The position numbers were made by a program, and so were the translations under genes. Source: a virus. Taken from it: 64,000 bases of DNA. Position 1 is the first letter of the stretch; every line of letters starts with the position of its first letter. The DNA is taken from the IMG/VR virus record IMGVR_UViG_3300046674_000532. The stretch is one strand, 5' to 3'. Below, piece by piece: positions 1 through 64,000 of this stretch. The notes beneath the pieces are model-generated. The model saw nothing but the letters and a program-made list of their open reading frames with translations. It made no database searches and was not told where the DNA came from.

Positions 1-124
1 GGAGCGCGGTCATGGGCTGGCCGTCGGCGAACACTCCGGTCAGGCTGTGGCCGGCCAACGCGTCGGGCTTGGGCAGGTGGTAGGCGAAGCGGCCGTCGGG
101 GAGCTTAAGCGCGTACACGGTCAC
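1..124 (-). CDS. Hypothetical protein, N-terminal part only (gene runs off left edge)
   Basis: GTG at 124 preceded by a GAGAGG-like RBS. GC3-rich frame VTVYALKLPDGRFAYHLPKPD... Too short in the window to appear in the ORF track. Confidence 0.3.
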   Translation of the reverse strand, partial: MTVYALKLPDGRFAYHLPKPDALAGHSLTGVFADGQPMTAL

Positions 125-159
125 AGGTGGTGCCTCTCGAACAGGACTGGATATGGGGA

Positions 160-199
160 GGGCCGCCCACCGCGGGCTGCGAGTCTGGGTGGGCGGCCC
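160..199 (-). terminator. GC-rich hairpin downstream of the 295..729 gene
   Basis: 12-bp stem GGGCCGCCCACC / GGTGGGCGGCCC with a 16-nt loop. A second hairpin lies at about 219..256. There is no U-tract, as is common in high-GC actinobacteria. Confidence 0.45.
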
Positions 200-294
200 G
201 CATGTGGTGGGGGGATCGGGGTCCCGCCCCAGGAGTTGGGGGTGGGACGGGACCCCTGTGGCCTCCGAGGGGGACGGAGGCCGGGGTGGGTGGT

Positions 295-729
295 CTAGTA
301 CCAGTGGCCGGCGTCGTTCCGGCGGTTCACCCAGCTCTGTGTGAACGGCTCCGTGGAGCCCTCCGGGTTGGGGTACCGGTAGACGGCGTGGTGGCGGTAG
401 GTCGCCACGACCGTGGCCCTGGTCGGCTCGCTGCCCTGAAGACTGTGCAAGCTGATCTCGTCACCGACGCGCAGGCCAAGGAAGTCGGTCACCGGGTTTA
501 TGGCGTGGTTCTTCCGCCACCAGGCCCAGCCCTTGGGGCTCCGAGGGGCTTCTGGGAGCGGCTCGAAGTCGTTTCCGGGCCGGTAGTCGTAGATGTACGA
601 CGGGTTGAGGGCGTACGCGGTGAGGCTCAGGGTGGGGCTGTAGAGGTGGCCGCGGTCGAAGGCGGCGGGGACAGCCGAGTCGGGCAGGACGGTGAGGTCC
701 TCCGTGGGCGTTGCGGTCATGGTGTCCAC
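295..729 (-). CDS. Hypothetical protein (144 aa)
   Basis: GC3-rich track ORF. GTG start at 729 has AGGAG about 6 nt upstream. No recognisable motif. Confidence 0.6.
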   Translation of the reverse strand: MDTMTATPTEDLTVLPDSAVPAAFDRGHLYSPTLSLTAYALNPSYIYDYRPGNDFEPLPEAPRSPKGWAWWRKNHAINPVTDFLGLRVGDEISLHSLQGSEPTRATVVATYRHHAVYRYPNPEGSTEPFTQSWVNRRNDAGHWY

Positions 730-852
730 GGGTGCTCCTACTGGCCGTAGTGGTCGGACTGGTCGTCGGGCGCGCCGTCGTGGGAGGCGCAGCCGGGGTA
801 GTGGATGCCGGCCGCGATCTCTTCCGGACGGGCGCCGCAGTCGCAGTTCACG

Positions 853-1464
853 TCAGGCGGCCTGGGCGTACATGCGGCTGGCCATCTGGGCGAAGAACCG
901 CTCGCCCTCGGCGACGTTGCTGATCTCGGCGTCGATCATTTCGGCGATGAGGCCGACGAACTGGTGCGGGGTCATCGAGTTGATGTGGGAGACGAGGACC
1001 GCATCGGCGCGGTAGCCGTCGATGTGCTTCTCCCAGGACCGGAGTGCGGCAGACGCGGTCTCGAAGATGGCCTCGCTGTCGGCGTTCCGCATGCCCGGGT
1101 TGTAGCTGGCCTCGGCGATCAGGTCCATGACGTCGCGGTGTCCGTCCTTCAGCCACTTCTTGCTGTTGAAGCGGCGGGTGCTGACTCCGATGCGGAGGTA
1201 GGAGCGCATTTCGCGGGCGAAGATCTGGCCCTTGGTGGAGCGGGCGGTCAGCTTGGCGGCCTTCTCGGCCTTGCGCTCGGCGGCCAGCAGGTTGTCGGTG
1301 GCGGCCTGGGCGGTGTCGCCATGGCCTTCGAGCTGGCCGCGGGTGGCGCGCCAGGTGACGTCGGGGCGTAGGCGGAGGCTGATGTCCGAGGCGGTCCAGG
1401 TCATGAAGCCTGCGGCGGTGAGGGTGGTCTCGGTGCCGTGGATGCTGATGGCCTCGGTGTTCAT
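853..1464 (-). CDS. Hypothetical protein (203 aa)
   Basis: Track ORF 853..1521 trimmed to the ATG at 1464 (MNTEAISIHG...), which is preceded by GGGGGAG. Confidence 0.6.
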   Translation of the reverse strand: MNTEAISIHGTETTLTAAGFMTWTASDISLRLRPDVTWRATRGQLEGHGDTAQAATDNLLAAERKAEKAAKLTARSTKGQIFAREMRSYLRIGVSTRRFNSKKWLKDGHRDVMDLIAEASYNPGMRNADSEAIFETASAALRSWEKHIDGYRADAVLVSHINSMTPHQFVGLIAEMIDAEISNVAEGERFFAQMASRMYAQAA

Positions 1465-1515
1465 GGCTCCCCCTACGGGTGGTGTCTTGGTGCGATGTAT
1501 CCACCGTACCGTGCC

Positions 1516-1536
1516 AGGCATTGCACTGCAATGCCT
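1516..1536. promoter_or_regulatory. 21-bp palindrome AGGCATTGCAcTGCAATGCCT (operator-like site, copy 1)
   Basis: Perfect 10-bp arms around one central base. It lies 52 nt upstream of the 1464 start and downstream of the ssb stop. Same motif as 8337, 22189 and (degenerate) 22117. Confidence 0.6.
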
Positions 1537-1604
1537 GACGCTGAACCGGGCACAGAAAAGGGGCCCAACCCGAAGGCCAGACCCCTACGCCACACCCCAC
1601 AAGA

Positions 1605-2132
1605 TCAGAAAGGCGGCTCGTCCGAATACCCGCCATCCCCCGCACCCGCCCAAACCGACTGCCCGCCCTGCTGCGCCGCCGCACCCGACGTCGCCCACGA
1701 ATCCTCACGCCCCTCCCGCGACGACTCCTGACGCGCCTGCGCGTACGCCTGCTTACCGGCACCGCTCGAGCCGGCCTTCGTCACCTTCGCCGTCGCCATC
1801 TTCAGCGACACAGCCACCTCGTCGGCCTCCAGCTCGTAGACCGTCCGCTTCACGCCCTCACGGTCCTCGTACGACCGCTGCGACAGCCGCCCCTGGATGA
1901 CGACCCGGCAGCCTTTCACCACCGACTCGGCCACGTGCTCGGCCTGCTGCCTCCACACCGACACCGGCAAGAACAGGGTCTGCCCGTCCACCCAGGCCTG
2001 CTTCTCCCGGTCATAGGTCCGCGGTGTCGACGCCACCGTGAACTTCGCAACGCCCGCGCCAGACGGCGTAAAACGCAGCTCAGGATCCGATGTCGCATTG
2101 CCAATCACCGTGATGACGGTTTCCCCACTCAT
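1605..2132 (-). CDS. ssb: Single-stranded DNA-binding protein
   Basis: OB-fold N-terminus [35 protein letters not shown]..., Gly/Gln-rich linker and acidic tail ending DEPPF. ATG at 2132 overlaps the upstream stop (ATGA). Confidence 0.9.
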
Positions 2133-3058
2133 GCCGCTTCCTCCATCTGGTTCTTCGTCAGGGTTCGTTCCCGCGGTACGTACACGCGCCGCCACACGCG
2201 CCGGCCGTCGGCGGCCGCGCGCTCCTTGATGCGCTCCCAGGTCCGCTCCGCGGCGTCCGGGTTCATGTCCAGGCGGGCAGCTATCTCCGCGGTGGTGTCG
2301 TTGGTCCACTCGAACAGGTGGGTCAGGACTTCCCGCCGGGCAGCCCGGTCGAGGATCACGGCCTCACCCATCAGCCAGCGCGCCGCCAGGTTCCCGCCCT
2401 CCGAGACGATCGGGTCGGCAGCATCCGTCTGAGGGACAGCCTGCGGGTCGTCGATCGTGTCGTCGTCCCACGCAAGCGGCCCATCCCAGCCCTGCCGTTG
2501 TGCGGCACGCCGAGTCCGGTCCGCCACCCATTCCTTGACCCCCTGGTCACACGGGTCAGCGTTCCACCAGGCCCCGTACACGTCCCTCACGGCGCGGGCT
2601 ATGCGGGCGGTCACCTTCTCGCTGATCACGGCCTTCTGGAAGTAGCGGGAGGGGATCCCTGCCTTCCGTGCGATGGCAACCAGGTTGAAGCCGCGTACCT
2701 GGAGCGCCTGGAGACGGCGCCGGGTTCCGGTCGGATCGATGCGGGCCGCGTCAGGGAAGTTGTCCAACTTGGGCCAGTAGGCGAGGAGGAGTTCCGCGGT
2801 CTCCGTATGAAACTTCTCGCTCGGCCCCCCTCCTTCCTGTGAACCCCACAGGAGATGGTCCAGGTAGTGGGCGCAGAGACCGAAGTGCTTCTCCAGGGCC
2901 CGGACCGGCATGCCAGCAGCACGTATCCGGTTGACATGGTCGCGTACGGGCTGCGCAGGCACGAACGGCTGCCACTCGCCCGCAGCGATGAGCTGTTCCC
3001 GGCGGCTCCGCCAGCGTGACCTTGCGACCTTCTGCGCGTAGGACGTCGTGGTGCTCAT
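2129..3058 (-). CDS. HTH DNA-binding protein with sigma-70 region-4/LuxR-like C-terminus (309 aa)
   Basis: Track ORF 2129..4195 trimmed to the ATG at 3058 ([10 protein letters not shown]...); the upstream part is a Pro/Arg shadow frame. HTH-like segments are [20 protein letters not shown] and [25 protein letters not shown]. Confidence 0.65.
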
Positions 3059-3732
3059 GCCGCCACCGCCAGCTCCGCCGCCTGCTCTGCGGCGCCCTGG
3101 ACGTTCCACGCGCGGACGGCCTTGCCCAGGTAGTCCTCGCACACCTGCAAATAGGCGGCGATGTCCCGGTTCCCGACGCCCATCTCCCGCAGCTGGGTGA
3201 CGACGTCCCGGGATTCGTCCCGCACGATCTCCCACAGGGCCCGGGTGTCGCCGTTGCCGCGGCGGGGCAGGATGCCGCCCTTGCCACCCGCCCACCACAC
3301 CGCCAGACGGACGGTGACCGGCAACGCCAGGACGTCGTACTTCTGCAGCTCCACGACCATCTGCGCCGGCGTCAGACCGCGCTGCCGGAGCGGCATCATC
3401 CGCGACGACCACTCCGGGGACGCCAGCACCCGGGCCTGCCGCAGATCCGGATCCGCACCCAGGAGCGCCTCCACGCGCAGCGCACGCCGCTGCACCGTCG
3501 TCAGACCGCCGACGACACCCCACAGCATGTAACTGGACTGCTCGTACTCGAGCGCGTCGGACAGGCACGTCGTCCTCACCGGGCAGCCACGGCAGATCCC
3601 CTGAACGCGCTTCTGCGTGCCGGGACTGTCGGAGAACATGGTCTCGGTGTCGACTCCCTGGCAGCCGGAGGAGTCCCGCCAGTCGATGCTGCGCGCGGCG
3701 CGTTTCCTGGCGTGGCGGGTCGGGGTGTTCAT
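3055..3732 (-). CDS. WhiB-like Fe-S transcription factor domain fused to a C-terminal HTH-like region (225 aa)
   Basis: Cys pattern GC-x25-CRGCPVRTTC (C..CxxC..5..C), typical of the WhiB/Wbl family. A long C-terminal extension includes REMGVGNRDIAAYLQV. Confidence 0.75.
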   Translation of the reverse strand: MNTPTRHARKRAARSIDWRDSSGCQGVDTETMFSDSPGTQKRVQGICRGCPVRTTCLSDALEYEQSSYMLWGVVGGLTTVQRRALRVEALLGADPDLRQARVLASPEWSSRMMPLRQRGLTPAQMVVELQKYDVLALPVTVRLAVWWAGGKGGILPRRGNGDTRALWEIVRDESRDVVTQLREMGVGNRDIAAYLQVCEDYLGKAVRAWNVQGAAEQAAELAVAA

Positions 3733-4331
3733 GAGGTGGCTCCGGGAAGGGTCGGCCAGACCGCCTTTTCGATGGCGGCCCGGTGGGTTTTGGGCATGTC
3801 AGTGATCGGGTGGCCGATCCAGTCGCGGCCGGCGGCCATGAGGACGACGGCGTCGGCGGCGTTGTCGTCGCCTCCGGTGGTCCAGGCGGGGAAGCGTCGG
3901 GAGACCTGGTCGATGACGGCTCCCTTGGCGGCGGTGCCCTTGCCGGTGGCGTAGAGAGCGCGCTGGTTGGGGGACAGCAGGCCGACCGGGATGCTGCGTC
4001 GGGTGAGGCGGTTGTAGAGCTGCCACCAGAGCCAGCCGCGTTCGTGGGCGCCTCCTCCGCTGCGGGAGACGGCGGGGAGTTCCATGACGACGAGGTCGGG
4101 GCTGTCGATGGCGGCCAGGATGTTCTCGAGGAGGTTCTGCAGCTCGGTGAGGCGTTGCGGGTGTGGGAGTTGGGTGATGCCGGGGTCCTTGGCACGCTGC
4201 TTCTTGTAGCCGATGACTTCGCACCAGCCGCGGGTGGAGGCGAGGCCTGTGGCGGTGAGGCTGGGGTCGAGGCCGATGACGTGGGGGCCGGGGAGGGTGG
4301 TGGTGAGGGGGGCGGGGGCGGTGATGGTCAC
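3729..4331 (-). CDS. RuvC-like Holliday junction resolvase
   Basis: VIGLDPSLTATG (catalytic Asp), VVMELP (Glu) and DDNAADAVVLMAAG (C-terminal acidic pair). GTG start at 4331 overlaps the upstream stop (GTGA). Confidence 0.75.
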   Translation of the reverse strand: MTITAPAPLTTTLPGPHVIGLDPSLTATGLASTRGWCEVIGYKKQRAKDPGITQLPHPQRLTELQNLLENILAAIDSPDLVVMELPAVSRSGGGAHERGWLWWQLYNRLTRRSIPVGLLSPNQRALYATGKGTAAKGAVIDQVSRRFPAWTTGGDDNAADAVVLMAAGRDWIGHPITDMPKTHRAAIEKAVWPTLPGATS

Positions 4332-4537
4332 TGGGTGATCTCCTGGAGGGGTTGTCCGTGGCGCAGGTAGGTGGCGTGGCCGGGGCGGTGGCCGAGGTGG
4401 TGGAGGCCGCAGAATTCGCATTCGTACGGTCGGAGTCGGGGGCCGCCGATGCGTCGTATTTGGCGGGCTCGGCGTCGGGCGGTGGCGCGGTCGTAGAACC
4501 GGCTTTTACCGAGGCAGGCGACTTCGTACTCGGTCAC
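4328..4537 (-). CDS. Small basic protein with a CxxC pair (69 aa)
   Basis: Track ORF. ...YECEFCGLHHLGH... Translationally coupled on both sides. Confidence 0.5.
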   Translation of the reverse strand: MTEYEVACLGKSRFYDRATARRRARQIRRIGGPRLRPYECEFCGLHHLGHRPGHATYLRHGQPLQEITQ

Positions 4538-5547
4538 CCGGCGGGCACCGGGAAGGCGTCGTGGGTGCGCCCGTCGAGTTCGCGGCCGGCGTTCTTCTTG
4601 CCGACGCGGGCGAGTTCGATGCGGTGGCCGAGGTCATCGACCGGATCTCCAGCGAGGAGGGTGCCCTTGCTGGTGGCGCCGATGACGAGGTAGCCGGTGG
4701 GCGCGTACTCGCCCCACTGCTTGAAGAAGAACGGCACGTCTGCTTCGGCGCACTGGTCGCGCAGTGCCGTGGCCCACTGGGGTGCCATGGGGCGGGCGCT
4801 GCGGCCGGACTCGCCGCCGACGATGACCCAGTCGATGCCGTGGAACTTCTTGCAGCAGTCGCCCGCGTGGACGTAGGAGGTGTTCAGGCCGTGGCCTCGT
4901 TCGCTGCCCATGGTCCGGACGGCATGCTTGAGGTCGACGGGGCCGAGGAGCGGTTCACAGGACAGGAAGCGAACGGCGGCCGGGGTGTCCAGGAGTGCGG
5001 GGATGCGGAGGTCGGCTCGCTTCTGGTCCTCGACGCTGACGCCCAACCAGACGTTCCGGAGCGGCTTGGCGAAGTCACTCCACCACTGCGAGGTCTTCTG
5101 CTCCCGCTCGTACCGCGGCATCGGCGTCGCCTCGTCGTTGACGAGCACGGCCTGGGCCGCCTCGCATGCCAGGCGAAAGTCGCTGCTGTTGAGCAGGGCC
5201 CGCATGCGTCCGTGGCGCTTCGTCAGCACCTGGTACGTGTGCTGGGGGGTGAGCGCCATGACGGCGAAAACGCTGGCGATGTACTCGGTCGGAATGTCCT
5301 TGTGGAACAGGTCGGACATCGAGTTGACGAAGACGCGCTTCGGCTTCCGCCACCGCAGCGGAAGGGTCAGTCGTTCGGGGCGGAGGGTGACATCGAAGCC
5401 GGTCTCGAAGTGGTGGCCGGGGGTGCCGCGCCAGCGTTCGGCGAAGGTCTCGGCGTAGCAGTTGTCGCAGCCGGACGAGACTTTCTCGCAGCCGGTGACG
5501 ACGTTCCAGGTGGCGTCCGTCCATTCGATCTTGCTGGTGTCAGCCAT
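4534..5547 (-). CDS. Phage Gp37/Gp68 family protein (DUF5131)
   Basis: N-terminal signature KIEWTDATWNVVTGCEKVSSGCDNCYAE. Length 337 aa is typical of the family. Confidence 0.8.
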   Translation of the reverse strand: MADTSKIEWTDATWNVVTGCEKVSSGCDNCYAETFAERWRGTPGHHFETGFDVTLRPERLTLPLRWRKPKRVFVNSMSDLFHKDIPTEYIASVFAVMALTPQHTYQVLTKRHGRMRALLNSSDFRLACEAAQAVLVNDEATPMPRYEREQKTSQWWSDFAKPLRNVWLGVSVEDQKRADLRIPALLDTPAAVRFLSCEPLLGPVDLKHAVRTMGSERGHGLNTSYVHAGDCCKKFHGIDWVIVGGESGRSARPMAPQWATALRDQCAEADVPFFFKQWGEYAPTGYLVIGATSKGTLLAGDPVDDLGHRIELARVGKKNAGRELDGRTHDAFPVPAG

Positions 5548-5764
5548 GGGTCTTCTCCGGGGAGGGTTCAGGGAGTCCGAGGGTCTGGGCGAGGGAGCGG
5601 CGGGCGTTGTGGTCGTTGGCGGGGTTGTTGATCCAGCGGGATACGAGGGCGAGGCGTGCTCGGAGGATGGCGAGGTCGTTCTCGGCGCGGGCGAGCAGGT
5701 CGGGGTGCCTGGCCTGGAGTTGGCCAGCGAGGGTGGCGACGTAGGCCGGGTCTGCGGCGCTCAC
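5540..5764 (-). CDS. Hypothetical protein (74 aa)
   Basis: Track ORF. GTG start overlaps the upstream stop (GTGA). Helical-looking sequence. Confidence 0.5.
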   Translation of the reverse strand: MSAADPAYVATLAGQLQARHPDLLARAENDLAILRARLALVSRWINNPANDHNARRSLAQTLGLPEPSPEKTHG

Positions 5765-6348
5765 GGCTCCGGGTGCTCCTTCGCGGTCTCCTTGTCGGCG
5801 GTCCGGGCGGCGAGGCCATCGGCGATGGCGGCGAGGGGCAGGGGCTGGGTGGAGGTGGTGGTCTTCTTCGCGGCCTGGAGGGCTTCGGCGGCGGTCTGCT
5901 TGGGCGTGTAGTGGCGGGCGTGGCAGTGGGTGGCGCGGGCGGCGGCCATGCGGAGGTCGGCGGGGGTGTGGATGGGGTCGGCGTGGTGGGCGCCCTGGTT
6001 GCAGGGGGTGAAGGCGTGGAAGGGGGCGGCGGACTGGTCGTCGGGCGTGTAGGCGAGGACGGCGCCGGAGGGGAAGGCACGGGCTGCGGTGCCGTCGGGG
6101 CGCTGCTGCCAGTCGCGTACGAGCCCGTGGGGCAGGCCGTGAACTTTGGCGGCGTGGTAGGCGGCGAGTTGGAGTTCGGTGATGAACTCGGTGGTGCGGA
6201 CGGGGAGCGGGGGCGTCGGCTTGACGAGGGAGAGGGCGGCCGCGGTCTTGCGCGGGGCGCGGGTGCGCTTGGCGGTCGGTTTCTTGGCCTGGGTCTTCTT
6301 CGCTGCGGTCTTGGCGGGGGTGCTGCTGGTGCGTGCCCTGGTGGTCAT
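5761..6348 (-). CDS. Hypothetical protein with a Lys/Ala/Thr-rich basic N-terminus (195 aa)
   Basis: Track ORF. ATG at 6348 overlaps the upstream stop. The N-terminal 40 aa are histone-H1-like and basic. Confidence 0.55.
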   Translation of the reverse strand: MTTRARTSSTPAKTAAKKTQAKKPTAKRTRAPRKTAAALSLVKPTPPLPVRTTEFITELQLAAYHAAKVHGLPHGLVRDWQQRPDGTAARAFPSGAVLAYTPDDQSAAPFHAFTPCNQGAHHADPIHTPADLRMAAARATHCHARHYTPKQTAAEALQAAKKTTTSTQPLPLAAIADGLAARTADKETAKEHPEP

Positions 6349-6473
6349 GCCTGTTCTCCGTCCTGCGGATGCTGGTGCTGTTCGGTGGTGCTCCGGTGGT
6401 TGTGCTGGTGGTGGGTGATGAGGAGTGCGAAGGCGGTGAGGACGGCGGCGGCGATGCCGTCCGGCCAGGTCAC
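6345..6473 (-). CDS. Possible small membrane peptide (42 aa)
   Basis: GTG at 6473 overlaps the protease stop (GTGA). VTWPDGIAAAVLTAFALLITHHQHNH... has one hydrophobic helix followed by a His/Gln-rich tail. Below the track size cutoff. Confidence 0.3.
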   Translation of the reverse strand: MTWPDGIAAAVLTAFALLITHHQHNHRSTTEQHQHPQDGEQA

Positions 6474-7165
6474 TGCGTGGATTCCTTGGCCGGCGTGAGG
6501 GTGAGCGGCCGCAGTTTGGTGCGGTTGGCGACGAGGTTCTTGAACCCGGTGGTGTCCTGCGGGGTGTAGTCGTCGGCGTAGGTGGCGGTGGTGTAGCCGC
6601 CCCAGGTGTCGCCGCGCATGAGGGGGGAGGGGTTGGTGGTCCAGGTGTTGGGGTGGGTGAGGCCGAAGGAGTGGCCGAGTTCGTGGGAGATGACCTTGCG
6701 GCGGTAGATCTCGTGCTGGCCGTTGACGATCTGGGTGGTCCAGTTGCCGAGGGCGATGCTGGCGCGGGAGCCGTCGGCGGCGCCGGTGGCGGTGTGGCAC
6801 TGGGATGCGTTGGACCTGGTCACGGTGGACGTCAGCCGCATGATGATGGTGTGGCTGGTCGGGCAGGCCGTGGCGCCCTTGGAGATGGTGGTGGTGACGG
6901 TGACCGTCAGGCCGGTGGCTGCCTTCACGTGGGCGGCGGTCAGCTTCGCGTACGCGGTGAGCTTCGTCCGGGATGTGCTGTCGTAGAAGACGATCGTCCA
7001 GGGCTTGCTGTCGAGGTAGCGGACGCCGTTGCCGTCGCCGATGTTCCAGCCGGTTCCCTCGTAGACCTGGTAGAGGCCCGCGCCGTGGGCACGCCCGGGG
7101 GCGGCAACCACGGCGGAGGCGGCCAGGGTGAGGGCGAACGCCGCGCTGGCTATTCGGGTTCTCAT
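6470..7165 (-). CDS. Secreted metzincin-type zinc metalloprotease (snapalysin/M7-like)
   Basis: Signal peptide MRTRIASAAFALTLAASAVVAAPGRAHG. Zinc motif HELGHSFGLTH (HExxHxxGxxH) is followed by a Met-containing turn (PLMRGD). Confidence 0.75.
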   Translation of the reverse strand: MRTRIASAAFALTLAASAVVAAPGRAHGAGLYQVYEGTGWNIGDGNGVRYLDSKPWTIVFYDSTSRTKLTAYAKLTAAHVKAATGLTVTVTTTISKGATACPTSHTIIMRLTSTVTRSNASQCHTATGAADGSRASIALGNWTTQIVNGQHEIYRRKVISHELGHSFGLTHPNTWTTNPSPLMRGDTWGGYTTATYADDYTPQDTTGFKNLVANRTKLRPLTLTPAKESTQ

Positions 7166-7458
7166 GCGGGTCGTCCGTTCTTCCGGGCCCACCACTTCTG
7201 GGCCTTGTCGGTCTGGGTGGTCTTGTCGGCGAGGTGGGACTGCATGACCTCCAGGGCGGCGCGTCCGTAGCCGGCGGCGTACATCCGTTCCGGGAGGGTG
7301 GAGGTGGGGGTGATGAAGTCGAGGGCGAGGGTGGCGTTGACTCGGACGGTGTCGGGCTGGTGGTGCTGGGCGTCGTCGTAGGCGTCGGCGCGGCCGCGGG
7401 CGAAGTCGGGGTTGGTGGAGAACGGGGGCGGTCCGGGGGCGATGTCGGTGATCGTCAT
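7162..7458 (-). CDS. Hypothetical protein (98 aa)
   Basis: Track ORF with an ATG start. Its stop overlaps the protease start. Confidence 0.55.
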   Translation of the reverse strand: MTITDIAPGPPPFSTNPDFARGRADAYDDAQHHQPDTVRVNATLALDFITPTSTLPERMYAAGYGRAALEVMQSHLADKTTQTDKAQKWWARKNGRPA

Positions 7459-7496
7459 GGCGGTGGGGATCCGTTTCGTGTCAGGGGGCGGTGGGG

Positions 7497-7820
7497 TCAG
7501 GCGACGGATTCGGTGATGTCCGGGTGGATGGGCTCTTCGGTGAGGGCCAGGGCGTGGACCAGGACCGGGGTGCGGGAGCCGTCGGAGCGGGGCTCGGTGT
7601 GGGTGCGCAGCGTCCAGAGGGTGACGCCGAGGCTGGCGCGTTCGCGGGTGATGTAGCCGCCGCAGGCGGTCAGCCAGGCCTGCAGGTGCTGGATGTCGTC
7701 GGTGAAGATGTGGGCGGCGTCGTTGCGGGCGATGAGGCGGCCGATGGGCAGGCCGTGCAGGTCGGCGGTGACGAGGGCCGCTGTGGTGGGGTCTGTGCTG
7801 GTGCGTGCGGTGGTGGCCAT
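7497..7820 (-). CDS. Hypothetical protein (107 aa)
   Basis: Track ORF 7497..8273 trimmed to the ATG at 7820 (MATTARTSTD...). The upstream part is an Arg/Pro shadow frame. Confidence 0.5.
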   Translation of the reverse strand: MATTARTSTDPTTAALVTADLHGLPIGRLIARNDAAHIFTDDIQHLQAWLTACGGYITRERASLGVTLWTLRTHTEPRSDGSRTPVLVHALALTEEPIHPDITESVA

Positions 7821-7859
7821 GTGGTGCTCCCCTGCTGGCGGTTCGGTGGTGGTTGTGGT

Positions 7860-7901
7860 CCCGCCCGGCCGGGGCCTTGTGGTCATCCGCGGCCGGGCGG
7901 G
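7860..7901 (-). terminator. GC-rich hairpin downstream of the 7913..8278 gene
   Basis: 12-bp stem CCCGCCCGGCCG / CGGCCGGGCGGG with an 18-nt loop, starting 12 nt after the stop codon. Confidence 0.5.
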
Positions 7902-7912
7902 GAATCTGTGGG

Positions 7913-8278
7913 TCAGTCGAGGTCCGGGGCGGGGTGCCGGTCGGCGCACAGGGGGCATTGGCGGATCGGCAGGTTGAAGCCGTTGGACTCTTCGATGGTT
8001 CGGGCGTCGGGGTCGGCGTTGTCGAAGACGGCCGGGCAGACGCAGGTGCACTTGCAGGGGAGGACTTCGCCGCCGTACTCGATGTGGAGGCCGGCGAGCG
8101 CGGCGACGCCGAGCATCAGGGAGTTGTATTCGCCTGCGTCGCTGGTGTCGTCGGCGCGCTGGAGGAGCTGGTCGAGGCGGTTCTGCTGGGTGGCGGTGAG
8201 GTCGCGGTAGTCGACGCTGGTGGGCGTCTTTCGGGCGTGCGTCATCAGGGCCACGGGGTCTCCTGGGGTGCAAGTCAC
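7913..8278 (-). CDS. Cys-rich hypothetical protein (up to 121 aa)
   Basis: Track ORF containing ...LPCKCTCVCPAV...RQCPLCADRH. The start is ambiguous: GTG at 8278 has no RBS, and ATG at 8245 is the alternative. Confidence 0.5.
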   Translation of the reverse strand: MTCTPGDPVALMTHARKTPTSVDYRDLTATQQNRLDQLLQRADDTSDAGEYNSLMLGVAALAGLHIEYGGEVLPCKCTCVCPAVFDNADPDARTIEESNGFNLPIRQCPLCADRHPAPDLD

Positions 8279-8336
8279 GTCGTCAGACCGGGTTTTGGGT
8301 GGTCTGTCGTTGTCGGCTTAATCACCGTACCCGTTC

Positions 8337-8357
8337 AGGCATGGCAGTGCAATGCCC
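8337..8357. promoter_or_regulatory. Near-palindrome AGGCATGGCAgTGCAATGCCC (operator-like site, copy 2)
   Basis: Same 21-bp family as 1516 and 22189 with two arm mismatches. It lies 59 nt upstream of the 8278 start. Confidence 0.55.
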
Positions 8358-8434
8358 ACGCTGTGCGGGCATGAGAAAGGCCCCGCCCCGGAAGTTCGGG
8401 TGCAGGGCCTGTGGGGGTGCGGACAGTGGGCCGG

Positions 8435-8662
8435 TCAGTCCGGGTACAGCTCGGCATGGACGTCGAGGAGGTCGCTCCACGACGCGTAGTCGGTCCGGCC
8501 GCACCGGATGATTTCCACGGGATCCGGCTTGTGGGCCAGGGCGTGCTTCTTCAGGGTCCGCGGGGCGACCGGGCGGCCCGTCTCCTCGAGGAGGTCACAG
8601 GCCTCGCGGAGGCTGACGAGGTCCGACGTGGCGGCGTAGGGACTCGGGTTGGCGATGGCCAT
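8435..8662 (-). CDS. Excisionase/MerR-type small HTH DNA-binding protein (75 aa)
   Basis: Track ORF. ...LVSLREACDLLEETGRPVAPRTLKKHA... resembles excisionase-family HTH. The assignment is tentative. Confidence 0.5.
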   Translation of the reverse strand: MAIANPSPYAATSDLVSLREACDLLEETGRPVAPRTLKKHALAHKPDPVEIIRCGRTDYASWSDLLDVHAELYPD

Positions 8663-8788
8663 GGCGGTGCTCCCATGTACGGCGGGCCATCGTTCGCAGC
8701 TCCGGCGGCCGGACGGGGTGGACCTTGCGGGTCCAGTTGTGATGAAACCGTGTGCAGGTGTTGGAGTGCTAGACCCGCGTACCCCCGA

Positions 8789-9349
8789 TTAGGTTGCACG
8801 CACCTGGCGAGAATTTTTTTGTCCTACAACGTGGTGGTAGGCGAGCTGTGCGAGCGTCCAGGCGTTGGTCATACCGTCCTCGTCGCGGCACCGGGTGTGG
8901 GTGCATACCGCGCGCTCCCGGCCGTGGTCCCACCTCAGACCGAACGTGCGGCAGGCGGGGCAGCGGTGGGGCGGGATGACGCCGGTGTCGCCCATGGTGA
9001 TGGCGAACTCCAGGGCCTGGCGGAACACGACGGTGGCGCGGCGCTGCACCTGGGCGTCCGTGGCGTTCTCGGTGTTGGCGATGTACCAGTCGTAGACGGC
9101 GTCGATCTGGCTGGGCCGCGGTTCGGCGGCCGGGTTCACGGCCTCCACGTGGTGTACGACCTCGTTGACGGAGTCGGTGATCTGGTCGACGACGCGGAGG
9201 TTCACGGGGGCGCCGCCGTCCGTGCGGGTGCCTCGGGGTTCGGAGCTGATGTAGGAGTGGCCGTCGGGTCCGGTGACAGGGCGCTGCAGGAAGTGCTGGT
9301 GCATCTGCCGCAGGCGGGTTGCTGCAATGTTCTCGTGTCCGTTGCCCAT
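8789..9349 (-). CDS. Hypothetical protein with a C-terminal zinc-ribbon-like CxxC...CxxxxC (186 aa)
   Basis: Track ORF 8789..9532 trimmed to the ATG at 9349 (MGNGHENIAA...). Contains ...HRCPACRTFGLRWDHGRERAVCTHTRCRD. Confidence 0.55.
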   Translation of the reverse strand: MGNGHENIAATRLRQMHQHFLQRPVTGPDGHSYISSEPRGTRTDGGAPVNLRVVDQITDSVNEVVHHVEAVNPAAEPRPSQIDAVYDWYIANTENATDAQVQRRATVVFRQALEFAITMGDTGVIPPHRCPACRTFGLRWDHGRERAVCTHTRCRDEDGMTNAWTLAQLAYHHVVGQKNSRQVRAT

Positions 9350-9602
9350 GGTGACCCCGTCCCGTAGGGCGGCCCCGGGGGAGCGCGGGACGTCCATGCA
9401 TGGCGGGGCGCGCGCCGGGGGCCGGAAGTGCGAACTCCGGGTGATTCCGGACGCCCCACTATGGCACGTGGGTGGCTGGAGTTGAACAGATCGTCGCAGT
9501 TGATCAACGCTGTGTGGTGGGCGGTTGCACAACGGCCCACGTCAACGGGCATGATCCGCCCGGCTCTTATCAACACAACGTCTTACAAGGGTCGCTTTGT
9601 CG

Positions 9603-10004
9603 TCATTCCTCGGCGATGATCTCGGGTGCCTGACGCATCCCCTGGAACAGTTCGCCGAGCTTTCCCCGCTGCGCCTCGTCGATGATTCCCTCCGCGTGCG
9701 CGCCCTCGAGCATCCCCGTCACGATCTGCAGGGTGGTGTCGTAGGCGCGGGCGGTCCGGACGTCGGTCAGGGACAGCCGGTGCGCGTTGAACGTGATCTC
9801 GACGTGCTCGGCCAAATCGTGCATCGTGCGGGCACTGCTCTGGTGGGCGCTGTTCGCGTGGGAGTTGTTCACGTCCCGATGCCACCGCCCCCCGGGGCCA
9901 GTCCCGCTGCTCCTGCTCCCGCCGTGCTTCCTGAAGTCAATTACGGCCGCCTCGCCCTGCCCGTTCACTGCGGGCGTGGGGCGAACCGGTTCTGCTGCGG
10001 ACAT
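9603..10004 (-). CDS. Hypothetical protein (133 aa)
   Basis: Track ORF with an ATG start. The N-terminus looks disordered and the C-terminal half helical. Confidence 0.5.
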   Translation of the reverse strand: MSAAEPVRPTPAVNGQGEAAVIDFRKHGGSRSSGTGPGGRWHRDVNNSHANSAHQSSARTMHDLAEHVEITFNAHRLSLTDVRTARAYDTTLQIVTGMLEGAHAEGIIDEAQRGKLGELFQGMRQAPEIIAEE

Positions 10005-10666
10005 GGGGCGTCTCCGCTCCTCCGGCAGATATCGGGAAGGGTCTCGTGCAGCACGGCCTTGGGCCGCGCCCCGTCCCGCGTCACGGCTGCCAGTCCGAAC
10101 CGCGGGAAGCCCACTGTGGCACCACTACCGGCGTGGCGGGTAGGACAGATGCAGATTTCACCGATCATTGCGGCGCGACGTGTACAGATCCGGCCTGATC
10201 ACTCACGGGCCGCCACCGTTCCGGCCATTCCGGCGAGTTGACGTGTAAGGCCCCGCCAGGGGGTGGGGTGACGTGTTTTGCCGACAACGACTCCCGCAGG
10301 CCGGCGGGGCCTCGAGACCTCACGGGCATGCCCGCCAGATGACGGTGATTGTAGTCGCGCTATGTGCACGAAGGGGAGTGGCTTGCCCCGGCGGAAATCC
10401 CGCCTGGGGCATGACGGTACAAGGTGGGGCTGGTGCCGGGCTGGGGTGGCTGGCCGCCCTGACCGAGGTGAGGCACTGGAGGGCTGCGATCCACACAGGC
10501 CCTGCCCGGCCGGGCGGCCGGCCCTCCCAACGCGTGGGGGGTCGGCGCACCCTAGCCAACCTGCAGTGATTGCCTGAGGCAAGAGATTGGTAAGAGGCTC
10601 ACACGATCGACGGACGAAAAACCCCGACAACACTCGCAAACACGACCGAATTTTGTCGGTGTACAC

Positions 10667-10706
10667 CGCTGGCCCCGCTCCGGATGTAACCGGAACGGGG
10701 CCAGCG
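10667..10706 (-). terminator. Long hairpin immediately downstream of parB
   Basis: CGCTGGCCCCGCTCCGG-atgtaa-CCGGAACGGGGCCAGCG, beginning about 19 nt after the parB stop at 10725. Confidence 0.6.
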
Positions 10707-10724
10707 GTCTGTCTTCCCGGCGGG

Positions 10725-11828
10725 CTATACCGAGGGAACCTCCAGTCCAGCGCTGTCCGCGTACTCGTTCATCACACGCAGCGCCTTCACAAACGCACCC
10801 GTCGGCATCTTCCGGATGAGGTGCTGTGCAACGAAGTTCCCGTCGTCGTAGGGCAGGGTCCGCGGCGCAGGGTCCCCGCCGTCCTCGGCCTGCTGGACGG
10901 TCCGCGGTTCAGGGATCGGCTGCTCCGCCAGCACCACCGCGGGCGCATGGAGGTCCGGTGCGGTCTCCGGGACCGGAGCAGGGCCCGGCATCGGATCGGC
11001 ACCTGCTGGCTTGGACTTGGAGACGTCCGGAATTATCACGCCGTGATATTCGGCGGGCCCGGCCGAGCGTTCCGGCGCCGGGTATGGCGCGGGTTGCGGC
11101 GAAGCCGACCGGGCGGCCGCCTGGCTTTGAGCGGCTTCGGCGCGCGCGTCGGCCTTCTCAACCTGCTCCTGCGGGGTCAGCTTCCCGAGGTTGCGGACGT
11201 GCTCCACCCTGCGTGCACCGGTGACGAGGTCCTTCTGCAGCTCGGGGGTGAGCTTCAGCAGGGACAGCTTGGTGGAGAGCGTGGCCTGCGGGATCCCGAG
11301 CCGTTTCGCGGCCTTGAGCTGGGACCCGTAGTGGTCCACCAACTGCTTGAGCGCGTGGGCCTCCTCGAGGTCCGTCATGTCGTCGCGGTGGTAATTCGCG
11401 ATGAACGCGGCCTCGAGGAGGGTCTCGTCGGTGGCCAGCCGCGAGTTGTCGACCCTGACCGGGATGGTGGCCAGTCCGACGCGGCGGGAGGCCTCGAGGC
11501 GTCGGTGGCCGTCGATGACGACGTACTGGGCTCCGTCGTCGATGTCGTCGGCGCGGGCGGCCCGGTCACGGAGATAGGCCTCTGTCGTTCCGACGACGAT
11601 GGGCAGGATGATGCCGACCTGGCGGACGGACTCCACGGTCTCGTCGAGGTTGCGGAGGTGGTTGCGCGGGTTGTCGGGGTTGTCGCTGATCAGCGTGACG
11701 GGCAGTTCGGTGATGGCCGCGGTCGCTGCCGCGTCCCCTCCTATGGCGCTGTTGATGGCGTCGCGCCGTGGGCTGCGCCGGGCCGCGGCGAAGGCGGGCG
11801 CCGGGCCGAGGGTGTCGGCCTTGCTCAT
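10725..11828 (-). CDS. parB: ParB/Spo0J-family partition protein
   Basis: ParB N-terminal box ...YVVIDGHRRLEASRRVGLATIPVRV..., followed by an HTH (AAKRLGIPQATLSTKLSLLKL). Its start overlaps the parA stop. Confidence 0.85.
   Translation of the reverse strand: MSKADTLGPAPAFAAARRSPRRDAINSAIGGDAAATAAITELPVTLISDNPDNPRNHLRNLDETVESVRQVGIILPIVVGTTEAYLRDRAARADDIDDGAQYVVIDGHRRLEASRRVGLATIPVRVDNSRLATDETLLEAAFIANYHRDDMTDLEEAHALKQLVDHYGSQLKAAKRLGIPQATLSTKLSLLKLTPELQKDLVTGARRVEHVRNLGKLTPQEQVEKADARAEAAQSQAAARSASPQPAPYPAPERSAGPAEYHGVIIPDVSKSKPAGADPMPGPAPVPETAPDLHAPAVVLAEQPIPEPRTVQQAEDGGDPAPRTLPYDDGNFVAQHLIRKMPTGAFVKALRVMNEYADSAGLEVPSV
11032..11051. promoter_or_regulatory. parS-like palindrome AATTATCACGCCGTGATATT (copy inside parB)
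   Basis: Same ATTATCACG-N-CGTGATA(A/T)T motif as the two copies upstream of parA. GC-clamped flanks (CCGG...GGCGG). Confidence 0.55.
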
Positions 11829-12988
11829 CGGGTGGCCCCCTTCGCGACCTGCCGCATGGCCTCCGCCTGGTCGGACAGGGGTGCGTACGACAGCAGCGGC
11901 ATCCGCTTGCGGACCGCTTCCCGCTGTTCCTTCAGATCACCGATGACGGCCAGGACTCTCGGGTCACCGATGGCCTTCCAGCTATCCAGGGAGGAGGTGG
12001 CGACGTAACCGCGGCGCGAGTCGTACAAATTGACGACCAGGCCGAGGTAGTCGACGTCCAGGCTGAGGTCTTCGCACAGGGCTTCGATCTGCTGGTCGAG
12101 CATGCTGTACGCGGTGGCGGAGGAGTCCTCGGCGAGGACGGGAATGATGACGCCGGACTTGCCCTTGGCCTCGTTGCGGCGGCGGCGCGCGTAGTAGAGG
12201 GCGGCGTCCATGGCGATGCCGAGGCTGGGCGGGCAGTCCACGACGATGACGTCGTAGTCGGCCTCGAGGGGACGAAGTGCCATCTCCAGGGCGACTTCCT
12301 TCTGGAAGCCTCGCTTGTTCGCGGACAGGACGGCGATCCTCGAGTCGAGGAGGAATCCGTCGAAGCAGGCGGGCAGTACGTGCAGTCGCTTCTCGAACCG
12401 CGGATCGTCTATGACCACGACCAGGTCGCGGAGGTCTCCCTTGTCCTCGCCGCACATGTGGGAGACGAGGCTGTCGTGGTCGGGTGCGATCTGCAGGACA
12501 CCGAGTTGCTCGCTGAGGTGGCCTTGCGGGTCGTAGTCGACGAGCAGGACGCGCTTGCCCTGCTCGGCGTACGCCTGGGCGACGCCGGCGGAGATGGCGG
12601 TCTTGCCGACGCCGCCCTTCTGGTTGCAGACGACCTTGCGTTCGGCTTCTTCGTCCTGGGCGCCGTGCTGCGGGGAAGGGTTGGCGTCCAGCCACATCCG
12701 GACCGACTGCGCGAGGCCCTGGGTGTAGGAGACGGAGCGTTCGGTGCAGGCGTCCTTGAACGCGTCGTACTGGCCGGACGGGAGCCATGTGGAGAACGAG
12801 CGGGCGCCGGCCGTGTCGATGTCCGGGCTGATGCCGGGTTCGGCGCGCCATTGGGCGATGCCCGCGGTGACGGCGTCCTGGATGTCCAGGCCGAGCTCGG
12901 CGGCGCGGACCTTGAGTGCTTGTTGGAGCGCCGAGGGCAGCTTCGACGCTACCTTTTCCCGGTCTCCTTGGAGATATGGAGAGGCCAT
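11825..12988 (-). CDS. parA: ParA partition ATPase with a roughly 110-aa N-terminal DNA-binding-like extension
   Basis: Deviant Walker A NQKGGVGKTA, followed by VLLVDYDPQGH. The long N-terminal extension is as in type Ia ParA and has two RHH-like segments. Confidence 0.9.
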   Translation of the reverse strand: MASPYLQGDREKVASKLPSALQQALKVRAAELGLDIQDAVTAGIAQWRAEPGISPDIDTAGARSFSTWLPSGQYDAFKDACTERSVSYTQGLAQSVRMWLDANPSPQHGAQDEEAERKVVCNQKGGVGKTAISAGVAQAYAEQGKRVLLVDYDPQGHLSEQLGVLQIAPDHDSLVSHMCGEDKGDLRDLVVVIDDPRFEKRLHVLPACFDGFLLDSRIAVLSANKRGFQKEVALEMALRPLEADYDVIVVDCPPSLGIAMDAALYYARRRRNEAKGKSGVIIPVLAEDSSATAYSMLDQQIEALCEDLSLDVDYLGLVVNLYDSRRGYVATSSLDSWKAIGDPRVLAVIGDLKEQREAVRKRMPLLSYAPLSDQAEAMRQVAKGATR

Positions 12989-13074
12989 GGCGTCACCTTA
13001 CTGACTCTCCTGTCGCTCCTGTCACCCGGTTCGCCGTTCCTGACACGGTTTCATCCTTCCGGTGAGGTACCGGG

Positions 13075-13093
13075 ATTATCACGGCGTGATAAT
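13075..13093. promoter_or_regulatory. parS-like palindrome ATTATCACGgCGTGATAAT (copy A upstream of parA)
   Basis: Perfect 9-bp arms around a central G, 87 nt upstream of the parA ATG. Confidence 0.6.
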
Positions 13094-13132
13094 TCGCCGG
13101 GGTCCAAGACGATCCGGCGCCGGGAAGCCGTG

Positions 13133-13151
13133 ATTATCACGCCGTGATATT
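13133..13151. promoter_or_regulatory. parS-like palindrome ATTATCACGcCGTGATATT (copy B upstream of parA)
   Basis: One arm mismatch. Overlaps the stop codon of the small ORF 13137..13268. Confidence 0.55.
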
Positions 13152-13268
13152 TGCCGGGTCCTCGAGGACGTCGTCCTCGTCGCCCTGGTCGTACGGTCCG
13201 TCGACGTACACCGGCTCCCGGAACAGGTCCTCGTACGCCGGCTTCCGCGGTGTGGCGGTCTGTGTCAT
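13137..13268 (-). CDS. Small acidic hypothetical protein (43 aa)
   Basis: ATG at 13268 overlaps the upstream stop (ATGA). GC3-rich codons. Below the track size cutoff in its trimmed form. Confidence 0.45.
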   Translation of the reverse strand: MTQTATPRKPAYEDLFREPVYVDGPYDQGDEDDVLEDPANITA

Positions 13269-13507
13269 CCCAGGCTCCCGGCGGCCGCCCCGAGGTGGGC
13301 GTGCATGTGGTGGTCGAGCATCTTGCGTTCCACGGCGGCCAGGTAGCGGTCGCGGGCCTCCTGCGGCGGCAGGTCGGCGTGCTCGAGATGGAAGTCGAGG
13401 GTGACGCCCCAGCAGGCCTGGCCCATGGTGTGGAAGTCGCCGTGGAGGAGGCACATGGTGGGGGCCGCCTGGCCGGTGGTCTGTGCGGGTGCTGCGGGTG
13501 TGGTCAA
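13265..13507 (-). CDS. Hypothetical His-rich small protein (80 aa)
   Basis: TTG at 13507 has GGAGA 7 nt upstream, right after the previous stop. An ATG at 13456 is the alternative start. Confidence 0.45.
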   Translation of the reverse strand: MTTPAAPAQTTGQAAPTMCLLHGDFHTMGQACWGVTLDFHLEHADLPPQEARDRYLAAVERKMLDHHMHAHLGAAAGSLG

Positions 13508-13521
13508 GGGTGGTTCTCCGT

Positions 13522-14568
13522 TCAGGCGGACGTGGGTGCGCTGTAGCCGTAGCGGGCCCGGTCGCGTACGCACCGTGCGGCGATTTCCTCGGCTGCAACC
13601 TGCGGCCAGTTCGGGGTGTCGGTGGTGAGGTGCTGGACGGGCTGACTGCCGCCGAACCAGGAGTCGCCGGCCCGGTAGGGGATGCCGGGCTTGCAGTCCC
13701 AGTCCAGGGTCCAGTGCTCGCGGCGCCGGCCGCGTTGGCGTCCGATGGACCAGCACTCGAGGCGGACGGTCACCTCGTAGGCCTCGCCGTCCGGCATCCG
13801 AACGGTGGCAGGCGCCTTCGCCGTGACGGACACCTGCCGGTTGGTGACCTTGCCGAGCAGGTAGTGGCGGGGGTCGATGGGGATGCTGCCGCGCCACCAC
13901 CACGGGTCGTCCTTGGAGGAGCTGTCGCGGGGCGCCCACAGCTTCCAGTTGAGGCGGCCGCGATGGAGGTCGACGCCGGTGACCCTGGACTCGGTGGACA
14001 GGTCCCGGTTGCCGTTGAAGCGGCGTTGGATGAACCGGCCGTGGTCTTCGGTGTGGACGTAGATGGCGCCGAGCGGGCCAAGGGAGATGCTGGCGGCTAG
14101 GCACTGCTCGCTGCTACCGGAACCGACCTTGAGTTGAGCGCTGACGAAGTTGGACCGTCCGATGATGACCTGGGCGCCGACCGCGCTTTCCGGGTTCATC
14201 GACCAGTCACCGGGCAAGCGGATTCCCGCGTCGTGGCCGAGGCGGATGAGTTGCTTGCGCACGGTCGGGGACATCGGCTGTGTGGGATTAAACGGGCCGG
14301 TGTAGCGCTGTCCCAGATGCCACTGGTCAGGGTCCAGCCAGCCCTGGGGCTCGGGACGAATGCCACACTGTCCGCAGTTGATCCAGCGGGCCCGGCGTTC
14401 CTCTTCGGGACCGTACTTCGAGTCGTATCCGTCGACTACCGGCCGGTGACCGATCAGGCGGCACAGCAGGATGACGCGGGGCAGGCCGGAGAGGAAGAAG
14501 CCGCGGTTCATCAGGACCCAGCGGTCGGCGGAACGGTCCTTGCTGTAGTCGACGGTGAACCAGTGCAT
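13522..14568 (-). CDS. Hypothetical protein (348 aa), Trp-rich, no recognised domain
   Basis: Clean track ORF with an ATG start and an N-terminal hydrophobic segment (FFLSGLPRVILLCRLIG). Confidence 0.65.
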   Translation of the reverse strand: MHWFTVDYSKDRSADRWVLMNRGFFLSGLPRVILLCRLIGHRPVVDGYDSKYGPEEERRARWINCGQCGIRPEPQGWLDPDQWHLGQRYTGPFNPTQPMSPTVRKQLIRLGHDAGIRLPGDWSMNPESAVGAQVIIGRSNFVSAQLKVGSGSSEQCLAASISLGPLGAIYVHTEDHGRFIQRRFNGNRDLSTESRVTGVDLHRGRLNWKLWAPRDSSSKDDPWWWRGSIPIDPRHYLLGKVTNRQVSVTAKAPATVRMPDGEAYEVTVRLECWSIGRQRGRRREHWTLDWDCKPGIPYRAGDSWFGGSQPVQHLTTDTPNWPQVAAEEIAARCVRDRARYGYSAPTSA

Positions 14569-14640
14569 AACGTCTCCCGGGGGGCGGTTTGGTTTACCGC
14601 GGTAAACCGTCTCGCAGATCCGGCGAACCCTTCCCTCCGC

Positions 14641-15087
14641 TCAGGCGGTGATCCGGTGGATCGGGATGCCGGCCTTCTTCGCCCGGCGCATGCAGTCCGC
14701 AGTGCCGGACGACTTGCCCACCTGCGCGGCGACGAGCAGCAGGGGGAGTTCGTCGATGATGGCCTGGTTGCGGCGGTGGCCGGCGACCGGACAGTACGTT
14801 CGACCGCCTGCCTTGGCGCGGCGGTGTCCGGGCTGGCATTCCGGTCCGCAGGGTCCTTCCCAGTCCGCGGGGCGCCGGCGGCGTGGGACGTGGTGGCGGA
14901 TGGCCCAGGCGTCGCCCATGGCGTCGGCCCCGTCCTGGCAGTCGCCGTGGATGAGTTCGATGCCGCTGTATCCGACCTCGAGAGCCTCGTGCCAGACGAG
15001 GAGCAGGGTGGTCTCGAGCAGGCCCGGGTCGGGCCATGTGCGGCTGCCGGTGAGGCCGATCAGAGCGAGTTGTGGGGGCGCGTTCAT
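14641..15087 (-). CDS. SLOG-superfamily DUF2493 (YspA-like) protein
   Basis: LIGLTGSRTWPDPGLLETTL...LIHGDCQDGADAMGDAWA matches the DUF2493 pattern (TGSR...HGg..GaD). ATG at 15087 overlaps the rep-like stop. Confidence 0.7.
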   Translation of the reverse strand: MNAPPQLALIGLTGSRTWPDPGLLETTLLLVWHEALEVGYSGIELIHGDCQDGADAMGDAWAIRHHVPRRRRPADWEGPCGPECQPGHRRAKAGGRTYCPVAGHRRNQAIIDELPLLLVAAQVGKSSGTADCMRRAKKAGIPIHRITA

Positions 15088-16238
15088 GCGGTGGCTCCGG
15101 CCAGGCGGTGGGCGTTGTCGTAGAGCATCCGTCCGTACAGGGCGACCGCGGCGGCCTCGCCGGCCATGACCGCGTAGTCGACGACCAGGCGGGGGTGCCG
15201 ACGGCCTAGGTCCCTCAGCTCCTGGATCTCCCCGTCCGACAGGGGCACTTCCTCGACGTCGGGCAGGACCTCGCCGTCCGGTTCCTGGCCGCGGACCACA
15301 GCGGCGGCAGCAGCGAAGGCAGCGTTCGGTGCAGTCGCGGCAGCCTCCTCGGCCTCCTGGACGGCACGGCGCGCCTGCTGGGCGGTTTCCTCGGCGAGGA
15401 CGGACTGGATGAACTCGGCGGGCTTCGCGGGCTTCCACCGGCCGACCATTCCGATCAGCTCTGCGGCGATCCGCTGGGCGTCCCAGCCGCGGTCCGTCCA
15501 CGGGCGCAGGACGAACTCGAGGCGGCGCAGCGGCACCCGCTGGGTCCAGTTGACGAGGGCGCGCACCAGCCGAATGGTGCGCATCGCCCGTTCGACGTCG
15601 CCCGCGGTGCGGCGGTGCCCGTTCTTGCTGCTGGCCTGGTGGGGGATGAATCGTTCGCGCCCCGCCTGCGGGGTGTAGTTACAACCACTCTCTACCTTCA
15701 GCTTTCCCTCTTCCTCTACCCAGGTAAGGGAAGGGGGCGCACAGGCCTCGGAACTGGGGTTGTCCACAGGCGGGTTATCCACAGGGCGGTCCTGGCCCCG
15801 CTGGTCGATGACGATCCGCGCCGTGTACCCGGAGCCGACGACCGTGTGCCCCATCGCGTGGTCGTACATGGGGGGGATGACGGCGGCGTACACGGTGGCG
15901 GTGGCGGCGTACCCGCCCATGCCGAGTGCCCGGCGGATGTTGGCCCGGGTTCCGTGCTGTACCCAGGCGAGCGCGCCCAGCTCCCGCAGGACGGCGATGT
16001 GCCGCTTGACGGTGGCCTTGTCGACGCCGAGGCGGTGCGCGGTCTCGAGCATGCAGTACCGGCCGTGCCCGGTGTCGTAGTCCATCCGCAGGGCGAGGTC
16101 CTCGGCGACCTTCTGCGTGGTGGCGTTCGCGCGGCCGTGGAGGCCGGCTGCGATCAGCCACGCGACCGCGCGAAGCCACCGTCGCGGGCCCGTTCGGCGC
16201 GAGGCAGTGCACGCCACCTCTTGGGCGGCGCCGCGCAC
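15084..16238 (-). CDS. Putative replication initiator / winged-HTH DNA-binding protein (start uncertain)
   Basis: HTH segment MLETAHRLGVDKATVKRHIAVLRELGALAWVQHG, as in actinomycete plasmid Rep-type proteins. Start guessed at the GTG at 16238; 16271 and 16217 are alternatives. Confidence 0.55.
   Translation of the reverse strand: MRGAAQEVACTASRRTGPRRWLRAVAWLIAAGLHGRANATTQKVAEDLALRMDYDTGHGRYCMLETAHRLGVDKATVKRHIAVLRELGALAWVQHGTRANIRRALGMGGYAATATVYAAVIPPMYDHAMGHTVVGSGYTARIVIDQRGQDRPVDNPPVDNPSSEACAPPSLTWVEEEGKLKVESGCNYTPQAGRERFIPHQASSKNGHRRTAGDVERAMRTIRLVRALVNWTQRVPLRRLEFVLRPWTDRGWDAQRIAAELIGMVGRWKPAKPAEFIQSVLAEETAQQARRAVQEAEEAAATAPNAAFAAAAAVVRGQEPDGEVLPDVEEVPLSDGEIQELRDLGRRHPRLVVDYAVMAGEAAAVALYGRMLYDNAHRLAGATA
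15757..15785 (+). promoter_or_regulatory. Two tandem DnaA boxes (TTGTCCACA, TTATCCACA) within 14-bp direct repeats GGGTT(G/A)TCCACAGG
   Basis: 15760..15768 is the Streptomyces DnaA-box consensus and 15775..15783 the E. coli consensus. Spacing is 15 bp. The boxes lie inside the rep-like ORF, where they encode VDNPPVDNP. Confidence 0.6.
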
Positions 16239-16658
16239 GGGGTGGGCCCGACCTGCACTGTATTCGATCAGGTGTTCGGTTTCGAGGGTGGTGGTGTGCG
16301 TGTCTCGTGTGGGCTGGGGGCACTGGGTGCCGCCCAACCGGGGGGAGATAAGCCGCGAATCGCCCGACGAGGGGACCCTGAGCTGACAAGAGGGTGCCGA
16401 GTGCTGCACTATGTACCTGCCGTCCTGCGGACATGCAAAAGCCCGCTCGGTGGTGAAGGTGGTTCTGGGATGAACCTGAAGGTCGCTCGAATCTCGGGCC
16501 GGTCGCCAAACCGGATCTGAAGTTCGGGCCTTAGCTCCGAGGGCCAACTCGGAGCAGTTGCACGAAGGCCGCGCACGGTGCGCCAACACCAGCGGCCAGC
16601 GGTAGAGGAAGCGCCCCCGCCAAGGGGCACCGGACCTCCCGCTCAGGAAGTTCCTAGG

Positions 16659-17102
16659 TCACTCGTTCTCCTTCACTGGTCGGATCTTGTTCGTCCGTCG
16701 GGCCTCCAACTTGGAAACGCCGTAACGGACTTCATCGGCACGATCGCAGGCGGCCAGGATGGACATCGCCAGTTCGCGAGCCGTGGTGGTGGGGACAGCC
16801 ATGAAGTCTTCCGCGACCATGGCGTCCGGTGTGGAGATGAAGACACAGTCGGCGTCGTCGGGGAGGTCCGTCGCTCGGACCAACCAGCCGTCCCGCTCCC
16901 GCCGGTAGAAGTGGTCGTAGACCTTCCTGGGCATCGGGGCGGACACTGACCACTCACGTCCCGGCATGGGGTGAGGGCGCTGGTGGACAACGCTGGGTCG
17001 GGGCTTCTCCGCGGTGTGGGCCAGGGCAAGGATCTCTGAAAGCTGCTGGCGCAGGTCTCCGAGAGTCACCTCAGCGGCCGACTGCTCGGCCGGGCTGCTC
17101 AT
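16659..17102 (-). CDS. Hypothetical protein (147 aa)
   Basis: Track ORF 16659..17177 trimmed to the ATG at 17102 (MSSPAEQSAA...). Confidence 0.55.
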   Translation of the reverse strand: MSSPAEQSAAEVTLGDLRQQLSEILALAHTAEKPRPSVVHQRPHPMPGREWSVSAPMPRKVYDHFYRRERDGWLVRATDLPDDADCVFISTPDAMVAEDFMAVPTTTARELAMSILAACDRADEVRYGVSKLEARRTNKIRPVKENE

Positions 17103-17380
17103 GCTGCTGAGGGGGTAGTGGTGACAGGGCCCGATCGCGCCAGCGGTGTGATGTTCACGCCGGGATCGCGGGTCCACCTGTCTACGGGGTCACGGCCCCG
17201 GGTACTCTGCTCCATGTCGGCACCTTCGTCGCTGTTGAGTGTCGGCCCGGCCCCGCACCGGTTGTTGACGCAACCGGGATACTGCGGGGCCGTTCCAATG
17301 TCTTGGGCGCCCTGTCCGTCCAGACCACGTTCTGACTGGACGTCTGGGGCTAGGCGCAGCCTATCGGTTGGGCGTGTCAT
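17099..17380 (-). CDS. Questionable ORF (93 aa) with atypically low GC3
   Basis: ATG at 17380 has GGAGG about 10 nt upstream, and its stop overlaps the next start (ATGA). However, many codons end in A/T, so it may be non-coding. Confidence 0.3.
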   Translation of the reverse strand: MTRPTDRLRLAPDVQSERGLDGQGAQDIGTAPQYPGCVNNRCGAGPTLNSDEGADMEQSTRGRDPVDRWTRDPGVNITPLARSGPVTTTPSAA

Positions 17381-17430
17381 CTGTCCCCTGCCTCCCCATA
17401 CGTGTCGTCTGTACGACCAATCACACCGGC

Positions 17431-17910
17431 TCAGTGCTCCCGAGCGTCCTCGTCGTCCGCCGGGTGCCACTCCGGGGCACGCTCCGCGACCTGCCGGGAC
17501 CGGCCCGCCATCCCACCCATCGCCCGGAACCCCGCCTGCGCCAACTCGCCCTGCAACCGGGCCAGCCGGTCCCGGTTGAAGCGGGGCGCCGCCATCAACT
17601 GCCCGGCCCGCACCCCCACCACCAGCGCCCGGTCCCAGATCTCCTGCACGTCCGCCGGATCCATCCCCGGGAACAAGTCCCGCGGCAGTTTCCGCGGCGT
17701 TCCCGCCGTGTCCAACTGGGCGGCCGCGATCAGCCCGGCCAGATGCTGGCCCGTCGATGCGGCCCGCCCCGCCAGGACGAGGTCGCACATCGCGTCCTGG
17801 CCGACGTCGGCCGACCACCCGGCCTTGACGACCCCGCCAGCGGCCGGACCGCCCACGGCCCCCGTCCCGATGGAGGCGGGCAGGGAGGTGGAGTCAGGGG
17901 TGTTGCTCAT
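17431..17910 (-). CDS. Hypothetical protein (159 aa)
   Basis: Track ORF 17431..18198 trimmed to the ATG at 17910 (MSNTPDSTSL...), which overlaps the upstream stop. Confidence 0.55.
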   Translation of the reverse strand: MSNTPDSTSLPASIGTGAVGGPAAGGVVKAGWSADVGQDAMCDLVLAGRAASTGQHLAGLIAAAQLDTAGTPRKLPRDLFPGMDPADVQEIWDRALVVGVRAGQLMAAPRFNRDRLARLQGELAQAGFRAMGGMAGRSRQVAERAPEWHPADDEDAREH

Positions 17911-18833
17911 GCTGCAGCCTCCAGCGGCGTAGCGGGGAACAGGGAACACACATCGGCGACCTGGGCCAGGTCGGCTTCCATCTCGGCGAGCAGCAGATCC
18001 AACTGCCCGGGTACCTCCACGAACCGCTCCCGCAACGACAGCCGGCGCACCCGCTCCGTACGCCGCCCCGGCACACGCTGCTCGCCCTCGTCGACGTCGG
18101 CGACCGGCAGCCGGGCCAGGAGCCGCTCGAACTCCACCGCCCACAACAGCAACTGCCCGTTCGCCTCCACGGTGTGCGTCTTCACCCCCGACGGACACGC
18201 CAGCACCGACCCGTCATCCGCCACCACCAGGCCAGCGTCGACCAGGCCACGCTCCACCGCCGCGGCGAGCAGCTCCATCCGCGACGCCTCACGCGACAGG
18301 CCCATCAGCGTGACAATCGCCGACCGCTGCCAACCCGCCGTCCGCACATCCATCCGCGCCGCCGCAGCCACCCGATACGGATCCGCGTGCCCGGCCAGCG
18401 CAGCCAGAACGGCCAGCTTCTGCTCCGTCCGCAACTTCGCGTCCGCGGCCGCACCCATCACCTCGTGACGGTGCCGGATGAACGCCGTGTGCCGCTCCGT
18501 CTGCGTCTCCGCGCCCCACACCCCGTGCGGCTCCGCCAACCGCGCCACATCCCCGTCCATCACCACGGTGTTGGCGTACGCGGCGCACTGCACCATCACC
18601 GGACAGTCCAGACACACTTCGACCGCCGCGGCCTCCCGCGCCCGGCGTACCGGCTGCCTCTCCCCACCATCCACATCCGGAGCGAAATGCGCCCCCAGCG
18701 GCAGGTCCAGGTTCCCCGCCATCCGCGACGGCAGCACCGGATCCGGCGCACACCCCCGATACCGGAACCGCGGATGCGTCTCCCACGCCGCACGCGCCAC
18801 CGCCACACTCACCTGCTCACCGGTGCCCGTCAT
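17907..18833 (-). CDS. Second WhiB-like domain protein fused to a long C-terminal region with a LuxR-like HTH (308 aa)
   Basis: Cys pattern GC-x47-CLDCPVMVQC. The later segment WQRSAIVTLMGLSREASRMELLAAAVERGLV is HTH-like. Confidence 0.65.
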   Translation of the reverse strand: MTGTGEQVSVAVARAAWETHPRFRYRGCAPDPVLPSRMAGNLDLPLGAHFAPDVDGGERQPVRRAREAAAVEVCLDCPVMVQCAAYANTVVMDGDVARLAEPHGVWGAETQTERHTAFIRHRHEVMGAAADAKLRTEQKLAVLAALAGHADPYRVAAAARMDVRTAGWQRSAIVTLMGLSREASRMELLAAAVERGLVDAGLVVADDGSVLACPSGVKTHTVEANGQLLLWAVEFERLLARLPVADVDEGEQRVPGRRTERVRRLSLRERFVEVPGQLDLLLAEMEADLAQVADVCSLFPATPLEAAA

Positions 18834-19132
18834 GCCGGACCCCCTTCCGAACTCGGATCACCCGAACCACTCGAACGCGCCTGCGCGGCCAACGCCGCAT
18901 CCACCACCCGATCCGCCTCCGCCAGCACCGCCCGCTGAGCCAGCACGGCATTCATCCGGGCGCGGAACTCCTCGAGGTCCCGGTCCCGGCAGCCCTCCGT
19001 CAGCCGGGCCGCGGCCTTCTCCCGGTCCAGCAGCCGGTACAGGCGCCGCAGCCGGCGCACTGTGCAGATGGCGACGGCCGCCGCGGCGAGTGCCGCGACG
19101 GCCAGAACAATCAGTAGAAACACGGCACTCAC
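18830..19132 (-). CDS. N-terminally membrane-anchored coiled-coil protein (100 aa)
   Basis: GTG start with GGAGAAAG upstream. TM helix AVFLLIVLAVAALAAAAVAI. Confidence 0.55.
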   Translation of the reverse strand: MSAVFLLIVLAVAALAAAAVAICTVRRLRRLYRLLDREKAAARLTEGCRDRDLEEFRARMNAVLAQRAVLAEADRVVDAALAAQARSSGSGDPSSEGGPA

Positions 19133-19168
19133 CTTTCTCCAGGGAAGGGGACGGCCACCGGACCCCGG

Positions 19169-19462
19169 TCAGGGCCGGTACCAGGCGTTCGTCTTCACCA
19201 CGCTGTCCAGCGCCCGCAGGCCTGCCAGCTCGGCCGCATCCGCCCGCGCCCCGACCTCCGCGTCCGCCACCGCCTCGAGCGCCTCCGCATCACGGACCGC
19301 CTGCTCGGCCGTCGACCGCCGCCGCCACGCCCGCAGCTCCACCACGTTGTCCGGCACACTCGGACGGCGCTTCTCCCACCACAAGGCCACCGGCACCCCG
19401 AGCAGGGCCAAGAGCAGGATCGCCGGAATCACCCAGCGCTGGGCGTCAGAGAAAGGGGGCAT
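19169..19462 (-). CDS. N-terminally membrane-anchored protein (97 aa)
   Basis: ATG start. TM helix WVIPAILLLALLGVPVALWW followed by a helical Ala/Glu-rich tail. Confidence 0.55.
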   Translation of the reverse strand: MPPFSDAQRWVIPAILLLALLGVPVALWWEKRRPSVPDNVVELRAWRRRSTAEQAVRDAEALEAVADAEVGARADAAELAGLRALDSVVKTNAWYRP

Positions 19463-19774
19463 GACGGAACTCCGTTCGGCGACAGCCGGGATGAGGTGGG
19501 TGGTGGTGCGGCGGCCCGCCGGAGCGGGCCGGATGGTCAGGCGGCGGAAATGACCTCGTCCGCGCCATTCATCGGGATACCGAACCCGGCAGCGACAACA
19601 TGCTGGAGGACAACCGGAGTACGGGAGAAACAGGCAACAGGCGGGACGGCGGTCAGTTCTCTTCTTGATCCGGCTTGGGGGCCAGCCGAGATACAGCCGA
19701 AAGGGATATGCAGGACCTCGTGCGAGGAGTCGTTCCCTCTACTGGGCAGCTCGTCCTTCGGTACGGGGCGGTGA

Positions 19775-20167
19775 TCACTGCTCGCCGCCCTCGGCGCCTG
19801 CGGCCAGGAGGCCGGCAAGGCTCTGGAGGTGGGCGGCCGGGCCGAGGTCGGTGTAGAAGGAGCCTGCGGGCAGCGGGGGCAACTGCGCGGGCACGGCCTG
19901 GTGCACGAGCGGCTGGTCCGCCAGACCGAGCCCCTTACCGGCGCGCGACCACGCCTGGCACGGCGGAGACCAGATCTGCTTCTTCGACCGCCCCTTGAAT
20001 GGAGCGGTCGGGTACTGGGCGACGTCGCACTGGATAGTCAGGTGGCCCGCCGCCGCGCGGGTCTTGCACGCTGCGGTGTCCCACTCCAGCCCCACATCGC
20101 GAAGGCCAAGCAGCCGCAGCCCTTCCGACCAGCCACCAGGCCCTGCGAACCCGTCGAGGATCGTCAT
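19775..20167 (-). pseudogene. Truncated DNA (cytosine-5) methyltransferase (N-terminal 130 aa only)
   Basis: Motif I (ILDGFAGPGGWSEG) and motif IV (SPPCQAWSRAGKG) are present. ENV, the QxRxR/TRD and motifs IX-X are absent. The ORF stops after 130 aa and the 240 nt downstream have no continuing frame. Confidence 0.6.
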
Positions 20168-21123
20168 CAGGCGGCGCTCCTCTCTGCGGCGTTGGCCTGG
20201 GCGGCCTGTTCCTTCAACTGGGCGATGCGGCGCGTCAGGAGGTCCTCAACGCGCACGTCCATCTCGCCGACCTTCACCGTCTCGTCCAGAAGGCCGTGCT
20301 TCCTGGCGTCGGCAAGGTTCTGCTCGCACGACAGACGGTTCTTCCACCCGGCGTTGATTTTCTCCTTGAGGCCTTCCAGCGTGGTCCCCGCAGCCTGCTC
20401 CTGCCGGTGCACGTCCTCCCGCTGCTCTTCCGTAGGACTGGCAGGCACGGCATCTACCGCTTCCTGCTTCGCGGCCGCTACATCCGGCTCGGCCTCCACC
20501 TTGTCGTCCTTGAACTCGGCCTCCTTCGGCGCCTTCCAGTACGGAAGCGACGACTGCACCACCGGGGACAGACGGCCCTTGTTGTACAGGGACAGGCCGA
20601 ACTGATCACCCAGGTTGGTGGCCGCCCGCTTCAAGGCCTGCGAGTCGGCGGTCTTCAGCGCCAGGTCGTGAGCATCGGCCCGGGACGGCTGGTTCGTGGC
20701 GTCCCCGGTGGCGATGCCGTGCCAGTGGCCCAGCTCGATCCCGTCCACCTTCACCGACAGGCGAACCGCGACGCGGTAGATGACCGTCCACGCATCGAAG
20801 GGGTTCCCGTACGGGCGACCGTTCTTGTCCTTCTTCTGGTGGTCCGGGATGCAGGTCTCGGCGATCAGCGTCGACTCCAGCAGGTCGGTGTCGTGCCCGC
20901 CGAACCCGAAGATGCGGATCAGGTAGCGCCGAATGTCCCAGGCCTCCATGTGCGCGAAGCCCTTGCCGTCCGAACCCACCCGGTCCGGGTCAACGGGGCG
21001 CAGCAGCTGGGCGATCTGGAGGTCGGACAGGGTGCCCAGGCGGCGGGCCGGGGCCTGGTTTTGGGTGTGCGAGGTGGGGCCCTCCGCCGTCGTGCTGGCG
21101 AGGGCCTCGGTGGCCGGGGCCAT
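20167..21123 (-). CDS. Rad52/Sak-type single-strand annealing protein
   Basis: EAWDIRRYLIRIFGFGGHDTDLL and AHDLALKTADSQALKRAATNLGDQFGLSLYN parallel the Rad52 motifs (..NE.FG..GW.. and ..A.TD.LKRAL..FGN.LG). Confidence 0.75.
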   Translation of the reverse strand: MAPATEALASTTAEGPTSHTQNQAPARRLGTLSDLQIAQLLRPVDPDRVGSDGKGFAHMEAWDIRRYLIRIFGFGGHDTDLLESTLIAETCIPDHQKKDKNGRPYGNPFDAWTVIYRVAVRLSVKVDGIELGHWHGIATGDATNQPSRADAHDLALKTADSQALKRAATNLGDQFGLSLYNKGRLSPVVQSSLPYWKAPKEAEFKDDKVEAEPDVAAAKQEAVDAVPASPTEEQREDVHRQEQAAGTTLEGLKEKINAGWKNRLSCEQNLADARKHGLLDETVKVGEMDVRVEDLLTRRIAQLKEQAAQANAAERSAA

Positions 21124-21206
21124 GAGGTCTCTCCTATGAGGTTGTGCGAAGTACGGGGCGCGGGGCCCGGCTGGTGTCGGCGTCCAGGCCGACCCCGCGC
21201 AGACGG

Positions 21207-22100
21207 CTATGCGGCGGGCTCGCCGAGGCGGTCCTTCAGGATCGCCACCGCGATCGAACCGGGGAACATCTTGTAATCCAGGGCCTCAGATACCCGCGGC
21301 TCCACGTCACGGAGCTGCTCGAGCAGGTCGGCGTTCACCCGGACCGGCAGCCACGTCGCATCGTCCAGCGACCGGCTACCCGGCGCCGCCTTCGACGGAC
21401 GCGGCGGCAGCCACTCCCCGCCGGCCAGCGAACGGATCCCGTCCTCCAGAACCTTCTGCAGCGCCACGCCCTGACGGCCGGACTCGGCAATGAGGTGCTG
21501 CTCCAGGGGCTTCAGGACCCGCAGCTTCAGCATCTCCACACCGACCGGACTGTCGACGCCCAGCTCCTCCGTCATCCACAGCAGAGCGATACCGCCCTCC
21601 GTGATGGGATAGCCGGCCTCCTCCGACAGCGACGCCAGCCGCTCCTGCACCTGCGCCCGCAGGTCCGCGTCGATGTTGACGGTCATCACCGCGCGGCCGG
21701 GGCGCCGTTCACCCTTCAGCCAGCGCTTCGTCTTACGCTGCGGCGGCAGCCACCTGCCCTCCAGCACCAGTCGGTAGCCGTCCTCGACCACATCGGTCAG
21801 CAGCACACCCAGCTCGTCCGCAGCCGCCCTCAGGGCGTCCCGCATATCCGTGTTCGTGGTGATGGTCAGCGGCGACTTGCCGGGCCCGTCAGCGGGAGCG
21901 GCGTCACGCAGCAGCGTCCACCCGCCCCGCACCAGGACCGCCCGGACATCGGCAGCCGAGTCGGGATGGCCGGCGTCCTCCAGACGCTGGGCGGCGAGGG
22001 TCAGACGGTCGTGGATGGGACGGGCCACGTGGAGCGGTCCTCTCGGATGGCACCTCCCCGGCTCCTTGCGGGCCGGCGGGTGCGTGGGGGCGTTGGCCAC
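21207..22100 (-). CDS. Hypothetical protein with three ribbon-helix-helix-like repeats (297 aa); candidate DNA-binding regulator
   Basis: GTG at 22100 has GGAGGA 7 nt upstream. Modules recur as L-T/N-I/V-x-x-D/N-x-D/A-L-R...L (LTITTNTDMRDALR, MTVNIDADLRAQV, LPVRVNADLLEQL). Confidence 0.55.
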   Translation of the reverse strand: MANAPTHPPARKEPGRCHPRGPLHVARPIHDRLTLAAQRLEDAGHPDSAADVRAVLVRGGWTLLRDAAPADGPGKSPLTITTNTDMRDALRAAADELGVLLTDVVEDGYRLVLEGRWLPPQRKTKRWLKGERRPGRAVMTVNIDADLRAQVQERLASLSEEAGYPITEGGIALLWMTEELGVDSPVGVEMLKLRVLKPLEQHLIAESGRQGVALQKVLEDGIRSLAGGEWLPPRPSKAAPGSRSLDDATWLPVRVNADLLEQLRDVEPRVSEALDYKMFPGSIAVAILKDRLGEPAA

Positions 22101-22116
22101 GCCAGTTTCCTCCAAA

Positions 22117-22137
22117 CGGCAGTTCAATGCCATGCCC
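22117..22137. promoter_or_regulatory. Degenerate copy of the 21-bp palindrome (cGGCAgTtCAaTGCcATGCCc)
   Basis: About 15 of 20 arm positions match the consensus. It lies 17 nt upstream of the 22100 start. Confidence 0.4.
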
Positions 22138-22188
22138 GGAGGCTCTGGCAGTGGGGCGGCACCCCAACAACCCCAACGATACTGCCAC

Positions 22189-22209
22189 AGGCATTGCAAT
22201 GCAATGCCT
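22189..22209. promoter_or_regulatory. 21-bp palindrome AGGCATTGCAaTGCAATGCCT (operator-like site, copy 3)
   Basis: Perfect 10-bp arms. Central in the divergent intergenic region 22101..22253, 45 nt upstream of the 22254 start. Confidence 0.6.
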
Positions 22210-22253
22210 CACGGGTCTATGGTGGAACCAACACCACGAACCAGGGGGCCACC

Positions 22254-22703
22254 GTGCGGAATACCAAGAACCAGACCACCACCCGCACGCTCACCGACCT
22301 CCTCCGCGCCGCCGGCCGCCAGCACGCCGTCACCATCACCTACCTCAAGCCCGGCGAGACCGAGCCCACCGTCCGCACCATCGAGATCCACGAGATCCGC
22401 ACCACCGCCGTGAAGATCAAGAAGACCGGCAAGGTCACCGGCGGAGGCCTCGTCATCATCGCCATGTGCCGACTCCGCGGAGAGGGAAGGGAATTCCACC
22501 TCTCCGGCATCCTCGCCTACACGCTCCACCGCATCCCCTACGTCCTCAAGCGCCCCGCCAACACCACCTACCAGCCCGCCGCCCCCCAGCCCACCGACGA
22601 CGCGGACGCCCTCTTCTTCCACGAGCTCGCCCGCGACCAGGACGACGCCGACTACCGTCCCCGCGTCAAGCTCACCCAGGCCGACACCGACCTCGCCGCC
22701 TGA
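22254..22703 (+). CDS. Small beta-rich protein, possibly WYL/SH3-like (149 aa)
   Basis: GTG at 22254 has AGGGGG 6 nt upstream, in frame with track ORF 21144..22703. TITYLKPGETEPTVRTIEIHEI...AMCRLRGEGREFHLSGI is WYL-domain-like. The call is tentative. Confidence 0.5.
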   Translation: MRNTKNQTTTRTLTDLLRAAGRQHAVTITYLKPGETEPTVRTIEIHEIRTTAVKIKKTGKVTGGGLVIIAMCRLRGEGREFHLSGILAYTLHRIPYVLKRPANTTYQPAAPQPTDDADALFFHELARDQDDADYRPRVKLTQADTDLAA

Positions 22704-22713
22704 AAGGCACCCC

Positions 22714-22989
22714 GTGATTACCTACTTCACTGCGCCTGGCACGCTCGCCGAAGCCCTGCATGTACTGGCGGAACGGATGGAACGTGTCGAGGAGCGCATC
22801 GGGCACGTCGCGCTGGCCAACATGATGAGCGCCGTACTCGACGGCCCCGGGCATACCGCCTGGACACCGACCGAACACCCGGAGCTGGCCCGGAAGATGC
22901 AGGACGCCATCGTCCCGGACGGCTTCCTGAGCCCGGTTCCGACGGCCGGGCAGGTGCGGCAGGCCGCCGACGCCGCCCGCAGTTCCTGA
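22714..22989 (+). CDS. Hypothetical protein (91 aa)
   Basis: Track ORF with a GTG start, 11 nt after the previous stop. Confidence 0.5.
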   Translation: MITYFTAPGTLAEALHVLAERMERVEERIGHVALANMMSAVLDGPGHTAWTPTEHPELARKMQDAIVPDGFLSPVPTAGQVRQAADAARSS

Positions 22990-23005
22990 CCCCGGACATG
23001 ACGAA

Positions 23006-23037
23006 GGCCACCACCCTCAAGGGGGTTGGTGGCCTTT
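23006..23037 (+). terminator. Hairpin followed by TTT after the 22714..22989 gene
   Basis: GGCCACCACCC-tcaa-GGGGGTTGGTGGCC followed by TTTCC, 17 nt after the stop. Confidence 0.55.
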
Positions 23038-23115
23038 CCATACGGATCACGCACGCGCAGCGTAGCGGATCTATGTGCACGCACGCCAGACCTGTTCAGG
23101 GATGACACTGGGGAC

Positions 23116-23313
23116 ATGGCCACGAACCGTCAGGAAGCGCTGATCGAGGAGCCGTCGGGACGCCGGCGCGTGTGGTGCCGGGGTGTCGGCTGCGGCCGTG
23201 AACTGACAGATCAGGTGTCACGCACGAGAGGCTTCGGCGAGGAGTGCGACCCCGAGCCCCGAACCCGGCCGCGGACGTTCGTCATCGACCAGGATCCGAT
23301 CCCCGGGACGTAA
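23116..23313 (+). CDS. Small Cys-containing protein, DUF6011-like (65 aa)
   Basis: ATG at 23116. VWCRGVGCGRELTDQVSRTRGFGEEC resembles the CxxCGRxLTDxxSxxxGxGxxC pattern of small Streptomyces DUF6011 proteins. Confidence 0.5.
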   Translation: MATNRQEALIEEPSGRRRVWCRGVGCGRELTDQVSRTRGFGEECDPEPRTRPRTFVIDQDPIPGT

Positions 23314-23315
23314 TG

Positions 23316-23355
23316 GCCGCGGGCCCGTCGCCGATGGGGAGCGCGGGCCCGCGGC
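23316..23355 (+). terminator. 12-bp GC hairpin after the 23116..23313 gene
   Basis: GCCGCGGGCCCG / CGGGCCCGCGGC with a 16-nt loop, starting 3 nt after the TAA stop. Confidence 0.55.
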
Positions 23356-23733
23356 AGGGGGCGGGAGCTTCACCTGGGGGGATCTGCTCGACCGCCGTGC
23401 GGGAACGGTACGCCCGCCCCGGTTGGTACGTACAGCCTTCAACAGAAATATCTACGGCCCGGGTCACCGGCCGCCCCCGGGGCGCTCCGGAGGAGAGCGG
23501 GGGCAGCGGATGCGCCGTTCCGGCATAGCGTGATCCCAGGGACTTGGTAGGGGATGCCGACCCATCCTCACCCCCTCCGACCAGGACTTTACGAACCCTC
23601 CGAACCCCCACCCACCAGGAGAGGCCGCGCACGCCCCGCCCCGCACCCCCGGCCGAACCGCAACCACCACCGCACCAGGGTGGACGGTCCTGAGGGTTTG
23701 TAAAGATTGATCTATGTCGTGGCGGGCGCCACT

Positions 23734-24591
23734 ATGGACCCCATGGACCCCCGCGCCCTGCTCGACGCCTGGCTCACCTCAGGACTGCTCCGCCAGTCCA
23801 CCGTCGGCCGCTACCAGCCGCAGGTCGACCAGTGGCTCACCTGGTGCGAGGCGAATGGTGTCCACCCCTACACCGCCGGCCTGCGCGAAGTCGCCGCCTT
23901 CTGCGGCCAGCGCCTCGCCCCCCACCTCGACGGACGGCCCTTCAACGGACCCGACGACCTCGCCCGCCTCGCCCAGGAGGCCCCCGACGTCGCCGGCACC
24001 CACGACGGCTACATCACCGCCATCACCGGCTACTACACCGCCGCCCACACCCGCGGCCTCATCCCCGGCATCCCCGACCTCACCGAGCTCCGCGCCGGCA
24101 TCGACCGCGACCCCGGCGCCCCCCAGAAGCTGAACCCCCGAGAACGCGCCGTCCTCCTCTACTGCATCGGCATGTGGAACCAGACCAACGCCCGCCACTA
24201 CCGGCGCGACCGCCTCATCGCCTACCTCCTCCTCGAAGGCATGCGGCCCGGCGAGATCGTCCGACTCGACTCCCGCCACCTCTACCCCCAGCCCGACGGC
24301 ACCACCGAAGTCCGCGCCCCCGACTACGACTTCGAAGCCCTCGGCCCCCAGTTCGTCCTCGACCCCATCACCGGCGCCGCCCTCCAGGACTACCTCCCCC
24401 ACCGGCCCCGCCCCGCCGAAGGCGTCCACGCCCTCATCCTCGGCCAAGGCGGACGCCCCGTCGTCTCCCGCTACCCCAACATGCTGATCCGGCAGATCGC
24501 CGCCCTCCACCCGATCCTCGCCCAACGCCAGCCACCCGTCACCGCCGACGCCGTCGCCCACACCGGCCTCTGGGACATCCCCGAAACCTGA
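23734..24591 (+). CDS. Degenerate tyrosine-recombinase-like protein (SAM-like N-domain plus partial catalytic domain; probably inactive)
   Basis: N-terminal core-binding-like region and box I (LLLEGMRPGEIVRLD) are present. No HxxR, no second His/Trp and no catalytic Tyr before the protein ends (..ADAVAHTGLWDIPET). Confidence 0.55.
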   Translation: MDPMDPRALLDAWLTSGLLRQSTVGRYQPQVDQWLTWCEANGVHPYTAGLREVAAFCGQRLAPHLDGRPFNGPDDLARLAQEAPDVAGTHDGYITAITGYYTAAHTRGLIPGIPDLTELRAGIDRDPGAPQKLNPRERAVLLYCIGMWNQTNARHYRRDRLIAYLLLEGMRPGEIVRLDSRHLYPQPDGTTEVRAPDYDFEALGPQFVLDPITGAALQDYLPHRPRPAEGVHALILGQGGRPVVSRYPNMLIRQIAALHPILAQRQPPVTADAVAHTGLWDIPET

Positions 24592-24743
24592 CCCCAGTAG
24601 CGCTGTAGAAACTGCGGGGCCGATGTCGGGGGTGGCTTGTACGGTCTTTCTGACCAGGAACAACGTCCGATCAGGTGGATCACTTCCGAATGACGGGTTA
24701 TGTCCTTGGTGAGGGCGCACCGTGCGCCCGCCGAAGGAGCCCC

Positions 24744-24938
24744 ATGGACCGGACACCCTTTGCTCTTGCAGTGGCCAGCCTGATCCTGCAAGCCCTAACT
24801 TTCCTCAGCCCACCCAGCCCCGCCCCCATCCGGACCGAGGTCACCGTGACCCTCCAGGTGCCAGCCACCGCCCCCACCTGCATCTGGGCCACCCCACCAG
24901 GCGGCTATTCCGGCCCGGTGCGCGTCACGTCCTGGTGA
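24744..24938 (+). CDS. Small secreted/membrane peptide (64 aa)
   Basis: ATG at 24744 has AAGGAG 5 nt upstream. N-terminal hydrophobic helix FALAVASLILQALTFL. Confidence 0.5.
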   Translation: MDRTPFALAVASLILQALTFLSPPSPAPIRTEVTVTLQVPATAPTCIWATPPGGYSGPVRVTSW

Positions 24939-24989
24939 GGCCTGTCAAACTCGGCGGCGCGCGGAAGCCCGTACTGGCAGGATCGCCCC

Positions 24990-25958
24990 ATGCTCATTTC
25001 GCCCCGCCCGGGCACCGACCGGGACAACCTCCTCCAGACCCTGCGGTCCGTGCACACCAGCGCCTCCAACGAGCACGGCCGCGGCTACGACAACGCCTAC
25101 AAGCGGCTGCTGGGATATCTGGAGTGGGCGATGGGCGCAGCCCGGCTGCTGCGCAACCAGATCAGCACCGAGGACCTGCACGCCTTGGTACTGACGAAGG
25201 GCCACGACACCCTGCTGAACGGCATCGGCGACCTCGAGGGTTCACGACGGGAACGCCTGGTGAACCTGCTTGTCGACCAAGAACTCGCCGAGCGCACCGA
25301 GGCACTCGAGGCCACAGTCAACCTGCTCCAATCACTGAGGCACCGCTGGCCAGGACACGAACGGTTCGTTGTCGCCGACCCCAGCTTCTACATCCAGAAC
25401 GAGATCAAGCTGGCCGACGTCGACCTGCACCAGGTGCTCGGCATCCGGGAAGAGGCCTTCATCCGGCTGCTGTTCCCCATCGTGGTGGTCGACGAGCTCG
25501 ACGGGCTGAAGGACGCGGGCAAGCCGCGGCCCCGGTGGAGGGCAGCCCACACACTCGGCCTCCTCGACGGGGTCCTGAACGGCGACACCGAAGGTGTTCT
25601 GCACCCCGGAACCTACGACCCCAGCAACGGGGAGACCCTGGGTAAAGTCATCGTGGAAATCGTCCTCGATCCTCCCGGGCATGTCCGCCTACCGCTGGCC
25701 GACGACGAGATCGTCGACCGGGCGGTCGTCCTCCAAGCCCTCGGCGGCCGCGACGTACGTCTGCTGACGTGCGACACCAGCCAGCACACCCGCGGCTGCG
25801 CGGCCGGCCTGCAGGTGACGAAGGTCGCGACGAAAGACCCCGGCCCCGAGCCCGACTGGGAGGCCGAGGGCAAGCCGGGGACCGGCGTACGGGCGCAGCG
25901 CCGCGCCAGGCAGGAAGCCAGGAACGGCAGTTCCGCCGAGGCGCCCGCGAACTCATGA
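24990..25958 (+). CDS. PIN-domain nuclease with an N-terminal helical domain (322 aa)
   Basis: Four acidic positions in PIN order: FVVADPSF, VVVDELDGL, DDEIVDRAV, LLTCDTSQ. The 3' end overlaps the recombinase 3' end by 6 nt (convergent). Confidence 0.65.
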   Translation: MLISPRPGTDRDNLLQTLRSVHTSASNEHGRGYDNAYKRLLGYLEWAMGAARLLRNQISTEDLHALVLTKGHDTLLNGIGDLEGSRRERLVNLLVDQELAERTEALEATVNLLQSLRHRWPGHERFVVADPSFYIQNEIKLADVDLHQVLGIREEAFIRLLFPIVVVDELDGLKDAGKPRPRWRAAHTLGLLDGVLNGDTEGVLHPGTYDPSNGETLGKVIVEIVLDPPGHVRLPLADDEIVDRAVVLQALGGRDVRLLTCDTSQHTRGCAAGLQVTKVATKDPGPEPDWEAEGKPGTGVRAQRRARQEARNGSSAEAPANS

Positions 25959-27101
25959 CCCGGCAGGCCCGGCCTCCTTGACGGCTGCCTTCCCGATCTG
26001 CGCGAGCGGGTTGTTCTCGCCCTGGGCGTCGTCCTCGTCTACGTAGCCGATCAGCGCTTTGGACTGGTCGTCCCAGCCGCCGTGCCGGCCGATCTGCACG
26101 ATGTCGACGCCCGCGGTCCGGGCCGACTTCACGAAGCCGCGGCGGGAGGAGTGGGAGCGCCACCGGCCCGGCAGCCCGGTCCGCTCGATGGACCGCTGGA
26201 TGACGTCGGAGGCGGCCTCGGTCGTCAGCCGTCCGTCCTCGGCGCCGATAGGCTCACCGCCACGCTGCATCTCCGGGTTGAGGTAGCCCCAGCGGTCCAT
26301 GCGCAGGAACAGGGGGCCCACGGTGTGTCCGTTGTCGGCGAGGGCGGCAACCAGGGCGCGGACCGCGCGGACGGCGCACAGGTCGGGTTCGGGGTCGAGC
26401 GGAATGTCGGGGGTCTGCCACATCTTGCGCTTCTTGCGGTAGACGCGGACCTGCAGACCGCCGTCGGGGAGATCGGTGAAGCTGTCCGGCCAGTTCAGCG
26501 GCACGAGTTCGCTGCCGCGCGAGGCCAGCGCGTGACCGAGCAGCATCAGGGCGGCGTCCCGCTTCCCTGCCAGGGTGGTGCGGTCCAGCTCACCGAGCGC
26601 GGTGCGCAGGACGGTCCGGTCGGCGGGGCTCGCCTTCTGCGGGCGGGCGGCCGGGTCCTGGGCGAGGGCGAGCTGCTCGCGGTAGCCGGCCACGACCTTC
26701 CGGGCGCCCATGGTGTCCGGGGGCCGGTACCCGGCGGCCCGGTGGGAGGAGCGGATGGACGCGATGACGCGGTCCATCGTGTTCGGTCCGTACGGGCGTC
26801 CGGTGCGCGGCCGCGGAGTGCGCTTCAGGTAGGAGAGGTACTCGGTGACGGTCTGCGGCGCAGCCGGCAGCGGGCGGCGGCCGACGGACAGGCACCATGC
26901 GGTGAAGCGGTCCATGTCGCCCTTGTACGCCTTGGTGGTCTCCTCCGGGATTCCGGCCTTGACATCCTGCTGGGCTTCCTCGGACAGCCAGGCGTCCGGG
27001 TCCTCTTCCGTCAACGGGACGGCGGGGGCCCGGTCTTCGGGGATGGCGGGCAGCCGGTCGTCGACCAGCTCCGCGTCGACCACCTCGTCGCGCATGCTCA
27101 C
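25953..27101 (-). CDS. Tyrosine recombinase (integrase or plasmid dimer resolvase)
   Basis: Catalytic set present: ALASRGSELVPL (Arg), WRSHSSRRGF (HxxR), GRHGGW (Trp), ALIGYVDE (Tyr). The N-terminal SAM-like domain includes TVTEYLSYL. Confidence 0.9.
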   Translation of the reverse strand: MSMRDEVVDAELVDDRLPAIPEDRAPAVPLTEEDPDAWLSEEAQQDVKAGIPEETTKAYKGDMDRFTAWCLSVGRRPLPAAPQTVTEYLSYLKRTPRPRTGRPYGPNTMDRVIASIRSSHRAAGYRPPDTMGARKVVAGYREQLALAQDPAARPQKASPADRTVLRTALGELDRTTLAGKRDAALMLLGHALASRGSELVPLNWPDSFTDLPDGGLQVRVYRKKRKMWQTPDIPLDPEPDLCAVRAVRALVAALADNGHTVGPLFLRMDRWGYLNPEMQRGGEPIGAEDGRLTTEAASDVIQRSIERTGLPGRWRSHSSRRGFVKSARTAGVDIVQIGRHGGWDDQSKALIGYVDEDDAQGENNPLAQIGKAAVKEAGPAGS

Positions 27102-27493
27102 GGCCGCCAGTTCTCCTTGTAGTCCTGGTGCGTGGCGTACTCCAGCGCGTGCAGTTTGATGACGTCCATGTAAGCGACGGTGGCCACCTGGGAGTTGTCG
27201 TGGTCCCAGTTCATCTCCTTGCCGCGGAGGGTCTGGCCCAGTGCGGCTTCGAACATGTCCAGGGTGGCTTCGATCGCGTCCAGGTGAGCTTTGAAGCGTC
27301 CCAAGGGGACGAGGGCTGTCGTGCCGCCGCCGGTGCCGATCTGGTGCTGTGCCCCTGTGATGACCGGACAGTGCACGGCGTCCAGCGTGCTACGGTCGTC
27401 GGCGATGCGTTTCCGGAGGAAGGTGGTGAGGTCGTCCACCGCGGGTGGGCCGGACGCGGCAATGACGCGGTGGGCGATTTCGGCCTCGTTCAC
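27098..27493 (-). CDS. Hypothetical protein (131 aa), co-transcribed with the recombinase
   Basis: GTG at 27493 has GGGGAG 6 nt upstream. The stop overlaps the recombinase start (ATGA). Confidence 0.55.
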   Translation of the reverse strand: MNEAEIAHRVIAASGPPAVDDLTTFLRKRIADDRSTLDAVHCPVITGAQHQIGTGGGTTALVPLGRFKAHLDAIEATLDMFEAALGQTLRGKEMNWDHDNSQVATVAYMDVIKLHALEYATHQDYKENWRP

Positions 27494-27604
27494 GGGTGTC
27501 TCCCCTGCCTCGGATGATCGCTCTACAGAAGGAACATTACTTGGAGCCAGCGTGCGCATTGCCTCCGAAACAGCGATACCCCCGCACGGTGGCGGGGGTA
27601 TCGG

Positions 27605-27916
27605 CTAGGCGTTCCGAGTGATGCCGTACGGATCCCACGTCGGCTGGAAGTCGGAGTGCGTTGCCCACCGGCGAGCCACCAGCGCCAGGTAGTGGAACGG
27701 CATGGACGGGTCGTCGCCGTGCGAAAGTTCCGACTGTGCGACGCCCTTGATGTAGACGGCGAGGTCGAGAAGCGACTGGAAGGCCCTGCCTTCTTCCGAG
27801 TCGTACCGTGCAGCGTCGCGTAGCGGACCAACCCGGGCCTGGATGAAAGCGACGAGGGCGTCGATGTCTTCCTGCGAACGAGGCGGTTCAGGCGTGTACT
27901 CGGTCTGATCGGTCAC
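27605..27916 (-). CDS. Hypothetical protein (103 aa)
   Basis: Track ORF. GTG start with no RBS, and TAAGCT 8 nt upstream, so the transcript may be leaderless. Confidence 0.55.
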   Translation of the reverse strand: MTDQTEYTPEPPRSQEDIDALVAFIQARVGPLRDAARYDSEEGRAFQSLLDLAVYIKGVAQSELSHGDDPSMPFHYLALVARRWATHSDFQPTWDPYGITRNA

Positions 27917-28040
27917 GGCATGTGAGCTTATCGGGAACCAGAGCGCGTGATCCCGGCGCCGAACTACTAGTCCGGGACGAAATGGGAGACCAGTAGTAGT
28001 TCTGGGAGATGACTGACCGTTTCGATCAGTTCGATTTTTC

Positions 28041-28075
28041 GTCAGGAACGATCCTAAGCGCGGACCGTTCCTGAC
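28041..28075 (-). terminator. 10-bp inverted repeat GTCAGGAACG / CGTTCCTGAC downstream of the 28094..28519 gene
   Basis: 15-nt loop. It lies 19 nt after the stop. The adjacent T5 run is on the wrong side for a canonical intrinsic terminator on the minus strand. Confidence 0.4.
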
Positions 28076-28093
28076 GACCTGCTCCTTCGACGT

Positions 28094-28519
28094 TCAGGAC
28101 GGACGTCCCATCGTCCAGCCCTGAACTTCCTGAACCCGGACCCGCCACAACGGCGACTCCATGCCCTGAACGACGTCACCGTCCAACGTCCCCCGGTAGT
28201 TCGTGACCACCCGCGCGTTCTTCAGGTGTGCGAAGTACAGCGGGTCCTCGTCCCCCCGGGGACCGGTCTCCTCGCTGACGCTCTTCAGGAACTTGCCCAC
28301 CAGGTCGGCGCCGTCGCCGACCTCCGCCATCCACCTCTCGAAGGCGGCCACCCACTGGTCATGACCGATCAGGTCACCGCACACCAGCGTTCCCCCGACC
28401 AGGAGGCTGACCGAAATGGAAGCCTGCTTTTGGTCCTCCAAGTCCAGGAACTCCAACAGCGCGTCAAAGTAGAGGTCCCGGTACGCGCCCACGGCCGGCT
28501 GAGAGGTCTTTTCACTCAT
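28094..28519 (-). CDS. Hypothetical protein, GvpU-like pattern (141 aa)
   Basis: Clean ORF with lower GC3 than its neighbours. ISVSLLVGGTLVCGDLIG...YFAHLKNARV...WRVRVQEVQGW resembles my recollection of gas-vesicle accessory protein GvpU. The function call is weak. Confidence 0.5.
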   Translation of the reverse strand: MSEKTSQPAVGAYRDLYFDALLEFLDLEDQKQASISVSLLVGGTLVCGDLIGHDQWVAAFERWMAEVGDGADLVGKFLKSVSEETGPRGDEDPLYFAHLKNARVVTNYRGTLDGDVVQGMESPLWRVRVQEVQGWTMGRPS

Positions 28520-28615
28520 TGTGCTTCCCCGCTGTGCAGAGTCCCGGCGGGCCCTGTGCCCCCAGCCGACTCGGATGCATCAACGGTATCCCGCCCCACT
28601 GACAACGCGGCGTAG

Positions 28616-28774
28616 CTACTTCTTCGCCTGCAGCGCGAGGACGGGGGCGTGGCAGAGGACGCAGAGCGGGCTCGCCTTCTCGCCGTACCTTCGGGTGGGG
28701 TGGCCGCAGCCCGCGCACGGGCCGACCTGGGCGGGCGCGCACGTGGGCATAGGCGGAGCGGGAGGACTGGTCAT
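28616..28774 (-). CDS. Possible small zinc-ribbon protein (52 aa)
   Basis: Not in the track (under 60 aa). MTSPPAPPMPTCAPAQVGPCAGCGHPTRRYGEKASPLCVLCHAPVLALQAKK, GC3-rich, with CxxC...CxxC. The RBS is weak. Confidence 0.4.
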   Translation of the reverse strand: MTSPPAPPMPTCAPAQVGPCAGCGHPTRRYGEKASPLCVLCHAPVLALQAKK

Positions 28775-28790
28775 GCCGGGATCATCTCAC

Positions 28791-29069
28791 TCACCGGTCC
28801 TCGATCTTCAGATAGATCGACCGCTCAGCGATCAGCCCGCTGGTGGTGGTGATCTGGCAGACCACCGCGCTGACGTCACCGAGCGCCCCGCCTGATACCC
28901 GCTGGGTGACGACAGAACCGTTCACCACCGGTGCCCCGACAGCCGTGAGCCCATCATTCGCAACGACCGTTGCTTCGCTGATGGTGTCGCCTACTTCCGC
29001 GAGCCAGAGCGTCCAGTCCCAGGTGTAGTCCAGCAGCTCGGAGGGGTCTTTGGCGAAGGTGGTGGACAT
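28791..29069 (-). CDS. Hypothetical tail-associated protein (92 aa)
   Basis: Track ORF with an ATG start, lying 3 nt after the fibre gene stop. Beta-rich. Confidence 0.55.
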   Translation of the reverse strand: MSTTFAKDPSELLDYTWDWTLWLAEVGDTISEATVVANDGLTAVGAPVVNGSVVTQRVSGGALGDVSAVVCQITTTSGLIAERSIYLKIEDR

Positions 29070-29071
29070 GC

Positions 29072-30322
29072 CTACCTCACTGTCAGGGTGCGGTGCTCGG
29101 CGGGGACGACCATCCGTCGGCGCTCGGCGGGGACGGCGACCAGCCGGTCCTCGGCGGGGATCTGGACGGTGCGCTGGGGACTGGGCACGACGGTGCTTTG
29201 CCTGGCGATCGGGCGTGCCGTGGAGACGTCGATGGCCGGCGTCAGGGTGGCGGTCTTGAAGCCGGTGAGCGGTAGCGCCGTCTCGATCACGCTGGCGGTG
29301 GACAGCGTCACGACCGGGGCGGCCGGGGTGAGCGGTTGCGCTGCCTCGACCTCGCCGGCAATCCCGAGAGCGGCTGTCTTTTCCCCGGCGACGGGCTGGG
29401 CGGTGCTCTCCTCCGTGGCGGGCGGGAGGGCGGCGCTCTTGGCGCCGGTGAGGTCCTGCGCCGATGCGGCTTCGACCGCGGTGGGGAGCGCGAGCGACCG
29501 GGTGCCCGTGAGTGCTTGCCCGGCCTCGGTGGCTGTGGCAGTGCTGAGTTCGCTCGTCTTGCTGCCGGTCGGGATCTGCGCCGTCTCCACGACGGTGGCC
29601 ACGCCCAGCGTTGCCGTCTTGACGCCAGTGAGGGGCTGGGCCGTCTCCAGTACAGAACCTGGGCCAAGCGTTGCCGTCTTGGTGCCGGTGAGGGCCTGGG
29701 CCGTCTCCACCGCAGCGCCTGCGCTGAGGCTGGTGGTCTTCGCCCCGGTGAGCGCTTGGGCGGCTTCGGATGCGCTGGCCAGCGTGAGGGAACTGGTCGT
29801 TCCCGTGGTCACGTCGGCTGCGGAGAAATCATCGAAGCGGAGCGCGGACACGGACTCGGCTCGGATACCGACGCTCGTTCCGGTGGCCACGTTGGTGTCC
29901 GTGACGCTGACCCTCTGGACACCGTTGACAAAGCCCTTGATCGTCGTGCCGACGACCTGGAGCTTGGCGACGTCGCCCGAGACGGCCGCTGCGGCGTAGC
30001 TGCCGATGCTGATGAACGAGCCGCCGACGACCGCGAACAAGGTCCAGTTCGAGCCGTCATTACGCCACAAATAGCCGCTCGTGATGTTGCTGTTGCCTCT
30101 GCACCATATGCCGTGGCTGACTGCTGCGGTGACAGCGATCGTCGTCTGCACGTAGTGGTCGTTGCTGGCCATCGCTCCGGCGGCGCGGAGGATGATGGTG
30201 CCGCCGGCCGAGCCCGAAGACAGTCGGTTGGAGACGATCGACCAGTCCCCCGACACCTCGACCCAGCCGGCGCCCAGGCTGGAGCTGTCCGACCGGTTGA
30301 AGTCGTCGGTGAAGGTGGTCAC
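29072..30322 (-). CDS. Tail fibre-like protein: LamG/concanavalin-like N-domain plus about ten 20-aa tandem repeats
   Basis: N-terminus FTDDFNRSDSSSLGAGWVEVSGDWSIVSNRL is LamG-like. The repeats follow the pattern (A/T)TL....V.ETAQ.LTG.KT. The C-terminus has three short VPAE(D/R/H)R repeats. Confidence 0.7.
   Translation of the reverse strand: MTTFTDDFNRSDSSSLGAGWVEVSGDWSIVSNRLSSGSAGGTIILRAAGAMASNDHYVQTTIAVTAAVSHGIWCRGNSNITSGYLWRNDGSNWTLFAVVGGSFISIGSYAAAAVSGDVAKLQVVGTTIKGFVNGVQRVSVTDTNVATGTSVGIRAESVSALRFDDFSAADVTTGTTSSLTLASASEAAQALTGAKTTSLSAGAAVETAQALTGTKTATLGPGSVLETAQPLTGVKTATLGVATVVETAQIPTGSKTSELSTATATEAGQALTGTRSLALPTAVEAASAQDLTGAKSAALPPATEESTAQPVAGEKTAALGIAGEVEAAQPLTPAAPVVTLSTASVIETALPLTGFKTATLTPAIDVSTARPIARQSTVVPSPQRTVQIPAEDRLVAVPAERRRMVVPAEHRTLTVR
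29190..29794 (-). repeat. About 10 x 60-nt in-frame tandem repeats (20-aa units) inside the fibre gene
   Basis: Units counted by eye in the translation: SSLTLASASEAAQALTGAKT / TSLSAGAAVETAQALTGTKT / ATLGPGSVLETAQPLTGVKT ... The boundaries are approximate. Confidence 0.7.
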
Positions 30323-30325
30323 GGG

Positions 30326-30775
30326 CTATGCCGCCGAGGTGACCCGCGCGAAGTCCGCGACCGTCAGGGTGAAGTTGTTGCCGTCCGGGGTGAGGGTCAC
30401 GTCGTGGAGGCTCAGCGGCACGATGCTGGAGTCGGTCCCCGTGGTCGTGTCCGGGTCGAAGCAGATCAGCAGCTTCGAGATCGCGTTGCCCGAGGCCGCG
30501 GTCCACGTCTGGTCGGCGAAGTCCAGGGCGAGCCGGTCATTCGTGTCGTCGACGGTGGCAGTGCAGGCGGTAACCGTCTTCCTGCCCATGGTCGTCTGCT
30601 CGTTGGTGGTGCCGGACAGGAACGCTGCGAGGTCGTCTTTGTCGCGCAGGACCGAGTCCGTTTCCAGGCCCGAGGTTTCGATGGGGACGAGGATGAGTGC
30701 GGCGTTTCCGACGCCGACCTGTTCGGCGTACCGCTTCAGGTAGCCGAGCGCGATGTTCAGGACGATGTTGGCCAT
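30326..30775 (-). CDS. Hypothetical tail-region protein (149 aa)
   Basis: Track ORF 30326..30931 trimmed to the ATG at 30775 (MANIVLNIALGYLK...). Confidence 0.55.
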   Translation of the reverse strand: MANIVLNIALGYLKRYAEQVGVGNAALILVPIETSGLETDSVLRDKDDLAAFLSGTTNEQTTMGRKTVTACTATVDDTNDRLALDFADQTWTAASGNAISKLLICFDPDTTTGTDSSIVPLSLHDVTLTPDGNNFTLTVADFARVTSAA

Positions 30776-30807
30776 GGTCACTCCAGTTCTTGCGGGTCGA
30801 TGCGGCG

Positions 30808-31131
30808 TTACGGGCTTGGGGCCGAGGAGGTCGACGGGGTCGGGGTGGGAACGGTGGCGCAGATCTTGTCGGCGGCCGTACGGACGGCGCCGGACAGCTT
30901 CGCCTGGGCGTCGTCGCGCATTACCGCCCACAGGGCGCAGGTGAGTTGCTGCTGGTCGGTGCGCTGGGCGAGGCCGGTGGTCTGCCCGGATCGCAGGGTG
31001 GCGAGGCGGTCCTGGGCGCGGGAGTTCTGCCAGATCAGTAGGACGGCCAGGATGAGCATGGTGGCCAGCACGACAGCGATGACGGGGGTGGTGTCATGCC
31101 GGGGGCGGCGCAGGGGAATCGGTGCGGCCAC
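30808..31131 (-). CDS. Single-pass membrane protein (107 aa)
   Basis: GTG start with GAGAGGAGG upstream. TM helix VIAVVLATMLILAVLLIW and a Pro/Thr/Ser-rich C-terminus. Confidence 0.55.
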   Translation of the reverse strand: MAAPIPLRRPRHDTTPVIAVVLATMLILAVLLIWQNSRAQDRLATLRSGQTTGLAQRTDQQQLTCALWAVMRDDAQAKLSGAVRTAADKICATVPTPTPSTSSAPSP

Positions 31132-31146
31132 GATGGCCTCCTCTCT

Positions 31147-31776
31147 TCAGGGGGCTATCAGGCCGAGGAGGCCGGACAGCAGGGACGTGTCGGTCGGGGT
31201 GGGGGATGCGGTCGGGGTGGGGCTGGTCGTGGGGGTGCGGCGGCAGACGAGGGTGTCGGGGTCGTCCGGGGCCGGTTGGAGGGTGTAGCCGTCGGGGCAG
31301 GTCTGGCCGTCCTTGCCGTCGGCGCCGTTGGATCCGTCCTGTCCGCTGGTGCCGTCGGTTCCCTTCGCGCCGTCTTGTCCTGCCGCTCCGGAGGAGCCGG
31401 CGGCGCCCGGCTGCCCGGTGGGGCCGGGTGAGCCGTCCGGTCCCGGAGCCCCAGCGGGTCCGGGCGGGCCGGGCACGGTGGACGTCGGCCCGGGGGAACC
31501 GGTGTCGCCCTTCTCGCCCGGTTCACCGGGAAGGCCCGGGGATCCGGTGGCGTCCTGGCCGGGCTTGCCGGACGGTCCGGCGACGGGGTCGCCGCCCAGT
31601 TCGCGTACCTGCGCTGCGAGGGCGTCACGGTCCTTGCGCGCTTCGTGGAGCGAGGCGGACAGGTCCCGCATCGTGACGACGATCCACCCCAGCACAGTGA
31701 TCAGTAAGGCGACGCCGACTACCCAGACCACGTCGGTACGCCGTTTGCGGCGCCTGGACGCCGGACTCTCCCTCAC
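31147..31776 (-). CDS. Membrane-anchored collagen-like (Gly-X-Y) repeat protein (209 aa)
   Basis: N-terminal TM helix VVWVVGVALLITVLGWIVV, a short coiled coil, then about 30 G-X-Y triplets (GPSGKPGQDATGSPGLPGEPGEKGDTGSPG...). Confidence 0.7.
   Translation of the reverse strand: MRESPASRRRKRRTDVVWVVGVALLITVLGWIVVTMRDLSASLHEARKDRDALAAQVRELGGDPVAGPSGKPGQDATGSPGLPGEPGEKGDTGSPGPTSTVPGPPGPAGAPGPDGSPGPTGQPGAAGSSGAAGQDGAKGTDGTSGQDGSNGADGKDGQTCPDGYTLQPAPDDPDTLVCRRTPTTSPTPTASPTPTDTSLLSGLLGLIAP
31303..31578 (-). repeat. Gly-X-Y collagen-like triplet region
   Basis: About 92 aa of near-continuous GXY with one interruption (PTSTVP). Coordinates derived from residue counts. Confidence 0.7.
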
Positions 31777-32117
31777 GATGACCCCTTACTGGCCAGGTAG
31801 ACCTGCAGAAGTAGGAGCAGGAGGGGGGCGACGAGAGCGGTCAGCATGAGCCGTTTGTCGCCTGCTCTACGGGTTTCCAACTCGCGCTGCTCTGTCTGCT
31901 TCTGCTGCGCTTCCCGCTCCCGGGCCTGCTCGATCGCGGCGATCCGAGCGACAGCGGCGGCGTGGCGGTCGTCCTGCGCCTGCTGCTGGAGGGCGAGCAG
32001 GCTGGTGTCGGCCTTGGTGTCCAGGCGCCCCGCGAGGGTGCGCATGTCCTCCTTGAGGTCGTCGAATCCGGCGTCGAGGCGACGAGCCAGCTCCCCGTTC
32101 GTTGGCTCGTCGCCCAC
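31773..32117 (-). CDS. Coiled-coil protein with a C-terminal TM anchor (114 aa); lysis-associated by position
   Basis: GTG at 32117 has TAGGAG 7 nt upstream. C-terminal helix LMLTALVAPLLLLLLQVYL. Confidence 0.55.
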   Translation of the reverse strand: MGDEPTNGELARRLDAGFDDLKEDMRTLAGRLDTKADTSLLALQQQAQDDRHAAAVARIAAIEQAREREAQQKQTEQRELETRRAGDKRLMLTALVAPLLLLLLQVYLASKGSS

Positions 32118-32134
32118 GGCAGCGGCTCCTAAAT

Positions 32135-32497
32135 TCAGGCCTGCACCGACCGCACGGCGGCGGCCGGAACGGGGGCGGTGACCTGGGTGCGGTCCCACAT
32201 GCCGACGACGATGGTGACTGCGGTCAGGACGACGGCCTGCTTCTCCGAGGACCAGTCCAGGCCGAGGCCGACGGCCAGGGCGAGGGCGGCCTGCGCGAAG
32301 CCGATCAGCGCGGCGCCGACGGCGTCGTGGGCGATGAGGGCGACCAGAACGCCGACGGCGGCCGCAGCCGCGCCGTTGACCCAAGCCTGGGTGTCGGCGG
32401 AGGCGTCCCAGCCGAACGCGGCGGACAGCTTCACGCAGATCGCAACGAGGGCCAGGATGGCGGCGGGCTCACGCCCGAGGATCTTTACCGGGGACAC
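32135..32497 (-). CDS. Holin-like multi-TM membrane protein (120 aa)
   Basis: GTG start with AAGGAGA 5 nt upstream. Three to four hydrophobic helices. Immediately downstream of the endolysin. Confidence 0.65.
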   Translation of the reverse strand: MSPVKILGREPAAILALVAICVKLSAAFGWDASADTQAWVNGAAAAAVGVLVALIAHDAVGAALIGFAQAALALAVGLGLDWSSEKQAVVLTAVTIVVGMWDRTQVTAPVPAAAVRSVQA

Positions 32498-32539
32498 GAC
32501 GGTCTCCTTCTGGAGGGATGGGGTGGGGCGGGGGGTGGG

Positions 32540-33763
32540 TCAGACGTTGGGTACGCGAAGGGCGTCCCACGACTTTTTGCCGGGGATGCCGTCGCACTCG
32601 GCATCCGTCCAGCCCAGGGCGTTGGCCTTGGAGAATTTTCGCTGCCACGCCGCGTAGGAACGGCGGTCGGAGTTCGTCCAGTTCGGGCCGGGGCCGGAGG
32701 CGTACCTGCCGCAGCCCTCGGCGACCAGGCGCCGGCCCATCGCGGTGACGATCGGCGAGTGGCGGCCGCCGTGGAAGAACGCGGCACCGGGGAACGGCTC
32801 GGTCGACGGCCTGGCAGGCTTCGTGGGTGTGGCCGGGGTGGTCGGCTTCGGCGCGGGAGCAGCAGCAGGCTTGCCGGGCACGATGGCGGTGTCGATCGCT
32901 CCGGGGTCCCAGTGGTCGTTTCCGGGGACCTGCGCGTGCGCGTAGTGCCCGCCTTCGTTCTGCCACGTGGTCCGCGACCGGGAGCCCTTCGCCGCGGCCG
33001 CAGCAGTGGCGGGCGGCTTTCCGGCGGGCCAGACGTCGGGAATGCCGTGCGCGCGCAGAGCGGCCTTCAGCTTCTGGAAGTTCGGCTTCTTCGTCTCGTC
33101 GAACCCGTTGGTCCATGGCGAGGCGGCGCGGCCGAGGACCTCGATCTGGACGTTCACCTTGCCCTCGCGGTTGGTGCGCCGGGTGCCGTCGTTCTTCAGG
33201 GCGCGCGCGGAGGCGGTGAGCGGGCCGAACTGGCCGATGAGGTCGGAGTCCGGGCAGTAGATGACCTGTGGTTCGGATGCGACGCGGATCAGGTAGGCGG
33301 CGACGGACGCGAAGTACGCGGCGCCGGCCGGGGACTCGGTGGTGTGCCAGGTTGCCCGGGGCGGGTTGCCGGGGTAGTCCATGGCGCCGCCGATGGCCTG
33401 GCTGCCGAACTTGGTGGCGCCGGAGATGTAGGCCGGGCCCGCCGTGGTACCGCGCGGCAGGTCCGCGCTCTCCTTGACGGCCCGCTTCTTCGCGGCGGGG
33501 TCCGGGTCGTACACCCGGTACTCGGGGGCGCCGACGGGGACGTACACGTCCAGGTTGTCGTCGTCGCGGAGCACCATGAAGGCGCCCTCGATGTGCGGGT
33601 GGTCCTTCACGAACTGCGGGGAGTCATCCAGCGCGGCGATCGCGCGGACTTCGTCGACGTGGGCCTGGTCGCAGGTGCCCAGGTAGACGGTCTCCGTGTG
33701 AAGTTCGGGGGTGTCCGGATCGGGGGAGGCGAGGGTGTCGACTGCGACGTGGTACTCGGTCAT
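32540..33763 (-). CDS. Endolysin: N-acetylmuramoyl-L-alanine amidase with a C-terminal wall-binding domain
   Basis: Amidase_2-type residues (WHTTESP, HYAHAQVPGNDHWDPG), a Pro/Ala/Thr linker, and a C-terminal ...WTDAECDGIPGKKSWDALRVP domain. ATG at 33763 overlaps the upstream stop. Confidence 0.8.
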   Translation of the reverse strand: MTEYHVAVDTLASPDPDTPELHTETVYLGTCDQAHVDEVRAIAALDDSPQFVKDHPHIEGAFMVLRDDDNLDVYVPVGAPEYRVYDPDPAAKKRAVKESADLPRGTTAGPAYISGATKFGSQAIGGAMDYPGNPPRATWHTTESPAGAAYFASVAAYLIRVASEPQVIYCPDSDLIGQFGPLTASARALKNDGTRRTNREGKVNVQIEVLGRAASPWTNGFDETKKPNFQKLKAALRAHGIPDVWPAGKPPATAAAAAKGSRSRTTWQNEGGHYAHAQVPGNDHWDPGAIDTAIVPGKPAAAPAPKPTTPATPTKPARPSTEPFPGAAFFHGGRHSPIVTAMGRRLVAEGCGRYASGPGPNWTNSDRRSYAAWQRKFSKANALGWTDAECDGIPGKKSWDALRVPNV

Positions 33764-34602
33764 CGGCTGGCGTCCAATCGGGGCTGGACGAGGTCGATCT
33801 CGTCCCGGAGGGCCTGGTAGAGGGCGAGGGACATGCGGAACTCGCCGGCGTCGCCCCAGGAGGCGGACCAGCTGTTGCGTACGCGCAGGACGGTCTGCTC
33901 GAGGACCAGGTGGCCGTCCGGGTCGGTGACGGCGGACTCGAGGGCGGTGATGCACACCTCGTGGCCGCCGGCGACGGGTGAGTCCTGCCAGCCGGGAATG
34001 TCGTCGAGGACGGCGTGGGCGCCGGACGGCTCGAAGAACGCCTGGTACCAGGGCATGCCCATCAGTACCGGTCCGGTCTGCAGGAGGGCGCAGAGTTCCG
34101 CGGCAGTGGTGGCGTGCCCGTACTGGTCGATGAGGCCACGCGAGCGCAGGGCTTTGGCGACGCCGAGGCCGGAGGAGCCGCAGTCGTCGGAGGGCCACTG
34201 CTGGTCCAGCCACTGGTCATGTCGGGTGGCGTCGGAGTACAGGCCGATCGCCCATTCCTCGGCGGCCAGCGGATCGGAGACGTCCAGGCCCTTCGCGGTC
34301 AGTGTCTCCGTGTCGTGGAGGACGGAGACCAGCGCGGTGGCGGCGTTGGCGGTGCAGGAGCCCAGAGCGTCGACGTCGGGTGCGCCGGGGGCCAGGAGGC
34401 TGGTGCGGATGCCCTGGCCGAGGAGGTCCTGCTGGTCCAGGACCGGAATCTTGGGCTGCCACGCGGTGGGATGCAGCGGTCCGCCGTCGTAGCGGCGCCG
34501 GTAGGCGAGGCTGCGCGGGTCCAGCACTAGGTGCCGGCCGAGCTGTCCGGTGACGTCGTACCGCTTGATGTCGAGGTCGGGCACCCGACCCTGCTCCTGC
34601 AC
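33760..34602 (-). CDS. Papain-like (C1-type) cysteine peptidase, second lysin component
   Basis: Catalytic-triad contexts LGSCTANAA (Cys), AGGHEVCI (His) and VRNSWSASWGDAGEF (Asn/Trp). GTG start. Confidence 0.7.
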   Translation of the reverse strand: MQEQGRVPDLDIKRYDVTGQLGRHLVLDPRSLAYRRRYDGGPLHPTAWQPKIPVLDQQDLLGQGIRTSLLAPGAPDVDALGSCTANAATALVSVLHDTETLTAKGLDVSDPLAAEEWAIGLYSDATRHDQWLDQQWPSDDCGSSGLGVAKALRSRGLIDQYGHATTAAELCALLQTGPVLMGMPWYQAFFEPSGAHAVLDDIPGWQDSPVAGGHEVCITALESAVTDPDGHLVLEQTVLRVRNSWSASWGDAGEFRMSLALYQALRDEIDLVQPRLDASR

Positions 34603-34729
34603 TCCCCGCGCCTGAGCTGCTGTGTGGCGGACCGCTGTGGTGCGGTCGTCCCTCGGGGTGTGGAGTGTGGGGCGGAGGGTCGCCCGGTGATCTCAGGCTA
34701 CGGCCTGACGGGGCGTGTGTTGCCCCGGC

Positions 34730-34954
34730 TCATTCGCCGAGCGGCGGGAGCGGGGTGACGGGGAAGATCTGCTCGTGCCGGGCTGCGGTGACGGACGCGA
34801 AGTCGGTGCCAGTCTGGATGAGCCATTCCTGGATGTGGTGGGCGAGGGCGACTTCGTCGACGCGCTGGTTGTCGGACTGCACGTGCACGGTGACGACGGT
34901 GGGGTTCTCGTCACCGTTGCTGGTGCAGGTGAGGACAGTGCTGGGGAAGTCCAT
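34730..34954 (-). CDS. Hypothetical protein (74 aa)
   Basis: ATG at 34954, 2 nt after the fibre gene stop (MDFPSTVLTCTSNGD...). Confidence 0.5.
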   Translation of the reverse strand: MDFPSTVLTCTSNGDENPTVVTVHVQSDNQRVDEVALAHHIQEWLIQTGTDFASVTAARHEQIFPVTPLPPLGE

Positions 34955-34956
34955 GA

Positions 34957-37875
34957 TCAGGCCACCCTTTCGAGTGTGAGGTAGGAGTCGAGGTAGAGAG
35001 TGGTGGCGGTTGCGTCGCTGGTTCCCTGGGCCCATTGGAGGGCGAACGTTCCAGCGGTGCCACCGACACGGACGGTTGCTTTGACCTGGACGCCGTATCC
35101 GTTGGCCGCGATGCCGCCGTAGGTGCGGGGGCTGGCCAGGTCGGTGGATTCGGTTCGGACGGCGTACCCCCAAGTGGAGGATGTGTCCTGCTGAGTTCCT
35201 CCGCCGCTTGTCCCGGAGATGACGGTGACGCCGTTTCCGAGGCCCTGCCAGGTGCCGTCCGTTCCGGACGGGAAGGTCCATCCCATCTTGAAGTCGCCGG
35301 GCCCAGAGTGCAGGAGGAGGCCTTCCACCGTGTACACGGCTCCCGCGTCCACGGCGAAGGTGATCTGGGTGTCGGTGGCCAGGGTGGTGTTGCTGGTCTT
35401 GGTCGCGTTGCTGGTGCGGTACTTGGTCTGGCGGCTTCCGATACCGGAGACGGTCAGGTTCCCGGCCACGGTGGCGTTGCCGTCCTTGTCGACCTTGAAC
35501 TTGTCGACGGAGTTGTACTGGGCGCGTACCAGGCTGGCGGTGTGCCCGGTCTCGGCATTGACGTAGAGGGCTGCGGATGAGGAGGCGGGTGCGAAGATCT
35601 CGAGTCGGGCTTTGTTGATCTGTCCGACTCCCTGCTGGAGCGTCAGGACGGCGTCCTGGGTGGAGTCGGCGGAGTTGCGGAATCCGATGCTTGCCGAGGT
35701 GCTGGAGAGGAAGATCCGTCCGCCGAGGTAGACCGAGGTGTCGGAGTCACGGACCCGTTCCGCGCACCAGAAGTCGGTGCCCAGGGCGCTGCCGAAGATG
35801 GTGCGCCACTTCATGTCGGAGAAGGCGCCCGCGGTGAAAAGGCCCGAGTTCATGCCGAGGACGGCGGCCGAGCCGGACACGTTGATGACGGCAGAGTTCG
35901 TACCTGCCGCGTTCGTCAGCCGCAGGTTCGGGAAGACGTCGTTCGGGTCGAGCCAGAGGATGGCGCCGTTGGTGCCTTTGACCAGCAGGCCGGAGGCGGA
36001 CAGTTCACCGATCGCGGTGCCGCTCGAGTCGTAGACGAGGACCTTGTTGGCGGAGGACTCGTTCAGGGTGATGCGCTGCCCGGAGGCGGCGGTCTGGATG
36101 AGGGCGCCGGTGATGGTGCCGCCCGTGATGGTCTTGCCCGTGATGGCGGTCGCCGACAGGGCGGTCGCGTCCACCGCCCCAGCCGTGATCTTCGCCGCCG
36201 TAATCGCACCATCGGCGATGTTGACGGTGTTGACCACACCGGTCGGCAGGGTCTCCACGGTGACCTGGTCGACCTGCATGACGCCGCCGGTGGCGCCCGT
36301 CAGGAGCCGGACGACCGGGCGGACGTAGCGGACGTTCGTGTGGACTTTGCCGGGTGATTTCGGGTCCGGGCTGGCCGCGGTGGTGCCGGTGGACGCTGTG
36401 CCCTGGACGTAGCCGGTAAACGTGGTCCAGGCGGTGCCGACGCTGACCGTGACAGCGTTCGCGGCAATGTAGTGCTGGCCGGTGACGACGGCGTTGGCGC
36501 CGGTGGAGGAGACGCGGGTGGTGCCGTCCGCAGCGATCCCGACCAGGCCCATGGACACGTTCGCGGTGCCCGCGGAGGGCGCGGTGGTGGTGCGGACGCG
36601 GGCGGTGACCCGGTACATCGTGTCTGGGTCGTAGGGCGTGTTGACGTTCCGTTCGAGGGTGACCGGCCCGGCAGCCTGGGCGACGGTGCCGCCGGCGGCC
36701 GCGTCGGAGACTGCGGTGAGCCAGGTCGGGGTGCCGGCGTCGGAGGTCTGCGTCCACAAGGTGGAGTCGCCCATGGCGTCGACCATTTTCGAGGCGATGG
36801 CCTGGGCGATGCCGACGGTCAGGGCGGTCGCGGTGACCGCTCCGGCCTGGATGTTGCCCGCGGCCACCGAGTTCACTGCGAGTTTCCCGGCCGTGACCGC
36901 GAGGGCGTTGAGCTCGCGCGCGGTGATGGCGTTCGCGTCCACCGTCCCGGCCTGGACCGCGTTCGCGGCGATGTTGCCCGCTTGCACGCTGTTCGCGGCC
37001 AGGTTCCCCGCCTGGACGGCCGCTGCCGCAATGTTCCCGGCCACCACGCTGCTGGCGTCGAGCTTGCCCGCGATGACGGCCCCGGCCGCAATCTTTGCCG
37101 CAGTCACGCAGGTCGCAGCCAACTCGTTCGCTGTGATAACGCTCGCGACCAGCTTTGGCGTGGTTATCGCGCCGTCGCTGATTTCGGTGTTCCCCACCGC
37201 TCCAGCCGCGATGGCTGCATTCGTGACGGCGTCCGCGGCGATGATGGCTGCCGTGACCGCCGCGTTGGCCAGGGCATCTGTGTCGATGGCCCCGGCCGCT
37301 ACCTTCGCGGAGGTGACCGCGTCGTCGGCGAGTTTGAGCGTGGTGACGATGCCGTCGAGGATGTCGTCCGCGACCACCGGTGTCGGGCCGAACGGCCCCA
37401 CCGTCACGGAGGGCGGGGAGGCGGCGCCGGAGGTGTTGCGGGCCAGGAGGCGGACGTAGACGGGGGTGTCGCAGGAGTGGACGACGGTGGCGCCTTGCGC
37501 GGTCTCGATCGTGGTGACGAGGGTGGCAGGGACCGGCGTGTAGACGGGGGTGATGGAGGCGTGGACTTCGACGCGCTGCCAGTCCATCGGAATGACCGTG
37601 CCGCCCGCGAACAGGCCGTCCCAGGAGACGGTGACTCCGCCGAGGACGGACGCGACGATCGGGTCGGACGGCTGGGGCGGGGGCGGCCCGTTGACCGCTT
37701 GGACGCCTACGGTGCCGTCGCCCTGGACGCCGAGGATCGCCCGGACCTGACCGGAGCCGCTGTTCACGGTGACGGCGGCGTTCTCGATGGACGCGCCGTG
37801 TGCGAGCCGCTGCCCTTTGCGGACCTGGGCCAGGGCCCGCTCGAGTGCGGCGACCTTCTCGGGGACGGTGGCCAT
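34957..37875 (-). CDS. Large tail fibre / receptor-binding protein (972 aa)
   Basis: Track ORF 34957..38625 trimmed to the ATG at 37875 (MATVPEKVAALERA...). A long run of short Ala-rich repeats (AANAVQAGNIAANSVQAGNLAA...) is followed by beta-rich C-terminal domains. Confidence 0.8.
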   Translation of the reverse strand: MATVPEKVAALERALAQVRKGQRLAHGASIENAAVTVNSGSGQVRAILGVQGDGTVGVQAVNGPPPPQPSDPIVASVLGGVTVSWDGLFAGGTVIPMDWQRVEVHASITPVYTPVPATLVTTIETAQGATVVHSCDTPVYVRLLARNTSGAASPPSVTVGPFGPTPVVADDILDGIVTTLKLADDAVTSAKVAAGAIDTDALANAAVTAAIIAADAVTNAAIAAGAVGNTEISDGAITTPKLVASVITANELAATCVTAAKIAAGAVIAGKLDASSVVAGNIAAAAVQAGNLAANSVQAGNIAANAVQAGTVDANAITARELNALAVTAGKLAVNSVAAGNIQAGAVTATALTVGIAQAIASKMVDAMGDSTLWTQTSDAGTPTWLTAVSDAAAGGTVAQAAGPVTLERNVNTPYDPDTMYRVTARVRTTTAPSAGTANVSMGLVGIAADGTTRVSSTGANAVVTGQHYIAANAVTVSVGTAWTTFTGYVQGTASTGTTAASPDPKSPGKVHTNVRYVRPVVRLLTGATGGVMQVDQVTVETLPTGVVNTVNIADGAITAAKITAGAVDATALSATAITGKTITGGTITGALIQTAASGQRITLNESSANKVLVYDSSGTAIGELSASGLLVKGTNGAILWLDPNDVFPNLRLTNAAGTNSAVINVSGSAAVLGMNSGLFTAGAFSDMKWRTIFGSALGTDFWCAERVRDSDTSVYLGGRIFLSSTSASIGFRNSADSTQDAVLTLQQGVGQINKARLEIFAPASSSAALYVNAETGHTASLVRAQYNSVDKFKVDKDGNATVAGNLTVSGIGSRQTKYRTSNATKTSNTTLATDTQITFAVDAGAVYTVEGLLLHSGPGDFKMGWTFPSGTDGTWQGLGNGVTVISGTSGGGTQQDTSSTWGYAVRTESTDLASPRTYGGIAANGYGVQVKATVRVGGTAGTFALQWAQGTSDATATTLYLDSYLTLERVA

Positions 37876-37877
37876 GG

Positions 37878-38975
37878 TCAGGAGTCCTCCGGCGATCCGT
37901 AGTGGAAGCTGTCGGCGCGCCGCAGCGTCAGGACGGCCTGGTCGGGGTTGTCGCCGGGCTGGTAGGAGTCGGCCGTGATGCGCGCCCATCCGGTGTACGA
38001 CGTCCACTCGTTGTGCACTGCTACCTGGACGTCGTCGCCGATCTGCCAGGACCCGAGGCGGGCGTTGGGGTGGTCGCGGACGGTGATCTGGTCGACCTGG
38101 CCCATGATCTGAAGCTTGCGGCGTTCGGCGGTCGCGCGGCGGCCGAGGACGTCGTTGCCGTTGACGGTGGGCAGGGCCAGCACGGTCTCCATGCGGAGGC
38201 GGCCGTCGCGGGCGGGGTCGACGGCGAAGCGGGTGGCGGTGCCTTCGCCGCTGCCGGTGGCGATGACGACGTTGGCGTAGTCGTCCCCGGACCGCTTGAC
38301 CGGCGGCGCGTTGATGATGTTCACGCCGGACCGGAAGCTGATGTCGGTGCGGCGGGCGCCCAGACGCGGGTAGCCGAGCGCGAGGCGCCGGCGGATGCTG
38401 CCGTTGGACTGGAAGGAGCAGAGGTTGGTGTACTGCGGGGCGCCGTCCTCGGACACCAGGTCGTCTACCAGCTCGCCCAGCACCGGGGTCTCGTACCAGT
38501 AGGAATGCCACGGCTCGGCCGGCGTCCCGGACTTCGCGCTGGACGTGGTGGAGTCGACGACGACGCCGAGGTTCCCGTCCGGCTGCTCCTGCGCGTACGC
38601 CCAGATGTCGCGGATGATGTCGCACGGGTCGGCGTACGTGTACGGACCGCGTCCGTTCAGTTCGCCGTGCTCGTCGTGCCGCTTGGTCAGGTACGACGAC
38701 CAGGACGCGGCCTCGAGCCGGTACTCACCGCCTTCGGCTTCCACGGACCAGACGAGGCCGCCCCAGCGCAGGAACCCGTCCGCTTCCGCGTAGATCAGGG
38801 CGACGGCCGGTTCGACCAGTGCAGCGTTCGCGGCGACCCAGTGCGGGGCGAGGGTGGCGGAGAAGCTGCCGGGGCCGTTGAGTTCGTTGCCGAACTCCAC
38901 CCCGGACAGCGGCAGTGCGGGGTGGAGGACGGCGCCAGTCAGCGCGTGCTGCGTGAAAAAGCGCCAGCGCCCCAT
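37878..38975 (-). CDS. Minor tail / baseplate-hub-like protein (365 aa)
   Basis: ATG at 38975 (MGRWRFFTQH...) overlaps the upstream stop. Position lies between Dit-like and fibre genes. Confidence 0.7.
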   Translation of the reverse strand: MGRWRFFTQHALTGAVLHPALPLSGVEFGNELNGPGSFSATLAPHWVAANAALVEPAVALIYAEADGFLRWGGLVWSVEAEGGEYRLEAASWSSYLTKRHDEHGELNGRGPYTYADPCDIIRDIWAYAQEQPDGNLGVVVDSTTSSAKSGTPAEPWHSYWYETPVLGELVDDLVSEDGAPQYTNLCSFQSNGSIRRRLALGYPRLGARRTDISFRSGVNIINAPPVKRSGDDYANVVIATGSGEGTATRFAVDPARDGRLRMETVLALPTVNGNDVLGRRATAERRKLQIMGQVDQITVRDHPNARLGSWQIGDDVQVAVHNEWTSYTGWARITADSYQPGDNPDQAVLTLRRADSFHYGSPEDS

Positions 38976-39928
38976 CAGATGGCGCCCTCGGTGAACTCCA
39001 CGTCGATGATGAAGCTGGTGGCGCCGTCCACGCCGATCTTCCCCGCGTTGGAGGACCGGGTCCGCATGCGGGCCTTGAAGGCCTGGTTGGTGCCGCGCAT
39101 CGCGGCGCCCGCAGTGGTGGTGAGGCTGATCGTCTCGGCCATCACCAGGGAGGGGACGCGGCGGGCGGCGGAGCCCTGGTTGTCGTCGATGGAGACCCAC
39201 TGGGCGGCCTCTTCGGTGCCCAGCATAAAACGGAAGCCGCCGAACACGTTGCCGTCGACCAGGCGTATGCCGCCGGCGGAGAAAACGACCTTTGCGGAGG
39301 CGGCCCAGGCGGGGATCGCGATGGTCGCCATGGTCAGGTTGGGGTGGGTCTTCCACGTCTCCGAGGTGCCGGAGATCTCCACCAGCGGGTCGGACGCGTA
39401 GTACGGGTACAGGATGCGTTCGCGGCGCGGGTTGGCGACCTTCCGCAGGTCCACGATCATCGCGGCGGTGATGGTCGCGGTCGAGGCCGGGATGTCGATG
39501 CGGGCCAGCGGGATCGCCGAGTACCCGGAGGGCACCGTCGTCGCGGACGAGCCGACGTTGGTGACGACCTGCCAGTAGACGATCGGGTCCTCGGCCGGGT
39601 CGCGGGTGCCCTCGTAATCGGGGTCTTCGACGCGCAGGATCAGCATGTCGGAGCGCGGTGACCCGCCGGTGGCGGAGATCGACACGGTGTCGGAGCCGAT
39701 GTTGTAGGCCGAGTAGTAGCCCTGGAACGTGTTCGCCTTCCCGGCGATGACGGCCGATCCGTCACTGATCTGGACGCCGGCGCCGGGCGTGGACAGGGCG
39801 GACACCTTCAGGTCCAGGCCGGTGGTGACGCCCTGGTTGTCCCGCGCCAGGTCTTTAATCATCATGCGGAACTGCTGGGCGGTGTGCTCGGCCCCGGTGG
39901 TTGCGATCGGGGTGCCGTTGAGCGCCAT
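38975..39928 (-). CDS. Minor tail protein (317 aa)
   Basis: Clean track ORF, beta-rich, within the tail module. Confidence 0.65.
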   Translation of the reverse strand: MALNGTPIATTGAEHTAQQFRMMIKDLARDNQGVTTGLDLKVSALSTPGAGVQISDGSAVIAGKANTFQGYYSAYNIGSDTVSISATGGSPRSDMLILRVEDPDYEGTRDPAEDPIVYWQVVTNVGSSATTVPSGYSAIPLARIDIPASTATITAAMIVDLRKVANPRRERILYPYYASDPLVEISGTSETWKTHPNLTMATIAIPAWAASAKVVFSAGGIRLVDGNVFGGFRFMLGTEEAAQWVSIDDNQGSAARRVPSLVMAETISLTTTAGAAMRGTNQAFKARMRTRSSNAGKIGVDGATSFIIDVEFTEGAI

Positions 39929-39938
39929 GACGGGCCTC

Positions 39939-40835
39939 CTACAGGGCCTTGTAGGCGGGCCACCAGGTGACGGCCAGCGTGGACGTGAGCGTGTTGTCGG
40001 TGGCGTTCCACCGAATCTCGTTGAGGCCCGGGGTGAGGACGAACTGGTCGATGCGGGAGACGGCGGTGAGGGGGGCGCCGCCGCCGTTCTCGCGCAGCAC
40101 GGTGCGCCAGCCGGGCCGGGTGTCGATCTGCACCCACTCCCCGGCGGCCAGCGTCGTCTGCACGGTCAGCGTCCGGCCGGAGCCGACGTGGGTGATGGAG
40201 GGGTTGGCGCACGGCCCGTTGACCCGCAGAACGGGTGCGGTGGCCTTGGTGCCGTCGACCTGGATGTAGCCGGGGCGGGCGATTGCGGATGCGGCTCCGG
40301 CGATCGTGAACGGGAACTGCAGGGGGAAGGTCATGCCGCCCTCGGTGAGGCTGCCGAGCGGCATGGACGTCGTCTCCGCCTGGTCGGCGTAGTAGAGGTG
40401 GTCCTGCGCCTGGAACTCGATGTCGAGCGGCGCGTAGCCGAAGATGACCTGTTCCAGGTTGGGTTCGAACTTTCGCAGGCGGCCGCGGACGACGCGGGTG
40501 GTACGGCCGGGGAACTTCAGCCGCAGGTCCATGGTCGTGCCGGCCTGCCCGCGGACGGCGTCGGTGTCGGCGAGGTCCTGGAGGTCGGCGGCGATGTCGA
40601 GGACGCCGGGCACGTCCTCGACGACCTTGACGGCGGCGTCGATGCGGATGAGGCGGCCGGCGTAGTAGTCGGTGCCCAGCCAGGTGCCGTCCTCCCCGGG
40701 CGGGTCCACGTCGGCGGTGCGCAGCGGGGGCTGGCCGAGGCCTTCGACGGTTTTGATGGGGATGCTGGTGCCGCGTCCGATGAGGACGCCGCCGAGTTCG
40801 TGCTGGAAGTCGCTCAGCTCGATGGGTGTGCTCAT
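39939..40835 (-). CDS. Distal tail protein (Dit)-like (298 aa)
   Basis: ATG at 40835 overlaps the tape-measure stop (ATGA). The size and the position directly after the tape-measure gene are typical for Dit. Confidence 0.65.
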   Translation of the reverse strand: MSTPIELSDFQHELGGVLIGRGTSIPIKTVEGLGQPPLRTADVDPPGEDGTWLGTDYYAGRLIRIDAAVKVVEDVPGVLDIAADLQDLADTDAVRGQAGTTMDLRLKFPGRTTRVVRGRLRKFEPNLEQVIFGYAPLDIEFQAQDHLYYADQAETTSMPLGSLTEGGMTFPLQFPFTIAGAASAIARPGYIQVDGTKATAPVLRVNGPCANPSITHVGSGRTLTVQTTLAAGEWVQIDTRPGWRTVLRENGGGAPLTAVSRIDQFVLTPGLNEIRWNATDNTLTSTLAVTWWPAYKAL

Positions 40836-43800
40836 CCGCGTGCCCCTACTCCGCCGCGGGCCAGGCGCCGCAGCTGGTAGCCCTGACGGCTGTCGATGTC
40901 GCGGGCCAGGTCGCGGTCGGACCGGCGGTCGCCGATGTGGTAGTGGTTCTCGCCGATCAGGGGGGCCTGCTGACGGATGATGATGATCTTTTCTTTGGTG
41001 GCGTCCCGCAGGCCCACGCCGAACCGTCCGGCGACGTCGGCCAGGACCGGCATCGCGGAGCTGCGCTTGTTCGCGCCGAGCGGGATGTACGCCTCGCCGC
41101 CGGTGGACGGCTCGGCGAAGGTGACGGCGCCGCCGCTGGTGGAGTAGATTCCGGAGCGGATCCCGCCGTCGGCGTACGCGAGGCCCTTGTTGGCCTTGCC
41201 CAGGTCGGACAGGAAGCGGGTGGCGCGGGTGCCGAGGCTCTTGCTGATCTGGCTCTTGGCCTTGTTGGCGACCGTGATGATCTCGTCTTCGCCCAGTGCG
41301 GTGGTCGCGGCGACGTCGTGCAGGCCGGTCTTGCTCGTCTTGATCGCGGCGATGATGGAGACCAGTTCGGACACCTCGTCGGCCGTCAGGGCCTTGTTCG
41401 CGGTCTTCGCTGCGTCGTTGGCCTTGGACGCCTTGCCCTTGTCCTTGACCGCGGCCGCGGCGAGGTCCTGCGCGGCCTGGTCGTTCTGGGCGGCCAACTG
41501 GGCGGCGAGGTCCCCGAAGCCTTCGGCGGCCAGCTTGGCCAGGTTGTCGCTGAACGTCTTGTTCAGCACGTTGGCCTTGCCCAACTGGCGGGTGTAGTCC
41601 TCGAGCGTGGCCTTGGCCGTCTTCTGCAGGTCCCGGAGCGCCTTGGACATGTCGTTGATGTACTTGGTGGAGCCGGTGGCCATTTTGTGGGCGAGTTTCA
41701 TGCCGTCCTCGCCCATCGCGGCGAGGGCGTCGGCGACGTCCCCGCCGGCCCGGCGGGCGACGGCCTCGAGGTCCTTGTTCCAGGCGGTGGTGGCCTTCGC
41801 GGCGGACTTCAGCTTCTTCTCCACCGCGCCGATGTCGAAGTACTCGACCTCTTTGGTCTTCCACTTGCCCTTGACCTTGACCTTGACCTTCTTGGTCTTG
41901 TGGCCTGCCTGCCCGGCGTCGGAGGCGGAGTAGAGGGACCCGCTGGTGGGGTCGTAGCGCCAGTCGGTGACGTTGCCGTCGGCGTTCCAGTTGATGCCGC
42001 CCGGGTTGCCGCCCAGACGGCGGACGATCTCTTCGGTGATGGCGCGGGAGCGGGGCCGCTTGGAGGCGGCGAACGGAACGTAGCCCTCGCCCTGCGTCTC
42101 GGGCTCACCCCACACCCGCCACGATCCGCCGGGGGCGATCTGCGCGACGTGGTTCTCGGCGCCGCCAGCGAAGCGCTGTACGCCGCCGCGCTGGATGCCG
42201 CCGTTGGCGTAGTGGTCGACGATGCCGCCGTTGGAGTATCCGGCAAGGTTCTTGTTGGTTCGCGCGACGGTCGCTTCGACGTTGATGGTGTGCCGGACGG
42301 TGGTGAGCGTGACGGTTTTGCTGCGGATCCTGTCGATCGCGGCCTGGATGGCGCGGGCGGTCGCGCTGGCCCGGTCGATGACGCCTACGGGGACGTTCTT
42401 GCCCTTGACGCTGGACAGTTTCGCGATGAGCAGGTCGAGGTCGGCGCGAGCTCCCTGCGTCGGTGCGGTGATCTTGTATTCGCGGGTGCCGGGGATCAGC
42501 TTGATTTTGTAGCCGAGGTCCTCTAGTTCCCTCTTCGCGTCCTCGCCCAGAGCGTCAATCTTGATGGTCTTCTTGGTGGGCTGCGCTTTGAACTGGGCCT
42601 GCACCGCCATCAGTTCGGCGAGGGTGGAGTCGACGCCGTGGGTGGACAGCAGGATGGACACCTGTCCGGGGATCAGCCCCATGGAGTCGGCGACCCTCCC
42701 GGCCTGCGTCGCGGTCAGCCCGTACCCGCCCATCAGGTCGATGGCGGCCTTGCGGGACTTCTCCATCTCCGCGCGCGCGGCCGCCATCGACTCGGGCAGT
42801 CCCTTGCCCTGCGAGTCGGCAAAGTCGTAGGCGGCCACCGCCGCGGAGGCACTTCCGTCGGCGACGGTGTTGAGGGTGTTGAAGAGGTCCTGGCCGTTCT
42901 TGGTGGTGGTGTCGAGCTGCCCGTTGGTCTTCACCAGGGCTTTGCCGTAGCCGGCCGTGTGGTCGATGCCGTTCTTCATCGCCTCGTTGGCGTTGGAGAT
43001 GGCCTCGTTCACCCGGGCCTGCGCGGCCTGCAGGGAGACGCTGCCGCCGGACAGCAGGTCCAGGGCTTCGCGCAGGGCGCGGGTACGGGTGTCGGCGTCG
43101 CCGGTCCTGTCGGCCAGCGCGCCGACGGCGGTCTTGAGCCGGTCGTAGGCGGTGACGCCGTTGCTGGCCCCGTTGACGCCTTCGTTGTAGTCGCGGGCGT
43201 CTGCGGCGGCTTTCTTGAAGTCACCGGACAGGCCGGACAGCCCTTGGCGCAGGTCGTCTGCTGCCTGGCCCTGTTTGTTGAGGGCATCGCCGCCGACACC
43301 GGACTCGGGGTCCAGAACCCAGTGGTGGTTCGCTGCGGCGACATCCTCGAGGTGTTTTTGCAGCTTGCCCAGGCTGGTGCCCTGGTTGGTGTAGGCGTCG
43401 ACCAGTTCGGACATCGGGACTTTCGCGGTCCGCGCGAGGTCGACGAGGCGCTGCTGTCCGTCCAGCGTTGTTTTGATCTTCTGCTGCATCAGGTTCTCGG
43501 TGGCGATGGAGCGCACCGATTCGTTCACGACGCCGTTGGAGTCGCGTAGTGCCTGGGACAGGCTGCTGATCTGCTGCTGGTGCTCGGCGGCTGCCTGGGC
43601 GGCCTGCTGCTGCTTGGTGGCGAGGAAGCCGAGTCCGATGGTGGCGGCGGTGATGGCCAGGCCCCACGGTCCGCCGAGGGCGCCCATGAGGCCGCTGCCG
43701 AGTCCGCGGGCGGCGGTCCCGGCGGCTGCGCCGATCCCGCGCAGGGTGCCGGTGAAGCCGGTTCCGGCGGCTGCGGCGGTACGGAACGAGGCCCCCATCC

Positions 43801-45925
43801 GGCCGATGATCGGGACCCGGGCCTGGAGGACGGAGAGCGCTGCCCCGTACCGGGTCAGGGACACGCCGGCCGCGGCGGCCAGCGACCGCTGCACGGCCAT
43901 CTGCCCGCTCAACGATCGGAAGGCACCGGTGACGCGTCCGGACACGGTGCCGGCGAGCGCTGCCATACGCGGCTGGATGCGGGAGGTCAGCATCGCGGCG
44001 AGGACGAACTGCTGGATCGGGCCGGGCAGCGCGCCGAACGCGGAGACCAGCGTGCCGACGAGGTGGCCGATCGGGCCCAGTACGACGGAGACCGCTGATA
44101 CGGCGGCCATGACGAGGTCCAGGGCTCCCACGACGATGTCGAGGGTGGAGGCCACGGTGCTGCCCTCGCCGGTGAGGTCGCCGAAGGCGGACACGACGGG
44201 CTGGACGCCGTCGGCGAGGTTGCCGAGGACGTCCATGACCATCTTCCCGGCGTTGATGATCAGGTGGAAGAAGGCGGCGATGCCTTCGCCCGCGAGGTCC
44301 TTGAACGGCTCGGCCAGGCCTTCCGCGGAGTCCTTGATCCCGTCGAACTGGGCGCGGGCGGCCGCGAGAAGGTCGGGCCCGAACACGGAGCCCAGGTCGT
44401 TCATGTGCTTGAAAAACTGTTCGATCTTCGGGGTGGCGTCGGACAGGCCGGCAGTGATGCCGCGGGTGAGGAACTCCAGGCCGGGCGCCATGCCCTGGTA
44501 GATCGTCAGGCCGGTCTGCTTGGCCTGGGTCTTGAGCTGGAGCATGGCGCCGGCGAGGCCCTTGCCCTTGGCGGCGGCGATCTCGGAGGCGGCGCCGGTG
44601 TCGGACACCGCGGCCATCAGGTTGTCGAAGCTGTCGACGCCCTGGTGGGCGAGGGCGATGGCGCCGGACATGGCCGGCTTGCCCATGGACTTCTTGACGG
44701 CGGCCGCGAAGTCCTTCTGGCTCATCTTGTGCTGGGCGTGGGACAGGCCGTCGATGACGTAGCGCAGGCCTTTGAACTGCCCGGACGCAGACCACGCTTC
44801 GATGCCCATGGCCTTGAGGCCTTCGATCATCTGCGGGGTGGGGGCGGCCAGGTTGGCCATCATGCCGCGCAGTGTCGTACCGGCGGTCTGGCCGAGGATG
44901 CCGGCCTTGCCGAGCATGCCGACCGCGGACGCGGTCTCCTGCATGGTGACGCCGAGCCCGTGCGCGACCGGGCCCGCGTACTTCATGGCGTAGTAAATGT
45001 CGATAATGTCGCCGGATGCGGCATTTGCCGTAGCGGCGAGGGTGTCGGCGGCCTTGCCCGCCTGGTCGGCGCCCATGCCGAACTGGTCCATCATGTCGCC
45101 GAGATACTTCGCGCTGTCGGCGGCGTCTACCTGCGCGGCGGAGGCGAGGATCAGGCTGGCGCGGGTGGAGGAGATGGCCTGGTCGGTACGGAACCCGGCC
45201 TTGGCGAGTTCCACCATCGCCTCGGCGGCGTCCGCGGCGGTGGCGCCGGGGATGCTGAGGTCGTTGCCGAGCTGGTTGGCGGTCGCCCCTGCGCGCTGCA
45301 TCTGCATGGCGGTCGCGCCGGTCGTCGCCCCGAACGCGTTCATCGACTGCTGGAGTTCGCCGCCCATCTTCAGCAGCTCGGCGCCGCCGATGACGAACGC
45401 CCCGCCGGTCAGCAGGTTGGCCAGGGACATGAGCTGGCGGCGGGCGTGCCCGGACTCGTCACCGATGCGGCGCAGGCCACGGACGCTGCCGCCGCCGACC
45501 CGGGCCAGGCGTGAGTCGGCGCGTCGGGCCGCGTCGGCCAGGCGCAGCAGGTCCCGGACCGCACCGTCGATCTGCCCGGACATGCGGGCGAGTTGCCGGG
45601 CGGTGGTGCGGGAGTGATCGCCCAGGGTGTTGACGTGCCGCTGGGCGCGCTGCGCGGCATCCCCGTAGCGGCCGAGGTGGCGGGCCGCGGCCTGGGCGCC
45701 CTCTCCCAGCCGGGTCAGGTTGCGGCCTGCCGTGCGGGCTTCGCGACCCAGGGTGCGCAGGTGCCGGGTCGCGGTGTCGGCGGCCTGCCCGAGTTCCTTG
45801 ACCTCGGTCTTCGCGGTACGTGCGGCATTCCCGAGGCTGCGGGCGTGCTTCGCCGACGACTTCAGCGACTGGGCGAGATCATTACCGTGCCCGCGGATGT
45901 CCACGGACAAGTTCCAGTTGGCCAC
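40832..45925 (-). CDS. Tape measure protein (1697 aa)
   Basis: Largest ORF; GTG start with GAGGGAGGGG upstream. The N-terminus is helical and repetitive, with Gly/Ala-rich TM-like segments. It follows the frameshifted chaperone genes. Confidence 0.9.
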   Translation of the reverse strand: MANWNLSVDIRGHGNDLAQSLKSSAKHARSLGNAARTAKTEVKELGQAADTATRHLRTLGREARTAGRNLTRLGEGAQAAARHLGRYGDAAQRAQRHVNTLGDHSRTTARQLARMSGQIDGAVRDLLRLADAARRADSRLARVGGGSVRGLRRIGDESGHARRQLMSLANLLTGGAFVIGGAELLKMGGELQQSMNAFGATTGATAMQMQRAGATANQLGNDLSIPGATAADAAEAMVELAKAGFRTDQAISSTRASLILASAAQVDAADSAKYLGDMMDQFGMGADQAGKAADTLAATANAASGDIIDIYYAMKYAGPVAHGLGVTMQETASAVGMLGKAGILGQTAGTTLRGMMANLAAPTPQMIEGLKAMGIEAWSASGQFKGLRYVIDGLSHAQHKMSQKDFAAAVKKSMGKPAMSGAIALAHQGVDSFDNLMAAVSDTGAASEIAAAKGKGLAGAMLQLKTQAKQTGLTIYQGMAPGLEFLTRGITAGLSDATPKIEQFFKHMNDLGSVFGPDLLAAARAQFDGIKDSAEGLAEPFKDLAGEGIAAFFHLIINAGKMVMDVLGNLADGVQPVVSAFGDLTGEGSTVASTLDIVVGALDLVMAAVSAVSVVLGPIGHLVGTLVSAFGALPGPIQQFVLAAMLTSRIQPRMAALAGTVSGRVTGAFRSLSGQMAVQRSLAAAAGVSLTRYGAALSVLQARVPIIGRMGASFRTAAAAGTGFTGTLRGIGAAAGTAARGLGSGLMGALGGPWGLAITAATIGLGFLATKQQQAAQAAAEHQQQISSLSQALRDSNGVVNESVRSIATENLMQQKIKTTLDGQQRLVDLARTAKVPMSELVDAYTNQGTSLGKLQKHLEDVAAANHHWVLDPESGVGGDALNKQGQAADDLRQGLSGLSGDFKKAAADARDYNEGVNGASNGVTAYDRLKTAVGALADRTGDADTRTRALREALDLLSGGSVSLQAAQARVNEAISNANEAMKNGIDHTAGYGKALVKTNGQLDTTTKNGQDLFNTLNTVADGSASAAVAAYDFADSQGKGLPESMAAARAEMEKSRKAAIDLMGGYGLTATQAGRVADSMGLIPGQVSILLSTHGVDSTLAELMAVQAQFKAQPTKKTIKIDALGEDAKRELEDLGYKIKLIPGTREYKITAPTQGARADLDLLIAKLSSVKGKNVPVGVIDRASATARAIQAAIDRIRSKTVTLTTVRHTINVEATVARTNKNLAGYSNGGIVDHYANGGIQRGGVQRFAGGAENHVAQIAPGGSWRVWGEPETQGEGYVPFAASKRPRSRAITEEIVRRLGGNPGGINWNADGNVTDWRYDPTSGSLYSASDAGQAGHKTKKVKVKVKGKWKTKEVEYFDIGAVEKKLKSAAKATTAWNKDLEAVARRAGGDVADALAAMGEDGMKLAHKMATGSTKYINDMSKALRDLQKTAKATLEDYTRQLGKANVLNKTFSDNLAKLAAEGFGDLAAQLAAQNDQAAQDLAAAAVKDKGKASKANDAAKTANKALTADEVSELVSIIAAIKTSKTGLHDVAATTALGEDEIITVANKAKSQISKSLGTRATRFLSDLGKANKGLAYADGGIRSGIYSTSGGAVTFAEPSTGGEAYIPLGANKRSSAMPVLADVAGRFGVGLRDATKEKIIIIRQQAPLIGENHYHIGDRRSDRDLARDIDSRQGYQLRRLARGGVGARG

Positions 45926-45967
45926 CGGTACGCCCCTCCCTCGCTGCTCGACTCGTGCGGTGTGCGG

Positions 45968-46899
45968 TTACCGGGCGCCGAGTTCGGCGGCCAGCTGCTG
46001 CGCTGCGTGGATGTGCGCGGGCAGCAGCAGGACCTTCAGGCCGCCCCCGGCCTGCCCGTCGGGGATCTCCTTCTGCCTCATGGCGATCTCCTCGCAGCCG
46101 AAGCAGTTGTGCGTGACGGCGATGTAGGAGTCCACGTATTCGCCGTTCTCGTCGACCCACTCCGATTCGCGGGTGCCGCACTGCGGGCACATCCCGCGCA
46201 GGTAGTCGGCGTAGGCGAGGGCCTTGTCCCGGTCGCCGGCCGACCAGGTGCCGTCGCCGAGGCCCCGGAACTGCGAGTACGGGATGCGGTACTCGCGGCA
46301 CAGGGCCATCTCGGCGCGGAACCGTAGGTCATCGGTCAGCCTTTTCCCAGGTCGGCCCGGGTGGTGTTCTGCACCCCGTAGGCGGCGTTGAACATCGCGT
46401 TGGCCTCGGCAAGCGACCAGGACTCGAGGAGCTCGCGCGCTTCGGTCTCGGTCATACCGTCGACGGACGCGGCCGCGATCAGCGCGGCGGGGTATCCCTC
46501 GCCCCACTCCTTGCCGTCTTCGGATTCCGCCTCGGACGCCGGATGCGCCTTGAAGACGGCTTCGTAGGCCGGGCGGGGCAGGGCGCGGAAGCGGATGGCG
46601 ATGGCGACCTGGTCGTAGGCGGCGTTCGCCTCGTCCCGCTCCCGGGTGGCGGTGGCGAGGTCGGCGGCCGCCTCAGCGTCCTTGGGGTGGGCCTTGGCGT
46701 AGTTCTCGGCCAGGTCGAACGCGCGGGCGGCCCGGTTGTGGCGGTCGCGGACGGCCTGGTCGTCGCAGATGACGAAGGTGGTCTCGGCGAGCGACCGGTT
46801 GCGGAGCCGGTTCATCTTGGCGGACCAGTGCGCGTCGGCGGCCACAGCCTGCGCGGGCGGCTCGGGGGTGGCGGTCTGCCGGGTTCGGGTGGTGGTCAT
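45968..46899 (-). CDS. Tail assembly chaperone -1 frameshift fusion product (gpGT analogue)
   Basis: A -1 slip on G_GGA_AAA (46342..46348) continues as GKRLTDDLRFRAEMALCREY..., exactly the frame of track ORF 45968..46507. Confidence 0.75.
46336..46899 (-). CDS. Tail assembly chaperone (gpG analogue, 187 aa)
   Basis: Lies between the major tail and tape-measure genes. It ends ...ADLGKG* with the slippery heptamer GGGAAAA at its 3' end. Confidence 0.8.
   Translation of the reverse strand: MTTTRTRQTATPEPPAQAVAADAHWSAKMNRLRNRSLAETTFVICDDQAVRDRHNRAARAFDLAENYAKAHPKDAEAAADLATATRERDEANAAYDQVAIAIRFRALPRPAYEAVFKAHPASEAESEDGKEWGEGYPAALIAAASVDGMTETEARELLESWSLAEANAMFNAAYGVQNTTRADLGKG
46342..46348 (-). 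other. Programmed -1 ribosomal frameshift slippery site GGGAAAA
   Basis: Canonical X_XXY_YYZ heptamer in the zero frame (CTG GGA AAA GGC TGA), 4 nt before the chaperone stop. Confidence 0.75.
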
Positions 46900-46920
46900 G
46901 GCGGGTGGGTCCTCCGGTTC

Positions 46921-46961
46921 GGGAAGGGGACCCGGCCGGGCGCCGATGGGCGCCCCTTCCC
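46921..46961 (-). terminator. Bulged GC hairpin between the major tail and chaperone genes (attenuator-like)
   Basis: Outer stem GGGAAGGGG / CCCCTTCCC and inner stem GGGCGCC-gatg-GGCGCCC. It sits within the late operon. Confidence 0.45.
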
Positions 46962-47014
46962 GAACGCGTCGGGGCCCGGCCGGGCGTAGAGGGGGTGTTG
47001 CGGTCCGGCTGGGG

Positions 47015-47818
47015 TCAGCCGCCCGGCGTGGTCGTGGAGACCGTGACGGTCGGTGTGGTGCCGCCGGTCAGGGTCGCGGTCGCGGTCATCTGCGGGACGT
47101 CGGCGCCGTCGTAGGCGCCACCGAACGTGACGACGACCGGGGTTCCCGGGTGCGGGCCGCCGGTGCAGACGACGTCGCCGGACGCGATGTTCGACAGCGC
47201 CTCGAGCGCGGACTGCACGGCGGACGCGGCAGCGTTGTACACGATGGCCGCGGTGGTCTGCCCGGAGAAGGTCAGCGTGTACGAGCCACCGGTGGGGGTG
47301 CCGGTGATCGTGATCGTCTGGACCTCGTCCGTGCCCGCGGCGGGCACCGGTGCGCCCTGGAGCGGCCGGCTCGTGATGGAGCAGGTGGCCATGAACTTGG
47401 CGGCCTCGTTGTCGGCGGTGTACTGCGGCGACTGGGAGGCGACCCGGATCGGGAAGACGTCCATCGAGTTGTTCGCGGGGACGTCGCCCTTACGCATGAT
47501 CACGATGTAGGCGTTCGTGCCCTTCGCGAAAAGCTGCTCCAGGTCGGCGTCTTCCTCGTCCTCGTAGAACGTGAAGCTGCTGGAGTCGGCCTTGTCGCTG
47601 CCGGGGATGGTGGAGTCGTAGGTGTCCGCCATGTCCGGCGTGTCGATCTCGTTGTTGGCGACCGTCCACCCGTCCATCGCGGCGATGTAAGGGGAGAACT
47701 CGGTGCCGGCGGAGATCTCGCTGCGCGTGGGCAGCATGTCGTCGGACGCGATCGACGGCACGAAGAAGAACTTCGACGTACCGCGCCGCATGTACTTCTT
47801 CGGCTTGGCAAGCAGCAT
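47015..47818 (-). CDS. Major tail protein with a C-terminal roughly 100-aa display-type module (267 aa)
   Basis: ATG at 47818 (MLLAKPKKYMRRGTSKFFFVP...). Position is upstream of the chaperones. The C-terminal module is shared with the decoration protein. Confidence 0.75.
   Translation of the reverse strand: MLLAKPKKYMRRGTSKFFFVPSIASDDMLPTRSEISAGTEFSPYIAAMDGWTVANNEIDTPDMADTYDSTIPGSDKADSSSFTFYEDEEDADLEQLFAKGTNAYIVIMRKGDVPANNSMDVFPIRVASQSPQYTADNEAAKFMATCSITSRPLQGAPVPAAGTDEVQTITITGTPTGGSYTLTFSGQTTAAIVYNAAASAVQSALEALSNIASGDVVCTGGPHPGTPVVVTFGGAYDGADVPQMTATATLTGGTTPTVTVSTTTPGG
47018..47326 (-). repeat. Shared protein module, copy 1 (C-terminus of the major tail protein)
   Basis: EVQTITITGTPTGGSYTLTFSGQTTAAIVYNAAASAVQSALEALSNI...TFGG...LTGGTTPTVTVSTTTPGG. 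By-eye alignment with 52500..52802 shows roughly two thirds identical residues. Confidence 0.7.
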
Positions 47819-47957
47819 TCGTGGGCCCCTTGGTCCCGGGGCCTTCGAGGTCTGTGGGACCCGGCCCCTTACACGGTGTGTATGGGTGGCGGCCACCTGC
47901 CTGGTGGCGTCCGCGTGGGGTCCCGCCGCGGTGCGGTCATACAGCCCTGACCTTCGG

Positions 47958-48407
47958 TCAGGTGGAAGTCAGGTCGAACCTGAACCTGCTGGCACTGCTC
48001 ATGATTCCATCGGCGGCGTCAGGTGTTCCCCCCGCTTCGACCTCGGCGGCCCGGCCGATGACCCTGGCGCCGGACACGGCCAGGGCGTGAAGCCACGCGC
48101 GGGTGACCGGGTTGCGGCCGAGGAGGACTTCGCGGGCGGTGTCGGCCAGCCACTCCATCTGGTCCTGGGTGCCGTGCGAGTCCGGGGCGGCCAGGTCGCG
48201 GGCGGAGATGCAGTTGACCTGGTAGATGAGGCTGCAGTCCTCGTTCAGGTCCGAAAACGGCGCTCCGGAGGTCTGCCGGTCGATGAAGTGCAGGATGTAG
48301 TACTCGGTCGGGTTCCCGTCCGGGATCACGCCCTCCCCGACCGGCTTCCCGGTGCCGGTGGCGAGCAGGGTGACGAGCGCGTTGGTGACCAGCCGCGTTT
48401 TGATCAC
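47958..48407 (-). CDS. Head-tail joining / tail terminator-like protein (149 aa)
   Basis: GTG at 48407 overlaps the upstream stop (GTGA). Position is immediately upstream of the major tail gene. Confidence 0.55.
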   Translation of the reverse strand: MIKTRLVTNALVTLLATGTGKPVGEGVIPDGNPTEYYILHFIDRQTSGAPFSDLNEDCSLIYQVNCISARDLAAPDSHGTQDQMEWLADTAREVLLGRNPVTRAWLHALAVSGARVIGRAAEVEAGGTPDAADGIMSSASRFRFDLTST

Positions 48408-48790
48408 AGCAGGACCTCCGCGAGGGCGAGGCGCATCGTCGCCATCAGCGTGGCCTCGATGAACGGCAGGGCCGGCTGGACGTGCGGGAACGGCGGCTGG
48501 TTGTAGTTGCGGCCGATGCTGTCCATGCCGACGAAGCCGAACTCGAGGCGTCGGCCCTGGGGCGCGTTGGTGCCCAGGGTGCAGATCGCCCCGTGGGGAA
48601 TCCTTCGGGTGTCGGTCTGCCAACTGTTGCGGTAGGCGCCGGTGATGACGTTCGGTCCGGGCCGGCCGGAGGCGTTGCCCCGGATCCTGGCCTGCCCGAG
48701 CGTGCCGGTGTGCTCGACGGCGTGCGCGATGGCCGGGCCGACCTTCTTCGCGGCGAGCTCGAGCTTGGCGGCCAGTTCATCCGGGGTCAC
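48404..48790 (-). CDS. HK97 gp10-like head-tail connector protein (128 aa)
   Basis: GTG at 48790 (GTGA overlap). TGAYRNSW...QGRRLEFG resembles the HK97 gp10 family pattern. Confidence 0.6.
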   Translation of the reverse strand: MTPDELAAKLELAAKKVGPAIAHAVEHTGTLGQARIRGNASGRPGPNVITGAYRNSWQTDTRRIPHGAICTLGTNAPQGRRLEFGFVGMDSIGRNYNQPPFPHVQPALPFIEATLMATMRLALAEVLL

Positions 48791-49236
48791 AACGGTGCTC
48801 CGGGGGCCTGGTTCTGGTCCAGCGGGGTGATGCGGACGACTTCGGTGGTGGCGGCGCGGGACGGGTCCTGGCACGTCCACGTGCGGCCGATCAGAGCCGT
48901 GTTGGCGGGGTCATGGACCTGGACGACGGTGACAATGGCGTCCTTGGGCACGATGGGCGCCTCGAGCGGCGTCATCAGCCGGTACCTGGACTTGGTCTCC
49001 TGCACCCACGGCTGGAGCGCGCCGGGTGTCGCGGAGATCTCCGACTGCGCGGTCCCGCCCTGCACAGCCCCCGGCCCCTCGTACAGGATCTCCCCGTCCG
49101 GACGGGCCAGCTTGCCCGTGACCTCGTCGAGGACGGGCTTGCCGGTTGCAGGCAGTTCGACCCGCACGGTGTCCAGGAGCAGGTTCTTGCCCACCCAGGC
49201 GCGTACGCCGGCGAGGGCTGCGTCCAGTCCGGGCAT
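48787..49236 (-). CDS. Head-tail adaptor-like protein (149 aa)
   Basis: ATG at 49236 (TGATG overlap with the upstream stop). The call rests on position in the connector module. Confidence 0.55.
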   Translation of the reverse strand: MPGLDAALAGVRAWVGKNLLLDTVRVELPATGKPVLDEVTGKLARPDGEILYEGPGAVQGGTAQSEISATPGALQPWVQETKSRYRLMTPLEAPIVPKDAIVTVVQVHDPANTALIGRTWTCQDPSRAATTEVVRITPLDQNQAPGAPL

Positions 49237-49634
49237 CAGGTCCTCCCCTGCGCCCACTCGGCGAGCTGCTTGAGGATCGCCTCGGTGACGCCCGTCTTCC
49301 CGTCCTCGAGGTCCATGCGGTCCAGCGCGGCACGTTGCACGGCCGCCGGGTCCAAGCCGAGGACGAATTCGGCGATGGCGGCGCCAGTGTCCTGCTGGAC
49401 GGCGACCGCCACCCGGGACAGGCCTTCGAACGCGACGTGGTCGGCCTGCCGGATGTGCAGGACCAGCATGGGCAGGGAGTCGGCGATGGAGTGCTCGAGT
49501 TGGTAGCCCACGATCTGCCCGGCTGGCAGGGGGGTGCCGTCGATGCTGATGGTGGCGCTGCCGGGCTGCGCCTCGATACGGACGCCGCGCGCGGCCGACT
49601 CGGCGGGCCCGGTCTGCTGGGGCTGTTCGGTCAT
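49236..49634 (-). CDS. Hypothetical head-tail module protein (132 aa)
   Basis: ATG at 49634 overlaps the upstream stop (ATGA). MTEQPQQTGP... Confidence 0.5.
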   Translation of the reverse strand: MTEQPQQTGPAESAARGVRIEAQPGSATISIDGTPLPAGQIVGYQLEHSIADSLPMLVLHIRQADHVAFEGLSRVAVAVQQDTGAAIAEFVLGLDPAAVQRAALDRMDLEDGKTGVTEAILKQLAEWAQGRT

Positions 49635-50485
49635 ACAGGATCTCCCGATACGAGGCCGCGGCGGCTGTTCAGGTCGGGGCGCGGGACCCACTGGCGGATA
49701 CAGCCGTGGTGGGCGAGGGGGAAGGCGGCCGCGTCGTCTGCGGATCGGATGGTGCCGTCGGCATGGTCGGTGTCGGGGTGGGACTGGAATCCGCACTCCG
49801 GGCCGTCGATGCATTCGAACCAGTCGGCCTCGATGTCTAGGCGGCCGGTGTTGATGGCGCCGGCGTTCGCGGCGCTGACGCCCTGCCACATGAGGGCGGA
49901 ACGAGCCCAGGCTTTGACGGGGTGGCGTGACTGGTCCGCGTAGATGACGGTGCTCAGCGGGTGGTCTGCGGTGAGTTTCGGGCTGTCGACGCGCGGGGTG
50001 CTGTATTCGACGATGACCTGCCGGACGGCAGTCTGCACTGCGCGGGCGAATGCTTGGGCGCGGCGGACTGCTTCGGAGATGCGCTGGATGAGGTCGACGT
50101 AGAACCCGGCGGTCAGGGTGGTGAGGGCTGCCTGGTGGGGGGTGGTCCAGCGGAACAGGGTGACGTCGGCGGCAGCACGCTCGAGGGCGCGCAGGGCGCC
50201 GTCGCGGTAGATGGTGGGCAGCGTGGTCGCGGCCCAGCGTTCGGTGAACGCGCGGGCGGACCGGTCGAACTGGGCGACTTGGCCGTTGAAGACGGCCAGG
50301 GCTGTACGGAAGCGGCTGGTGGCCTGGTAGCCGGGCCGGATCTGCTCGACGGCGCGCAGGAGGTCGTCCTGGGCGAGGGTGAGGCGTTTCCATTCCCGGG
50401 TGAGCTGGGCGACGGCGGCCGCGATGGCCAGGAGGAGTTCCTCCCGTCCGTCGACGGTCCGGTCGACTGGGGTGGGGGTGGTCAT
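49631..50485 (-). CDS. Minor capsid / head morphogenesis protein (SPP1 gp7 / Mu F-like, 284 aa)
   Basis: Clean track ORF. The C-terminal ...CIDGPECGF...LAHHGCIRQW recalls the HxxCxC end of gp7/MuF-family proteins. The call is tentative. Confidence 0.55.
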   Translation of the reverse strand: MTTPTPVDRTVDGREELLLAIAAAVAQLTREWKRLTLAQDDLLRAVEQIRPGYQATSRFRTALAVFNGQVAQFDRSARAFTERWAATTLPTIYRDGALRALERAAADVTLFRWTTPHQAALTTLTAGFYVDLIQRISEAVRRAQAFARAVQTAVRQVIVEYSTPRVDSPKLTADHPLSTVIYADQSRHPVKAWARSALMWQGVSAANAGAINTGRLDIEADWFECIDGPECGFQSHPDTDHADGTIRSADDAAAFPLAHHGCIRQWVPRPDLNSRRGLVSGDPV

Positions 50486-50829
50486 CGCCGGGGCCGTTCG
50501 CGGAGGAAGAACACGCCCAGCGCGTCGGGGTCGCTGGCTTCGGGGTCCACCGGGTCGTCAGGCGCCGGCGGCTGACCGGCTTCGAGTGCGGCGATCTGCC
50601 GTTCGTAGGCGGCGATGTTCGCAGCGGTGTTGATGGCGACGACAGACACGACGGTGATCCCGGACGGCTGGGCCAACAGGGCGGCGAGCCGTTCGCGGGC
50701 GATCTCGATGGCGACGGCGCGGGCGGTGCCGAGGCGGGTGTAGCGGGATACGAGGTCGGCCAGGTCGGTGTCGGTGCCGAGTTGGGCGAGCAGCCACGCT
50801 CTGACGGCGGTGTTCACTGCTGCCTCCAT
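50482..50829 (-). CDS. Hypothetical head-completion protein (115 aa)
   Basis: Track ORF trimmed to the ATG at 50829 (MEAAVNTAVRAWLL...). Confidence 0.5.
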   Translation of the reverse strand: MEAAVNTAVRAWLLAQLGTDTDLADLVSRYTRLGTARAVAIEIARERLAALLAQPSGITVVSVVAINTAANIAAYERQIAALEAGQPPAPDDPVDPEASDPDALGVFFLRERPRR

Positions 50830-50859
50830 CCGGGGTGGTGGTGGGAAGGGGGTGTGCGG

Positions 50860-50907
50860 GTGCGGGCCCGCCGGGTGGCGCCCCCACCACTGGTGGCGGG
50901 CCCGCAC
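50860..50907 (-). terminator. 13-bp GC hairpin after the capsid gene pair (attenuator-like)
   Basis: GTGCGGGCCCGCC / GGCGGGCCCGCAC with a structured 22-nt loop. It starts 5 nt after the 50912 stop. Confidence 0.5.
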
Positions 50908-50911
50908 GCCG

Positions 50912-51223
50912 CTAGTCGCCGCTGTTGCCCTCTCCAGCGGCGTCCCGGCCCCGAGACCGGCTTGACGCCGCGGTCTTCTTCGCGGCCGTCTTCTTGGCCG
51001 CGGATGCGGCCTGCTTGGTGTCAGCTCCGTCCGAGTCGTCCGAGTCGTCGCCAGAGGCGTCGTCCTCGTCGGCTTCGGCGGGGAGGTTCCCGTCGATCCA
51101 GGCGGACGGGTTCGTCACCAGGGCGGCCAGCCGCGGTTCCGGGCAGGTGCCCGGGTCGAGGATGACCGTCTCGTGCGTCTCCGGGTCCGTCAGGTGCACG
51201 CTCGTTGCGAGTTGGGCGCCCAT
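50912..51223 (-). CDS. Hypothetical acidic protein with a Lys/Ala-rich tail (103 aa)
   Basis: Track ORF with an ATG start, 4 nt after the capsid stop. Confidence 0.5.
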   Translation of the reverse strand: MGAQLATSVHLTDPETHETVILDPGTCPEPRLAALVTNPSAWIDGNLPAEADEDDASGDDSDDSDGADTKQAASAAKKTAAKKTAASSRSRGRDAAGEGNSGD

Positions 51224-51226
51224 GGC

Positions 51227-52288
51227 TCACCACACCGTCGCAGCGATGTGGATGTCGGGGGTGTACATGATGGGCATCGCCGCGGCGGAGCCCTTCGTCC
51301 ACACCTCGACCGGGTCGTCCTCGTACCCGGAGGTGACGATGATGCCGGGGGCCTCCTCCTTGGTGATGGAGGGGTTGCCGCCGAAGGACAGCTTGATGCC
51401 CTCGGCGGTGAGGCCGTACTGGGTTTCGCCCATCTGGCGGGCGTCGGGCGGCAGCAGGAAGAACATGTTCTCCGGCAGGGGCCGCTTTGACGTGCCGTCG
51501 TCGAGGGGGATGGTGACGTCGTAGGCCTCGATGGGCGGCAGGTTGTACTGCGCGCGGACCACGTTGACGGCTTCCGGGGACAGGACGGCGGTCGGGGTGG
51601 CGCTGGGCGCTACGGACCGGTAGTACGCCGCCCGGTAGGAGTCGTTGGCCATGGCCAGCGACCTCGTCTTGTACGAGGTGAGCGCGCGGGTGGGGAGCGG
51701 TGCGCCGGTGGAGCGCAGGTACTCGATCCAGCGCATCTCGTCGCCGAGCATGTCGGCAGCCGGGTTGGTCCAGACGGTCCCGGCGGTCGGCATGTTGTTG
51801 GCCGGCACGTTGTGGTTGGCCTCGATGGTGAGGCCGTTCTCGCCGACCAGGGTGAACTTGCCGTCGACCAGGAGGTCGCCAGCGGCCAGCTCGAGGCGGT
51901 GCTTGATGGACAGGACGTGGGCGGCGGTGTCGTCCCAGATGCTGTCCTTGAGGTCCTCGCCGTCCATGCCGCGGGAGACGGCCTCAAGGATGACCTGGAG
52001 TTCGTCGATCGTGTACTTCTGGCCGAGCGGCAGAAGCTGACCCTCGGTCTCGTACCGCTGGATCTCGCGGTCGGCGACCTTGACCTGGGCGTTCCACGCC
52101 CGGTACGACGCGGCGGCGACGCGCCGCTTGGTGCCGCGAGTCTTCCACTTCACCGAGTTGACTGTGCGCTCGGGGAAGACGGACTGCGTCAGCAGGTAGT
52201 CGGCCGGCGTCTGGATCTGCCGTACGAACGCGTTGATGACGGTGGGGTTGATGTCGCGGAGCAGGAGCTCCAGCATGTCGTCAGCCAT
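51227..52288 (-). CDS. Major capsid protein (lambda gpE-like family suspected, 353 aa)
   Basis: The size, the position after the decoration and scaffold genes, and a clean GC3-rich ORF support the call. Family assignment is from overall resemblance only. Confidence 0.8.
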   Translation of the reverse strand: MADDMLELLLRDINPTVINAFVRQIQTPADYLLTQSVFPERTVNSVKWKTRGTKRRVAAASYRAWNAQVKVADREIQRYETEGQLLPLGQKYTIDELQVILEAVSRGMDGEDLKDSIWDDTAAHVLSIKHRLELAAGDLLVDGKFTLVGENGLTIEANHNVPANNMPTAGTVWTNPAADMLGDEMRWIEYLRSTGAPLPTRALTSYKTRSLAMANDSYRAAYYRSVAPSATPTAVLSPEAVNVVRAQYNLPPIEAYDVTIPLDDGTSKRPLPENMFFLLPPDARQMGETQYGLTAEGIKLSFGGNPSITKEEAPGIIVTSGYEDDPVEVWTKGSAAAMPIMYTPDIHIAATVW

Positions 52289-52301
52289 GTCGGGCCCCTA
52301 C

Positions 52302-53039
52302 TCAGGCGGTCTTGTAGATGAAGTGGACGTTGGATCCGGCGGGTACGTCGGCCGGGTCGAAGGCGACGGGCAGGTACTTGGGGTTGACCTGGCCGAAGAC
52401 CATGAGCGCCGCCTCGGACTTCGTGGCGCCCGGGTAGAAGGCGACCTCGGCGTAGAGGAACCCGGCGAACTTCTGGGTGCCGTCGGACGCGGTCGCGGTA
52501 CCGCCCGCGGTGGTGGTGGCCATCGTGACGCCGGGGGTGGTGCCGCCGGTCAGGGATGCGGTGGCCGTGGCGGAGGCGACGTTGTCGCCGAGGTACTGGC
52601 CGCCGAAGGTGAGCGTGTACGGGCCGCCCGCGTTGCCGGTGACCTTGATGTCGCCCGGGTTGACGTTGGACAGCGCCTCGAGAGCCGTCTGCACGGCGGC
52701 CGCGGTGGCGTTGTAGGCGATGGCCGCGGTGGTCTGCCCGGAGAACGTGAGGGTGAACGTGCCACCCGTCGGGGATCCGGTGACCGTGGCGGTCTGGACC
52801 TCGTTGGTGACCGGGCTGTAGGGCTCGTACAGCGTGGTCGTGGTGTTGTAGCCGAGCGGGATGCCGGACTTCAGCTTGCGCTGCGGCTGGTGGGCGGTGC
52901 CCTCGACCCAGTGCAGGGTCTCGTCGAACGCCGTCAGGTCGAGAGTGATGGTCTCGTTGGTCTGCGACCCGAACGTGTTCATCAGCCAGCGGCGGCCGAA
53001 CCCAAGGGTCTCTGTGGTGGTGTACGGCTGGATGGACAC
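52302..53039 (-). CDS. Head decoration-like protein with an inserted roughly 100-aa module (245 aa)
   Basis: GTG start with AAAGGGG upstream. Lies between the scaffold and the capsid gene. The inserted module is shared with the major tail protein. Confidence 0.6.
   Translation of the reverse strand: MSIQPYTTTETLGFGRRWLMNTFGSQTNETITLDLTAFDETLHWVEGTAHQPQRKLKSGIPLGYNTTTTLYEPYSPVTNEVQTATVTGSPTGGTFTLTFSGQTTAAIAYNATAAAVQTALEALSNVNPGDIKVTGNAGGPYTLTFGGQYLGDNVASATATASLTGGTTPGVTMATTTAGGTATASDGTQKFAGFLYAEVAFYPGATKSEAALMVFGQVNPKYLPVAFDPADVPAGSNVHFIYKTA
52500..52802 (-). repeat. Shared protein module, copy 2 (inside the decoration-like protein)
   Basis: EVQTATVTGSPTGGTFTLTFSGQTTAAIAYNATAAAVQTALEALSNV...TFGG...LTGGTTPGVTMATTTAGG. 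Confidence 0.7.
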
Positions 53040-53140
53040 GCCGTGCCCCTTTCGCGTGTTCCGCGGGTGTGGGAGAGGTCGCCTGCCTGGCGCCGTCCAC
53101 GGGGGTCAGGGCGTGGTCCCTTGGGTGGTGCTGGTCTGGG

Positions 53141-54037
53141 TCAGGCTGCGTCCGGGGCGCGCAGGCCCCGGTCGATGGCCATCTGCCGGGCGGCTGCGTT
53201 GATGGCGTCCTTGTCGCCGACGGGCTGGCGGGGGGCGTTGCCTCCGGCCGGGCCGCCGGACGGGGCGGGGGGAAGCGTCAGGGGGGCGGCCGGGGCGCCG
53301 AACAGTTCGGGCCGGCGCTGCTTCAGCTTGTCGGCGGCCGCGGCAAGGGTGGCGGCGTCGGCGTCCGGGTTGTCGCGCAGGTCGCGGTCCAGCATGGCGA
53401 GCGCGTCCTGGAGGTTCGGGGCGGTGACGTTTCCCTGGTCGTCGGCGATGTCGAGGGCGCCGAGCCGGGTGAGGGCCTGCTCGCGGGCCAGCGCGCGCCG
53501 GTCCGCGGCGATCTGGGCGCGGTCCTGGTCCAGCTTGGTCCGGTCGTCCTGGAGGGTCTGGGCCTGGGTGGTGAGCTCCTCCTGGCGGCGCTGCTCCTCG
53601 GTGAGGCGTTCCTTGCGGGTGACCTCGGCGTCCTTGAGGAGTTGTCCGAACTTTTTGGGGTCGAAGTCGTCGGGGTCGAAGGGCAGTCCGGCGGATTCGG
53701 CGAGTTCACGCAGGGCGGCGCGGCGGCCCTTGGAGTTCTCCCGGGCCATGATCTTGGTGAAGGCGCTCTGGGTCATCGGGGCGCCGGTGCCGTGGTCGAG
53801 GAGGACGGCTTCGTCCACGCCCGCGGTCTGCGGCGCGGCAGGCTGTGGGGTGGGAGGCTGCTGGCCTGCGCGGGCGGCGACGTCGGCCGGGGAAGGCACG
53901 GCGGGAGCTGCCGGGGCGGGCGCTCCGCCCTGTCCGCCGTCGTTGTAGAACACGGCGGCCGCGAGGACACCCGTGTACGGGTGCGCCCAGGCGGTGCGCG
54001 GGGTGGGGCCGAGGTGGTGCTGCGCGGGGCGACGCAT
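53141..54037 (-). CDS. Scaffolding protein (298 aa)
   Basis: ATG at 54037 has GGGAGGA 9 nt upstream. Central charged coiled coil (TRKERLTEEQRRQEELTTQAQTLQDDRTKLDQDRAQ). Position follows the portal gene. Confidence 0.65.
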   Translation of the reverse strand: MRRPAQHHLGPTPRTAWAHPYTGVLAAAVFYNDGGQGGAPAPAAPAVPSPADVAARAGQQPPTPQPAAPQTAGVDEAVLLDHGTGAPMTQSAFTKIMARENSKGRRAALRELAESAGLPFDPDDFDPKKFGQLLKDAEVTRKERLTEEQRRQEELTTQAQTLQDDRTKLDQDRAQIAADRRALAREQALTRLGALDIADDQGNVTAPNLQDALAMLDRDLRDNPDADAATLAAAADKLKQRRPELFGAPAAPLTLPPAPSGGPAGGNAPRQPVGDKDAINAAARQMAIDRGLRAPDAA

Positions 54038-54069
54038 CTGTCCAAGTCCTCCCAGACTCGTACTGTTTC

Positions 54070-54084
54070 CAGGCCCCGCGCCTG
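54070..54084 (-). promoter_or_regulatory. Start-associated motif CAGGCGCGGGGCCTG (minus-strand sense), copy a
   Basis: 33 nt upstream of the scaffold start. Flanked by GATC (TGATCTCAGGCGCGGGGCCTGGA). Confidence 0.5.
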
Positions 54085-54105
54085 AGATCAAGGACATCAC
54101 AGATG

Positions 54106-55995
54106 TCACGAGGTGTTCCCCCCGCTCCCCTGCTGCCCCTGCGCGGCCGGGCCCTGGGCGGCAGCGGCTGCGGGGTCGTCGGACGGCAGGGCGGGCAGCT
54201 GGACCGCGGGCGCTTCGGGCTCGTCGGGGGCTTCGCGGCCGAGGAACTTCGCGGTCTCGTCCACGTTGCCGAGGGCGTCGGCGAGGTTGCGGGCGTCGTC
54301 GAAGGAGCGGGCGTCGATCCGCTTGATCTCTTCCTCGGCGTCGTCGATGGGCCAGCCGATGTCCTGCAGCATTCGGATCGCCGTCTCCAATGAGATCAGC
54401 TTGTCGGTGCGGGCGTTGCGAATGGACTCGAGGGCTGCCGTCTTGTCGGTGGGACGGAACGAGCCGCGCACGATCTTCGCCGGGAGGGGGGTGATGCCCG
54501 CCCAGTCGGGGTGCTGGCCGGCGAGGAACAACCGTTGGACGAACTTGGGGAGGAGCCGGTCGGCGTGGTCGCGGGCCAGGCGCATCCCGGCGATCAGGGA
54601 GTCCTCCGGGCCCAGCGCCAACTCGAGAGCGTACCCGGACGGCATCTTGGACGGGTCCAGGGTGCCAAGGGCGACGGGCGGGATACGGACGACGTTCGCT
54701 GCGCGTTCGCCGAGGTCGTGGACCTGGTTGCGGAGTTCGGCGAGGTTGCGGCTGGTGTCGACGGTGGTGATGCCGCCGCCCTCGCCGAGCGTGAACACCA
54801 GACCCGGCCCGGCCTCATAGTGCTGCTGCCCGGACACCGACTTCCCGGAGATGCCGATCATCGGGGAGCCGGTGGTGGCCGAGGCGCGGCTGGAGTCGGT
54901 GTCGGAGCCGGACAGTTCGTCGAAGATCTGCAGGGCCTTGGCGAGGCTGGACTGCCCCCAGTGCTCCCCCGGCTCGGGCACGGTGTTGGGGACGTGGATG
55001 ACCGGCAGGAAGTCCTGGTACAGGTCGAGGCGGTCGAGGATCTCGCCCTGCTCGTTGGTGGCGAAGGACGCCTTGCCCATGGGCAGGCTGTCGATGTCGA
55101 CAGGGCCCTTGAGGTCGCCGAGGTCCCAGGTCGCGTCGGTGAGGTAGCAGGTCCTGAACGACGGCTTCTCGGACCAGGGGTACAGGCGGGTGATGGAGCC
55201 GTTGGCGTCGACCTGGTCGCCCTGGCCGAGGACCGGGGCGGACGGGGTGGTGTCGGTGGCTTCGGACATGACGGGGGCGCGCAGGGCCCGGCCGGTGCGG
55301 TCGACACCGTTCGCGGTGCGAGGGCCGATCCAGTCGAGGTGGTAGGTAATGCGGCGCAGCCGGGCCGGCAGCTTGCGGGCCTTGTCCTCCGGGAGTTCCC
55401 ACGCGAAATGCACTTTGTCGGGGTAGTCGGAGCCGTCGTCGTCTTCCCCCACGACCGGGAAGTAGAAGCCGGGGTCGAAGGTTTTCACGCGAACGCGCTG
55501 CTTGTCGCCGTCCCAGTACAGGAGGTAGACGCCGTCGCCGAGGCCTACGGCCTTGCGTTCGGTCTGGAGCATCCGCATCGGCAGGAGTTCCTCGTCGGCC
55601 CACTCCCGCAGCAGCGTCTGGACGCGTTCTGCGGCCGCCGACTCCGGGGTCTGCTGGTCGCCTTCGGCGCCGGGCACGGTGATGATCTGCTCACTGCCCA
55701 GGACGTCCGAGGTCAGCTTGTCGACGAACATCGACGGGTCACCGAACTCGCGCCGGTCGCGGGCCGTATCCCCGTCGACGAAGGCCGACAGTTCGGCGAC
55801 CTGGTTGTGGTCGTAGGCCTTCAGCAGCTTGTAGGAGGCCAGGCGGCGCTCGTCGGCGGCGGGGACCCAGGTCGCGGCGGCTTCCGGAAAGGCGCGGCGG
55901 TGGGGCATGCCGAGGCTGTCGGAGAAGATCGGCTTGTAGTTCAGCCACGACCAGCCGTCGATGACGGCCTCTCTCAAGCCGGTGAAGAGGCCCAC
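54106..55995 (-). CDS. Portal protein (629 aa)
   Basis: GTG start with GGAAGGA upstream. The size and the position after the terminase/nuclease genes are typical. Confidence 0.85.
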   Translation of the reverse strand: MGLFTGLREAVIDGWSWLNYKPIFSDSLGMPHRRAFPEAAATWVPAADERRLASYKLLKAYDHNQVAELSAFVDGDTARDRREFGDPSMFVDKLTSDVLGSEQIITVPGAEGDQQTPESAAAERVQTLLREWADEELLPMRMLQTERKAVGLGDGVYLLYWDGDKQRVRVKTFDPGFYFPVVGEDDDGSDYPDKVHFAWELPEDKARKLPARLRRITYHLDWIGPRTANGVDRTGRALRAPVMSEATDTTPSAPVLGQGDQVDANGSITRLYPWSEKPSFRTCYLTDATWDLGDLKGPVDIDSLPMGKASFATNEQGEILDRLDLYQDFLPVIHVPNTVPEPGEHWGQSSLAKALQIFDELSGSDTDSSRASATTGSPMIGISGKSVSGQQHYEAGPGLVFTLGEGGGITTVDTSRNLAELRNQVHDLGERAANVVRIPPVALGTLDPSKMPSGYALELALGPEDSLIAGMRLARDHADRLLPKFVQRLFLAGQHPDWAGITPLPAKIVRGSFRPTDKTAALESIRNARTDKLISLETAIRMLQDIGWPIDDAEEEIKRIDARSFDDARNLADALGNVDETAKFLGREAPDEPEAPAVQLPALPSDDPAAAAAQGPAAQGQQGSGGNTS

Positions 55996-56013
55996 AGCGA
56001 TCCTTCCGCTATC

Positions 56014-56028
56014 CAGGCCCCGCGCCTG
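56014..56028 (-). promoter_or_regulatory. Start-associated motif CAGGCGCGGGGCCTG, copy b
   Basis: 19 nt upstream of the portal GTG. Context TGATCACAGGCGCGGGGCCTGGA overlaps the nuclease stop codon region. Confidence 0.5.
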
Positions 56029-56031
56029 TGA

Positions 56032-56418
56032 TCAGCGTACGGGCTGGGCATGGTCGGGTTCCCCCGGCTGTTCGGGCAGCGGGACCGTGCGGCGGCCGCC
56101 GTCGTAGTCGACGGCGTGCCCGGCGGCGACGAGGTCCGCGTTGAGGGTGCGGGCGCCCGCGGTGATGGTGCCGAGGATCCGCCCGTACTTCTCGGTCTTG
56201 TCGAGTTCGGTGCGCAGGATCAGGTCGGGCCCGTTCTCGGCGAGCCACTGGGTGGTGAACGCGGTGGCGGCGTCTCCGGCCGGGCTGCCGTGTTCGGGGC
56301 AGTTCACGCCGAGGAGTCGGACGCGTTCGTGGATCTGGATGTGAAATCCCAGGTCGGCGAGGACGTCCAGGGTGTCGCCATCGACGACTCTGGACAGCCG
56401 CGCAGCGTAGACATACAT
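56032..56418 (-). CDS. Staphylococcal-nuclease-like (SNase/thermonuclease) protein (128 aa)
   Basis: VVDGDTLDV...ERVRLLGVNCPE...DKTEKYGRILGTI...LVAAGHAV follows the SNase pattern (DGDT..RL.GIDAPE..D.YGR). Confidence 0.75.
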   Translation of the reverse strand: MYVYAARLSRVVDGDTLDVLADLGFHIQIHERVRLLGVNCPEHGSPAGDAATAFTTQWLAENGPDLILRTELDKTEKYGRILGTITAGARTLNADLVAAGHAVDYDGGRRTVPLPEQPGEPDHAQPVR

Positions 56419-56427
56419 CGGGTTCTC

Positions 56428-58050
56428 CTATCGGCGGCCGCGGAGGCGTTGGTCGCGGTAGTTGGAGGTGCCGAGGCCCTGGGTGGAGGGGTCGGCGAGT
56501 TCGGTGAGGGCGTGGACGGCGGCGTCCATGCGGTCGGGTGAGTCCATGCCGGGGATCCAGGTGACCATCTGGCCCTCGAGGCGGGGGAATTCGCCGAGGT
56601 GGTGGACGAGGCCTTGGGCGTAGAGCTGGGCGATGGGTTCGGCGCGTAGCCGTTTGCCTTGCTTGGCGTGGACTTCGATGATCGATGGCATGAGGAGGCC
56701 GCGGGTTTCGCCTCGTTCGGCAAGCTCTTTCCAGGCCTGGCGGATGATCTGCTTGGCCATGTCGCCGCCGAAGTTGGCTTCGACGACGATGGCGTCGGCC
56801 TGGTACTCGATGGCGAGTTGGCAGGCGGCGAGGCCCCAGGTGTCGGCGCCCATGCGGTCGGATGCGTCGGCGAGGAGGTAGAGGTGGCCTTCGCGGTCGC
56901 GTCCTGCTGCGCACAGGCCGGCTTCGTCGTTTCCGTCTCCTTCTCCGCCGGCGTGGTCGACGGCGACGATGCTGCGGGTGAGGTCGATGCCGCGGAACGC
57001 CATGGGGGTGATGCGGTGGTCGGTGATCCATGGCCATTTCCACACGCCGCCCTCGAGTGGGCGGGGTTTTTGCATGTAGAGGGACCACCAGACGCGTTCC
57101 CCGACGGCGCGGCGGATCTTCTGGAGGGCTTTGGTGCCGTAGCGGATGGGCCACAGGGGGCGGCCGATGTCGCGGCCGAGGGCGTCGTTTTCGCTGTCGG
57201 CGATGGCGGGGAGGTCGAGGATGGTCCAGTCGTCGGCGTCTTCTCCGGCGAGGATGCGGCCGGCGAGGTCCTGTTCGTGCCAGCGGGTCTGGATGACCAG
57301 GATGGATCCGCCGGGTTCGATGCGGGTGTTGAGGACGGATGTCCACCAGTCCCACAGGCGGCGCCGCATGGTGGGGGATTCGGCGTCGGCGGCGTCTTTG
57401 ATGGGGTCGTCGACGACGGCGAGGTGGGCGCCCTTGCCGGTGAGGCCGCCGCCGACGCCTGCGGTGACGAGGCCGCCTTCGAGGCGTTCGCCGGTGTCGG
57501 GGTCGGCGAGGTCGAACCGGTTCGCCGCTTTGCTGCCGGAGTGGAGGGCGAGGCCGATCTGGGGGCCGTAGGAGACGATCGCGTCGCGGATCCACCGTCC
57601 GTGGTCGTCGGCGAGGTCCGCGGAGTATGAGGCGATCATGACGCGGTGGTCGGGGTGCCTCGACAGGTACCAGAGCGGCGCCCACCGGGCCGCACGCCGG
57701 CTTTTGCCGTGCCGCGGAGGCATGGTGATGAGGACCTTGCGGGGCCGGCCGCGGGCGATGTCGCGGAACACCTGGTCGATCAGGTCCAGGTGGCGGGCCT
57801 GCTTCTCCTTCCCGTCGGTGAGGATCGCCGACATGGCGCCCGGCGACCGCTTGAGGGCCATGTCGCGTTCGACCCCGGCGAGGACGGTGCGGACCTCTCC
57901 ACTGGCCCGGCAGGCGATATGGCGGCGCTGAGCCCGGTTCAGGCGCCGGTACTGGGCGACCAGTTGGAGTAGCTCCTCCGCTCCCTGGACGACGTCATCA
58001 ACGTCCTCGTCGTGCCCCGGGCCGACGTCAGGTGTCGTCGCTGTGGTCAT
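56428..58050 (-). CDS. Terminase large subunit (540 aa)
   Basis: Walker A-like MPPRHGKSRRAA, then ...VMIASYSADLADDHG... and a C-terminal nuclease-type acidic region (IVAVDHAGGEGDGNDEAG). Confidence 0.9.
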   Translation of the reverse strand: MTTATTPDVGPGHDEDVDDVVQGAEELLQLVAQYRRLNRAQRRHIACRASGEVRTVLAGVERDMALKRSPGAMSAILTDGKEKQARHLDLIDQVFRDIARGRPRKVLITMPPRHGKSRRAARWAPLWYLSRHPDHRVMIASYSADLADDHGRWIRDAIVSYGPQIGLALHSGSKAANRFDLADPDTGERLEGGLVTAGVGGGLTGKGAHLAVVDDPIKDAADAESPTMRRRLWDWWTSVLNTRIEPGGSILVIQTRWHEQDLAGRILAGEDADDWTILDLPAIADSENDALGRDIGRPLWPIRYGTKALQKIRRAVGERVWWSLYMQKPRPLEGGVWKWPWITDHRITPMAFRGIDLTRSIVAVDHAGGEGDGNDEAGLCAAGRDREGHLYLLADASDRMGADTWGLAACQLAIEYQADAIVVEANFGGDMAKQIIRQAWKELAERGETRGLLMPSIIEVHAKQGKRLRAEPIAQLYAQGLVHHLGEFPRLEGQMVTWIPGMDSPDRMDAAVHALTELADPSTQGLGTSNYRDQRLRGRR

Positions 58051-58531
58051 CCAGTGCGCCTTCGTCGCCCTCGTCGGGGGCTTCGTCGTCCTCGGGATCG
58101 GGGTCGCCTGCTGCTCCGATCAGGCTGCGGAGTTCGGCGATGCTGGCCTGGCTGATGGGGACGGCTCCCCCGCCGGGCCCGGACACCTCGGCGCGGATGG
58201 GTTCGGCCACCCCGTACAGGCGGATCCGTTCGGCGATGAGCCGGCGGGCCGCCTCGACGGCCTTGAGGTCGCCCTTGAGCGCTTTGGGCCACACGGCGGC
58301 CAGGAGGCGTTCGAAGCGGGCTCCTTCGACCTCGCGCAGGTTCTCGACTGCTTCCTTCTCTTCCAGCCGGTTGCGCTGGATGGCGCGCCAGAAGTCTTTG
58401 CGGGCAGCGCCGTCGTCGGCGTAGTCGAGGCGGTCGGCGATGGCTTCGAAGTCCATGCCGGCGAGCTTCAGTGCGATGAGCTGCTTGCGTCGCTGCGCGG
58501 TGACGGCCTGCTGGGCTTTGGATGCGGGCAT
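58028..58531 (-). CDS. Terminase small subunit (167 aa)
   Basis: N-terminal HTH-like region (RRKQLIALKLAGMDFEAIADRL), central coiled coil and acidic tail. Overlaps the large-subunit start. Confidence 0.7.
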   Translation of the reverse strand: MPASKAQQAVTAQRRKQLIALKLAGMDFEAIADRLDYADDGAARKDFWRAIQRNRLEEKEAVENLREVEGARFERLLAAVWPKALKGDLKAVEAARRLIAERIRLYGVAEPIRAEVSGPGGGAVPISQASIAELRSLIGAAGDPDPEDDEAPDEGDEGALDDHSDDT

Positions 58532-58620
58532 CAGTCGTCACCGTCCTGGGCGGTGGTGAGGTCGTGTTCCTCGCCGGCTGCCTGCTGGTGGGTGTGGCTG
58601 CTGTGTGCGCTGGTGGTCAT
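58531..58620 (-). CDS. Possible 29-aa leader ORF upstream of the small terminase
   Basis: MTTSAHSSHTHQQAAGEEHDLTTAQDGDD, GC3-rich. TGATG overlap with the terS start. Its 5' leader is near-identical to that of gene 61590..62165. Confidence 0.3.
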   Translation of the reverse strand: MTTSAHSSHTHQQAAGEEHDLTTAQDGDD

Positions 58621-58654
58621 GGCGGTGGGGGCTCCCGCTCGTATGTCTGACTGT

Positions 58655-58669
58655 CAGGCCCCGCGCCTG
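58655..58669 (-). promoter_or_regulatory. Start-associated motif CAGGCGCGGGGCCTG, copy c
   Basis: 35 nt upstream of the 58620 ATG. Part of a roughly 65-bp leader (58616..58680) that is duplicated at 62161..62221. Confidence 0.55.
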
Positions 58670-58795
58670 CTCCTGATGATCCCTGGTTTCCTCCGTTTCC
58701 TTCCCCCAGCAGGGGTGTTGCGCGTGGCCGGGAGGGGGGCCGGGTCGCGGGCCGGCGGGCGGTGCTGCTCCCCGAATTAGGTTGTCCATCTCATG

Positions 58796-58824
58796 TTGAC
58801 GGCCCATCGGGGCTCCGTTAGATT
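58796..58824 (+). promoter_or_regulatory. Near-consensus sigma-70/HrdB-type promoter TTGACG-17nt-TAGATT
   Basis: -35 at 58796..58801 and -10 at 58819..58824. Followed by GTCCAT, then the GGAGGGAG RBS (58849..58856) and the ATG at 58862. Confidence 0.65.
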
Positions 58825-58861
58825 GTCCATATCAACACGACAACCTACGGAGGGAGCACCG

Positions 58862-59266
58862 ATGCAGAACCTGCGGAGCCTGACGGACAACCAGCTCGCC
58901 GAGGTGTACAGCGACGGCGACGAGGCCACCCAGGCCGCGGTGCTCCGCGAGGCCGCCCGCAGGGACCGCAAGGACGCACAGACCGCCCGCGACAAGGCCC
59001 GCTGGGCGGCCGTGAACGACCAGTGGATGAGCTGGGCCGAAGCGCAGTTCGCCGCCGCCGAGGCCGAGTGCCGCGGATACCTGCTCAACAAGGCCGGCCA
59101 GGCCGAGGGCATGACCCCGTGGACGCTGTGGACCGGCCCCGCAGCCCGCGCGACGCGGTACGCCTCCGAGGAGCTGCTGGAGTTCTGGGACACCCACCCG
59201 CGCCTGACCGTCAGCGAGTACCGCAACGAGCTGCGCCGCGCGAACCACGACCAGCCGGCCGCCTGA
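58862..59266 (+). CDS. Hypothetical protein (134 aa)
   Basis: Track ORF 58793..59266 trimmed to the ATG at 58862, which has a strong RBS. Confidence 0.6.
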   Translation: MQNLRSLTDNQLAEVYSDGDEATQAAVLREAARRDRKDAQTARDKARWAAVNDQWMSWAEAQFAAAEAECRGYLLNKAGQAEGMTPWTLWTGPAARATRYASEELLEFWDTHPRLTVSEYRNELRRANHDQPAA

Positions 59267-59299
59267 ACCGCCCATCCCACCCGCCGAAAGGACACGACC

Positions 59300-59635
59300 A
59301 TGACCGACTCCTCCTCCACCACCCGCTTCCAGGCCCGCAAGGCGCGCTCCGGCTGGTACGTCCAGGACTCCGTCACGGGCGACGTGTGGACGGGACTGTC
59401 CCGGCCCGGTGTGGACAACCTGATCGGCCACCTCGCCAAGGACAGGGCGTCCGCCCCGGTGGTCACGGCGGTCGCGGACGAGCCCGCCACCGCGGACGAG
59501 CCCGGCCAGCAGCCGCTGTGGGTGGAGATGATGGGCGCGGACTTCGGCGAGAGCCGTGGGCCGGTGCAGGGTTCGCTGTTCCAGGCTCCGGATGCGTGCG
59601 GAACGCTGGACCTGTTCGCCGCCATGGGCGAGTAG
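59300..59635 (+). CDS. Hypothetical protein (111 aa)
   Basis: Track ORF. ATG with GAAAGGA upstream. Confidence 0.55.
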   Translation: MTDSSSTTRFQARKARSGWYVQDSVTGDVWTGLSRPGVDNLIGHLAKDRASAPVVTAVADEPATADEPGQQPLWVEMMGADFGESRGPVQGSLFQAPDACGTLDLFAAMGE

Positions 59636-59672
59636 CTTGTCTCTATCAGAACGACTATCTATGGAGGTTGTG

Positions 59673-60032
59673 ATGGGTGCTGAGCCCGCAGGGCTGCCGG
59701 ACGCCGACGAGCTGATCGCCGTGGCGCAGGGGGCGCTGGCCGGCGGCACGGCCGACGACGCGCGCCGCGCGCTGGACGCTTACGCCCCGGCCGTCGACAC
59801 GCTGGTCGATGCGGCCGCGGCCGCGGCGTGGCTGGGCATCTCGCCATCCTCCATCTACCGCGAGCGCTCGCGCGAGCGCGCGGACGGGACGCCCGGCTGG
59901 CCCGACCCGGACAGGAAGTTCGGCCGGTCGGGGGTCTGGAGCTACCGGACGCTGGTGCTGCACCGGGCGACGATGCCGGGCCGGGGTTCGGCCGGCCGGG
60001 GTCGTCCGCGTCGGGCCGGCCAGTCGGGTTGA
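59673..60032 (+). CDS. HTH DNA-binding protein, excisionase/MerR-like (119 aa)
   Basis: ATG at 59673 has GGAGG 6 nt upstream. AAAWLGISPSSIYRERSR is HTH-like. The C-terminus is basic. Confidence 0.55.
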   Translation: MGAEPAGLPDADELIAVAQGALAGGTADDARRALDAYAPAVDTLVDAAAAAAWLGISPSSIYRERSRERADGTPGWPDPDRKFGRSGVWSYRTLVLHRATMPGRGSAGRGRPRRAGQSG

Positions 60033-60058
60033 CGGGGTTCTCACCCGGAAGATAGGTT
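60029..60058 (+). promoter_or_regulatory. Near-consensus promoter TTGACG-18nt-TAGGTT giving a leaderless ASCH mRNA
   Basis: -35 at 60029..60034 and -10 at 60053..60058. The ATG at 60065 lies 6 nt after the -10 and has no RBS. Confidence 0.6.
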
Positions 60059-60064
60059 GTCCAT

Positions 60065-60505
60065 ATGGACGAGACAAGCTTTCAGGATGCCCTGTTCGCC
60101 ACGGACACCGAGCCCACGCCGTACGTGCTCACCGTGAAGCAGCCCTGGGCGTGGGCCATCATCCACGCGGGCAAGGACGTCGAAAACCGCAGCAGGCCTG
60201 TCAACTACCGGGGCAAGCTGCTCATCCAGGCTGGCAAGAGCTACGCCCCCGAGGGTGACAAGTACCTGCGCGATCTGGGCATCACTCCCCCGGCCGACCT
60301 GCCGCGCGGCTGCATCATCGGCTCTGTCGAGGTCGTCGGCTCCACCAGCCGGTCCACCTCCGAGTGGGCCATGGACGGATACCAGCACTGGCTGCTCGCC
60401 GACCCGAAGCCTGCTGCGCAGCTCCTGCCGTGCCGGGGATCGCTGAGCATGTTCCGCGCCCCCGAGGGTTGGGAGCAGGCGTTCACGTCGCCTTCGGGGG
60501 CATGA
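60065..60505 (+). CDS. ASCH-domain protein (146 aa)
   Basis: LTVKQPWAWAIIHAGKDVENRSRPVNYRGKLLIQAG matches the ASCH N-terminal pattern (..QPWA..I..G.K..E.R......G...IHA). Confidence 0.7.
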   Translation: MDETSFQDALFATDTEPTPYVLTVKQPWAWAIIHAGKDVENRSRPVNYRGKLLIQAGKSYAPEGDKYLRDLGITPPADLPRGCIIGSVEVVGSTSRSTSEWAMDGYQHWLLADPKPAAQLLPCRGSLSMFRAPEGWEQAFTSPSGA

Positions 60506-61574
60506 ACTCGAAACTGCGCGTGAGAAGGCGTCGGGGGTCGGAGTAGCGCTTCCTCAGCGAGCCCGTGAGGCTCTTGCCGGGCTTTCCTGTACTCACCTTC
60601 CCGGTCTCGCGCCAGCGTGGGGAGCGCACGCAGTAGGCGATGACTGCCGGATGGGCGACAACTCGCCTGTAACGGCAGCCTTGCTGGTACAAGTGCTGGC
60701 CGATCCATTCGGAGATACGGCCGCTGATCCCCAGCCCCTGGTAGTCGGGCAGGACGACGGACCGGTGGTCCATCTTGATGTTCTTCGCCTGGGCGTGCGG
60801 GAAGTGCATGTAGGCGCTGAAGGCTACGAGGTCGTCACCGATGAAGCCGCCGAAGCAGCGTGCGGAGCGGTTCAGGTCGGCGCTCAGATAGTGATGGCGG
60901 CGAAACAGCGGCCAGACGGTGTGATCGACCTGGTGGATGCGGAGTTCGAGCGCGGGGTGGGGTTGAACCTGCCTCCACGCGAAGGAGTTGGCCGCGACGT
61001 CGAACACCCAGTCGGGCTGGAGCCAGTCGGTGACGTCGTAGTGGCAGGTGACGGCGACGAACTGGCGGTCCTGGCGGCGCACTGCCTTTTGCACCGTGTG
61101 GGAGGCGACCTTGGCGACCTGACGGTCGACGACCGAGGTGAACTCGTCGACGACGACCAGGCCGTCGGTCTCGGCGAGGGAGCGGGCGATGGAGGCACGG
61201 AACGCCTCGCCGTTGGACAGCGTGTGGTGCGGGCGCATCCACGCGGGCGGTGAGCCGAGGCCGACCGAGGTGAGCAGACCGATGATGTCCTTGATGCTCA
61301 TGCTGGCCGGGAAGTCGTCGAGCAGCGACGCGTCCGGGGACCATACATAGTTCGCGGCCATCTCCTCGGGCCACACGTGCCGGGCCAGGGTGGACTTGCC
61401 TGCTCCGGAGGGTCCGACGATGAGACCGACGTTCCAGGGCCGGTCCTCGATGGGCAGGTTCGCGTCGAGGGTGTGGCCGGCTTTCTGCTCGATCGGGACG
61501 TCGAACATGCCGGCCATCTGCAGGACGCGGGCGGAGCTGCAGACGGTGGTGCTGACGTTGACTTGTGCGCGCAT
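60483..61574 (-). CDS. ABC-type ATPase fused to a GNAT-like acyltransferase domain (363 aa)
   Basis: Walker A GPSGAGKST, ABC signature LSNGEAFR, Walker B LVVVDEFTS. The C-terminal half has RSVVLPDYQGLGISGRISEW (acetyl-CoA Q/RxxGxG/A-like motif). Confidence 0.7.
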   Translation of the reverse strand: MRAQVNVSTTVCSSARVLQMAGMFDVPIEQKAGHTLDANLPIEDRPWNVGLIVGPSGAGKSTLARHVWPEEMAANYVWSPDASLLDDFPASMSIKDIIGLLTSVGLGSPPAWMRPHHTLSNGEAFRASIARSLAETDGLVVVDEFTSVVDRQVAKVASHTVQKAVRRQDRQFVAVTCHYDVTDWLQPDWVFDVAANSFAWRQVQPHPALELRIHQVDHTVWPLFRRHHYLSADLNRSARCFGGFIGDDLVAFSAYMHFPHAQAKNIKMDHRSVVLPDYQGLGISGRISEWIGQHLYQQGCRYRRVVAHPAVIAYCVRSPRWRETGKVSTGKPGKSLTGSLRKRYSDPRRLLTRSFEFMPPKAT

Positions 61575-61589
61575 GCCGGGGTGTCCCTT

Positions 61590-62165
61590 CTATGCCATGA
61601 GGGCGCGGACGCGGCGCCCTTCGGCGGCCAGCCGCTCGAGGAGTTCGGTCTGCTGCTGCTCGTCCAGGCATTCGACGATGACGCCCCACGTTGCTTCGGT
61701 GTCCTCGATGGGGGCGTCGCCCTCTTCGGGGAGCTGCGGGGGGACGATCAGTGCGGCGACGTCTTCGTCGGTGTATCCGGTGCCTTCGTAGTCGCCGTCG
61801 AGGTAGGAGATGAGTTCGGCGAGGGCGTCTTTGTCGTTCTCTCCGAGCTCGGCGGTGCGGTTGTCGGCGAGGTTGATCCGGCGGGCGGTGTTGTCGTCGC
61901 AGACGACGACTTCGCAGCGGGCTGTCTCGTGCCCTTCGGCGGCGAGCCCCTGCATGGTGTGGTTGCCGGCCAGGACAATGAGGGGGCCGTCAGGGATTTC
62001 CCGGACGACGAGCGACCTGTACTGGCCGTTGCGGCGGAGGGATTTGCGGATGGCGTCGACGTCGCCGCGTTTCGCGTTGCCGGGGAACGGGGTGAGTTCA
62101 TCCAGGGGGATGTCGGCGGTGCGGACGTAGGTGACGCCGGCGTCGGAGTCGGTGCTTTCGGTCAT
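61590..62165 (-). CDS. ParB-like nuclease (ParB/Srx N-terminal) domain protein (191 aa)
   Basis: LTPFPGNAKRGDVDAIRKSLRRNGQYRSLVV...LAGNHTMQG follows the ParBc pattern (..NPR......l..Si...G...P..V....i.G.HR). The C-terminal half is acidic. Confidence 0.75.
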   Translation of the reverse strand: MTESTDSDAGVTYVRTADIPLDELTPFPGNAKRGDVDAIRKSLRRNGQYRSLVVREIPDGPLIVLAGNHTMQGLAAEGHETARCEVVVCDDNTARRINLADNRTAELGENDKDALAELISYLDGDYEGTGYTDEDVAALIVPPQLPEEGDAPIEDTEATWGVIVECLDEQQQTELLERLAAEGRRVRALMA

Positions 62166-62193
62166 GGCGGTGGGGCTCCCGCTGTGTGGTTGT

Positions 62194-62208
62194 CAGGCCC
62201 CGCGCCTG
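62194..62208 (-). promoter_or_regulatory. Start-associated motif CAGGCGCGGGGCCTG, copy d
   Basis: 29 nt upstream of the 62165 ATG, within the duplicated leader 62161..62221. Confidence 0.55.
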
Positions 62209-62267
62209 TCACAGATGATCGCCGATTTCCGTGGTTCTGTTCCCTGCGCCCTGGTTGGGGCGTCACG

Positions 62268-62975
62268 ATGCCCGGCATGAGAGATGTGCGTGTGAGGGGG
62301 GCTGTGGCGGCGTGTGTGGCTGCTGCGGTGGTGGTGTTGGCGGGTTGCGGGGGCGGATCGGACGACGGCGGGAAGTCGAAGGCGTCGCCGTCGGTGTCGG
62401 CGGTGGGTTCGTCGCCGCCTGCTGAGGTGGAGCCGTCGCCGACGTATCCGCCGGGCCCGGAGGGGGATGTGGACCGGGCCGTGGATGAGGCGGGTCTGGT
62501 GTATGACGATTCGTCGTACACCGATGCGGCCGCGTTCGTGCAGGACATCTGCGACTCGATGGTGACGCAGTCGAAGAACTGGAACCCGGCGCAGTGGCTG
62601 GCGGAGGGTGGCTATCTCGGGGATGACGGGGAGCAGATCCTGGATGTGGGGGTGCCGAAGCTGTGCCCGCGGTGGAAGTCGGCGTTGAAGCAGGCGGAGG
62701 CGGGGACGTACGTGCGGTTCATCTCGTCTGGGGAGTTCGAGGTGAAGGCGGATCCGGCGCCGTATGACTCTGACAGCGATTCGGATGTTGAGGAGATCAA
62801 GGCGGGCACGTATGTGGCGCGGGGGCATTTCTCGGACTGCTACTGGGAGCGGACCGGGGCGGACGGTCAGATTATTGAGAATCGTGCGGTGACTCAGGCG
62901 ACGCGGATGACGGTGACGTTGCGGGTTGGGGAGCTGTTCTCGAATGACTGCGGGACGTTTCGGCCGGTCGGCTGA
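62268..62975 (+). CDS. Lipoprotein (235 aa)
   Basis: Signal peptide with lipobox AAVVVLAGC, then a Ser/Pro-rich linker. The mature domain has four Cys. Confidence 0.7.
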   Translation: MPGMRDVRVRGAVAACVAAAVVVLAGCGGGSDDGGKSKASPSVSAVGSSPPAEVEPSPTYPPGPEGDVDRAVDEAGLVYDDSSYTDAAAFVQDICDSMVTQSKNWNPAQWLAEGGYLGDDGEQILDVGVPKLCPRWKSALKQAEAGTYVRFISSGEFEVKADPAPYDSDSDSDVEEIKAGTYVARGHFSDCYWERTGADGQIIENRAVTQATRMTVTLRVGELFSNDCGTFRPVG

Positions 62976-63199
62976 CCGATCCCGGATACGCGAAGGTCCC
63001 CGCCGCGCTCCCGGGGGGTGGGGTGCGGGCGGGGCCGGGTGCTCGGCCTGCCTGGGGGGATGGGCGGGTTCGAGCGGTGGGGGTGTGGGGGTTACGGCCT
63101 GCCCCGCCCCGGCGCGGGGGTGCTAGGACGGGACAGGCTGTGCACTTTTGATGGTGGGGTATGGCCGCGCGTTTGTCCGAGGCGCTTCCCCTCTGGGTG

Positions 63200-64000
63200 C
63201 TACTCCCCTGCGTCCGGGCCGGGTCCCGGGCCGTACTTGCCGCGGACGGCCTGGCCGCTGCCGGGCATGCGGTGGATGCGGCCTTCCTTGACCATCCGGG
63301 ACAGCCGGTTCTCGAGCGTGGAGGAAGTCAGCCCGGTGAGGCGCTCGATGTCGTCCTTGTGCAGGTAGTTGACCTCCTCCCCCATCGGGTCGGCGGCGTC
63401 CTCGAGGACGGTGAGGATCTTTTCGTCTGCGTTGGGCCCCTTCGGCGGTCCGGTGAGGGTGGCCCCGCCGCCGGCCTGTCCCGTCTCGCCGTCTTCGTCG
63501 TCCGGGAGGATGGAGGTCCGGCCGATCTCGTCCGCGCGCTCGAAGTCCGGCCAGTCAGCGGGGTGGGCGATGGCGGTTTCGTCGATGTAGGGGGCGGCGG
63601 ACTCGAGGATGAAGTCGCGCATCATCTCGGCGGCTCCGCCGGGGCCCAGGGTGTAGCCGAGCCCGTAGGTGGATTCGGGGTCCTGGAGGGCGACGCTCTC
63701 GTCGTAGATGAGGGGCCGGTTGACGTCCCAGGCCGGGGGGATCTGGCCGGGGTCGACGCCTTCGAAGCCGGTGGTGACGAGGTTGGACTGGTCGGAGTCG
63801 GTGCGGAGCATGACCAGGGAGCCGCCCTGGATGACGTTGGTCCGCAGGGCGGTTGAGCCGCCGAGCTTGTCGGCGTTCACGGCCTGGTTGACGATGGTGA
63901 GGATGATGCCGAGGGAGCGGGCCTTCGCGGCCAGCGCCTCCACGATGATCTTTGCTTCCTTGCGGTGGTCGACCAGCTCGGACAGCGGGACGTGGGCTTC
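63200..64000 (-). CDS. FtsK/SpoIIIE-family DNA translocase, C-terminal part (gene continues beyond the right edge)
   Basis: Motor-domain end ...ARSLGIILTIVNQAV...TNVIQGGSLVMLRTDS..., followed by a C-terminal winged-helix segment (LTGLTSSTLENRLSRMVKEGRIHR). Confidence 0.7.
   Translation of the reverse strand, partial: EAHVPLSELVDHRKEAKIIVEALAAKARSLGIILTIVNQAVNADKLGGSTALRTNVIQGGSLVMLRTDSDQSNLVTTGFEGVDPGQIPPAWDVNRPLIYDESVALQDPESTYGLGYTLGPGGAAEMMRDFILESAAPYIDETAIAHPADWPDFERADEIGRTSILPDDEDGETGQAGGGATLTGPPKGPNADEKILTVLEDAADPMGEEVNYLHKDDIERLTGLTSSTLENRLSRMVKEGRIHRMPGSGQAVRGKYGPGPGPDAGE

What the first reader, a model, noticed from the sequence alone, without database searches (positions are those of the whole stretch)
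1..64000. Phage-plasmid architecture: a full virion/lysis module combined with Rep, DnaA boxes, ParABS, recombinase and an FtsK-like translocase
The window has a complete late operon running from terminase to lysis. It also has genes expected of a low-copy plasmid: a Rep-like HTH protein with internal DnaA boxes (15084..16238), parA-parB with three copies of a dedicated palindrome, a catalytically intact tyrosine recombinase (25953..27101) that could act as a Cre-like dimer resolvase, and an FtsK/SpoIIIE-type gene at the right edge. I could find no attP-like core next to the recombinase, no CI/S24-type repressor and no flanking host gene. Extrachromosomal lysogeny is known from P1/N15 and from some actinophages and Streptomyces plasmid-phages, and it is a plausible lifestyle here.
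Basis: partly seen in the sequence, partly recalled or inferred. Interest (0 to 1): 0.7.

Follow-up and report, generated by a model that had tools for sequence, protein, structure and literature searches.

The report
Streptomyces pZL12-type phage-plasmid, new member
The window is about two thirds of a roughly 97-kb Streptomyces element that is both a complete tailed phage and a low-copy plasmid with a conjugation-type DNA pump, and it belongs to the already described pZL12/pSAM1 family, so it is a well-equipped but ordinary new member.

Summary
The window is syntenic and co-oriented with the characterised Streptomyces plasmid-phage pZL12 (ΦZL12). It also matches dozens of 85-101 kb Streptomyces plasmids, the 'pSAM1' phage-plasmid community.

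Confirmed features:
- a complete head, tail and lysis operon;
- type-Ia-like ParA plus ParB, with exactly three copies of a private palindrome;
- a winged-helix Rep-like protein, 39% identical to pZL12.20c;
- an intact tyrosine recombinase;
- an FtsK-fold ATPase at the right edge.

New details:
- The two DnaA boxes inside rep are invariant in 7 homologues, held by rare T-ending codons. They lie in a region coding a predicted disordered linker, next to a local GC dip, so an origin embedded in rep is likely.
- The recombinase is 43% identical to MrpA, the multimer resolvase of plasmid SCP2.
- Rep homologues listed from genomes sit on contigs of about 85-134 kb, never on chromosome-sized ones.

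Circular closure of this element, virion production and transfer were not testable. Novelty: new member of a known kind. Interest is low to moderate.

The parts
1605..2132 (-). Single-stranded DNA-binding protein, in the early/replication-recombination module
   Evidence: JGI precomputed Pfam SSB on the identical contig. pZL12.1c and the S. janthinus plasmid carry ssb at the same relative position.
10725..11828 (-). ParB (centromere-binding partition protein)
   Evidence: Pfam ParB_N 4.7e-12 and HTH_ParB 3.6e-10. NCBIfam parB_part 83 bits, above the cut-off of 58.
11825..12988 (-). ParA, a Walker-type partition ATPase of 387 aa with an N-terminal extension of about 115 aa (type-Ia-like)
   Evidence: Pfam AAA_31 8.7e-26 and CbiA 6.7e-19. 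The ATPase domain starts near aa 117. NCBIfam partition RepA/SopA-type hits.
11033..11049 (.). parS-like palindrome, copy 1, inside parB
   Evidence: The S. janthinus plasmid has a copy at the same relative position in its parB.
13076..13150 (.). Two parS-like palindromes (13076-13092 and 13134-13150) upstream of parA; a candidate centromere and/or operator
   Evidence: Exactly 3 sites in 64 kb against 0.02 expected. The S. janthinus plasmid has 3 copies upstream of its parA.
14641..15087 (-). SLOG/YAcAr-family protein, overlapping the end of rep by 4 bases
   Evidence: Pfam YAcAr 8.2e-11. A SLOG gene lies in the same block of the S. janthinus plasmid.
15084..16337 (-). Rep-like protein: N-terminal winged HTH, predicted disordered linker, C-terminal helical domain. 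Candidate replication initiator.
   Evidence: 39% identity, E 6e-62, to pZL12.20c. 471 homologues; those listed from genome assemblies are on contigs of about 85-134 kb or shorter, never Mb-scale. AlphaFold2 domains. Foldseek gives only generic wHTH matches. No Pfam, PHROG or NCBIfam hit.
15760..15783 (+). Two DnaA-box 9-mers (TTGTCCACA and TTATCCACA), 15 bp start to start, inside rep
   Evidence: Both are invariant in 7 homologues including pZL12. The flanking T comes from rare codons CCT/CTT/GCT while the amino acid varies. Tandem Repeats Finder calls the pair a 15-bp repeat.
15650..15759 (.). Invariant CCCCTTCCCT motif (15727-15736, coding strand) and a local AT-rich, low-GC3 stretch; candidate unwinding region of the origin
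   Evidence: GC falls to 0.53 and GC3 to 0.55, against 0.9-1.0 in the rest of the gene. The motif is invariant in 7 sequences. The encoded peptide is predicted disordered, pLDDT below 50.
20167..21123 (-). Rad52/Rad22-family single-strand annealing recombinase
   Evidence: Pfam 1.3e-15.
22189..22209 (.). Perfect 21-bp palindrome AGGCATTGCA-N-TGCAATGCCT in the divergent region between the leftward early operon and the rightward WYL gene; candidate operator. Further copies at 1516-1536 and 8337-8357.
   Evidence: 3 sites against 0.00 expected. Absent from relatives' loci.
22254..22703 (+). Small WYL-domain protein, conserved at the switch region
   Evidence: Pfam WYL 1.6e-5. 38% identity to pZL12.31. 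A WYL gene lies at the same place in the S. janthinus plasmid.
25953..27101 (-). MrpA-family (Cre-like) tyrosine recombinase; candidate multimer resolvase
   Evidence: 43% identity, E 2e-77, full length to SCP2.07c. All 17 PDB sequence hits are Cre/Tre, best E 2.3e-7. Pfam Phage_integrase 24.6 bits, just below its cut-off.
27516..27551 (-). mrpS-like 36-bp recombination site upstream of the DUF6221-recombinase operon
   Evidence: 26/36 identical to the published mrpS oligonucleotide (PMC4685060 supplement). Best match in the window; the next best is 21/36. 0 of 200 shuffles reach 26. Conserved in the NBC_01483 plasmid.
27098..27493 (-). DUF6221 protein, overlapping the start of the recombinase gene by 4 bases
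   Evidence: Pfam DUF6221 2.5e-8. A DUF6221 gene lies next to the recombinase in NZ_CP046906.
32135..33763 (-). Lysis cassette: holin 32135-32497 and endolysin 32540-33763
   Evidence: phrog_9752 holin 1.5e-29; phrog_17214 endolysin 9.7e-69.
33760..47818 (-). Tail module: peptidase-like protein, fibre/Tal-like 972-aa protein, minor tail proteins, Dit, tape measure 40832-45925, chaperone-position genes, tail tube 47015-47818
47958..58531 (-). Head and packaging module: connector genes (DUF6093), major capsid 51227-52288, decoration, scaffold, portal 54106-55995, SNase-like protein, TerL 56428-58050, and a gene in the small-subunit position 58028-58531
60483..62165 (-). ABC/AAA-like ATPase and a ParB-like nuclease-domain protein upstream of the packaging genes
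   Evidence: phrog_723 5e-44. About 75% nucleotide identity to gene 2 of several Gordonia phages.
63200..64000 (-). C-terminal 266 aa of a 762-aa membrane-anchored FtsK/SpoIIIE-fold ATPase; candidate conjugative dsDNA translocase. The gene continues beyond the window.
   Evidence: The identical JGI contig gives the full gene. Foldseek: TcpA 1.8e-9, FtsK motor 6e-9, EccC/EssC. Weak NCBIfam plasmid_TraB hit, E 2.4e-7. Hydrophobic N-terminal segments and a GVTGSGK Walker A motif. Homologues are named FtsK/SpoIIIE or T4SS DNA-transfer protein.

Best explanation
The window is about 64 kb of a roughly 97-kb pZL12/pSAM1-type Streptomyces phage-plasmid, a temperate siphovirus-like phage whose prophage is a low-copy plasmid.

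Inferred working:
1. Replication starts at an origin embedded in the rep gene. The origin consists of two DnaA boxes, a conserved pyrimidine motif and an AT-rich stretch, all in the part of the gene that codes for a disordered linker. The winged-helix Rep protein and host DnaA act there.
2. Copies are segregated by a type-Ia-like ParA/ParB pair acting on a private palindromic centromere, with two copies upstream of parA and one inside parB.
3. Plasmid multimers are resolved by an MrpA-type (Cre-like) tyrosine recombinase at a 36-bp mrpS-like site upstream of its operon.
4. The element can spread horizontally in two ways. One is as virions, made by the complete terminase-to-lysis operon. The other is by Streptomyces-type double-stranded DNA conjugation, driven by a membrane-anchored FtsK-fold ATPase next to the packaging genes.

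Shown here: the gene content, the homologies, the repeat statistics, the DNA-level conservation and the distribution of relatives on plasmid-sized contigs. Inferred: the activity of every module and the circular extrachromosomal state of this particular copy.
For: Family and synteny:
- Synteny and patchy 75-80% nucleotide identity with pZL12.
- Up to 53% of the virion half aligns with 86-94 kb Streptomyces plasmids.
- pZL12 is described in the literature as a plasmid-phage with defined replication and transfer loci (PMC3583192, PMC4487206, PMC7157519). A 'pSAM1' phage-plasmid community is defined in PMC7969092.

Extrachromosomal state of relatives:
- Listed Rep homologues from genome assemblies lie on contigs of about 85-134 kb or shorter, and none on a chromosome-sized contig.
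- A 100% identical JGI assembly shows no recognisable host gene in 8.1 kb plus 2.7 kb of extra flank. It implies a 97,168-bp contig.

Modules:
- ParABS.
- Origin.
- Resolvase and site.
- Virion and lysis genes.
- FtsK-fold Tra ATPase.
Against: - Circular closure of this copy was not verified. I could not reach the far end of the 97-kb contig.
- The Rep-like protein has no hit to any curated Rep family, and its fold match is only a generic winged helix. I could not read the pZL12 paper to confirm that pZL12.20c is its repA.
- A related plasmid (S. janthinus) has an HTH protein at the same position without any DnaA box, so the box-containing origin is not universal in the family.
- The Tra ATPase is not detectably similar in sequence to pZL12's FtsK-like pZL12.71c (E 0.085). 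It also falls far below the NCBIfam TraB cut-off.
- For the relative pSAM1, virion DNA was not detected in one study (PMC11302927), so members of this family can be silent or defective.
Confidence: 0.8

Rival explanations
1. It is a plasmid that carries a no-longer-functional prophage. The plasmid functions work, but no infectious virions are made.
For: For the family member pSAM1, fewer than 0.01% of virome reads mapped to the plasmid, and the authors suggest that its phage may be defective or uninduced (PMC11302927). A C-5 methyltransferase gene in the window appears truncated: 19775-20167 matches only the first 85 of 324 profile positions. This shows some decay.
Against: All the virion, packaging and lysis genes that I inspected are long intact ORFs with strong coding signal and family matches. 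The relative pZL12 is reported to complete a plasmid/lytic cycle (title and citations of Zhong et al. 2010 in PMC4487206 and PMC5431353).
Confidence: 0.17
2. It is a chromosomally integrated prophage or an actinomycete integrative conjugative element. On this reading the recombinase is the integrase, and ParAB/Rep act only transiently.
For: A tyrosine recombinase is present. ΦNon1 of Nonomuraea, described as reminiscent of pZL12, both integrates at a tRNA gene and replicates (PMC5431353). One homologue of the Tra ATPase lies on an 8.8-Mb chromosome.
Against: The recombinase is closest to the SCP2 multimer resolvase MrpA and carries an mrpS-like site. There is no tRNA in the window. There are no recognisable host genes in 75 kb of the window plus flanks. 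The listed Rep homologues are on plasmid-sized contigs or shorter fragments only.
Confidence: 0.02
3. It is a linear plasmid-prophage with real physical ends, N15-like or a Streptomyces linear replicon.
For: One JGI assembly has two contigs of 77,321 and 21,369 bp. Their union is exactly 97,168 bp, the size of the contig that carries the identical Tra protein P0121. The outer ends may therefore coincide. The S. janthinus record is labelled linear in PLSDB.
Against: pZL12, pSLE1 and NBC_01483 are circular records (PMC4487206 showed an 8.4-kb terminal overlap in PacBio data). No protelomerase, terminal protein or telomere-associated genes were seen. A multimer resolvase is a feature of circular replicons.
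Confidence: 0.01

Closest known systems
Streptomyces plasmid-phage pZL12 / ΦZL12 (GQ919031, 90,435 bp, circular; Zhong et al. 2010)
   Same: Same overall gene order and strand layout over the whole window. Homologous Rep-like protein (39% identity), with both DnaA boxes and the CCCCTTCCCT motif conserved. Also shared: ParA/ParB, the WYL protein (38%), a tyrosine recombinase at the same position (29%), virion genes (about 75% nucleotide identity in blocks), and an FtsK-like gene next to the packaging genes.
   Different: Only 5-12% of the DNA aligns by megablast. The Tra ATPase here is not detectably homologous in sequence to pZL12.71c. pZL12 has two full C-5 and one N-6 methyltransferase genes where the window has one fragment. 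The ORF between rep and parA is different.
pSAM1-type phage-plasmid community (S. ambofaciens pSAM1, S. leeuwenhoekii pSLE1 and many 85-101 kb Streptomyces plasmids; Pfeifer et al. 2021)
   Same: Size class, host genus and shared backbone. The pSAM1 Tra ATPase is 69% identical (P0137). 37% of the virion half aligns with pSAM1 at 76.5% identity.
   Different: Accessory genes, operator palindromes and rep alleles differ between members. The nearest plasmid in PLSDB covers at most 53% of the virion half, so this is a distinct lineage within the family.
MrpA/mrpS multimer-resolution system of S. coelicolor plasmid SCP2 (Warth et al. 2011, 2013)
   Same: The recombinase is 43% identical over its full length. 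A 36-bp site with the same architecture and orientation upstream of the recombinase operon matches at 26 of 36 positions, including the central GGAAC(G/A) and the flanking AGAA/TTA bases.
   Different: The arms of the window site are less symmetric: 9 of 15 positions against 13 of 15 in mrpS. A DUF6221 gene sits between the site and the recombinase gene. Activity is untested.
Coliphage P1 (prototype phage-plasmid)
   Same: Same logic: a low-copy plasmid prophage with ParA/ParB/parS of the long-ParA type, a Cre-type recombinase with an adjacent site for resolving dimers, and DnaA boxes at the plasmid origin. The DnaA boxes at P1 oriR are from my own knowledge. Cre is the best solved-structure match of the recombinase.
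   Different: No detectable homology other than to Cre. P1 is a myovirus of enterobacteria and has no conjugation-type translocase.
Streptomyces TraB-type conjugative translocases (pSVH1, pIJ101, SCP2) and the clostridial FtsK-family coupling protein TcpA
   Same: Membrane-anchored FtsK-fold P-loop ATPase encoded on a plasmid. TcpA and FtsK motors are the top structural matches. There is a weak NCBIfam plasmid_TraB match. Some homologues carry an FtsK gamma domain.
   Different: It fails the sequence thresholds of Pfam FtsK_SpoIIIE and NCBIfam TraB. No clt locus has been demonstrated; there is only a cluster of C-rich 8-mers downstream.

Membership tests
pZL12/pSAM1-type Streptomyces phage-plasmids | Backbone synteny with pZL12: early/replication genes, ParB-ParA, Rep, recombination genes, divergent switch, recombinase, lysis, tail, head, terminase, tra | tested here: met
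   Gene-by-gene comparison with the GQ919031 annotation and pairwise protein comparisons.
pZL12/pSAM1-type Streptomyces phage-plasmids | Nucleotide similarity to several family members in both the plasmid half and the virion half | tested here: met
   75-80% identity, up to 53% coverage, and the top-ranked matching plasmids are 85-94 kb.
pZL12/pSAM1-type Streptomyces phage-plasmids | Replicon of about 85-100 kb, maintained extrachromosomally as a circle | tested here: inconclusive
   An identical Tra protein lies on a 97,168-bp JGI contig, and no host genes were seen in the flanks. The contig ends could not be read. Relatives are circular (PMC4487206).
pZL12/pSAM1-type Streptomyces phage-plasmids | Production of infectious virions that re-establish the plasmid | not testable with these tools
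   Needs induction, a virome or a plaque assay.
MrpA/mrpS multimer-resolution system | Tyrosine recombinase homologous to MrpA, with the catalytic residues in place | tested here: met
   43% identity, E 2e-77. The R..E, HxxR, W and Y positions are conserved in the alignment with Cre.
MrpA/mrpS multimer-resolution system | mrpS-type 36-bp inverted-repeat site adjacent to and upstream of the recombinase | tested here: met
   27516-27551 matches the published mrpS at 26/36. 0 of 200 shuffles reach this. Conserved in a related plasmid.
MrpA/mrpS multimer-resolution system | Resolves plasmid multimers without host factors | not testable with these tools
   Needs a two-site recombination assay.
Type Ia ParABS partition system | Walker-type ParA with an N-terminal extension, followed by a ParB with ParB_N and HTH domains | tested here: met
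Type Ia ParABS partition system | Dedicated repeated centromere sequence next to the operon | tested here: met
   3 palindromes against 0.02 expected. The S. janthinus plasmid has the same arrangement. ParB binding is untested.
FtsK/SpoIIIE-family conjugative translocase (TraB-like) | FtsK-type motor fold with Walker A and B motifs | tested here: met
   Foldseek probability 1.00 to TcpA and FtsK motors, E 2e-9 to 1e-7. GVTGSGK motif.
FtsK/SpoIIIE-family conjugative translocase (TraB-like) | N-terminal membrane anchor | tested here: met
   Hydropathy segments at aa 20-38 and 84-103 of the 85%-identical homologue P0123. P0121, identical to the window protein but lacking its first 110 aa, has one at its aa 11-31, about aa 121-141 of the full protein.
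FtsK/SpoIIIE-family conjugative translocase (TraB-like) | Passes the curated sequence models (Pfam FtsK_SpoIIIE; NCBIfam plasmid_TraB equivalog) | tested here: not met
   No Pfam hit at E<=0.01. plasmid_TraB scores 29.6 bits against a cut-off of 800. I therefore describe it as an FtsK-fold, TraB-like ATPase and do not file it as a TraB equivalog.
FtsK/SpoIIIE-family conjugative translocase (TraB-like) | clt locus with repeated 8-bp recognition motifs | tested here: inconclusive
   5 of the 22 minus-strand matches to three related C-rich 8-mers (ACCCCCAC, ACCCCACC, CACCCCAC) cluster in the 225-bp region downstream of the gene. No comparative or binding evidence.
Theta-replicating plasmid initiator with an origin dependent on DnaA boxes | DNA-binding initiator protein encoded at the origin | tested here: inconclusive
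   A winged HTH is confidently modelled, but there is no match to any curated Rep family. Homology to pZL12.20c is clear, but that gene's role could not be checked because the paper is not held.
Theta-replicating plasmid initiator with an origin dependent on DnaA boxes | DnaA boxes plus an AT-rich region, conserved as DNA | tested here: met
   Both boxes are invariant in 7 of 7 homologues through rare T-ending codons. There is a GC dip to 0.53.
Integrating temperate phage (attP/Int) | Integrase with an adjacent attP that shares a core with a chromosomal (often tRNA) site; host flanks | tested here: not met
   No tRNA and no host flanks. The recombinase groups with a resolvase. Relatives are never on chromosome-sized contigs.

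The most novel reading that the evidence does not exclude
The element is a three-way mobile replicon. The same roughly 97-kb DNA would be inherited as a ParABS-partitioned plasmid, packaged into virions, and moved between hyphae as double-stranded DNA by an FtsK-fold translocase. That translocase would be a non-orthologous replacement of the one in pZL12. The plasmid origin would be written inside the rep coding sequence: DnaA boxes and an unwinding region kept in place by rare codons within a disordered-linker segment, so that one stretch of DNA carries both a protein code and an origin code.
Probability: 0.35. Interest if true: 0.5.

Novelty: new member of a known kind. Interest (0 to 1): 0.3.

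Why it matters
Phage-plasmids of Streptomyces are little studied. pZL12 is treated in the actinobacteriophage literature as a singleton (PMC7157519). Yet the searches here show hundreds of relatives on plasmid-sized contigs of about 85-134 kb across the genus.

This member gives concrete, testable sequence features:
- a candidate origin embedded in the rep gene, which synonymous recoding could test;
- a private parS;
- an MrpA/mrpS-type resolution site.

All three could serve as parts for Streptomyces vectors. The family also combines virion and conjugative transfer routes, which bears on gene flow among antibiotic producers. None of this overturns current understanding.

Tried and rejected
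- Exact 60-70-mer scans of genome contigs, viral contigs and metagenome contigs for the window or its left flank found nothing. The source record and its ends could therefore not be retrieved.
- Walking along the identical JGI contig failed. P0121 is not in the position index, and the truncated end gene has no indexed homologue.
- The pZL12 paper (PMC2897331) is not held, so I could not confirm which ORF is repA or which are traA-C.
- Window-wide enrichment of DnaA-box-like 9-mers is not significant. Only the conserved pair inside rep is meaningful.
- A 16+7+16 palindrome at 28039-28077 was considered as a lox-like site. I rejected it because it is not conserved in the plasmid with the 86%-identical recombinase region. 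A GC-rich hairpin at 27574-27603 looks like a terminator.
- The 348-aa ORF 13522-14568 is not a DciA or Tra3-like homologue.
- Foldseek on the Rep model gave only generic winged-helix hits.
- PADLOC found no defence system in the rightward-strand gene clusters.
- Rfam found nothing at gathering thresholds.
- No iteron array was found apart from the 15-bp box pair.
- The operator-like palindrome has no counterpart in the S. janthinus switch region.

Full report
**What the window is.** The sequence is 69% G+C, has no tRNA gene, and carries about 83 genes, most of them on the minus strand. Megablast finds a single related phage record, Streptomyces phage ZL12 (pZL12, GQ919031, 90,435 bp, circular), with patchy 75-80% identity in both halves of the window. 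Against PLSDB the plasmid-like half matches 211 records. The virion half matches 41 records, all Streptomyces, and the top-ranked are 85-94 kb. The best of them covers 53% of the virion half at 76% identity. The pZL12 annotation is co-linear and co-oriented with the window. The shared order is SSB, ParB/ParA, a 461-aa ORF (pZL12.20c), methylases, recombination genes, a short rightward cluster that starts with a small regulator, a tyrosine recombinase, lysis, tail, head and terminase genes, and then an FtsK/SpoIIIE-like gene with two neighbours.

**What the literature says about the family.**
- pZL12 is described as a plasmid-phage with defined replication and transfer loci. [quoted passage not shown]
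- pSLE1 of S. leeuwenhoekii is an 86-kb circle syntenic with pZL12 (PMC4487206).
- Pfeifer et al. define a 'pSAM1' phage-plasmid community (PMC7969092).

The kind is therefore known.

**The phage side.** Pfam and PHROGs identify the following:
- TerL at 56428-58050, portal at 54106-55995, then scaffold and decoration proteins;
- a Phage_cap_E major capsid at 51227-52288;
- a DUF6093 connector-region protein and the tail tube at 47015-47818;
- a 1,697-aa tape measure at 40832-45925, then Dit, minor tail and fibre proteins;
- a peptidase-like protein, an endolysin at 32540-33763 (E 1e-68) and a holin at 32135-32497 (E 1.5e-29).

All are long uninterrupted ORFs. The 'complete late operon from terminase to lysis' is confirmed.

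**Partition.** ParB (ParB_N plus HTH_ParB) and a 387-aa ParA whose ATPase domain begins near residue 117 form an overlapping pair. The palindrome TTATCACG[C/G]CGTGATA occurs exactly three times in 64 kb against 0.02 expected. Two copies lie upstream of parA and one lies inside parB. The S. janthinus family plasmid has the same core: three copies upstream of its parA and one at the same relative position in its parB. That conserved arrangement supports a functional centromere and/or operator.

**Replication.** The Rep-like ORF (15084-16337, open to 16589) has no Pfam, PHROG or NCBIfam match. It is 39% identical (E 6e-62) to pZL12.20c and has 471 homologues. Those listed from genome assemblies lie on contigs of about 85-134 kb or on shorter fragments, never on Mb-scale contigs. 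Five GTDB loci are on contigs of 85-101 kb.

An AlphaFold2 model (mean pLDDT 68) shows three parts:
- a confident winged-HTH domain (aa 46-160);
- a low-confidence linker (aa 163-230);
- a confident helical C-terminal domain.

Foldseek gives only generic winged-helix matches.

Window-wide such 9-mers are not enriched. However, in an alignment of the window, five genomic homologues and pZL12, both boxes are invariant. The base that completes each box is a T supplied by the rare codons CCT, CTT or GCT, while the encoded residue varies (P, L or A). A following CCCCTTCCCT motif is also invariant. GC3 falls from 0.9-1.0 to 0.55-0.70, and total GC falls to 0.53, just downstream of the boxes.

My reading is an origin embedded in rep, made of DnaA boxes (or Rep iterons that resemble them) plus an unwinding region. 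Two cautions apply. The S. janthinus plasmid has an HTH protein in this slot without any box. I also could not read the pZL12 paper to confirm that 20c is its repA.

**The recombinase.**
- By sequence its only solved-structure relatives are Cre and its derivative Tre (17 hits, best E 2.3e-7, near full length). The R..E, HxxR, W and Y positions are conserved.
- It is 43% identical (E 2e-77) over its whole length to SCP2.07c.
- The 36-bp inverted repeat just upstream of SCP2.07c is identical to the published mrpS oligonucleotide (PMC4685060 supplement). SCP2.07c is therefore MrpA, which 'catalyze[s] the resolution of plasmid multimers' (PMC3218068).
- In the window the best match to mrpS is at 27516-27551, with 26 of 36 positions identical. 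The next best match is 21, and none of 200 shuffles reached 26.
- The site has the same orientation as in SCP2. It lies just upstream of the DUF6221-recombinase operon and is conserved in the NBC_01483 plasmid.

Its statement that no recombination core is present needs correcting.

**The right edge.** A JGI metagenome contig is 100% identical to the last 1,835 bases of the window and extends 8.1 kb further. It shows that the truncated ORF is a 762-aa protein.
- Curated sequence models barely see it: NCBIfam plasmid_TraB scores 29.6 bits against a cut-off of 800, and there is no Pfam hit.
- It is not detectably similar to pZL12.71c.
- An AlphaFold2 model (pLDDT 78) matches the FtsK-family coupling protein TcpA, FtsK motor domains and EccC/EssC at E 2e-9 to 1e-6.
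- It has hydrophobic N-terminal segments and a GVTGSGK Walker A motif.
- Its 353 homologues are mostly on 86-100 kb Streptomyces contigs. They are named FtsK/SpoIIIE (pSAM1), DNA translocase FtsK (variants with a gamma domain) or T4SS DNA-transfer protein.

Given its position, equivalent to the pZL12 tra locus, I read it as a Streptomyces-type conjugative translocase. It works like TraB but does not pass the TraB family threshold.

**Lifestyle.** An identical copy of the Tra protein lies on a 97,168-bp JGI contig. That length equals the union of the 77,321-bp and 21,369-bp contigs that cover the window. No recognisable host gene is seen in the extra 10.8 kb. I could not reach the contig ends, so circular closure of this copy rests on analogy with circular relatives. 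No S24/XRE-type repressor was found. Candidate regulatory parts are as follows:
- a conserved small WYL-domain protein at the divergent switch;
- two WhiB-like proteins;
- a weak HTH protein at 59673-60032;
- a 21-bp palindrome present three times, against 0.00 expected, ahead of leftward operons.

**Verdict.** The element is a new member of the pZL12/pSAM1-type Streptomyces phage-plasmids. The details added here are the rep-embedded conserved DnaA-box region, the MrpA/mrpS-type resolution module, and the FtsK-fold Tra ATPase that differs from pZL12's. They are useful, but they do not make the element a new kind.

Noticed in passing
window 1516-1536, 8337-8357, 22189-22209: A second palindrome family, AGGCATTGCA-N-TGCAATGCCT. 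Two copies are perfect and one has 2 mismatches, against 0.00 expected. Each lies in an intergenic gap ahead of a leftward operon, and one sits 45 bp upstream of the WYL gene. It looks like the operator set of an unidentified dimeric repressor. It is absent from relatives' loci, which would fit immunity-specific operators.
   Followed up: partly
window 62976-63199: The 225-bp gap downstream of the FtsK-like gene is very C-rich on the coding strand. It holds 5 of the window's 22 minus-strand matches to three related C-rich 8-mers (ACCCCCAC, ACCCCACC, CACCCCAC), two of them in tandem. This could be a clt-like recognition locus for the translocase.
   Followed up: partly
window 62277-62975 (+): A rightward gene between the Tra ATPase gene and the ParB-like nuclease gene. 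It encodes a 232-aa protein with a signal peptide and an LAGC lipobox and has no family match. A lipoprotein at this position could be a surface or superinfection exclusion factor.
   Followed up: no
window 18833-20167: Only the first 85 of 324 profile positions of a C-5 cytosine methyltransferase are encoded (19775-20167). The DNA to its left has weak coding signal. pZL12 has two full methyltransferase genes here, so this looks like a decayed gene.
   Followed up: no
window 17157-18678: The identical JGI assembly breaks into two contigs that overlap over exactly this stretch, around the WhiB-like gene 17907-18833. This suggests strain-level variation or a repeat in the source community.
   Followed up: no
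window 13522-14568 (-): The slot between rep/SLOG and parA is variable. Here it holds a 348-aa ORF with no detectable homology. The S. janthinus plasmid has a DciA-family (helicase-loader-like) gene there, and pZL12 has a 'Tra3-like' gene.
   Followed up: partly
window 1-25000 and 39001-64000: Each plasmid search reported one record with 99% or higher identity that did not appear among the listed rows. It must be a short shared segment. I did not identify it.
   Followed up: no
window 60483-61574 (-): A P-loop ATPase with ABC-like motifs, a weak GNAT-like C-terminal part, and a PADLOC 'mad3' match (1.7e-12). It shares about 75% nucleotide identity over 270 bp with gene 2 of several Gordonia phages, an unusually high cross-genus similarity.
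   Followed up: no

Follow-up and report, generated by a model that had tools for sequence, protein, structure and literature searches.

The 21-bp palindrome AGGCATTGCA-N-TGCAATGCCT, which recurs in the intergenic gaps of a leftward gene block in the 64,000-nt stretch of DNA analyzed here (the window), would be this element's version of a family-wide operator, yATTGC-N3/4-GCAATr, that spans the -35 region and the spacer (about -41 to -21) of promoters of the host sigma-70 (HrdB) type. We consider it probable that these palindromes are read by a phage-encoded, two-fold symmetric repressor, which probably is the predicted ribbon-helix-helix (RHH) protein encoded at 21207-22100. The repeat itself is real and non-random: no match was found in 100 dinucleotide-preserving shuffles, separate shuffles of the 64 kb gave an expectation of 0.03 matches at ≤5 mismatches, and the degenerate copy is the sole further match at ≤6 mismatches within the 64 kb. 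The four copies, with the distance from each to the start of the adjacent gene, are as follows:

1516-1536, site 1: AGGCATTGCACTGCAATGCCT, no mismatches, 51 nt from the gene start at 1464
8337-8357, site 2: AGGCATGGCAGTGCAATGCCC, two mismatches, 82 nt from the gene start at 8254
22189-22209, site 3: AGGCATTGCAATGCAATGCCT, no mismatches, 44 nt from the gene start at 22254
22117-22137, degenerate copy: CGGCAGTTCAATGCCATGCCC, five mismatches, 16 nt from the gene start at 22100

The coordinates are those reported in the initial annotation, which had also placed all copies in gaps of the early block, as the gene calls confirm; its distances of 17-60 nt to the start codons are replaced by those listed above.

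Each full site carries a TTGCAN hexamer within the palindrome, followed after 17-18 nt by TAnnnT, and at site 3 this arrangement is found on both sides. The earlier statement that the palindromes hold no evident sigma-70 -35/-10 pair was therefore wrong. A promoter scan tool called none of the promoters of sites 1-3, which match 8 of the 12 consensus positions (threshold 9). The elements in and around the sites are:

22189-22209, unstranded: operator O1 (site 3), a perfect palindrome with 10-bp arms that holds the -35 hexamers of two back-to-back promoters
22194-22199, plus strand: -35 hexamer TTGCAA in O1
22218-22223, plus strand: predicted -10 TATGGT of the rightward promoter of the WYL gene, 18 nt after TTGCAA
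22204-22199, minus strand: -35 hexamer TTGCAT in O1
22176-22181, minus strand: predicted -10 TATCGT of the leftward early promoter, 17 nt after TTGCAT
22117-22137, unstranded: degenerate operator O2, matching at 16 of 21 positions
23006-23039, plus strand: terminator closing the short rightward unit (RNA fold z=-2.6)
8378-8410, minus strand: intrinsic terminator ending the upstream leftward unit, just before site 2 (terminator scan; RNA fold z=-3.4)
8337-8357, minus strand: operator at site 2, with -35 hexamer TTGCAC (8352-8347)
8324-8329, minus strand: predicted -10 TACGGT of site 2, 17-nt spacer (sequence and alignment of three cassettes)
1559-1586, minus strand: intrinsic terminator after the SSB gene, just before site 1, a 12-bp stem and then a T-run (terminator scan; RNA fold)
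1516-1536, minus strand: operator at site 1, with -35 hexamer TTGCAG (1531-1526)
1503-1508, minus strand: predicted -10 TACGGT of site 1, 17-nt spacer (sequence)

Sites 1 and 2 thus share one order: terminator, palindrome, 7-8 nt, TAnnnT. The promoter at site 2 is predicted to drive the gene at 7913-8254 and those downstream of it, and the one at site 1 the gene at 853-1464 and genes past the window's left end, where the operon is seen to continue in the extension locus L064. The short rightward unit consists of the WYL gene and a 91-aa ORF (22714-22989).

The window is collinear with the Streptomyces plasmid-phage pZL12, the sole GenBank relative of the phage lineage, and is part of a pZL12-like Streptomyces plasmid-prophage. 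In 34 related elements a yATTGC-N3/4-GCAATr palindrome occupies the position of O1, with flanks and spacer that are specific to each genome. In these loci, TAnnnT stands 17-18 nt from TTGC on the side of the gp30-like gene (21207-22100) in 34/34 cases and on the side of the WYL gene in 28/34; the background rate is 0.24%. Furthermore, distant sites within one genome carry that genome's own variant, namely CGTATTGC..GCAATACG five times in pZL12, CCTGTTGCG..CGCAACAGG four times in CP042280, ATTGTG..(C/T)AC three times in CP109332, and TATTGCGCGCGCAATA twice in the contig of L002/L010. Cassettes homologous to site 2, each with the palindrome of its own genome, are present in L010-L013 and CP109332, and syntenic counterparts of site 1 lie after the SSB gene in pZL12 (564-576) and CP109332 (29488-29507). 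Such genome-wise common variants point to an operator set that evolves coordinately within each genome. The sites of pZL12 mix N3 and N4 spacers, which is awkward for a rigid reader.

We infer from this arrangement how the sites would work. Leftward early units would begin at sites 3, 2 and 1, the last two each following the terminator of the preceding unit, and site 3 would additionally head the short rightward unit. A two-fold symmetric phage protein would occupy the palindrome and keep RNA polymerase off the -35 element, so that all units, including the regulator's own promoter, would be shut or throttled together. O2 adjoins the Shine-Dalgarno sequence of gene 21207-22100, within the stretch predicted to be the leader of the leftward transcript, and would act there as a weaker second site for the regulator. 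In the relatives, O2 resembles the cognate O1 (0.71) more than foreign O1s (0.60; permutation p=0.0005). Flank bases and spacer length differ between related elements and change jointly at every site within a genome, the behaviour expected of an immunity or specificity determinant. The conserved position, the concerted variation in the 34 relatives and the placement of site 3 between divergent promoters agree with the earlier proposal of a DNA-level operator for a symmetric phage protein rather than a hairpin; a site centred near -31 makes the early activator that had been offered as an option unlikely.

Two genes flank O1 and O2:

21207-22100, minus strand: 297-aa gp30-like protein, the candidate reader (AF2, Foldseek, hhalign, operator co-variation)
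22254-22703, plus strand: 149-aa WYL-domain-only protein, the divergent neighbour (Pfam WYL match, AF2, Foldseek)

The gp30-like gene stands at the head of the early operon, in the 'Cro position'. In the AF2 model (pLDDT 78), its product combines a basic, Arg/Pro-rich tail at the N terminus with a helical region and four beta-alpha-alpha units. These units are predicted to be RHH units forming a duplicated TraY-like tandem module: an internal duplication was detected (hhalign, 99.6%), and the model matches the TraY chains of the F relaxosome (PMC12117103) in Foldseek, with weak E-values (0.017). No Pfam family, RHH included, and no NCBIfam family was matched. Each chain would offer two TraY-like pseudo-dimer modules, one per half-site. 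Across 34 loci, operator similarity followed the identity of this protein (Mantel r=0.36, p=0.0002; partial r=0.36 given WYL), and so did the N3/N4 spacer class. pZL12 and locus L003, for instance, have the same operator and gp30-like proteins that are 94% identical, while their WYL proteins are only 40-46% identical. This correlation could partly reflect physical linkage, yet the WYL gene is closer to O1. Co-variation and the RHH prediction thus favour the candidate that the initial annotation had listed first, and the tandem RHH protein is most likely the reader of the palindrome.

It is possible, if rather unlikely, that the operator-in-promoter arrangement holds and another phage protein reads it, be it a GerE/LuxR-type HTH protein, a WhiB-like protein or an unrecognised regulator, with the RHH protein acting otherwise, e.g., as a Cro-like or antirepressor factor. 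LuxR-type dimers bind palindromes of about 20 bp, and a 124-aa GerE/Sigma70_r4-like gene, with homologues in pZL12 and L012, is found in the operon of site 1 just past the window's left end (L064); the genomes usable for its co-variation with the operator number three. In addition, once overall identity was controlled, the beta-strand residues of the RHH units did not co-vary significantly with the operator (p=0.11, 0.06), and L003 and L004 have a half-site in common although their gp30-like proteins are just 29% identical. Against this, the operator tracks the gp30-like protein across the 34 loci, and in every relative the gp30-like gene has its promoter and leader bracketed by O1 and O2, an arrangement typical of autoregulation.

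The second candidate of the initial annotation, the WYL protein, would, in the manner of lambda CI, be an immunity repressor that acts on the palindromes and controls its own expression from the rightward promoter. Its gene has a lysogeny-side position and points toward the integrase, with transcription leading away from the early genes; some sources label its family 'transcriptional regulator' or 'YafY'; and both the protein and the ATTGC..GCAAT core are highly conserved. We nevertheless regard this role as improbable. The AF2 model comprises one helix, a beta-barrel and a C-terminal helix; no HTH was found in it by Pfam, AF2 or Foldseek, and the Foldseek alignments cover only the ligand-sensing WYL part of BrxR, PafBC, CapW and DriD, not their DNA-binding domains. 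Moreover, WYL identity was uncorrelated with operator similarity (r=0.03, p=0.35) and with operator spacing (r=-0.05), and the common operator of pZL12 and L003 persists across their dissimilar WYL proteins. The WYL protein is possibly a sensor partner rather than the specificity determinant.

That the palindrome is simply an overlapping pair of -35 hexamers, copied around as a promoter cassette with no dedicated regulator, seems very improbable. TTGC on both strands does supply the hexamers of the divergent promoters at site 3, and the flanks of sites 1 and 2 are alike beyond the palindrome in the alignment of three cassettes. However, at sites 1 and 2 a -10 is found in one direction only, because the other side is a terminator, yet the full palindrome is kept there and in the homologues from other genomes, so overlapping -35 hexamers alone are an insufficient explanation. 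AGGCA and TGCCT, outside TTGC, are irrelevant to sigma, yet they are constant within a genome and differ between genomes, and O2 lies downstream of the promoter.

We give still less credence to the palindromes being dispersed parS centromere sites. The linear plasmid-prophage N15 has partition sites near phage promoters, and this element, which belongs to a family of ~90-kb plasmids, encodes ParA and ParB and has its 16-21-bp palindromes spread over 20 kb. However, another palindrome, TTATCACG-N-CGTGATAA, occurs three times, once inside parB and twice upstream of parA, and pZL12 carries a variant of its own, GGTTTACCGCGGTAAACC, in both of these places. Because these co-varying parS-like palindromes are the natural ParB sites, ParB was excluded as the reader; the palindromes studied here are, in addition, locked to the -35/-10 geometry. 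Equally hard to credit are RNA hairpins that would signal processing, stability or termination when transcription reads through the sites. In favour of them, folding predicts a stable 9-bp stem with a 3-nt loop, and read-through from upstream units would transcribe sites 1 and 2. However, site 3 is probably not transcribed, being upstream of both predicted start points, a U-tract and an Rfam match are absent, O2 is a poor hairpin, and the constant spacing of 17-18 nt to TAnnnT is a constraint on the DNA.

Among known systems, P22 Arc and Mnt, CopG, omega and TraY bind operators of ~17-21 bp with two half-sites, inserting beta-ribbons into the major groove over promoters that they autoregulate. 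The candidate reader is likewise predicted to consist of RHH units, and in TraY of plasmid F, the source of its best structural matches, a single polypeptide forms the whole RHH 'dimer'. It differs from these proteins in belonging to no RHH Pfam family by sequence, in having four RHH units per chain together with an Arg/Pro-rich tail and a helical domain, and in the putative control of three to five dispersed promoters instead of one locus. The WYL neighbour shares its fold with BrxR, CapW, PafBC and DriD, where it acts as a sensor of ssDNA or other ligands that toggles a DNA-binding domain, but the protein here lacks the N-terminal winged HTH altogether; a link between it and the RHH protein is conjecture. 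In the Streptomyces temperate phage phiC31, the repressor (gene c) reportedly binds a conserved inverted repeat that recurs at early promoters. The analogy drawn in the initial annotation stands as a functional likeness and not as kinship: the two phage lineages are unrelated, tblastn found no homologue of that repressor in the window (best E=0.3), and the motif does not occur in phiC31. P1 C1 operators and N15 SopB sites are also dispersed over the genome of an extrachromosomal prophage, and as in P1 and N15, an element with ParAB would here have the sites of one protein scattered at several promoters; P1 operators, however, are asymmetric and C1 is unrelated, and the N15 sites are centromeres, whereas separate parS-like palindromes exist here. 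Finally, the repressor of Cluster A mycobacteriophages (L5 gp71 type) has many sites genome-wide, whose consensus co-evolves with the repressor to give new immunity specificities (PMC6550527, PMC9283540). Those stoperators are asymmetric, 13-14 bp long, present in dozens and bound by a monomeric HTH repressor that stops elongation, whereas here three to five palindromic sites are fixed at the -35, with a non-HTH protein as candidate reader; in both cases, one repressor of an actinobacteriophage would serve a dispersed set of sites.

A pattern search of the window bore out the 21-bp palindrome described in the initial annotation, both in the coordinates of its copies and in how they were described. 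AGGCATTGCANTGCAATGCCT occurs with no mismatches at 1516-1536 (site 1) and 22189-22209 (site 3, also termed O1) and with two mismatches at 8337-8357 (site 2), and shuffled versions of the window gave zero matches in any shuffle. When up to six mismatches were allowed, the sole extra match in the 64 kb was the degenerate copy O2 at 22117-22137 (CGGCAGTTCAATGCCATGCCC; five mismatches), and 0.03 matches of this kind were expected from the shuffles. The palindrome is present in four copies versus about none by chance, and every copy lies in a gap ahead of a gene according to the gene calls; the set is real and most likely regulatory. Outside the window, the adjoining 10 kb on the right (L061) and 3.5 kb on the left (L064) yielded no further sites, and no Rfam family matched within the window. 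An exact-motif scan of IMG/VR gave a single match elsewhere, on an unrelated low-GC contig (L001), so that the exact sequence of the palindrome is private to this element.

The G+C content of the window is 68-71% throughout, and nearly all of its genes were placed on the - strand by a codon-bias gene call, with the following organization:

From about 58 to 27 kb, - strand: terminase, portal, capsid and tail genes
25953-27101: integrase
22254-25958, + strand: short block
22100 to 1, - strand: leftward block of 22 kb

The leftward block codes for a Rad52/Erf-type recombinase, WhiB-like proteins, ParA/ParB, a DUF5131 protein, a RuvC-like resolvase and SSB. Relatives were located via proteins, since megablast against the GenBank phages gave only one 89-bp match, to pZL12. 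The Streptomyces plasmid-phage ZL12/pZL12, described as being both plasmid and phage and as carrying ParAB (PMC4487206), is the only GenBank phage relative, and its gene order is collinear with that of the window. For the product of 22254-22703 (+ strand), which carries a WYL domain, the databases gave 349 relatives, the majority on contigs of about 90 kb; its homologues sit on contigs from Streptomyces that measure 88-102 kb, and two of these contigs were deposited as complete circular plasmids. Hence, the window is about two thirds of a pZL12-like plasmid-prophage.

Downstream of parB, an 852-nt stretch (9873-10724) carries no convincing gene; it holds a hairpin with 19-bp arms (10665-10708) and a small palindrome, ATTGCCTGAGGCAAG (10569-10583), outside any promoter cassette, and may represent an origin, a non-coding RNA or a small gene overlooked by the gene call. 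In the short rightward block, a 65-aa ORF (23116-23313, + strand; no NCBIfam match) shows the Cys-rich pattern C..C..GRxLTD..S..GxGxxC, of a kind found in small proteins of actinobacterial plasmids and phages. A 294-aa ORF in the same block (23707-24591, + strand) has a strong coding signal and resembles a tyrosine-recombinase core by eye; it matched nothing in Pfam, PHROG or NCBIfam, and is kept beside the WYL unit in L002, a locus from a relative (54% identity).

Oriented by the gene that each precedes, the three full sites can be aligned far past the limits of the palindrome. Sites 1 and 2 each follow immediately on an intrinsic terminator (1586-1559 and about 8410-8378, respectively) that ends the leftward unit before them, and every full palindrome contains the hexamer TTGCAN, which is followed after 17 nt (sites 1 and 2) or 18 nt (site 3) by a predicted -10 hexamer (TACGGT at sites 1 and 2, TATGGT at site 3). 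The order terminator, operator and promoter, and the geometry of the latter, are shown at the level of the sequence. On the opposite strand of site 3, TTGCAT is followed after 17 nt by TATCGT. Because a TTGC hexamer and a spaced TAnnnT can be read on both strands, site 3 is predicted to feed two back-to-back promoters, the -35 hexamers of which would both be supplied by the palindrome:

Site 3, + strand: predicted rightward promoter of the WYL gene, start 22254 (-35/-10 sequence)
Site 3, - strand: predicted leftward promoter of the early block, gene 21207-22100 (-35/-10 sequence)

A generic promoter scan did not call the cassette promoters, which match 8 of the 12 consensus positions, the threshold being 9. 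For comparison, loci with a relative of the WYL protein were taken from IMG/VR, GTDB genomes and metagenomes (the metagenome scan contributed two usable loci). The comparison set comprised the 34 of 37 loci with a recognised TTG-type core, the remaining three being degenerate versions. A TAnnnT was found 17-18 nt from the TTGC hexamer in all 34 toward the gene equivalent to 21207-22100 and in 28 of them toward the WYL gene, and the same spacing test succeeded at 0.24% of random positions; these comparative data settle that the palindrome overlaps the predicted core promoter elements. Given a start 6-8 nt past the -10 hexamer, it would extend from about -41 to -21, centred near -31, a placement that from general promoter knowledge fits a repressor, not an activator.

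Besides the WYL gene, the short rightward unit contains just a 91-aa ORF, and it is ended by a terminator at 23006-23039. No terminator was detected in the gap between gene 21207-22100 and the recombinase gene, where a GC-rich hairpin without a U-tract was found (z=-0.05). O2 falls within the leader predicted for the leftward transcript, abutting the Shine-Dalgarno of gene 21207-22100. In the predicted fold of this leader RNA (22101-22170, - strand; -34 kcal/mol, z=-3.2) the Shine-Dalgarno GGAGG is paired with CCUCC (22143-22147) and O2 is in the loop, and this fold could provide translational control on top of the operator.

Nearly all the fetched loci carry a palindrome at the equivalent place, with the consensus yATTGC-N3/4-GCAATr, and the loci differ in the bases that flank it, in the spacer and, in some cases, in the core. 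The variants found at several sites of one genome were the following:

pZL12, CGTATTGC-N3/4-GCAATACG: five sites, at 564, 6228, 21587, 70202 and 75826, each adjoining a TAnnnT
CP042280.1, CCTGTTGCGnnCGCAACAGG: four sites
CP109332.1, unusual ATTGTG..(C/T)AC core: three sites
Contig of loci L002/L010, TATTGCGCGCGCAATA: O1 and the site-2 homologue
Contig of loci L055/L011, CTATTGCGTACGCAAT: O1 and the site-2 homologue

At 2-5 sites apiece, the window, pZL12, CP042280, CP109332 and the two IMG/VR contigs show a variant of their own, and the positions of site 1 (after SSB) and site 2 (after the terminator preceding a 113-aa gene) are syntenic across these genomes. On sequence comparison, the position is conserved family-wide and the variation is concerted genome-wide, and the bases outside TTGC are constant in one genome and variable among genomes. 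Furthermore, the promoter-distal arm is retained at unidirectional promoters, though it has no promoter role there. The retention of this arm, together with genome-specific bases outside TTGC that are shared by distant sites, argues that the sites have co-evolved with a symmetric reader encoded by the element, and we consider it highly probable that the palindrome is an operator inside the early promoters read by such a protein. O2 is also present in relatives, always beside the Shine-Dalgarno of the divergent gene, and it is closer to its cognate O1 than to foreign O1s (0.71 versus 0.60 identity; permutation p=0.0005). O1 and O2 are 72 to 83 bp apart, depending on the locus, and no fixed helical phase is kept. 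In pZL12 the spacers between ATTGC and GCAAT are mixed: the one at the divergent promoter has 4 bp, those at the remaining four sites have 3 bp. Two of the pZL12 sites lie within gene starts as annotated (gp012 and gp094), suggesting that these start codons are mis-annotated.

A candidate for this reader is the product of 21207-22100 (- strand), a gp30-like protein named after gp30 of pZL12. This protein evolves fast, with 19 database matches versus 349 for the WYL protein. Its AF2 model (pLDDT 78 overall, 80-93 in the repeats) predicts a disordered Arg/Pro-rich tail, a helical region and four beta-strand-helix-helix units, and the best PDB matches of the model were chains E, F and G of the F-plasmid relaxosome (Foldseek probability 1.0, with a weak E=0.017). 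The F-relaxosome entries hold three molecules of TraY, the monomer of which is an entire ribbon-helix-helix (RHH) dimer fold in one chain (PMC12117103). Profile comparison matched units 1+2 of the gp30-like protein to units 3+4 (99.6%, E=6e-25), and hence the long forms are predicted to be a duplicated two-RHH module; in many relatives there is just one such module. The protein had no Pfam match even at E<=10, either as a whole or as single units, no NCBIfam or PHROG match and no relevant PDB sequence match, and no curated RHH family was recovered by sequence.

Operator similarity tracked the identity of the gp30-like protein (Mantel r=0.36, p=0.0002), and this was unchanged when WYL identity was partialled out; the spacer class tracked it as well (r=0.33, p=0.0002). 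The WYL and gp30-like identity matrices are uncorrelated (r=0.08), indicating that the two genes have been separated by recombination, and the operator has gone with the gp30-like gene, although its position is nearer the WYL gene. Between pZL12 and L003, for instance, O1 and O2 are nearly identical and gp30 is 94% identical, versus 40-46% for the WYL protein. The half-site CGTATTGCA is common to L003 and L004, although their gp30-like proteins are 29% identical. The RHH beta-strand residues looked suggestive by eye as a specificity code, and were non-significant when overall identity was controlled (p=0.11 and 0.06). That the symmetric, element-encoded reader is the tandem-RHH protein is a tentative assignment, to which we give slightly less than an even chance.

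The co-variation of the operator with the gp30-like protein suggests that a phage protein may bind the palindrome and repress transcription. The tandem-RHH protein would bind either as one chain with two pseudo-dimer modules or as two single-module chains, and by occluding the -35 region it would repress together the three leftward units, its own promoter included, and the rightward WYL unit. O2 might then be a second, weaker site in the leader of the regulator, acting via roadblock or looping.

A possible alternative reader is a 124-aa GerE/LuxR-type (Sigma70_r4-like) HTH protein encoded to the left of the window, some 2 kb past its edge (L064, 13517-13891). Its gene lies within the operon of the site-1 promoter and has homologues in pZL12 (gp110) and in L012, and its product might instead be a middle or late regulator.

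The WYL protein was rejected as the determinant of specificity. It matches Pfam PF13280 above the cut-off (E=1.6e-5), and its 149 residues are modelled as one helix (residues 13-21), a beta-barrel and a C-terminal helix (AF2, pLDDT 68), with no N-terminal (winged) HTH DNA-binding domain. Foldseek paired it with the WYL part, i.e., the sensing part, of BrxR, PafBC, CapW and DriD, and WYL identity between loci predicted neither operator similarity (Mantel r=0.03, p=0.35) nor spacer class (r=-0.05). In all 34 related elements, the genes for this HTH-less protein and for the predicted four-unit tandem-RHH protein are kept as a divergent pair. It is conceivable, though improbable, that the pair is a split switch in which the WYL protein senses a nucleic-acid or nucleotide signal, for instance ssDNA after DNA damage like the WYL domains of PafBC, DriD and CapW, and acts on the tandem-RHH protein, flipping all the early promoters together; this would represent a LexA/RecA-independent induction pathway for Streptomyces plasmid-prophages, with components that are not known to occur together in any other phage immunity region.

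Plasmid-prophages such as N15 carry dispersed centromere palindromes, and ParB was considered as a reader. The relevant features are:

11825-12988: ParA (Pfam AAA_31/CbiA)
10725-11828: ParB (Pfam ParB_N and HTH_ParB)
11033-11049 (inside parB), 13076-13092 and 13134-13150 (upstream of parA): copies of TTATCACG-N-CGTGATAA

This second, unrelated palindrome has exactly these three copies in the window, where no matches are expected by chance, and pZL12 has a different one, GGTTTACCGCGGTAAACC, at the same two places (in parB and upstream of parA). The copies of TTATCACG-N-CGTGATAA are probably parS sites or a ParB operator, and with distinct palindromes at parB and parA in both elements ParB is accounted for; it was rejected as the reader of the 21-bp palindrome, as was a parS system, since that palindrome is not the one tied to parAB. 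Membership in the phiC31 repressor/CIR system was likewise rejected, as the window has no homologue of phiC31 gene c (tblastn, best E=0.3) and phiC31 lacks both the palindrome of the window (at 4 or fewer mismatches) and ATTGC-N3/4-GCAAT.

The pZL12-like elements, at once plasmids and phages, are common in Streptomyces, given that the WYL protein alone has so many database relatives, and no paper was found on their regulation, including the choice between plasmid and phage states. The cassettes offer a testable wiring diagram (three to five promoters, one palindromic operator and a named candidate regulator), and the natural operator variants are ready-made orthogonal repressor/operator/promoter parts for Streptomyces engineering. 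The tandem-RHH/WYL pairing, if functional, would be a new type of phage genetic switch and would give a role to HTH-less WYL proteins.

Among known systems, the proposed mechanism is like that of the Arc/Mnt-type RHH repressors of P22, the operators of which are likewise palindromes of about 21 bp placed over promoters. At the level of the genome, the arrangement resembles the stoperator regulons of Cluster A mycobacteriophages, in which dispersed operators co-evolve with the repressor (PMC6550527, PMC9283540). However, stoperators are asymmetric 13-14-bp sites that number dozens per genome, are oriented with transcription and are read by a monomeric HTH protein, whereas the sites analyzed here are palindromic and few, with three full copies plus O2 in 64 kb and five in the whole of pZL12. 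The system is thus of a familiar type, with an unusual candidate regulator pair, in under-studied but common Streptomyces plasmid-phages.

Follow-up and report, generated by a model that had tools for sequence, protein, structure and literature searches.

The three AT-rich palindromes that surround the parAB genes in the window, a 64-kb stretch of DNA analyzed here in full, are very probably parS sites of an SCP1 parABS2-type partition system, that is, a type I system with a helix-turn-helix (HTH) ParB, carried by a pZL12-like Streptomyces phage-plasmid. Because parS2 has already been demonstrated experimentally in SCP1 (2026), the window adds a further case to a known type of system and does not define a new kind. 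The first-pass annotation of this DNA had proposed a noncanonical parS bound by the adjacent ParB. This proposal is supported by identity of the palindrome to SCP1 parS2, homology of ParA and ParB, conservation across 48 loci, and covariation with the ParB HTH.

Palindromes around parAB

The partition genes and the putative parS sites of the window are as follows:
10725-11828, minus strand: parB, 367 aa, encoding an HTH-type ParB whose N-terminal domain has a CTPase fold and a GHRRLEA box (Pfam ParB_N and HTH_ParB)
11032-11050, no strand assigned: putative parS copy within the parB coding region, ATTATCACGCCGTGATATT, with a perfect 15-bp core
11825-12988, minus strand: parA, 387 aa, a deviant Walker-A ATPase (Pfam AAA_31/CbiA from residue ~119)
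13075-13093, no strand assigned: putative parS copy 5′ of parA, ATTATCACGGCGTGATAAT, whose 9-bp arms match perfectly around a central G
13133-13151, no strand assigned: second putative parS copy 5′ of parA, with a 19-mer (ATTATCACGCCGTGATATT) identical to that at 11032-11050

The motif was located by direct pattern scans; a search for short palindromic repeats did not rank it among the top five. Scanning the whole 64-kb window for the 19-bp palindrome ATTATCACGSCGTGATAWT with up to 3 mismatches returned these three sites and no further copies, and none of 100 dinucleotide-preserving shuffles of the window contained a match. The first-pass annotation had described three such palindromes around parAB, with perfect arms at 13075-13093, one mismatch at 13133-13151, and two copies 87 to 163 nt upstream of parA, all of which can be read in the letters. 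It had also given the length as 19 to 20 bp and the parB copy as 11032-11051; the copy inside parB is there, but the palindrome is 19 bp long and ends at 11050. Likewise, the GC-clamp flanks that it pointed out are present but unremarkable in DNA of 69% G+C, and the only flank that recurs across relatives is GAT...ATC beside the core.

The 15-bp core TATCACGSCGTGATA, which can be written TATCACG-S-CGTGATA, is perfect in all three sites. The sites at 11032-11050 and 13133-13151 have a central C, and their single mismatch is located outside the core. On the minus strand, the site in parB codes for the linker residues E-Y-H-G-V-I-I of ParB. Upstream of parA, the two other sites are 87 to 105 nt and 145 to 163 nt from the ATG, with core starts at −103 and −161 nt, and the more distant one overlaps the 3′ end of an ORF at 13137-13598 (minus strand). 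The parA stop codon overlaps the start of parB.

The host element

A full siphovirus structural module is encoded in the window, comprising terminase, portal, major head, major tail, tape measure, and minor tail proteins. The window is also syntenic with Streptomyces “plasmids” of 88 to 92 kb; one of them, for which the complete sequence was read, is circular. A crude GC3-based gene caller served solely to choose long ORFs for the PHROG scan. Virion structural and packaging genes are combined with partition genes on one episome-sized replicon, and, as judged from its genes, the host element is a pZL12-like Streptomyces phage-plasmid. The features reported for pZL12 and pSLE1 are similar, including a size of ~86 to 90 kb, 69% G+C, and siphovirus structural genes together with parA and parB. 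The ParB of pSLE1 has been reported to be just 41% identical to that of pZL12, suggesting that partition modules have been swapped within this phage-plasmid group. Comparison of the parAB region with a phage collection gave no related phage record and only a weak ParA match, in phage Gilgamesh.

Identity with SCP1 parS2

The parS2 site of SCP1 (attatcacggcgtgataat) was identified by ParB2 ChIP-seq and biolayer interferometry (BLI) (McPhillips et al., NAR 2026, PMC13245405), and the site at 13075-13093 matches it letter for letter. ParB2-FLAG ChIP-seq produced peaks at three parS2 sites around parAB2, and ParB2 bound parS2 in BLI with a KD of 377 ± 55 nM but did not bind parS1, chromosomal parS, or scrambled DNA (PMC13245405). 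The 15-bp parS2 core tatcacggcgtgata is sufficient, and parB2 itself harbors an internal parS2, such that a “parB2 (no internal parS2 site)” was engineered (PMC13245405). ParB2 binds and hydrolyzes CTP and spreads over 15 to 20 kb, and parABS2 is dispensable for maintenance of SCP1 under laboratory conditions (PMC13245405).

Proteins were compared with those of the SCP1-like plasmid of S. anthocyanicus (NZ_CP109276.1), standing in for the SCP1 record itself; this plasmid holds the published 50-bp parS2 oligonucleotide at 100% as well as SCP1 marker proteins. The window ParA is equal in length to its counterpart (387 aa) and 82% identical over the full length. The two ParB proteins, both of the HTH type with a GHRRLEA box, are 63% identical overall and ~80% identical over residues 1 to 235, while the linker and the C-terminal third are divergent. 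The GHRRLEA box of the window ParB includes the arginine equivalent to ParB2 R112, a sequence proxy for CTP function. From these sequence comparisons, we infer that the window ParB is the protein that binds the palindromes.

The resemblance extends to layout. The 19-bp parS and the 15-bp core of the window recur in SCP1 parABS2 and in pSV1 parABS, which is nearly identical to it (S. coelicolor/S. violaceoruber). In these systems, as in the window, homologous parA and parB genes are adjacent, and of the three sites grouped around them, one is within parB. The replicons differ, with a phage-plasmid of ~90 kb on one side and a 356-kb linear conjugative plasmid on the other. The window has two promoter-proximal sites (−103 and −161), whereas the nongenic sites of the SCP1-like plasmid lie 3.5 to 7.5 kb upstream, and two of the window sites (11032-11050 and 13133-13151) have one mismatch outside the core.

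Conservation across Streptomyces parAB loci

The core TATCACGSCGTGATA is essentially invariant across a survey of 48 related Streptomyces parAB loci. The best-kept copy is the one within parB, found at an equivalent position in 47 of the 48 loci. In 34 loci, a copy lies upstream of parA at a distance of no more than 400 nt; the other 14, among them the SCP1-like plasmid, have none in this interval. In ~32 of the 48 loci, this upstream copy occupies a fixed position of about −94 to −107, many relatives have a second one at about −145 to −165, and arrays reach 14 copies. A complete 87.8-kb relative contains exactly three copies, all at parAB, as does the window. The core inside parB is read in two frames, giving either YHGVII or L/V-SRRDN, and it uses codons that are rare in Streptomyces. 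The two reading frames and the rare codons suggest that selection acts on the DNA and not on the peptide.

A symmetric variant of the core, TTTCACGSCGTGAAA, in which both arms change from TATCAC to TTTCAC, occurs in two loci (L041 and L046). ParB of these loci carries the HTH changes G178S, I179M, and Q181A, at residues that are invariant in the other 48 aligned sequences, while the strands with which the ParA N terminus is predicted to touch DNA are unchanged. The core variant thus appears to covary with the ParB HTH and not with ParA, in two related loci that possibly reflect a single evolutionary event. Matches to a 17-mer outside Streptomyces were discarded; those in Bacteroidales MAGs sit in ATTATC-N7-GATAAT arrays with variable centers and belong to an unrelated element.

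The ParA N-terminal domain and a candidate parA operator

Three further features lie in and upstream of the 5′ part of parA:
12683-12961, minus strand: ParA residues 10 to 102, a predicted single-chain tandem ribbon-helix-helix (RHH) of two strand-helix-helix units (AlphaFold2)
12991-13006, minus strand: box AGTCAGTAAGGTGACG directly 5′ of the parA ATG, a GTCA-N6-TGAC palindrome and candidate promoter/operator
13037-13057, minus strand: leader block GGATGAAACCGTGTCAGGAAC, between the −103 parS and the parA start (family consensus GGGTGAAAC-N3-GTCAGAAC)

An N-terminal extension of ParA of ~110 aa had been annotated as type Ia-like. The extension is ~115 aa long, with the ATPase domain beginning at residue ~119, but the class assignment is not supported by modeling: AlphaFold2 (25-sequence alignment, core pLDDT of 85 to 90) predicts a tandem RHH, whereas type Ia ParA (P1 ParA and F SopA) has a winged HTH. 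The best solved-structure matches to the model are F-plasmid relaxosome chains E/F/G (which we take to be TraY), AvtR, DndE, and single-chain Arc. Pfam searches returned weak RHH matches for the ParA N terminus and no HTH family match.

Within box AGTCAGTAAGGTGACG, 6 nt ahead of the parA ATG, is the −10-like hexamer TAAGGT. The box has one match in the window and is kept in 46 of 46 related loci, with or without a proximal parS. The AGTCAGTAWGSTGACG palindrome overlaps the −10-like hexamer and the start codon of the apparently leaderless parA. The leader block is conserved in an alignment of 33 parA upstream regions, also in loci that lack a proximal parS. A simple scan called no sigma-70-type promoter. 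Box AGTCAGTAAGGTGACG is a candidate parA promoter/operator, and as an invariant palindrome abutting the parA start it is a better operator candidate than the parS palindromes. We tentatively raise the possibility that the ParA tandem RHH (TraY/AvtR-like), and not ParB or a type Ia HTH, binds the invariant AGTCAGTAWGSTGACG palindrome.

Alternative explanations for the palindromes

The first-pass annotation had offered a second interpretation, in which the palindromes are autoregulatory operators of the ParA N-terminal domain, as in the type Ia systems of P1 and F, instead of or in addition to ParB sites. The conserved ParA extension with its good-confidence predicted DNA-binding fold, the position of two of the three sites upstream of parA, and the fixed position of the copy near −100 in about two-thirds of the relatives are all consistent with such a role. 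However, it would leave unexplained why 14 of the 48 loci, including the SCP1-like plasmid, do without a copy near parA and why the most conserved copy sits within parB. In addition, the RHH strands are identical where the motif differs, and the other palindrome at the parA start fits the invariant ParA domain better. With ParB2 binding to exactly this sequence published (PMC13245405), we regard the ParA operator interpretation as improbable. The promoter-proximal copies could contribute to regulation through ParB.

A still less likely possibility is that a phage regulator, for example, a cI/Cro-like repressor, uses the palindromes as operators. The element is a phage-plasmid with a complete virion module, and the core resembles the lambda operator consensus, TATCACCGCCGGTGATA. 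Nevertheless, the motif travels with parAB on nonphage plasmids, for example, the linear SCP1-like plasmid, so that its resemblance to lambda operators, and to omega heptads, is taken to be a coincidence; parAB is its sole location in the phage-plasmid; neither the lysogeny region nor the early region contains it; and ParB2 binding is experimental (PMC13245405). The least probable explanation is that these are chance AT-rich palindromes or hairpin/terminator elements without a protein partner, for which palindromic form is the one argument. No shuffled sequence gave a match, and the invariance of the core across 48 loci refutes this explanation. A 1-nt center is too short for a hairpin loop, a T-run is lacking, and the interval 10500-13400 yielded no terminator-like site. 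The parABS2-type centromere remains the preferred explanation.

Relationship to other partition systems

Chromosomal ParABS of Streptomyces and other bacteria (parS GTTTCACGTGAAAC) has the same architecture, with a Walker ParA and a CTPase-fold HTH ParB. Its GTTTCAC resembles the T-W-TCAC half-site of the window, and the TTTCAC of L041 and L046 is closer still, but the window motif has three extra central base pairs (CAC-GSC-GTG versus CAC-GTG). As had been annotated, the canonical site is absent: neither GTTTCACGTGAAAC nor the 16-bp form tGTTTCACGTGAAACa has a match in the window at up to 2 mismatches. Chromosomal ParA is not known to have the N-terminal extension. The plasmid ParBs lack the LG-R/K-GL ParA-interaction motif. 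BLI detected no cross-binding of ScParB to parS2 or of ParB2 to ScparS (PMC13245405).

SCP1 parS1 (attacggcgtaat, 13 bp) is likewise an AT-rich inverted repeat around CGGCG that is bound by a plasmid ParB CTPase and has a copy inside its own parB. It is shorter, lacks the TCAC/GTGA step, has strictly separate specificity, and has no match in the window. Type Ia systems (P1 ParABS and F SopABC) share the extra N-terminal ParA DNA-binding domain, predicted here, and serve low-copy episomes, P1 also being a prophage-plasmid. In contrast to P1 box A/box B with IHF and to the 43-bp repeats of F, the window centromere would be a simple 15- to 19-bp palindrome, and the window ParB is nearer in sequence to the chromosomal type than to type Ia ParB.

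Proposed mechanism and significance

By analogy with SCP1 ParB2, for which these steps have been shown, ParB dimers of the phage-plasmid would read the 15-bp core via the HTH, and parS-bound ParB with CTP would close into a clamp and slide to adjacent DNA, forming a partition complex of several kilobases. As established for type I systems, this complex would stimulate nucleoid-bound ParA-ATP, and copies of the episome would be moved and spaced along hyphae and into spores. With one site embedded in the poorly constrained parB linker, the centromere would travel with its gene. The sites at −103 and −161 would place ParB loading beside the parAB promoter, probably with feedback on expression.

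The ParA tandem RHH domain and its candidate operator are the sole parts of the finding that might be new biology. A literature search for ParA fused to an N-terminal RHH gave nothing relevant, which is no proof that the fusion is undescribed. If ParA does bind its candidate operator, the RHH type would be a third class among autoregulatory ParA proteins, and it might act together with ParB clamps that load at the fixed −103 parS.

A centromere validated in SCP1 alone is now extended to at least ~50 Streptomyces replicons, phage-plasmids included, and the biochemically defined 15-bp core is exactly what evolution has retained. The two-frame intragenic parS, the arrays of up to 14 copies, and the symmetric variant that covaries with the ParB recognition helix are natural experiments that go beyond the published work. 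The motif may be used for centromere annotation and for prediction of incompatibility groups among Streptomyces plasmids and prophage-plasmids.

Palindromes around parAB and the SCP1 centromere

The three palindromes that the first-pass annotation proposed as a noncanonical parS or operator were all found around parAB, the copy inside parB spanning 19 bp. Domain content and the start of the ATPase domain agreed with the assignment of parA and parB and with an N-terminal extension on ParA.

11032-11050, palindrome 1, ATTATCACGCCGTGATATT, inside parB (sequence read)
13075-13093, palindrome 2, ATTATCACGGCGTGATAAT, perfect palindrome upstream of parA (sequence read)
13133-13151, palindrome 3, ATTATCACGCCGTGATATT, same as palindrome 1, upstream of parA (sequence read)
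10725-11828 (-), parB, with ParB_N and HTH_ParB domains
11825-12988 (-), parA, ATPase domain from about residue 119

The 15-bp core TATCACGSCGTGATA is perfect in all three palindromes. No further copies were found in the 64-kb window with up to three mismatches allowed, and none of 100 dinucleotide-preserving shuffles of the window contained a match. A scan of the window for canonical parS likewise returned nothing, as had been noted before.

The sequence at 13075-13093 is identical to parS2 of the Streptomyces plasmid SCP1, published as attatcacggcgtgataat (Table S3 of McPhillips et al., NAR 2026, PMC13245405). Three identical sites around parAB2 carry ParB2-3xFLAG ChIP-seq peaks with spreading over 15 to 20 kb, and one parS2 lies within parB2, from which the authors removed it synonymously for complementation (PMC13245405). 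[quoted passage not shown] The published 50-bp parS2 oligonucleotide has a 100% match in NZ_CP109276.1, a 387-kb linear, SCP1-like plasmid of S. anthocyanicus. The window and plasmid ParA proteins are 82% identical across all 387 residues. For ParB, identity is 63% overall and rises to ∼80% in the CTPase and HTH domains, which share the GHRRLEA box. NZ_CP109276.1 has four cores, one in parB and three nongenic copies 3.5 to 7.5 kb upstream of parA, whereas the upstream sites of the window lie at −103 and −161 relative to parA. Given the identity with a published site, the homologous ParAB, and the conservation of the core across loci, the reading of the palindromes as a noncanonical parS is right. 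The motif is not new, having been published and validated for SCP1, and the window is a further example.

Conservation and variation of the core

The parAB region of the window is ∼80 to 84% identical to Streptomyces plasmids (megablast). The core was present in all four relatives examined initially, each with a core toward the 3′ end of parB and others variably placed. A ParB-seeded scan, taking one genome per species, gave 47 Streptomyces loci, and 48 parAB loci, including plasmid loci and the window, were scored. The core lies inside parB, ∼740 to 800 nt into the gene, in 47 of 48 loci. In 34 of 48, it occurs in the 400 nt preceding parA, as a rule once at a fixed distance (−94 to −107) and again near −145 to −165. 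Across this set, the parB-internal core is read in two frames, as (D/E)YHGVII (frame 0) or (L/V)SRRDN (frame 1), it sits in an otherwise unconserved Pro/Ala-rich linker, and frame 0 uses TAT, ATA, and ATT, codons that are rare in Streptomyces. From sequence comparison, therefore, the conserved object at this site is DNA, not peptide. In the complete 87.8-kb relative NZ_CP109172.1 there are exactly three cores, all at parAB.

Two loci, L041 (position 10751) and L046 (8564 and 10682), carry TTTCACGSCGTGAAA, in which both arms are altered symmetrically to TTTCAC, nearer the canonical parS half-site than the usual core is. The encoded peptide becomes DFHGVK, a nonconservative change. Relative to the other 48 aligned sequences, their ParBs have G178S, I179M, and Q181A in the helix-turn-helix, plus G215S. 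The combination looks like a natural specificity switch.

A collection-wide 17-mer scan matched mainly Streptomyces contigs, and the ones examined have genes for ParA or ParB homologs as well. Some Streptomyces replicons contain arrays of 6 to 14 cores.

L086, 4666-6594, 14 copies across 2 kb, immediately 3′ of the ParB HTH-coding region
L070, 6944-7187, six copies, four of which repeat every 36 bp (12 codons) in the 3′ part of parB
L056, 569-948, six copies, all within a 400-bp stretch upstream of parA

On chromosome-labeled records of Streptomyces sp. BBFR25 and BBFR51 (L005 and L010), parABS2-type modules with two to four parS2 cores lie ∼0.15 to 0.35 Mb from the high-coordinate end, a placement that may have arisen by exchange of arms between plasmid and chromosome or from integrated elements. 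The 17-mer also matched Bacteroidales MAG contigs (L055, L068, L069, L074, L093, L108, L121, L122, L131, and others); these matches were rejected as parS, being members of dense ATTATC-N7-GATAAT arrays with variable centers, an unrelated repeat element. The constancy of the core throughout the family, its conservation inside parB irrespective of frame, the TTTCAC variant with its matching ParB changes, and the arrays are useful extensions, not surprises.

ParA N-terminal domain and candidate operator

12683-12961 (-), ParA residues 10-102, predicted tandem ribbon-helix-helix (RHH) domain (predicted structure)
13037-13057 (-), conserved upstream block GGGTGAAAC-N3-GTCAGAAC (upstream alignment)
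12991-13006 (-), start-codon box AGTCAGTAAGGTGACG, abutting the parA ATG, single occurrence in the window

Two consecutive strand-helix-helix units are predicted in the ParA extension (pLDDT of 85 to 90 in the core), which is kept in all 48 related ParAs. Its best PDB neighbors are chains E/F/G (∼110 residues) from the F-plasmid relaxosome, presumably TraY, followed by AvtR, DndE, and single-chain Arc, mostly tandem or single-chain RHH proteins. Pfam gave only subthreshold RHH matches. As modeled, the extension very probably binds DNA and is not the winged HTH of type Ia (P1/F-kind) ParAs. A ParA fused to an N-terminal RHH domain was not described in the limited set of literature searched.

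The first-pass annotation had offered, as an alternative, that the palindromes are operators for a type Ia-like ParA. A DNA-binding extension and two palindromes upstream of parA would fit such a role, but many loci have no palindrome near parA, the variant core of L041 and L046 is accompanied by unaltered ParA N-terminal strands, and binding of the palindrome by ParB has been shown experimentally for SCP1 ParB2. The palindromes are thus unlikely targets of the ParA N-terminal domain.

Alignment of parA upstream regions revealed a conserved ∼75-nt leader on the parA side of the −103 parS that contains GGGTGAAAC, GTCAGAAC, a GTGNCA/TTGTCA −35-like element, and a box, AGTCAGTAWGSTGACG, abutting the ATG. 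This box, a GTCA-N6-TGAC palindrome, is invariant in 46 of 46 related loci, including those that lack a proximal parS, and as a candidate operator it would suit the invariant RHH domain better than the parS palindromes do. Within the box, a TAWGST −10-like hexamer 6 nt before the ATG suggests that the parA transcript is leaderless. The distal parS (13133-13151) extends into the 3′ end of ORF 13137-13598 (-), which precedes parA on the same strand; small hypothetical genes are annotated there in relatives, so parAB may also be transcribed by read-through from upstream genes.

Host element and proposed role

Structural and packaging genes of siphovirus type form a complete module at 38975-58050 (-).

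56428-58050 (-), terminase, large subunit
54106-55995 (-), portal
52302-53039 (-), head decoration
51227-52288 (-), major head
47015-47896 (-), major tail
40832-45925 (-), tape measure
38975-39928 (-), minor tail

The window is syntenic with 88- to 92-kb Streptomyces replicons deposited as “plasmids” that encode capsid, terminase, amidase, integrase, Bet, RusA, and WhiB. Because the full module is present, we assign the window from its gene content to the pZL12/pSLE1-like phage-plasmids, a type already known to encode ParA and ParB, and not to ordinary plasmids. Since it fits this type, the partition module most likely maintains an episomal prophage.

Site identity, protein homology, and covariation suggest that the window ParB acts at its three sites as SCP1 ParB2 does at the identical site, by specific binding to the 15-bp core, CTP binding and hydrolysis, sliding, and spreading (PMC13245405). 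The −103 and −161 sites might link the loading of ParB with parAB expression, and the RHH domain of ParA might bind the start-codon box. In type I partition generally, nucleoid-bound ParA-ATP is stimulated by ParB complexed with DNA, and replicon copies are thereby positioned; by analogy, the episome copies would be positioned in this way. The part of this system most likely to be new is the tandem RHH domain of ParA together with its candidate operator.
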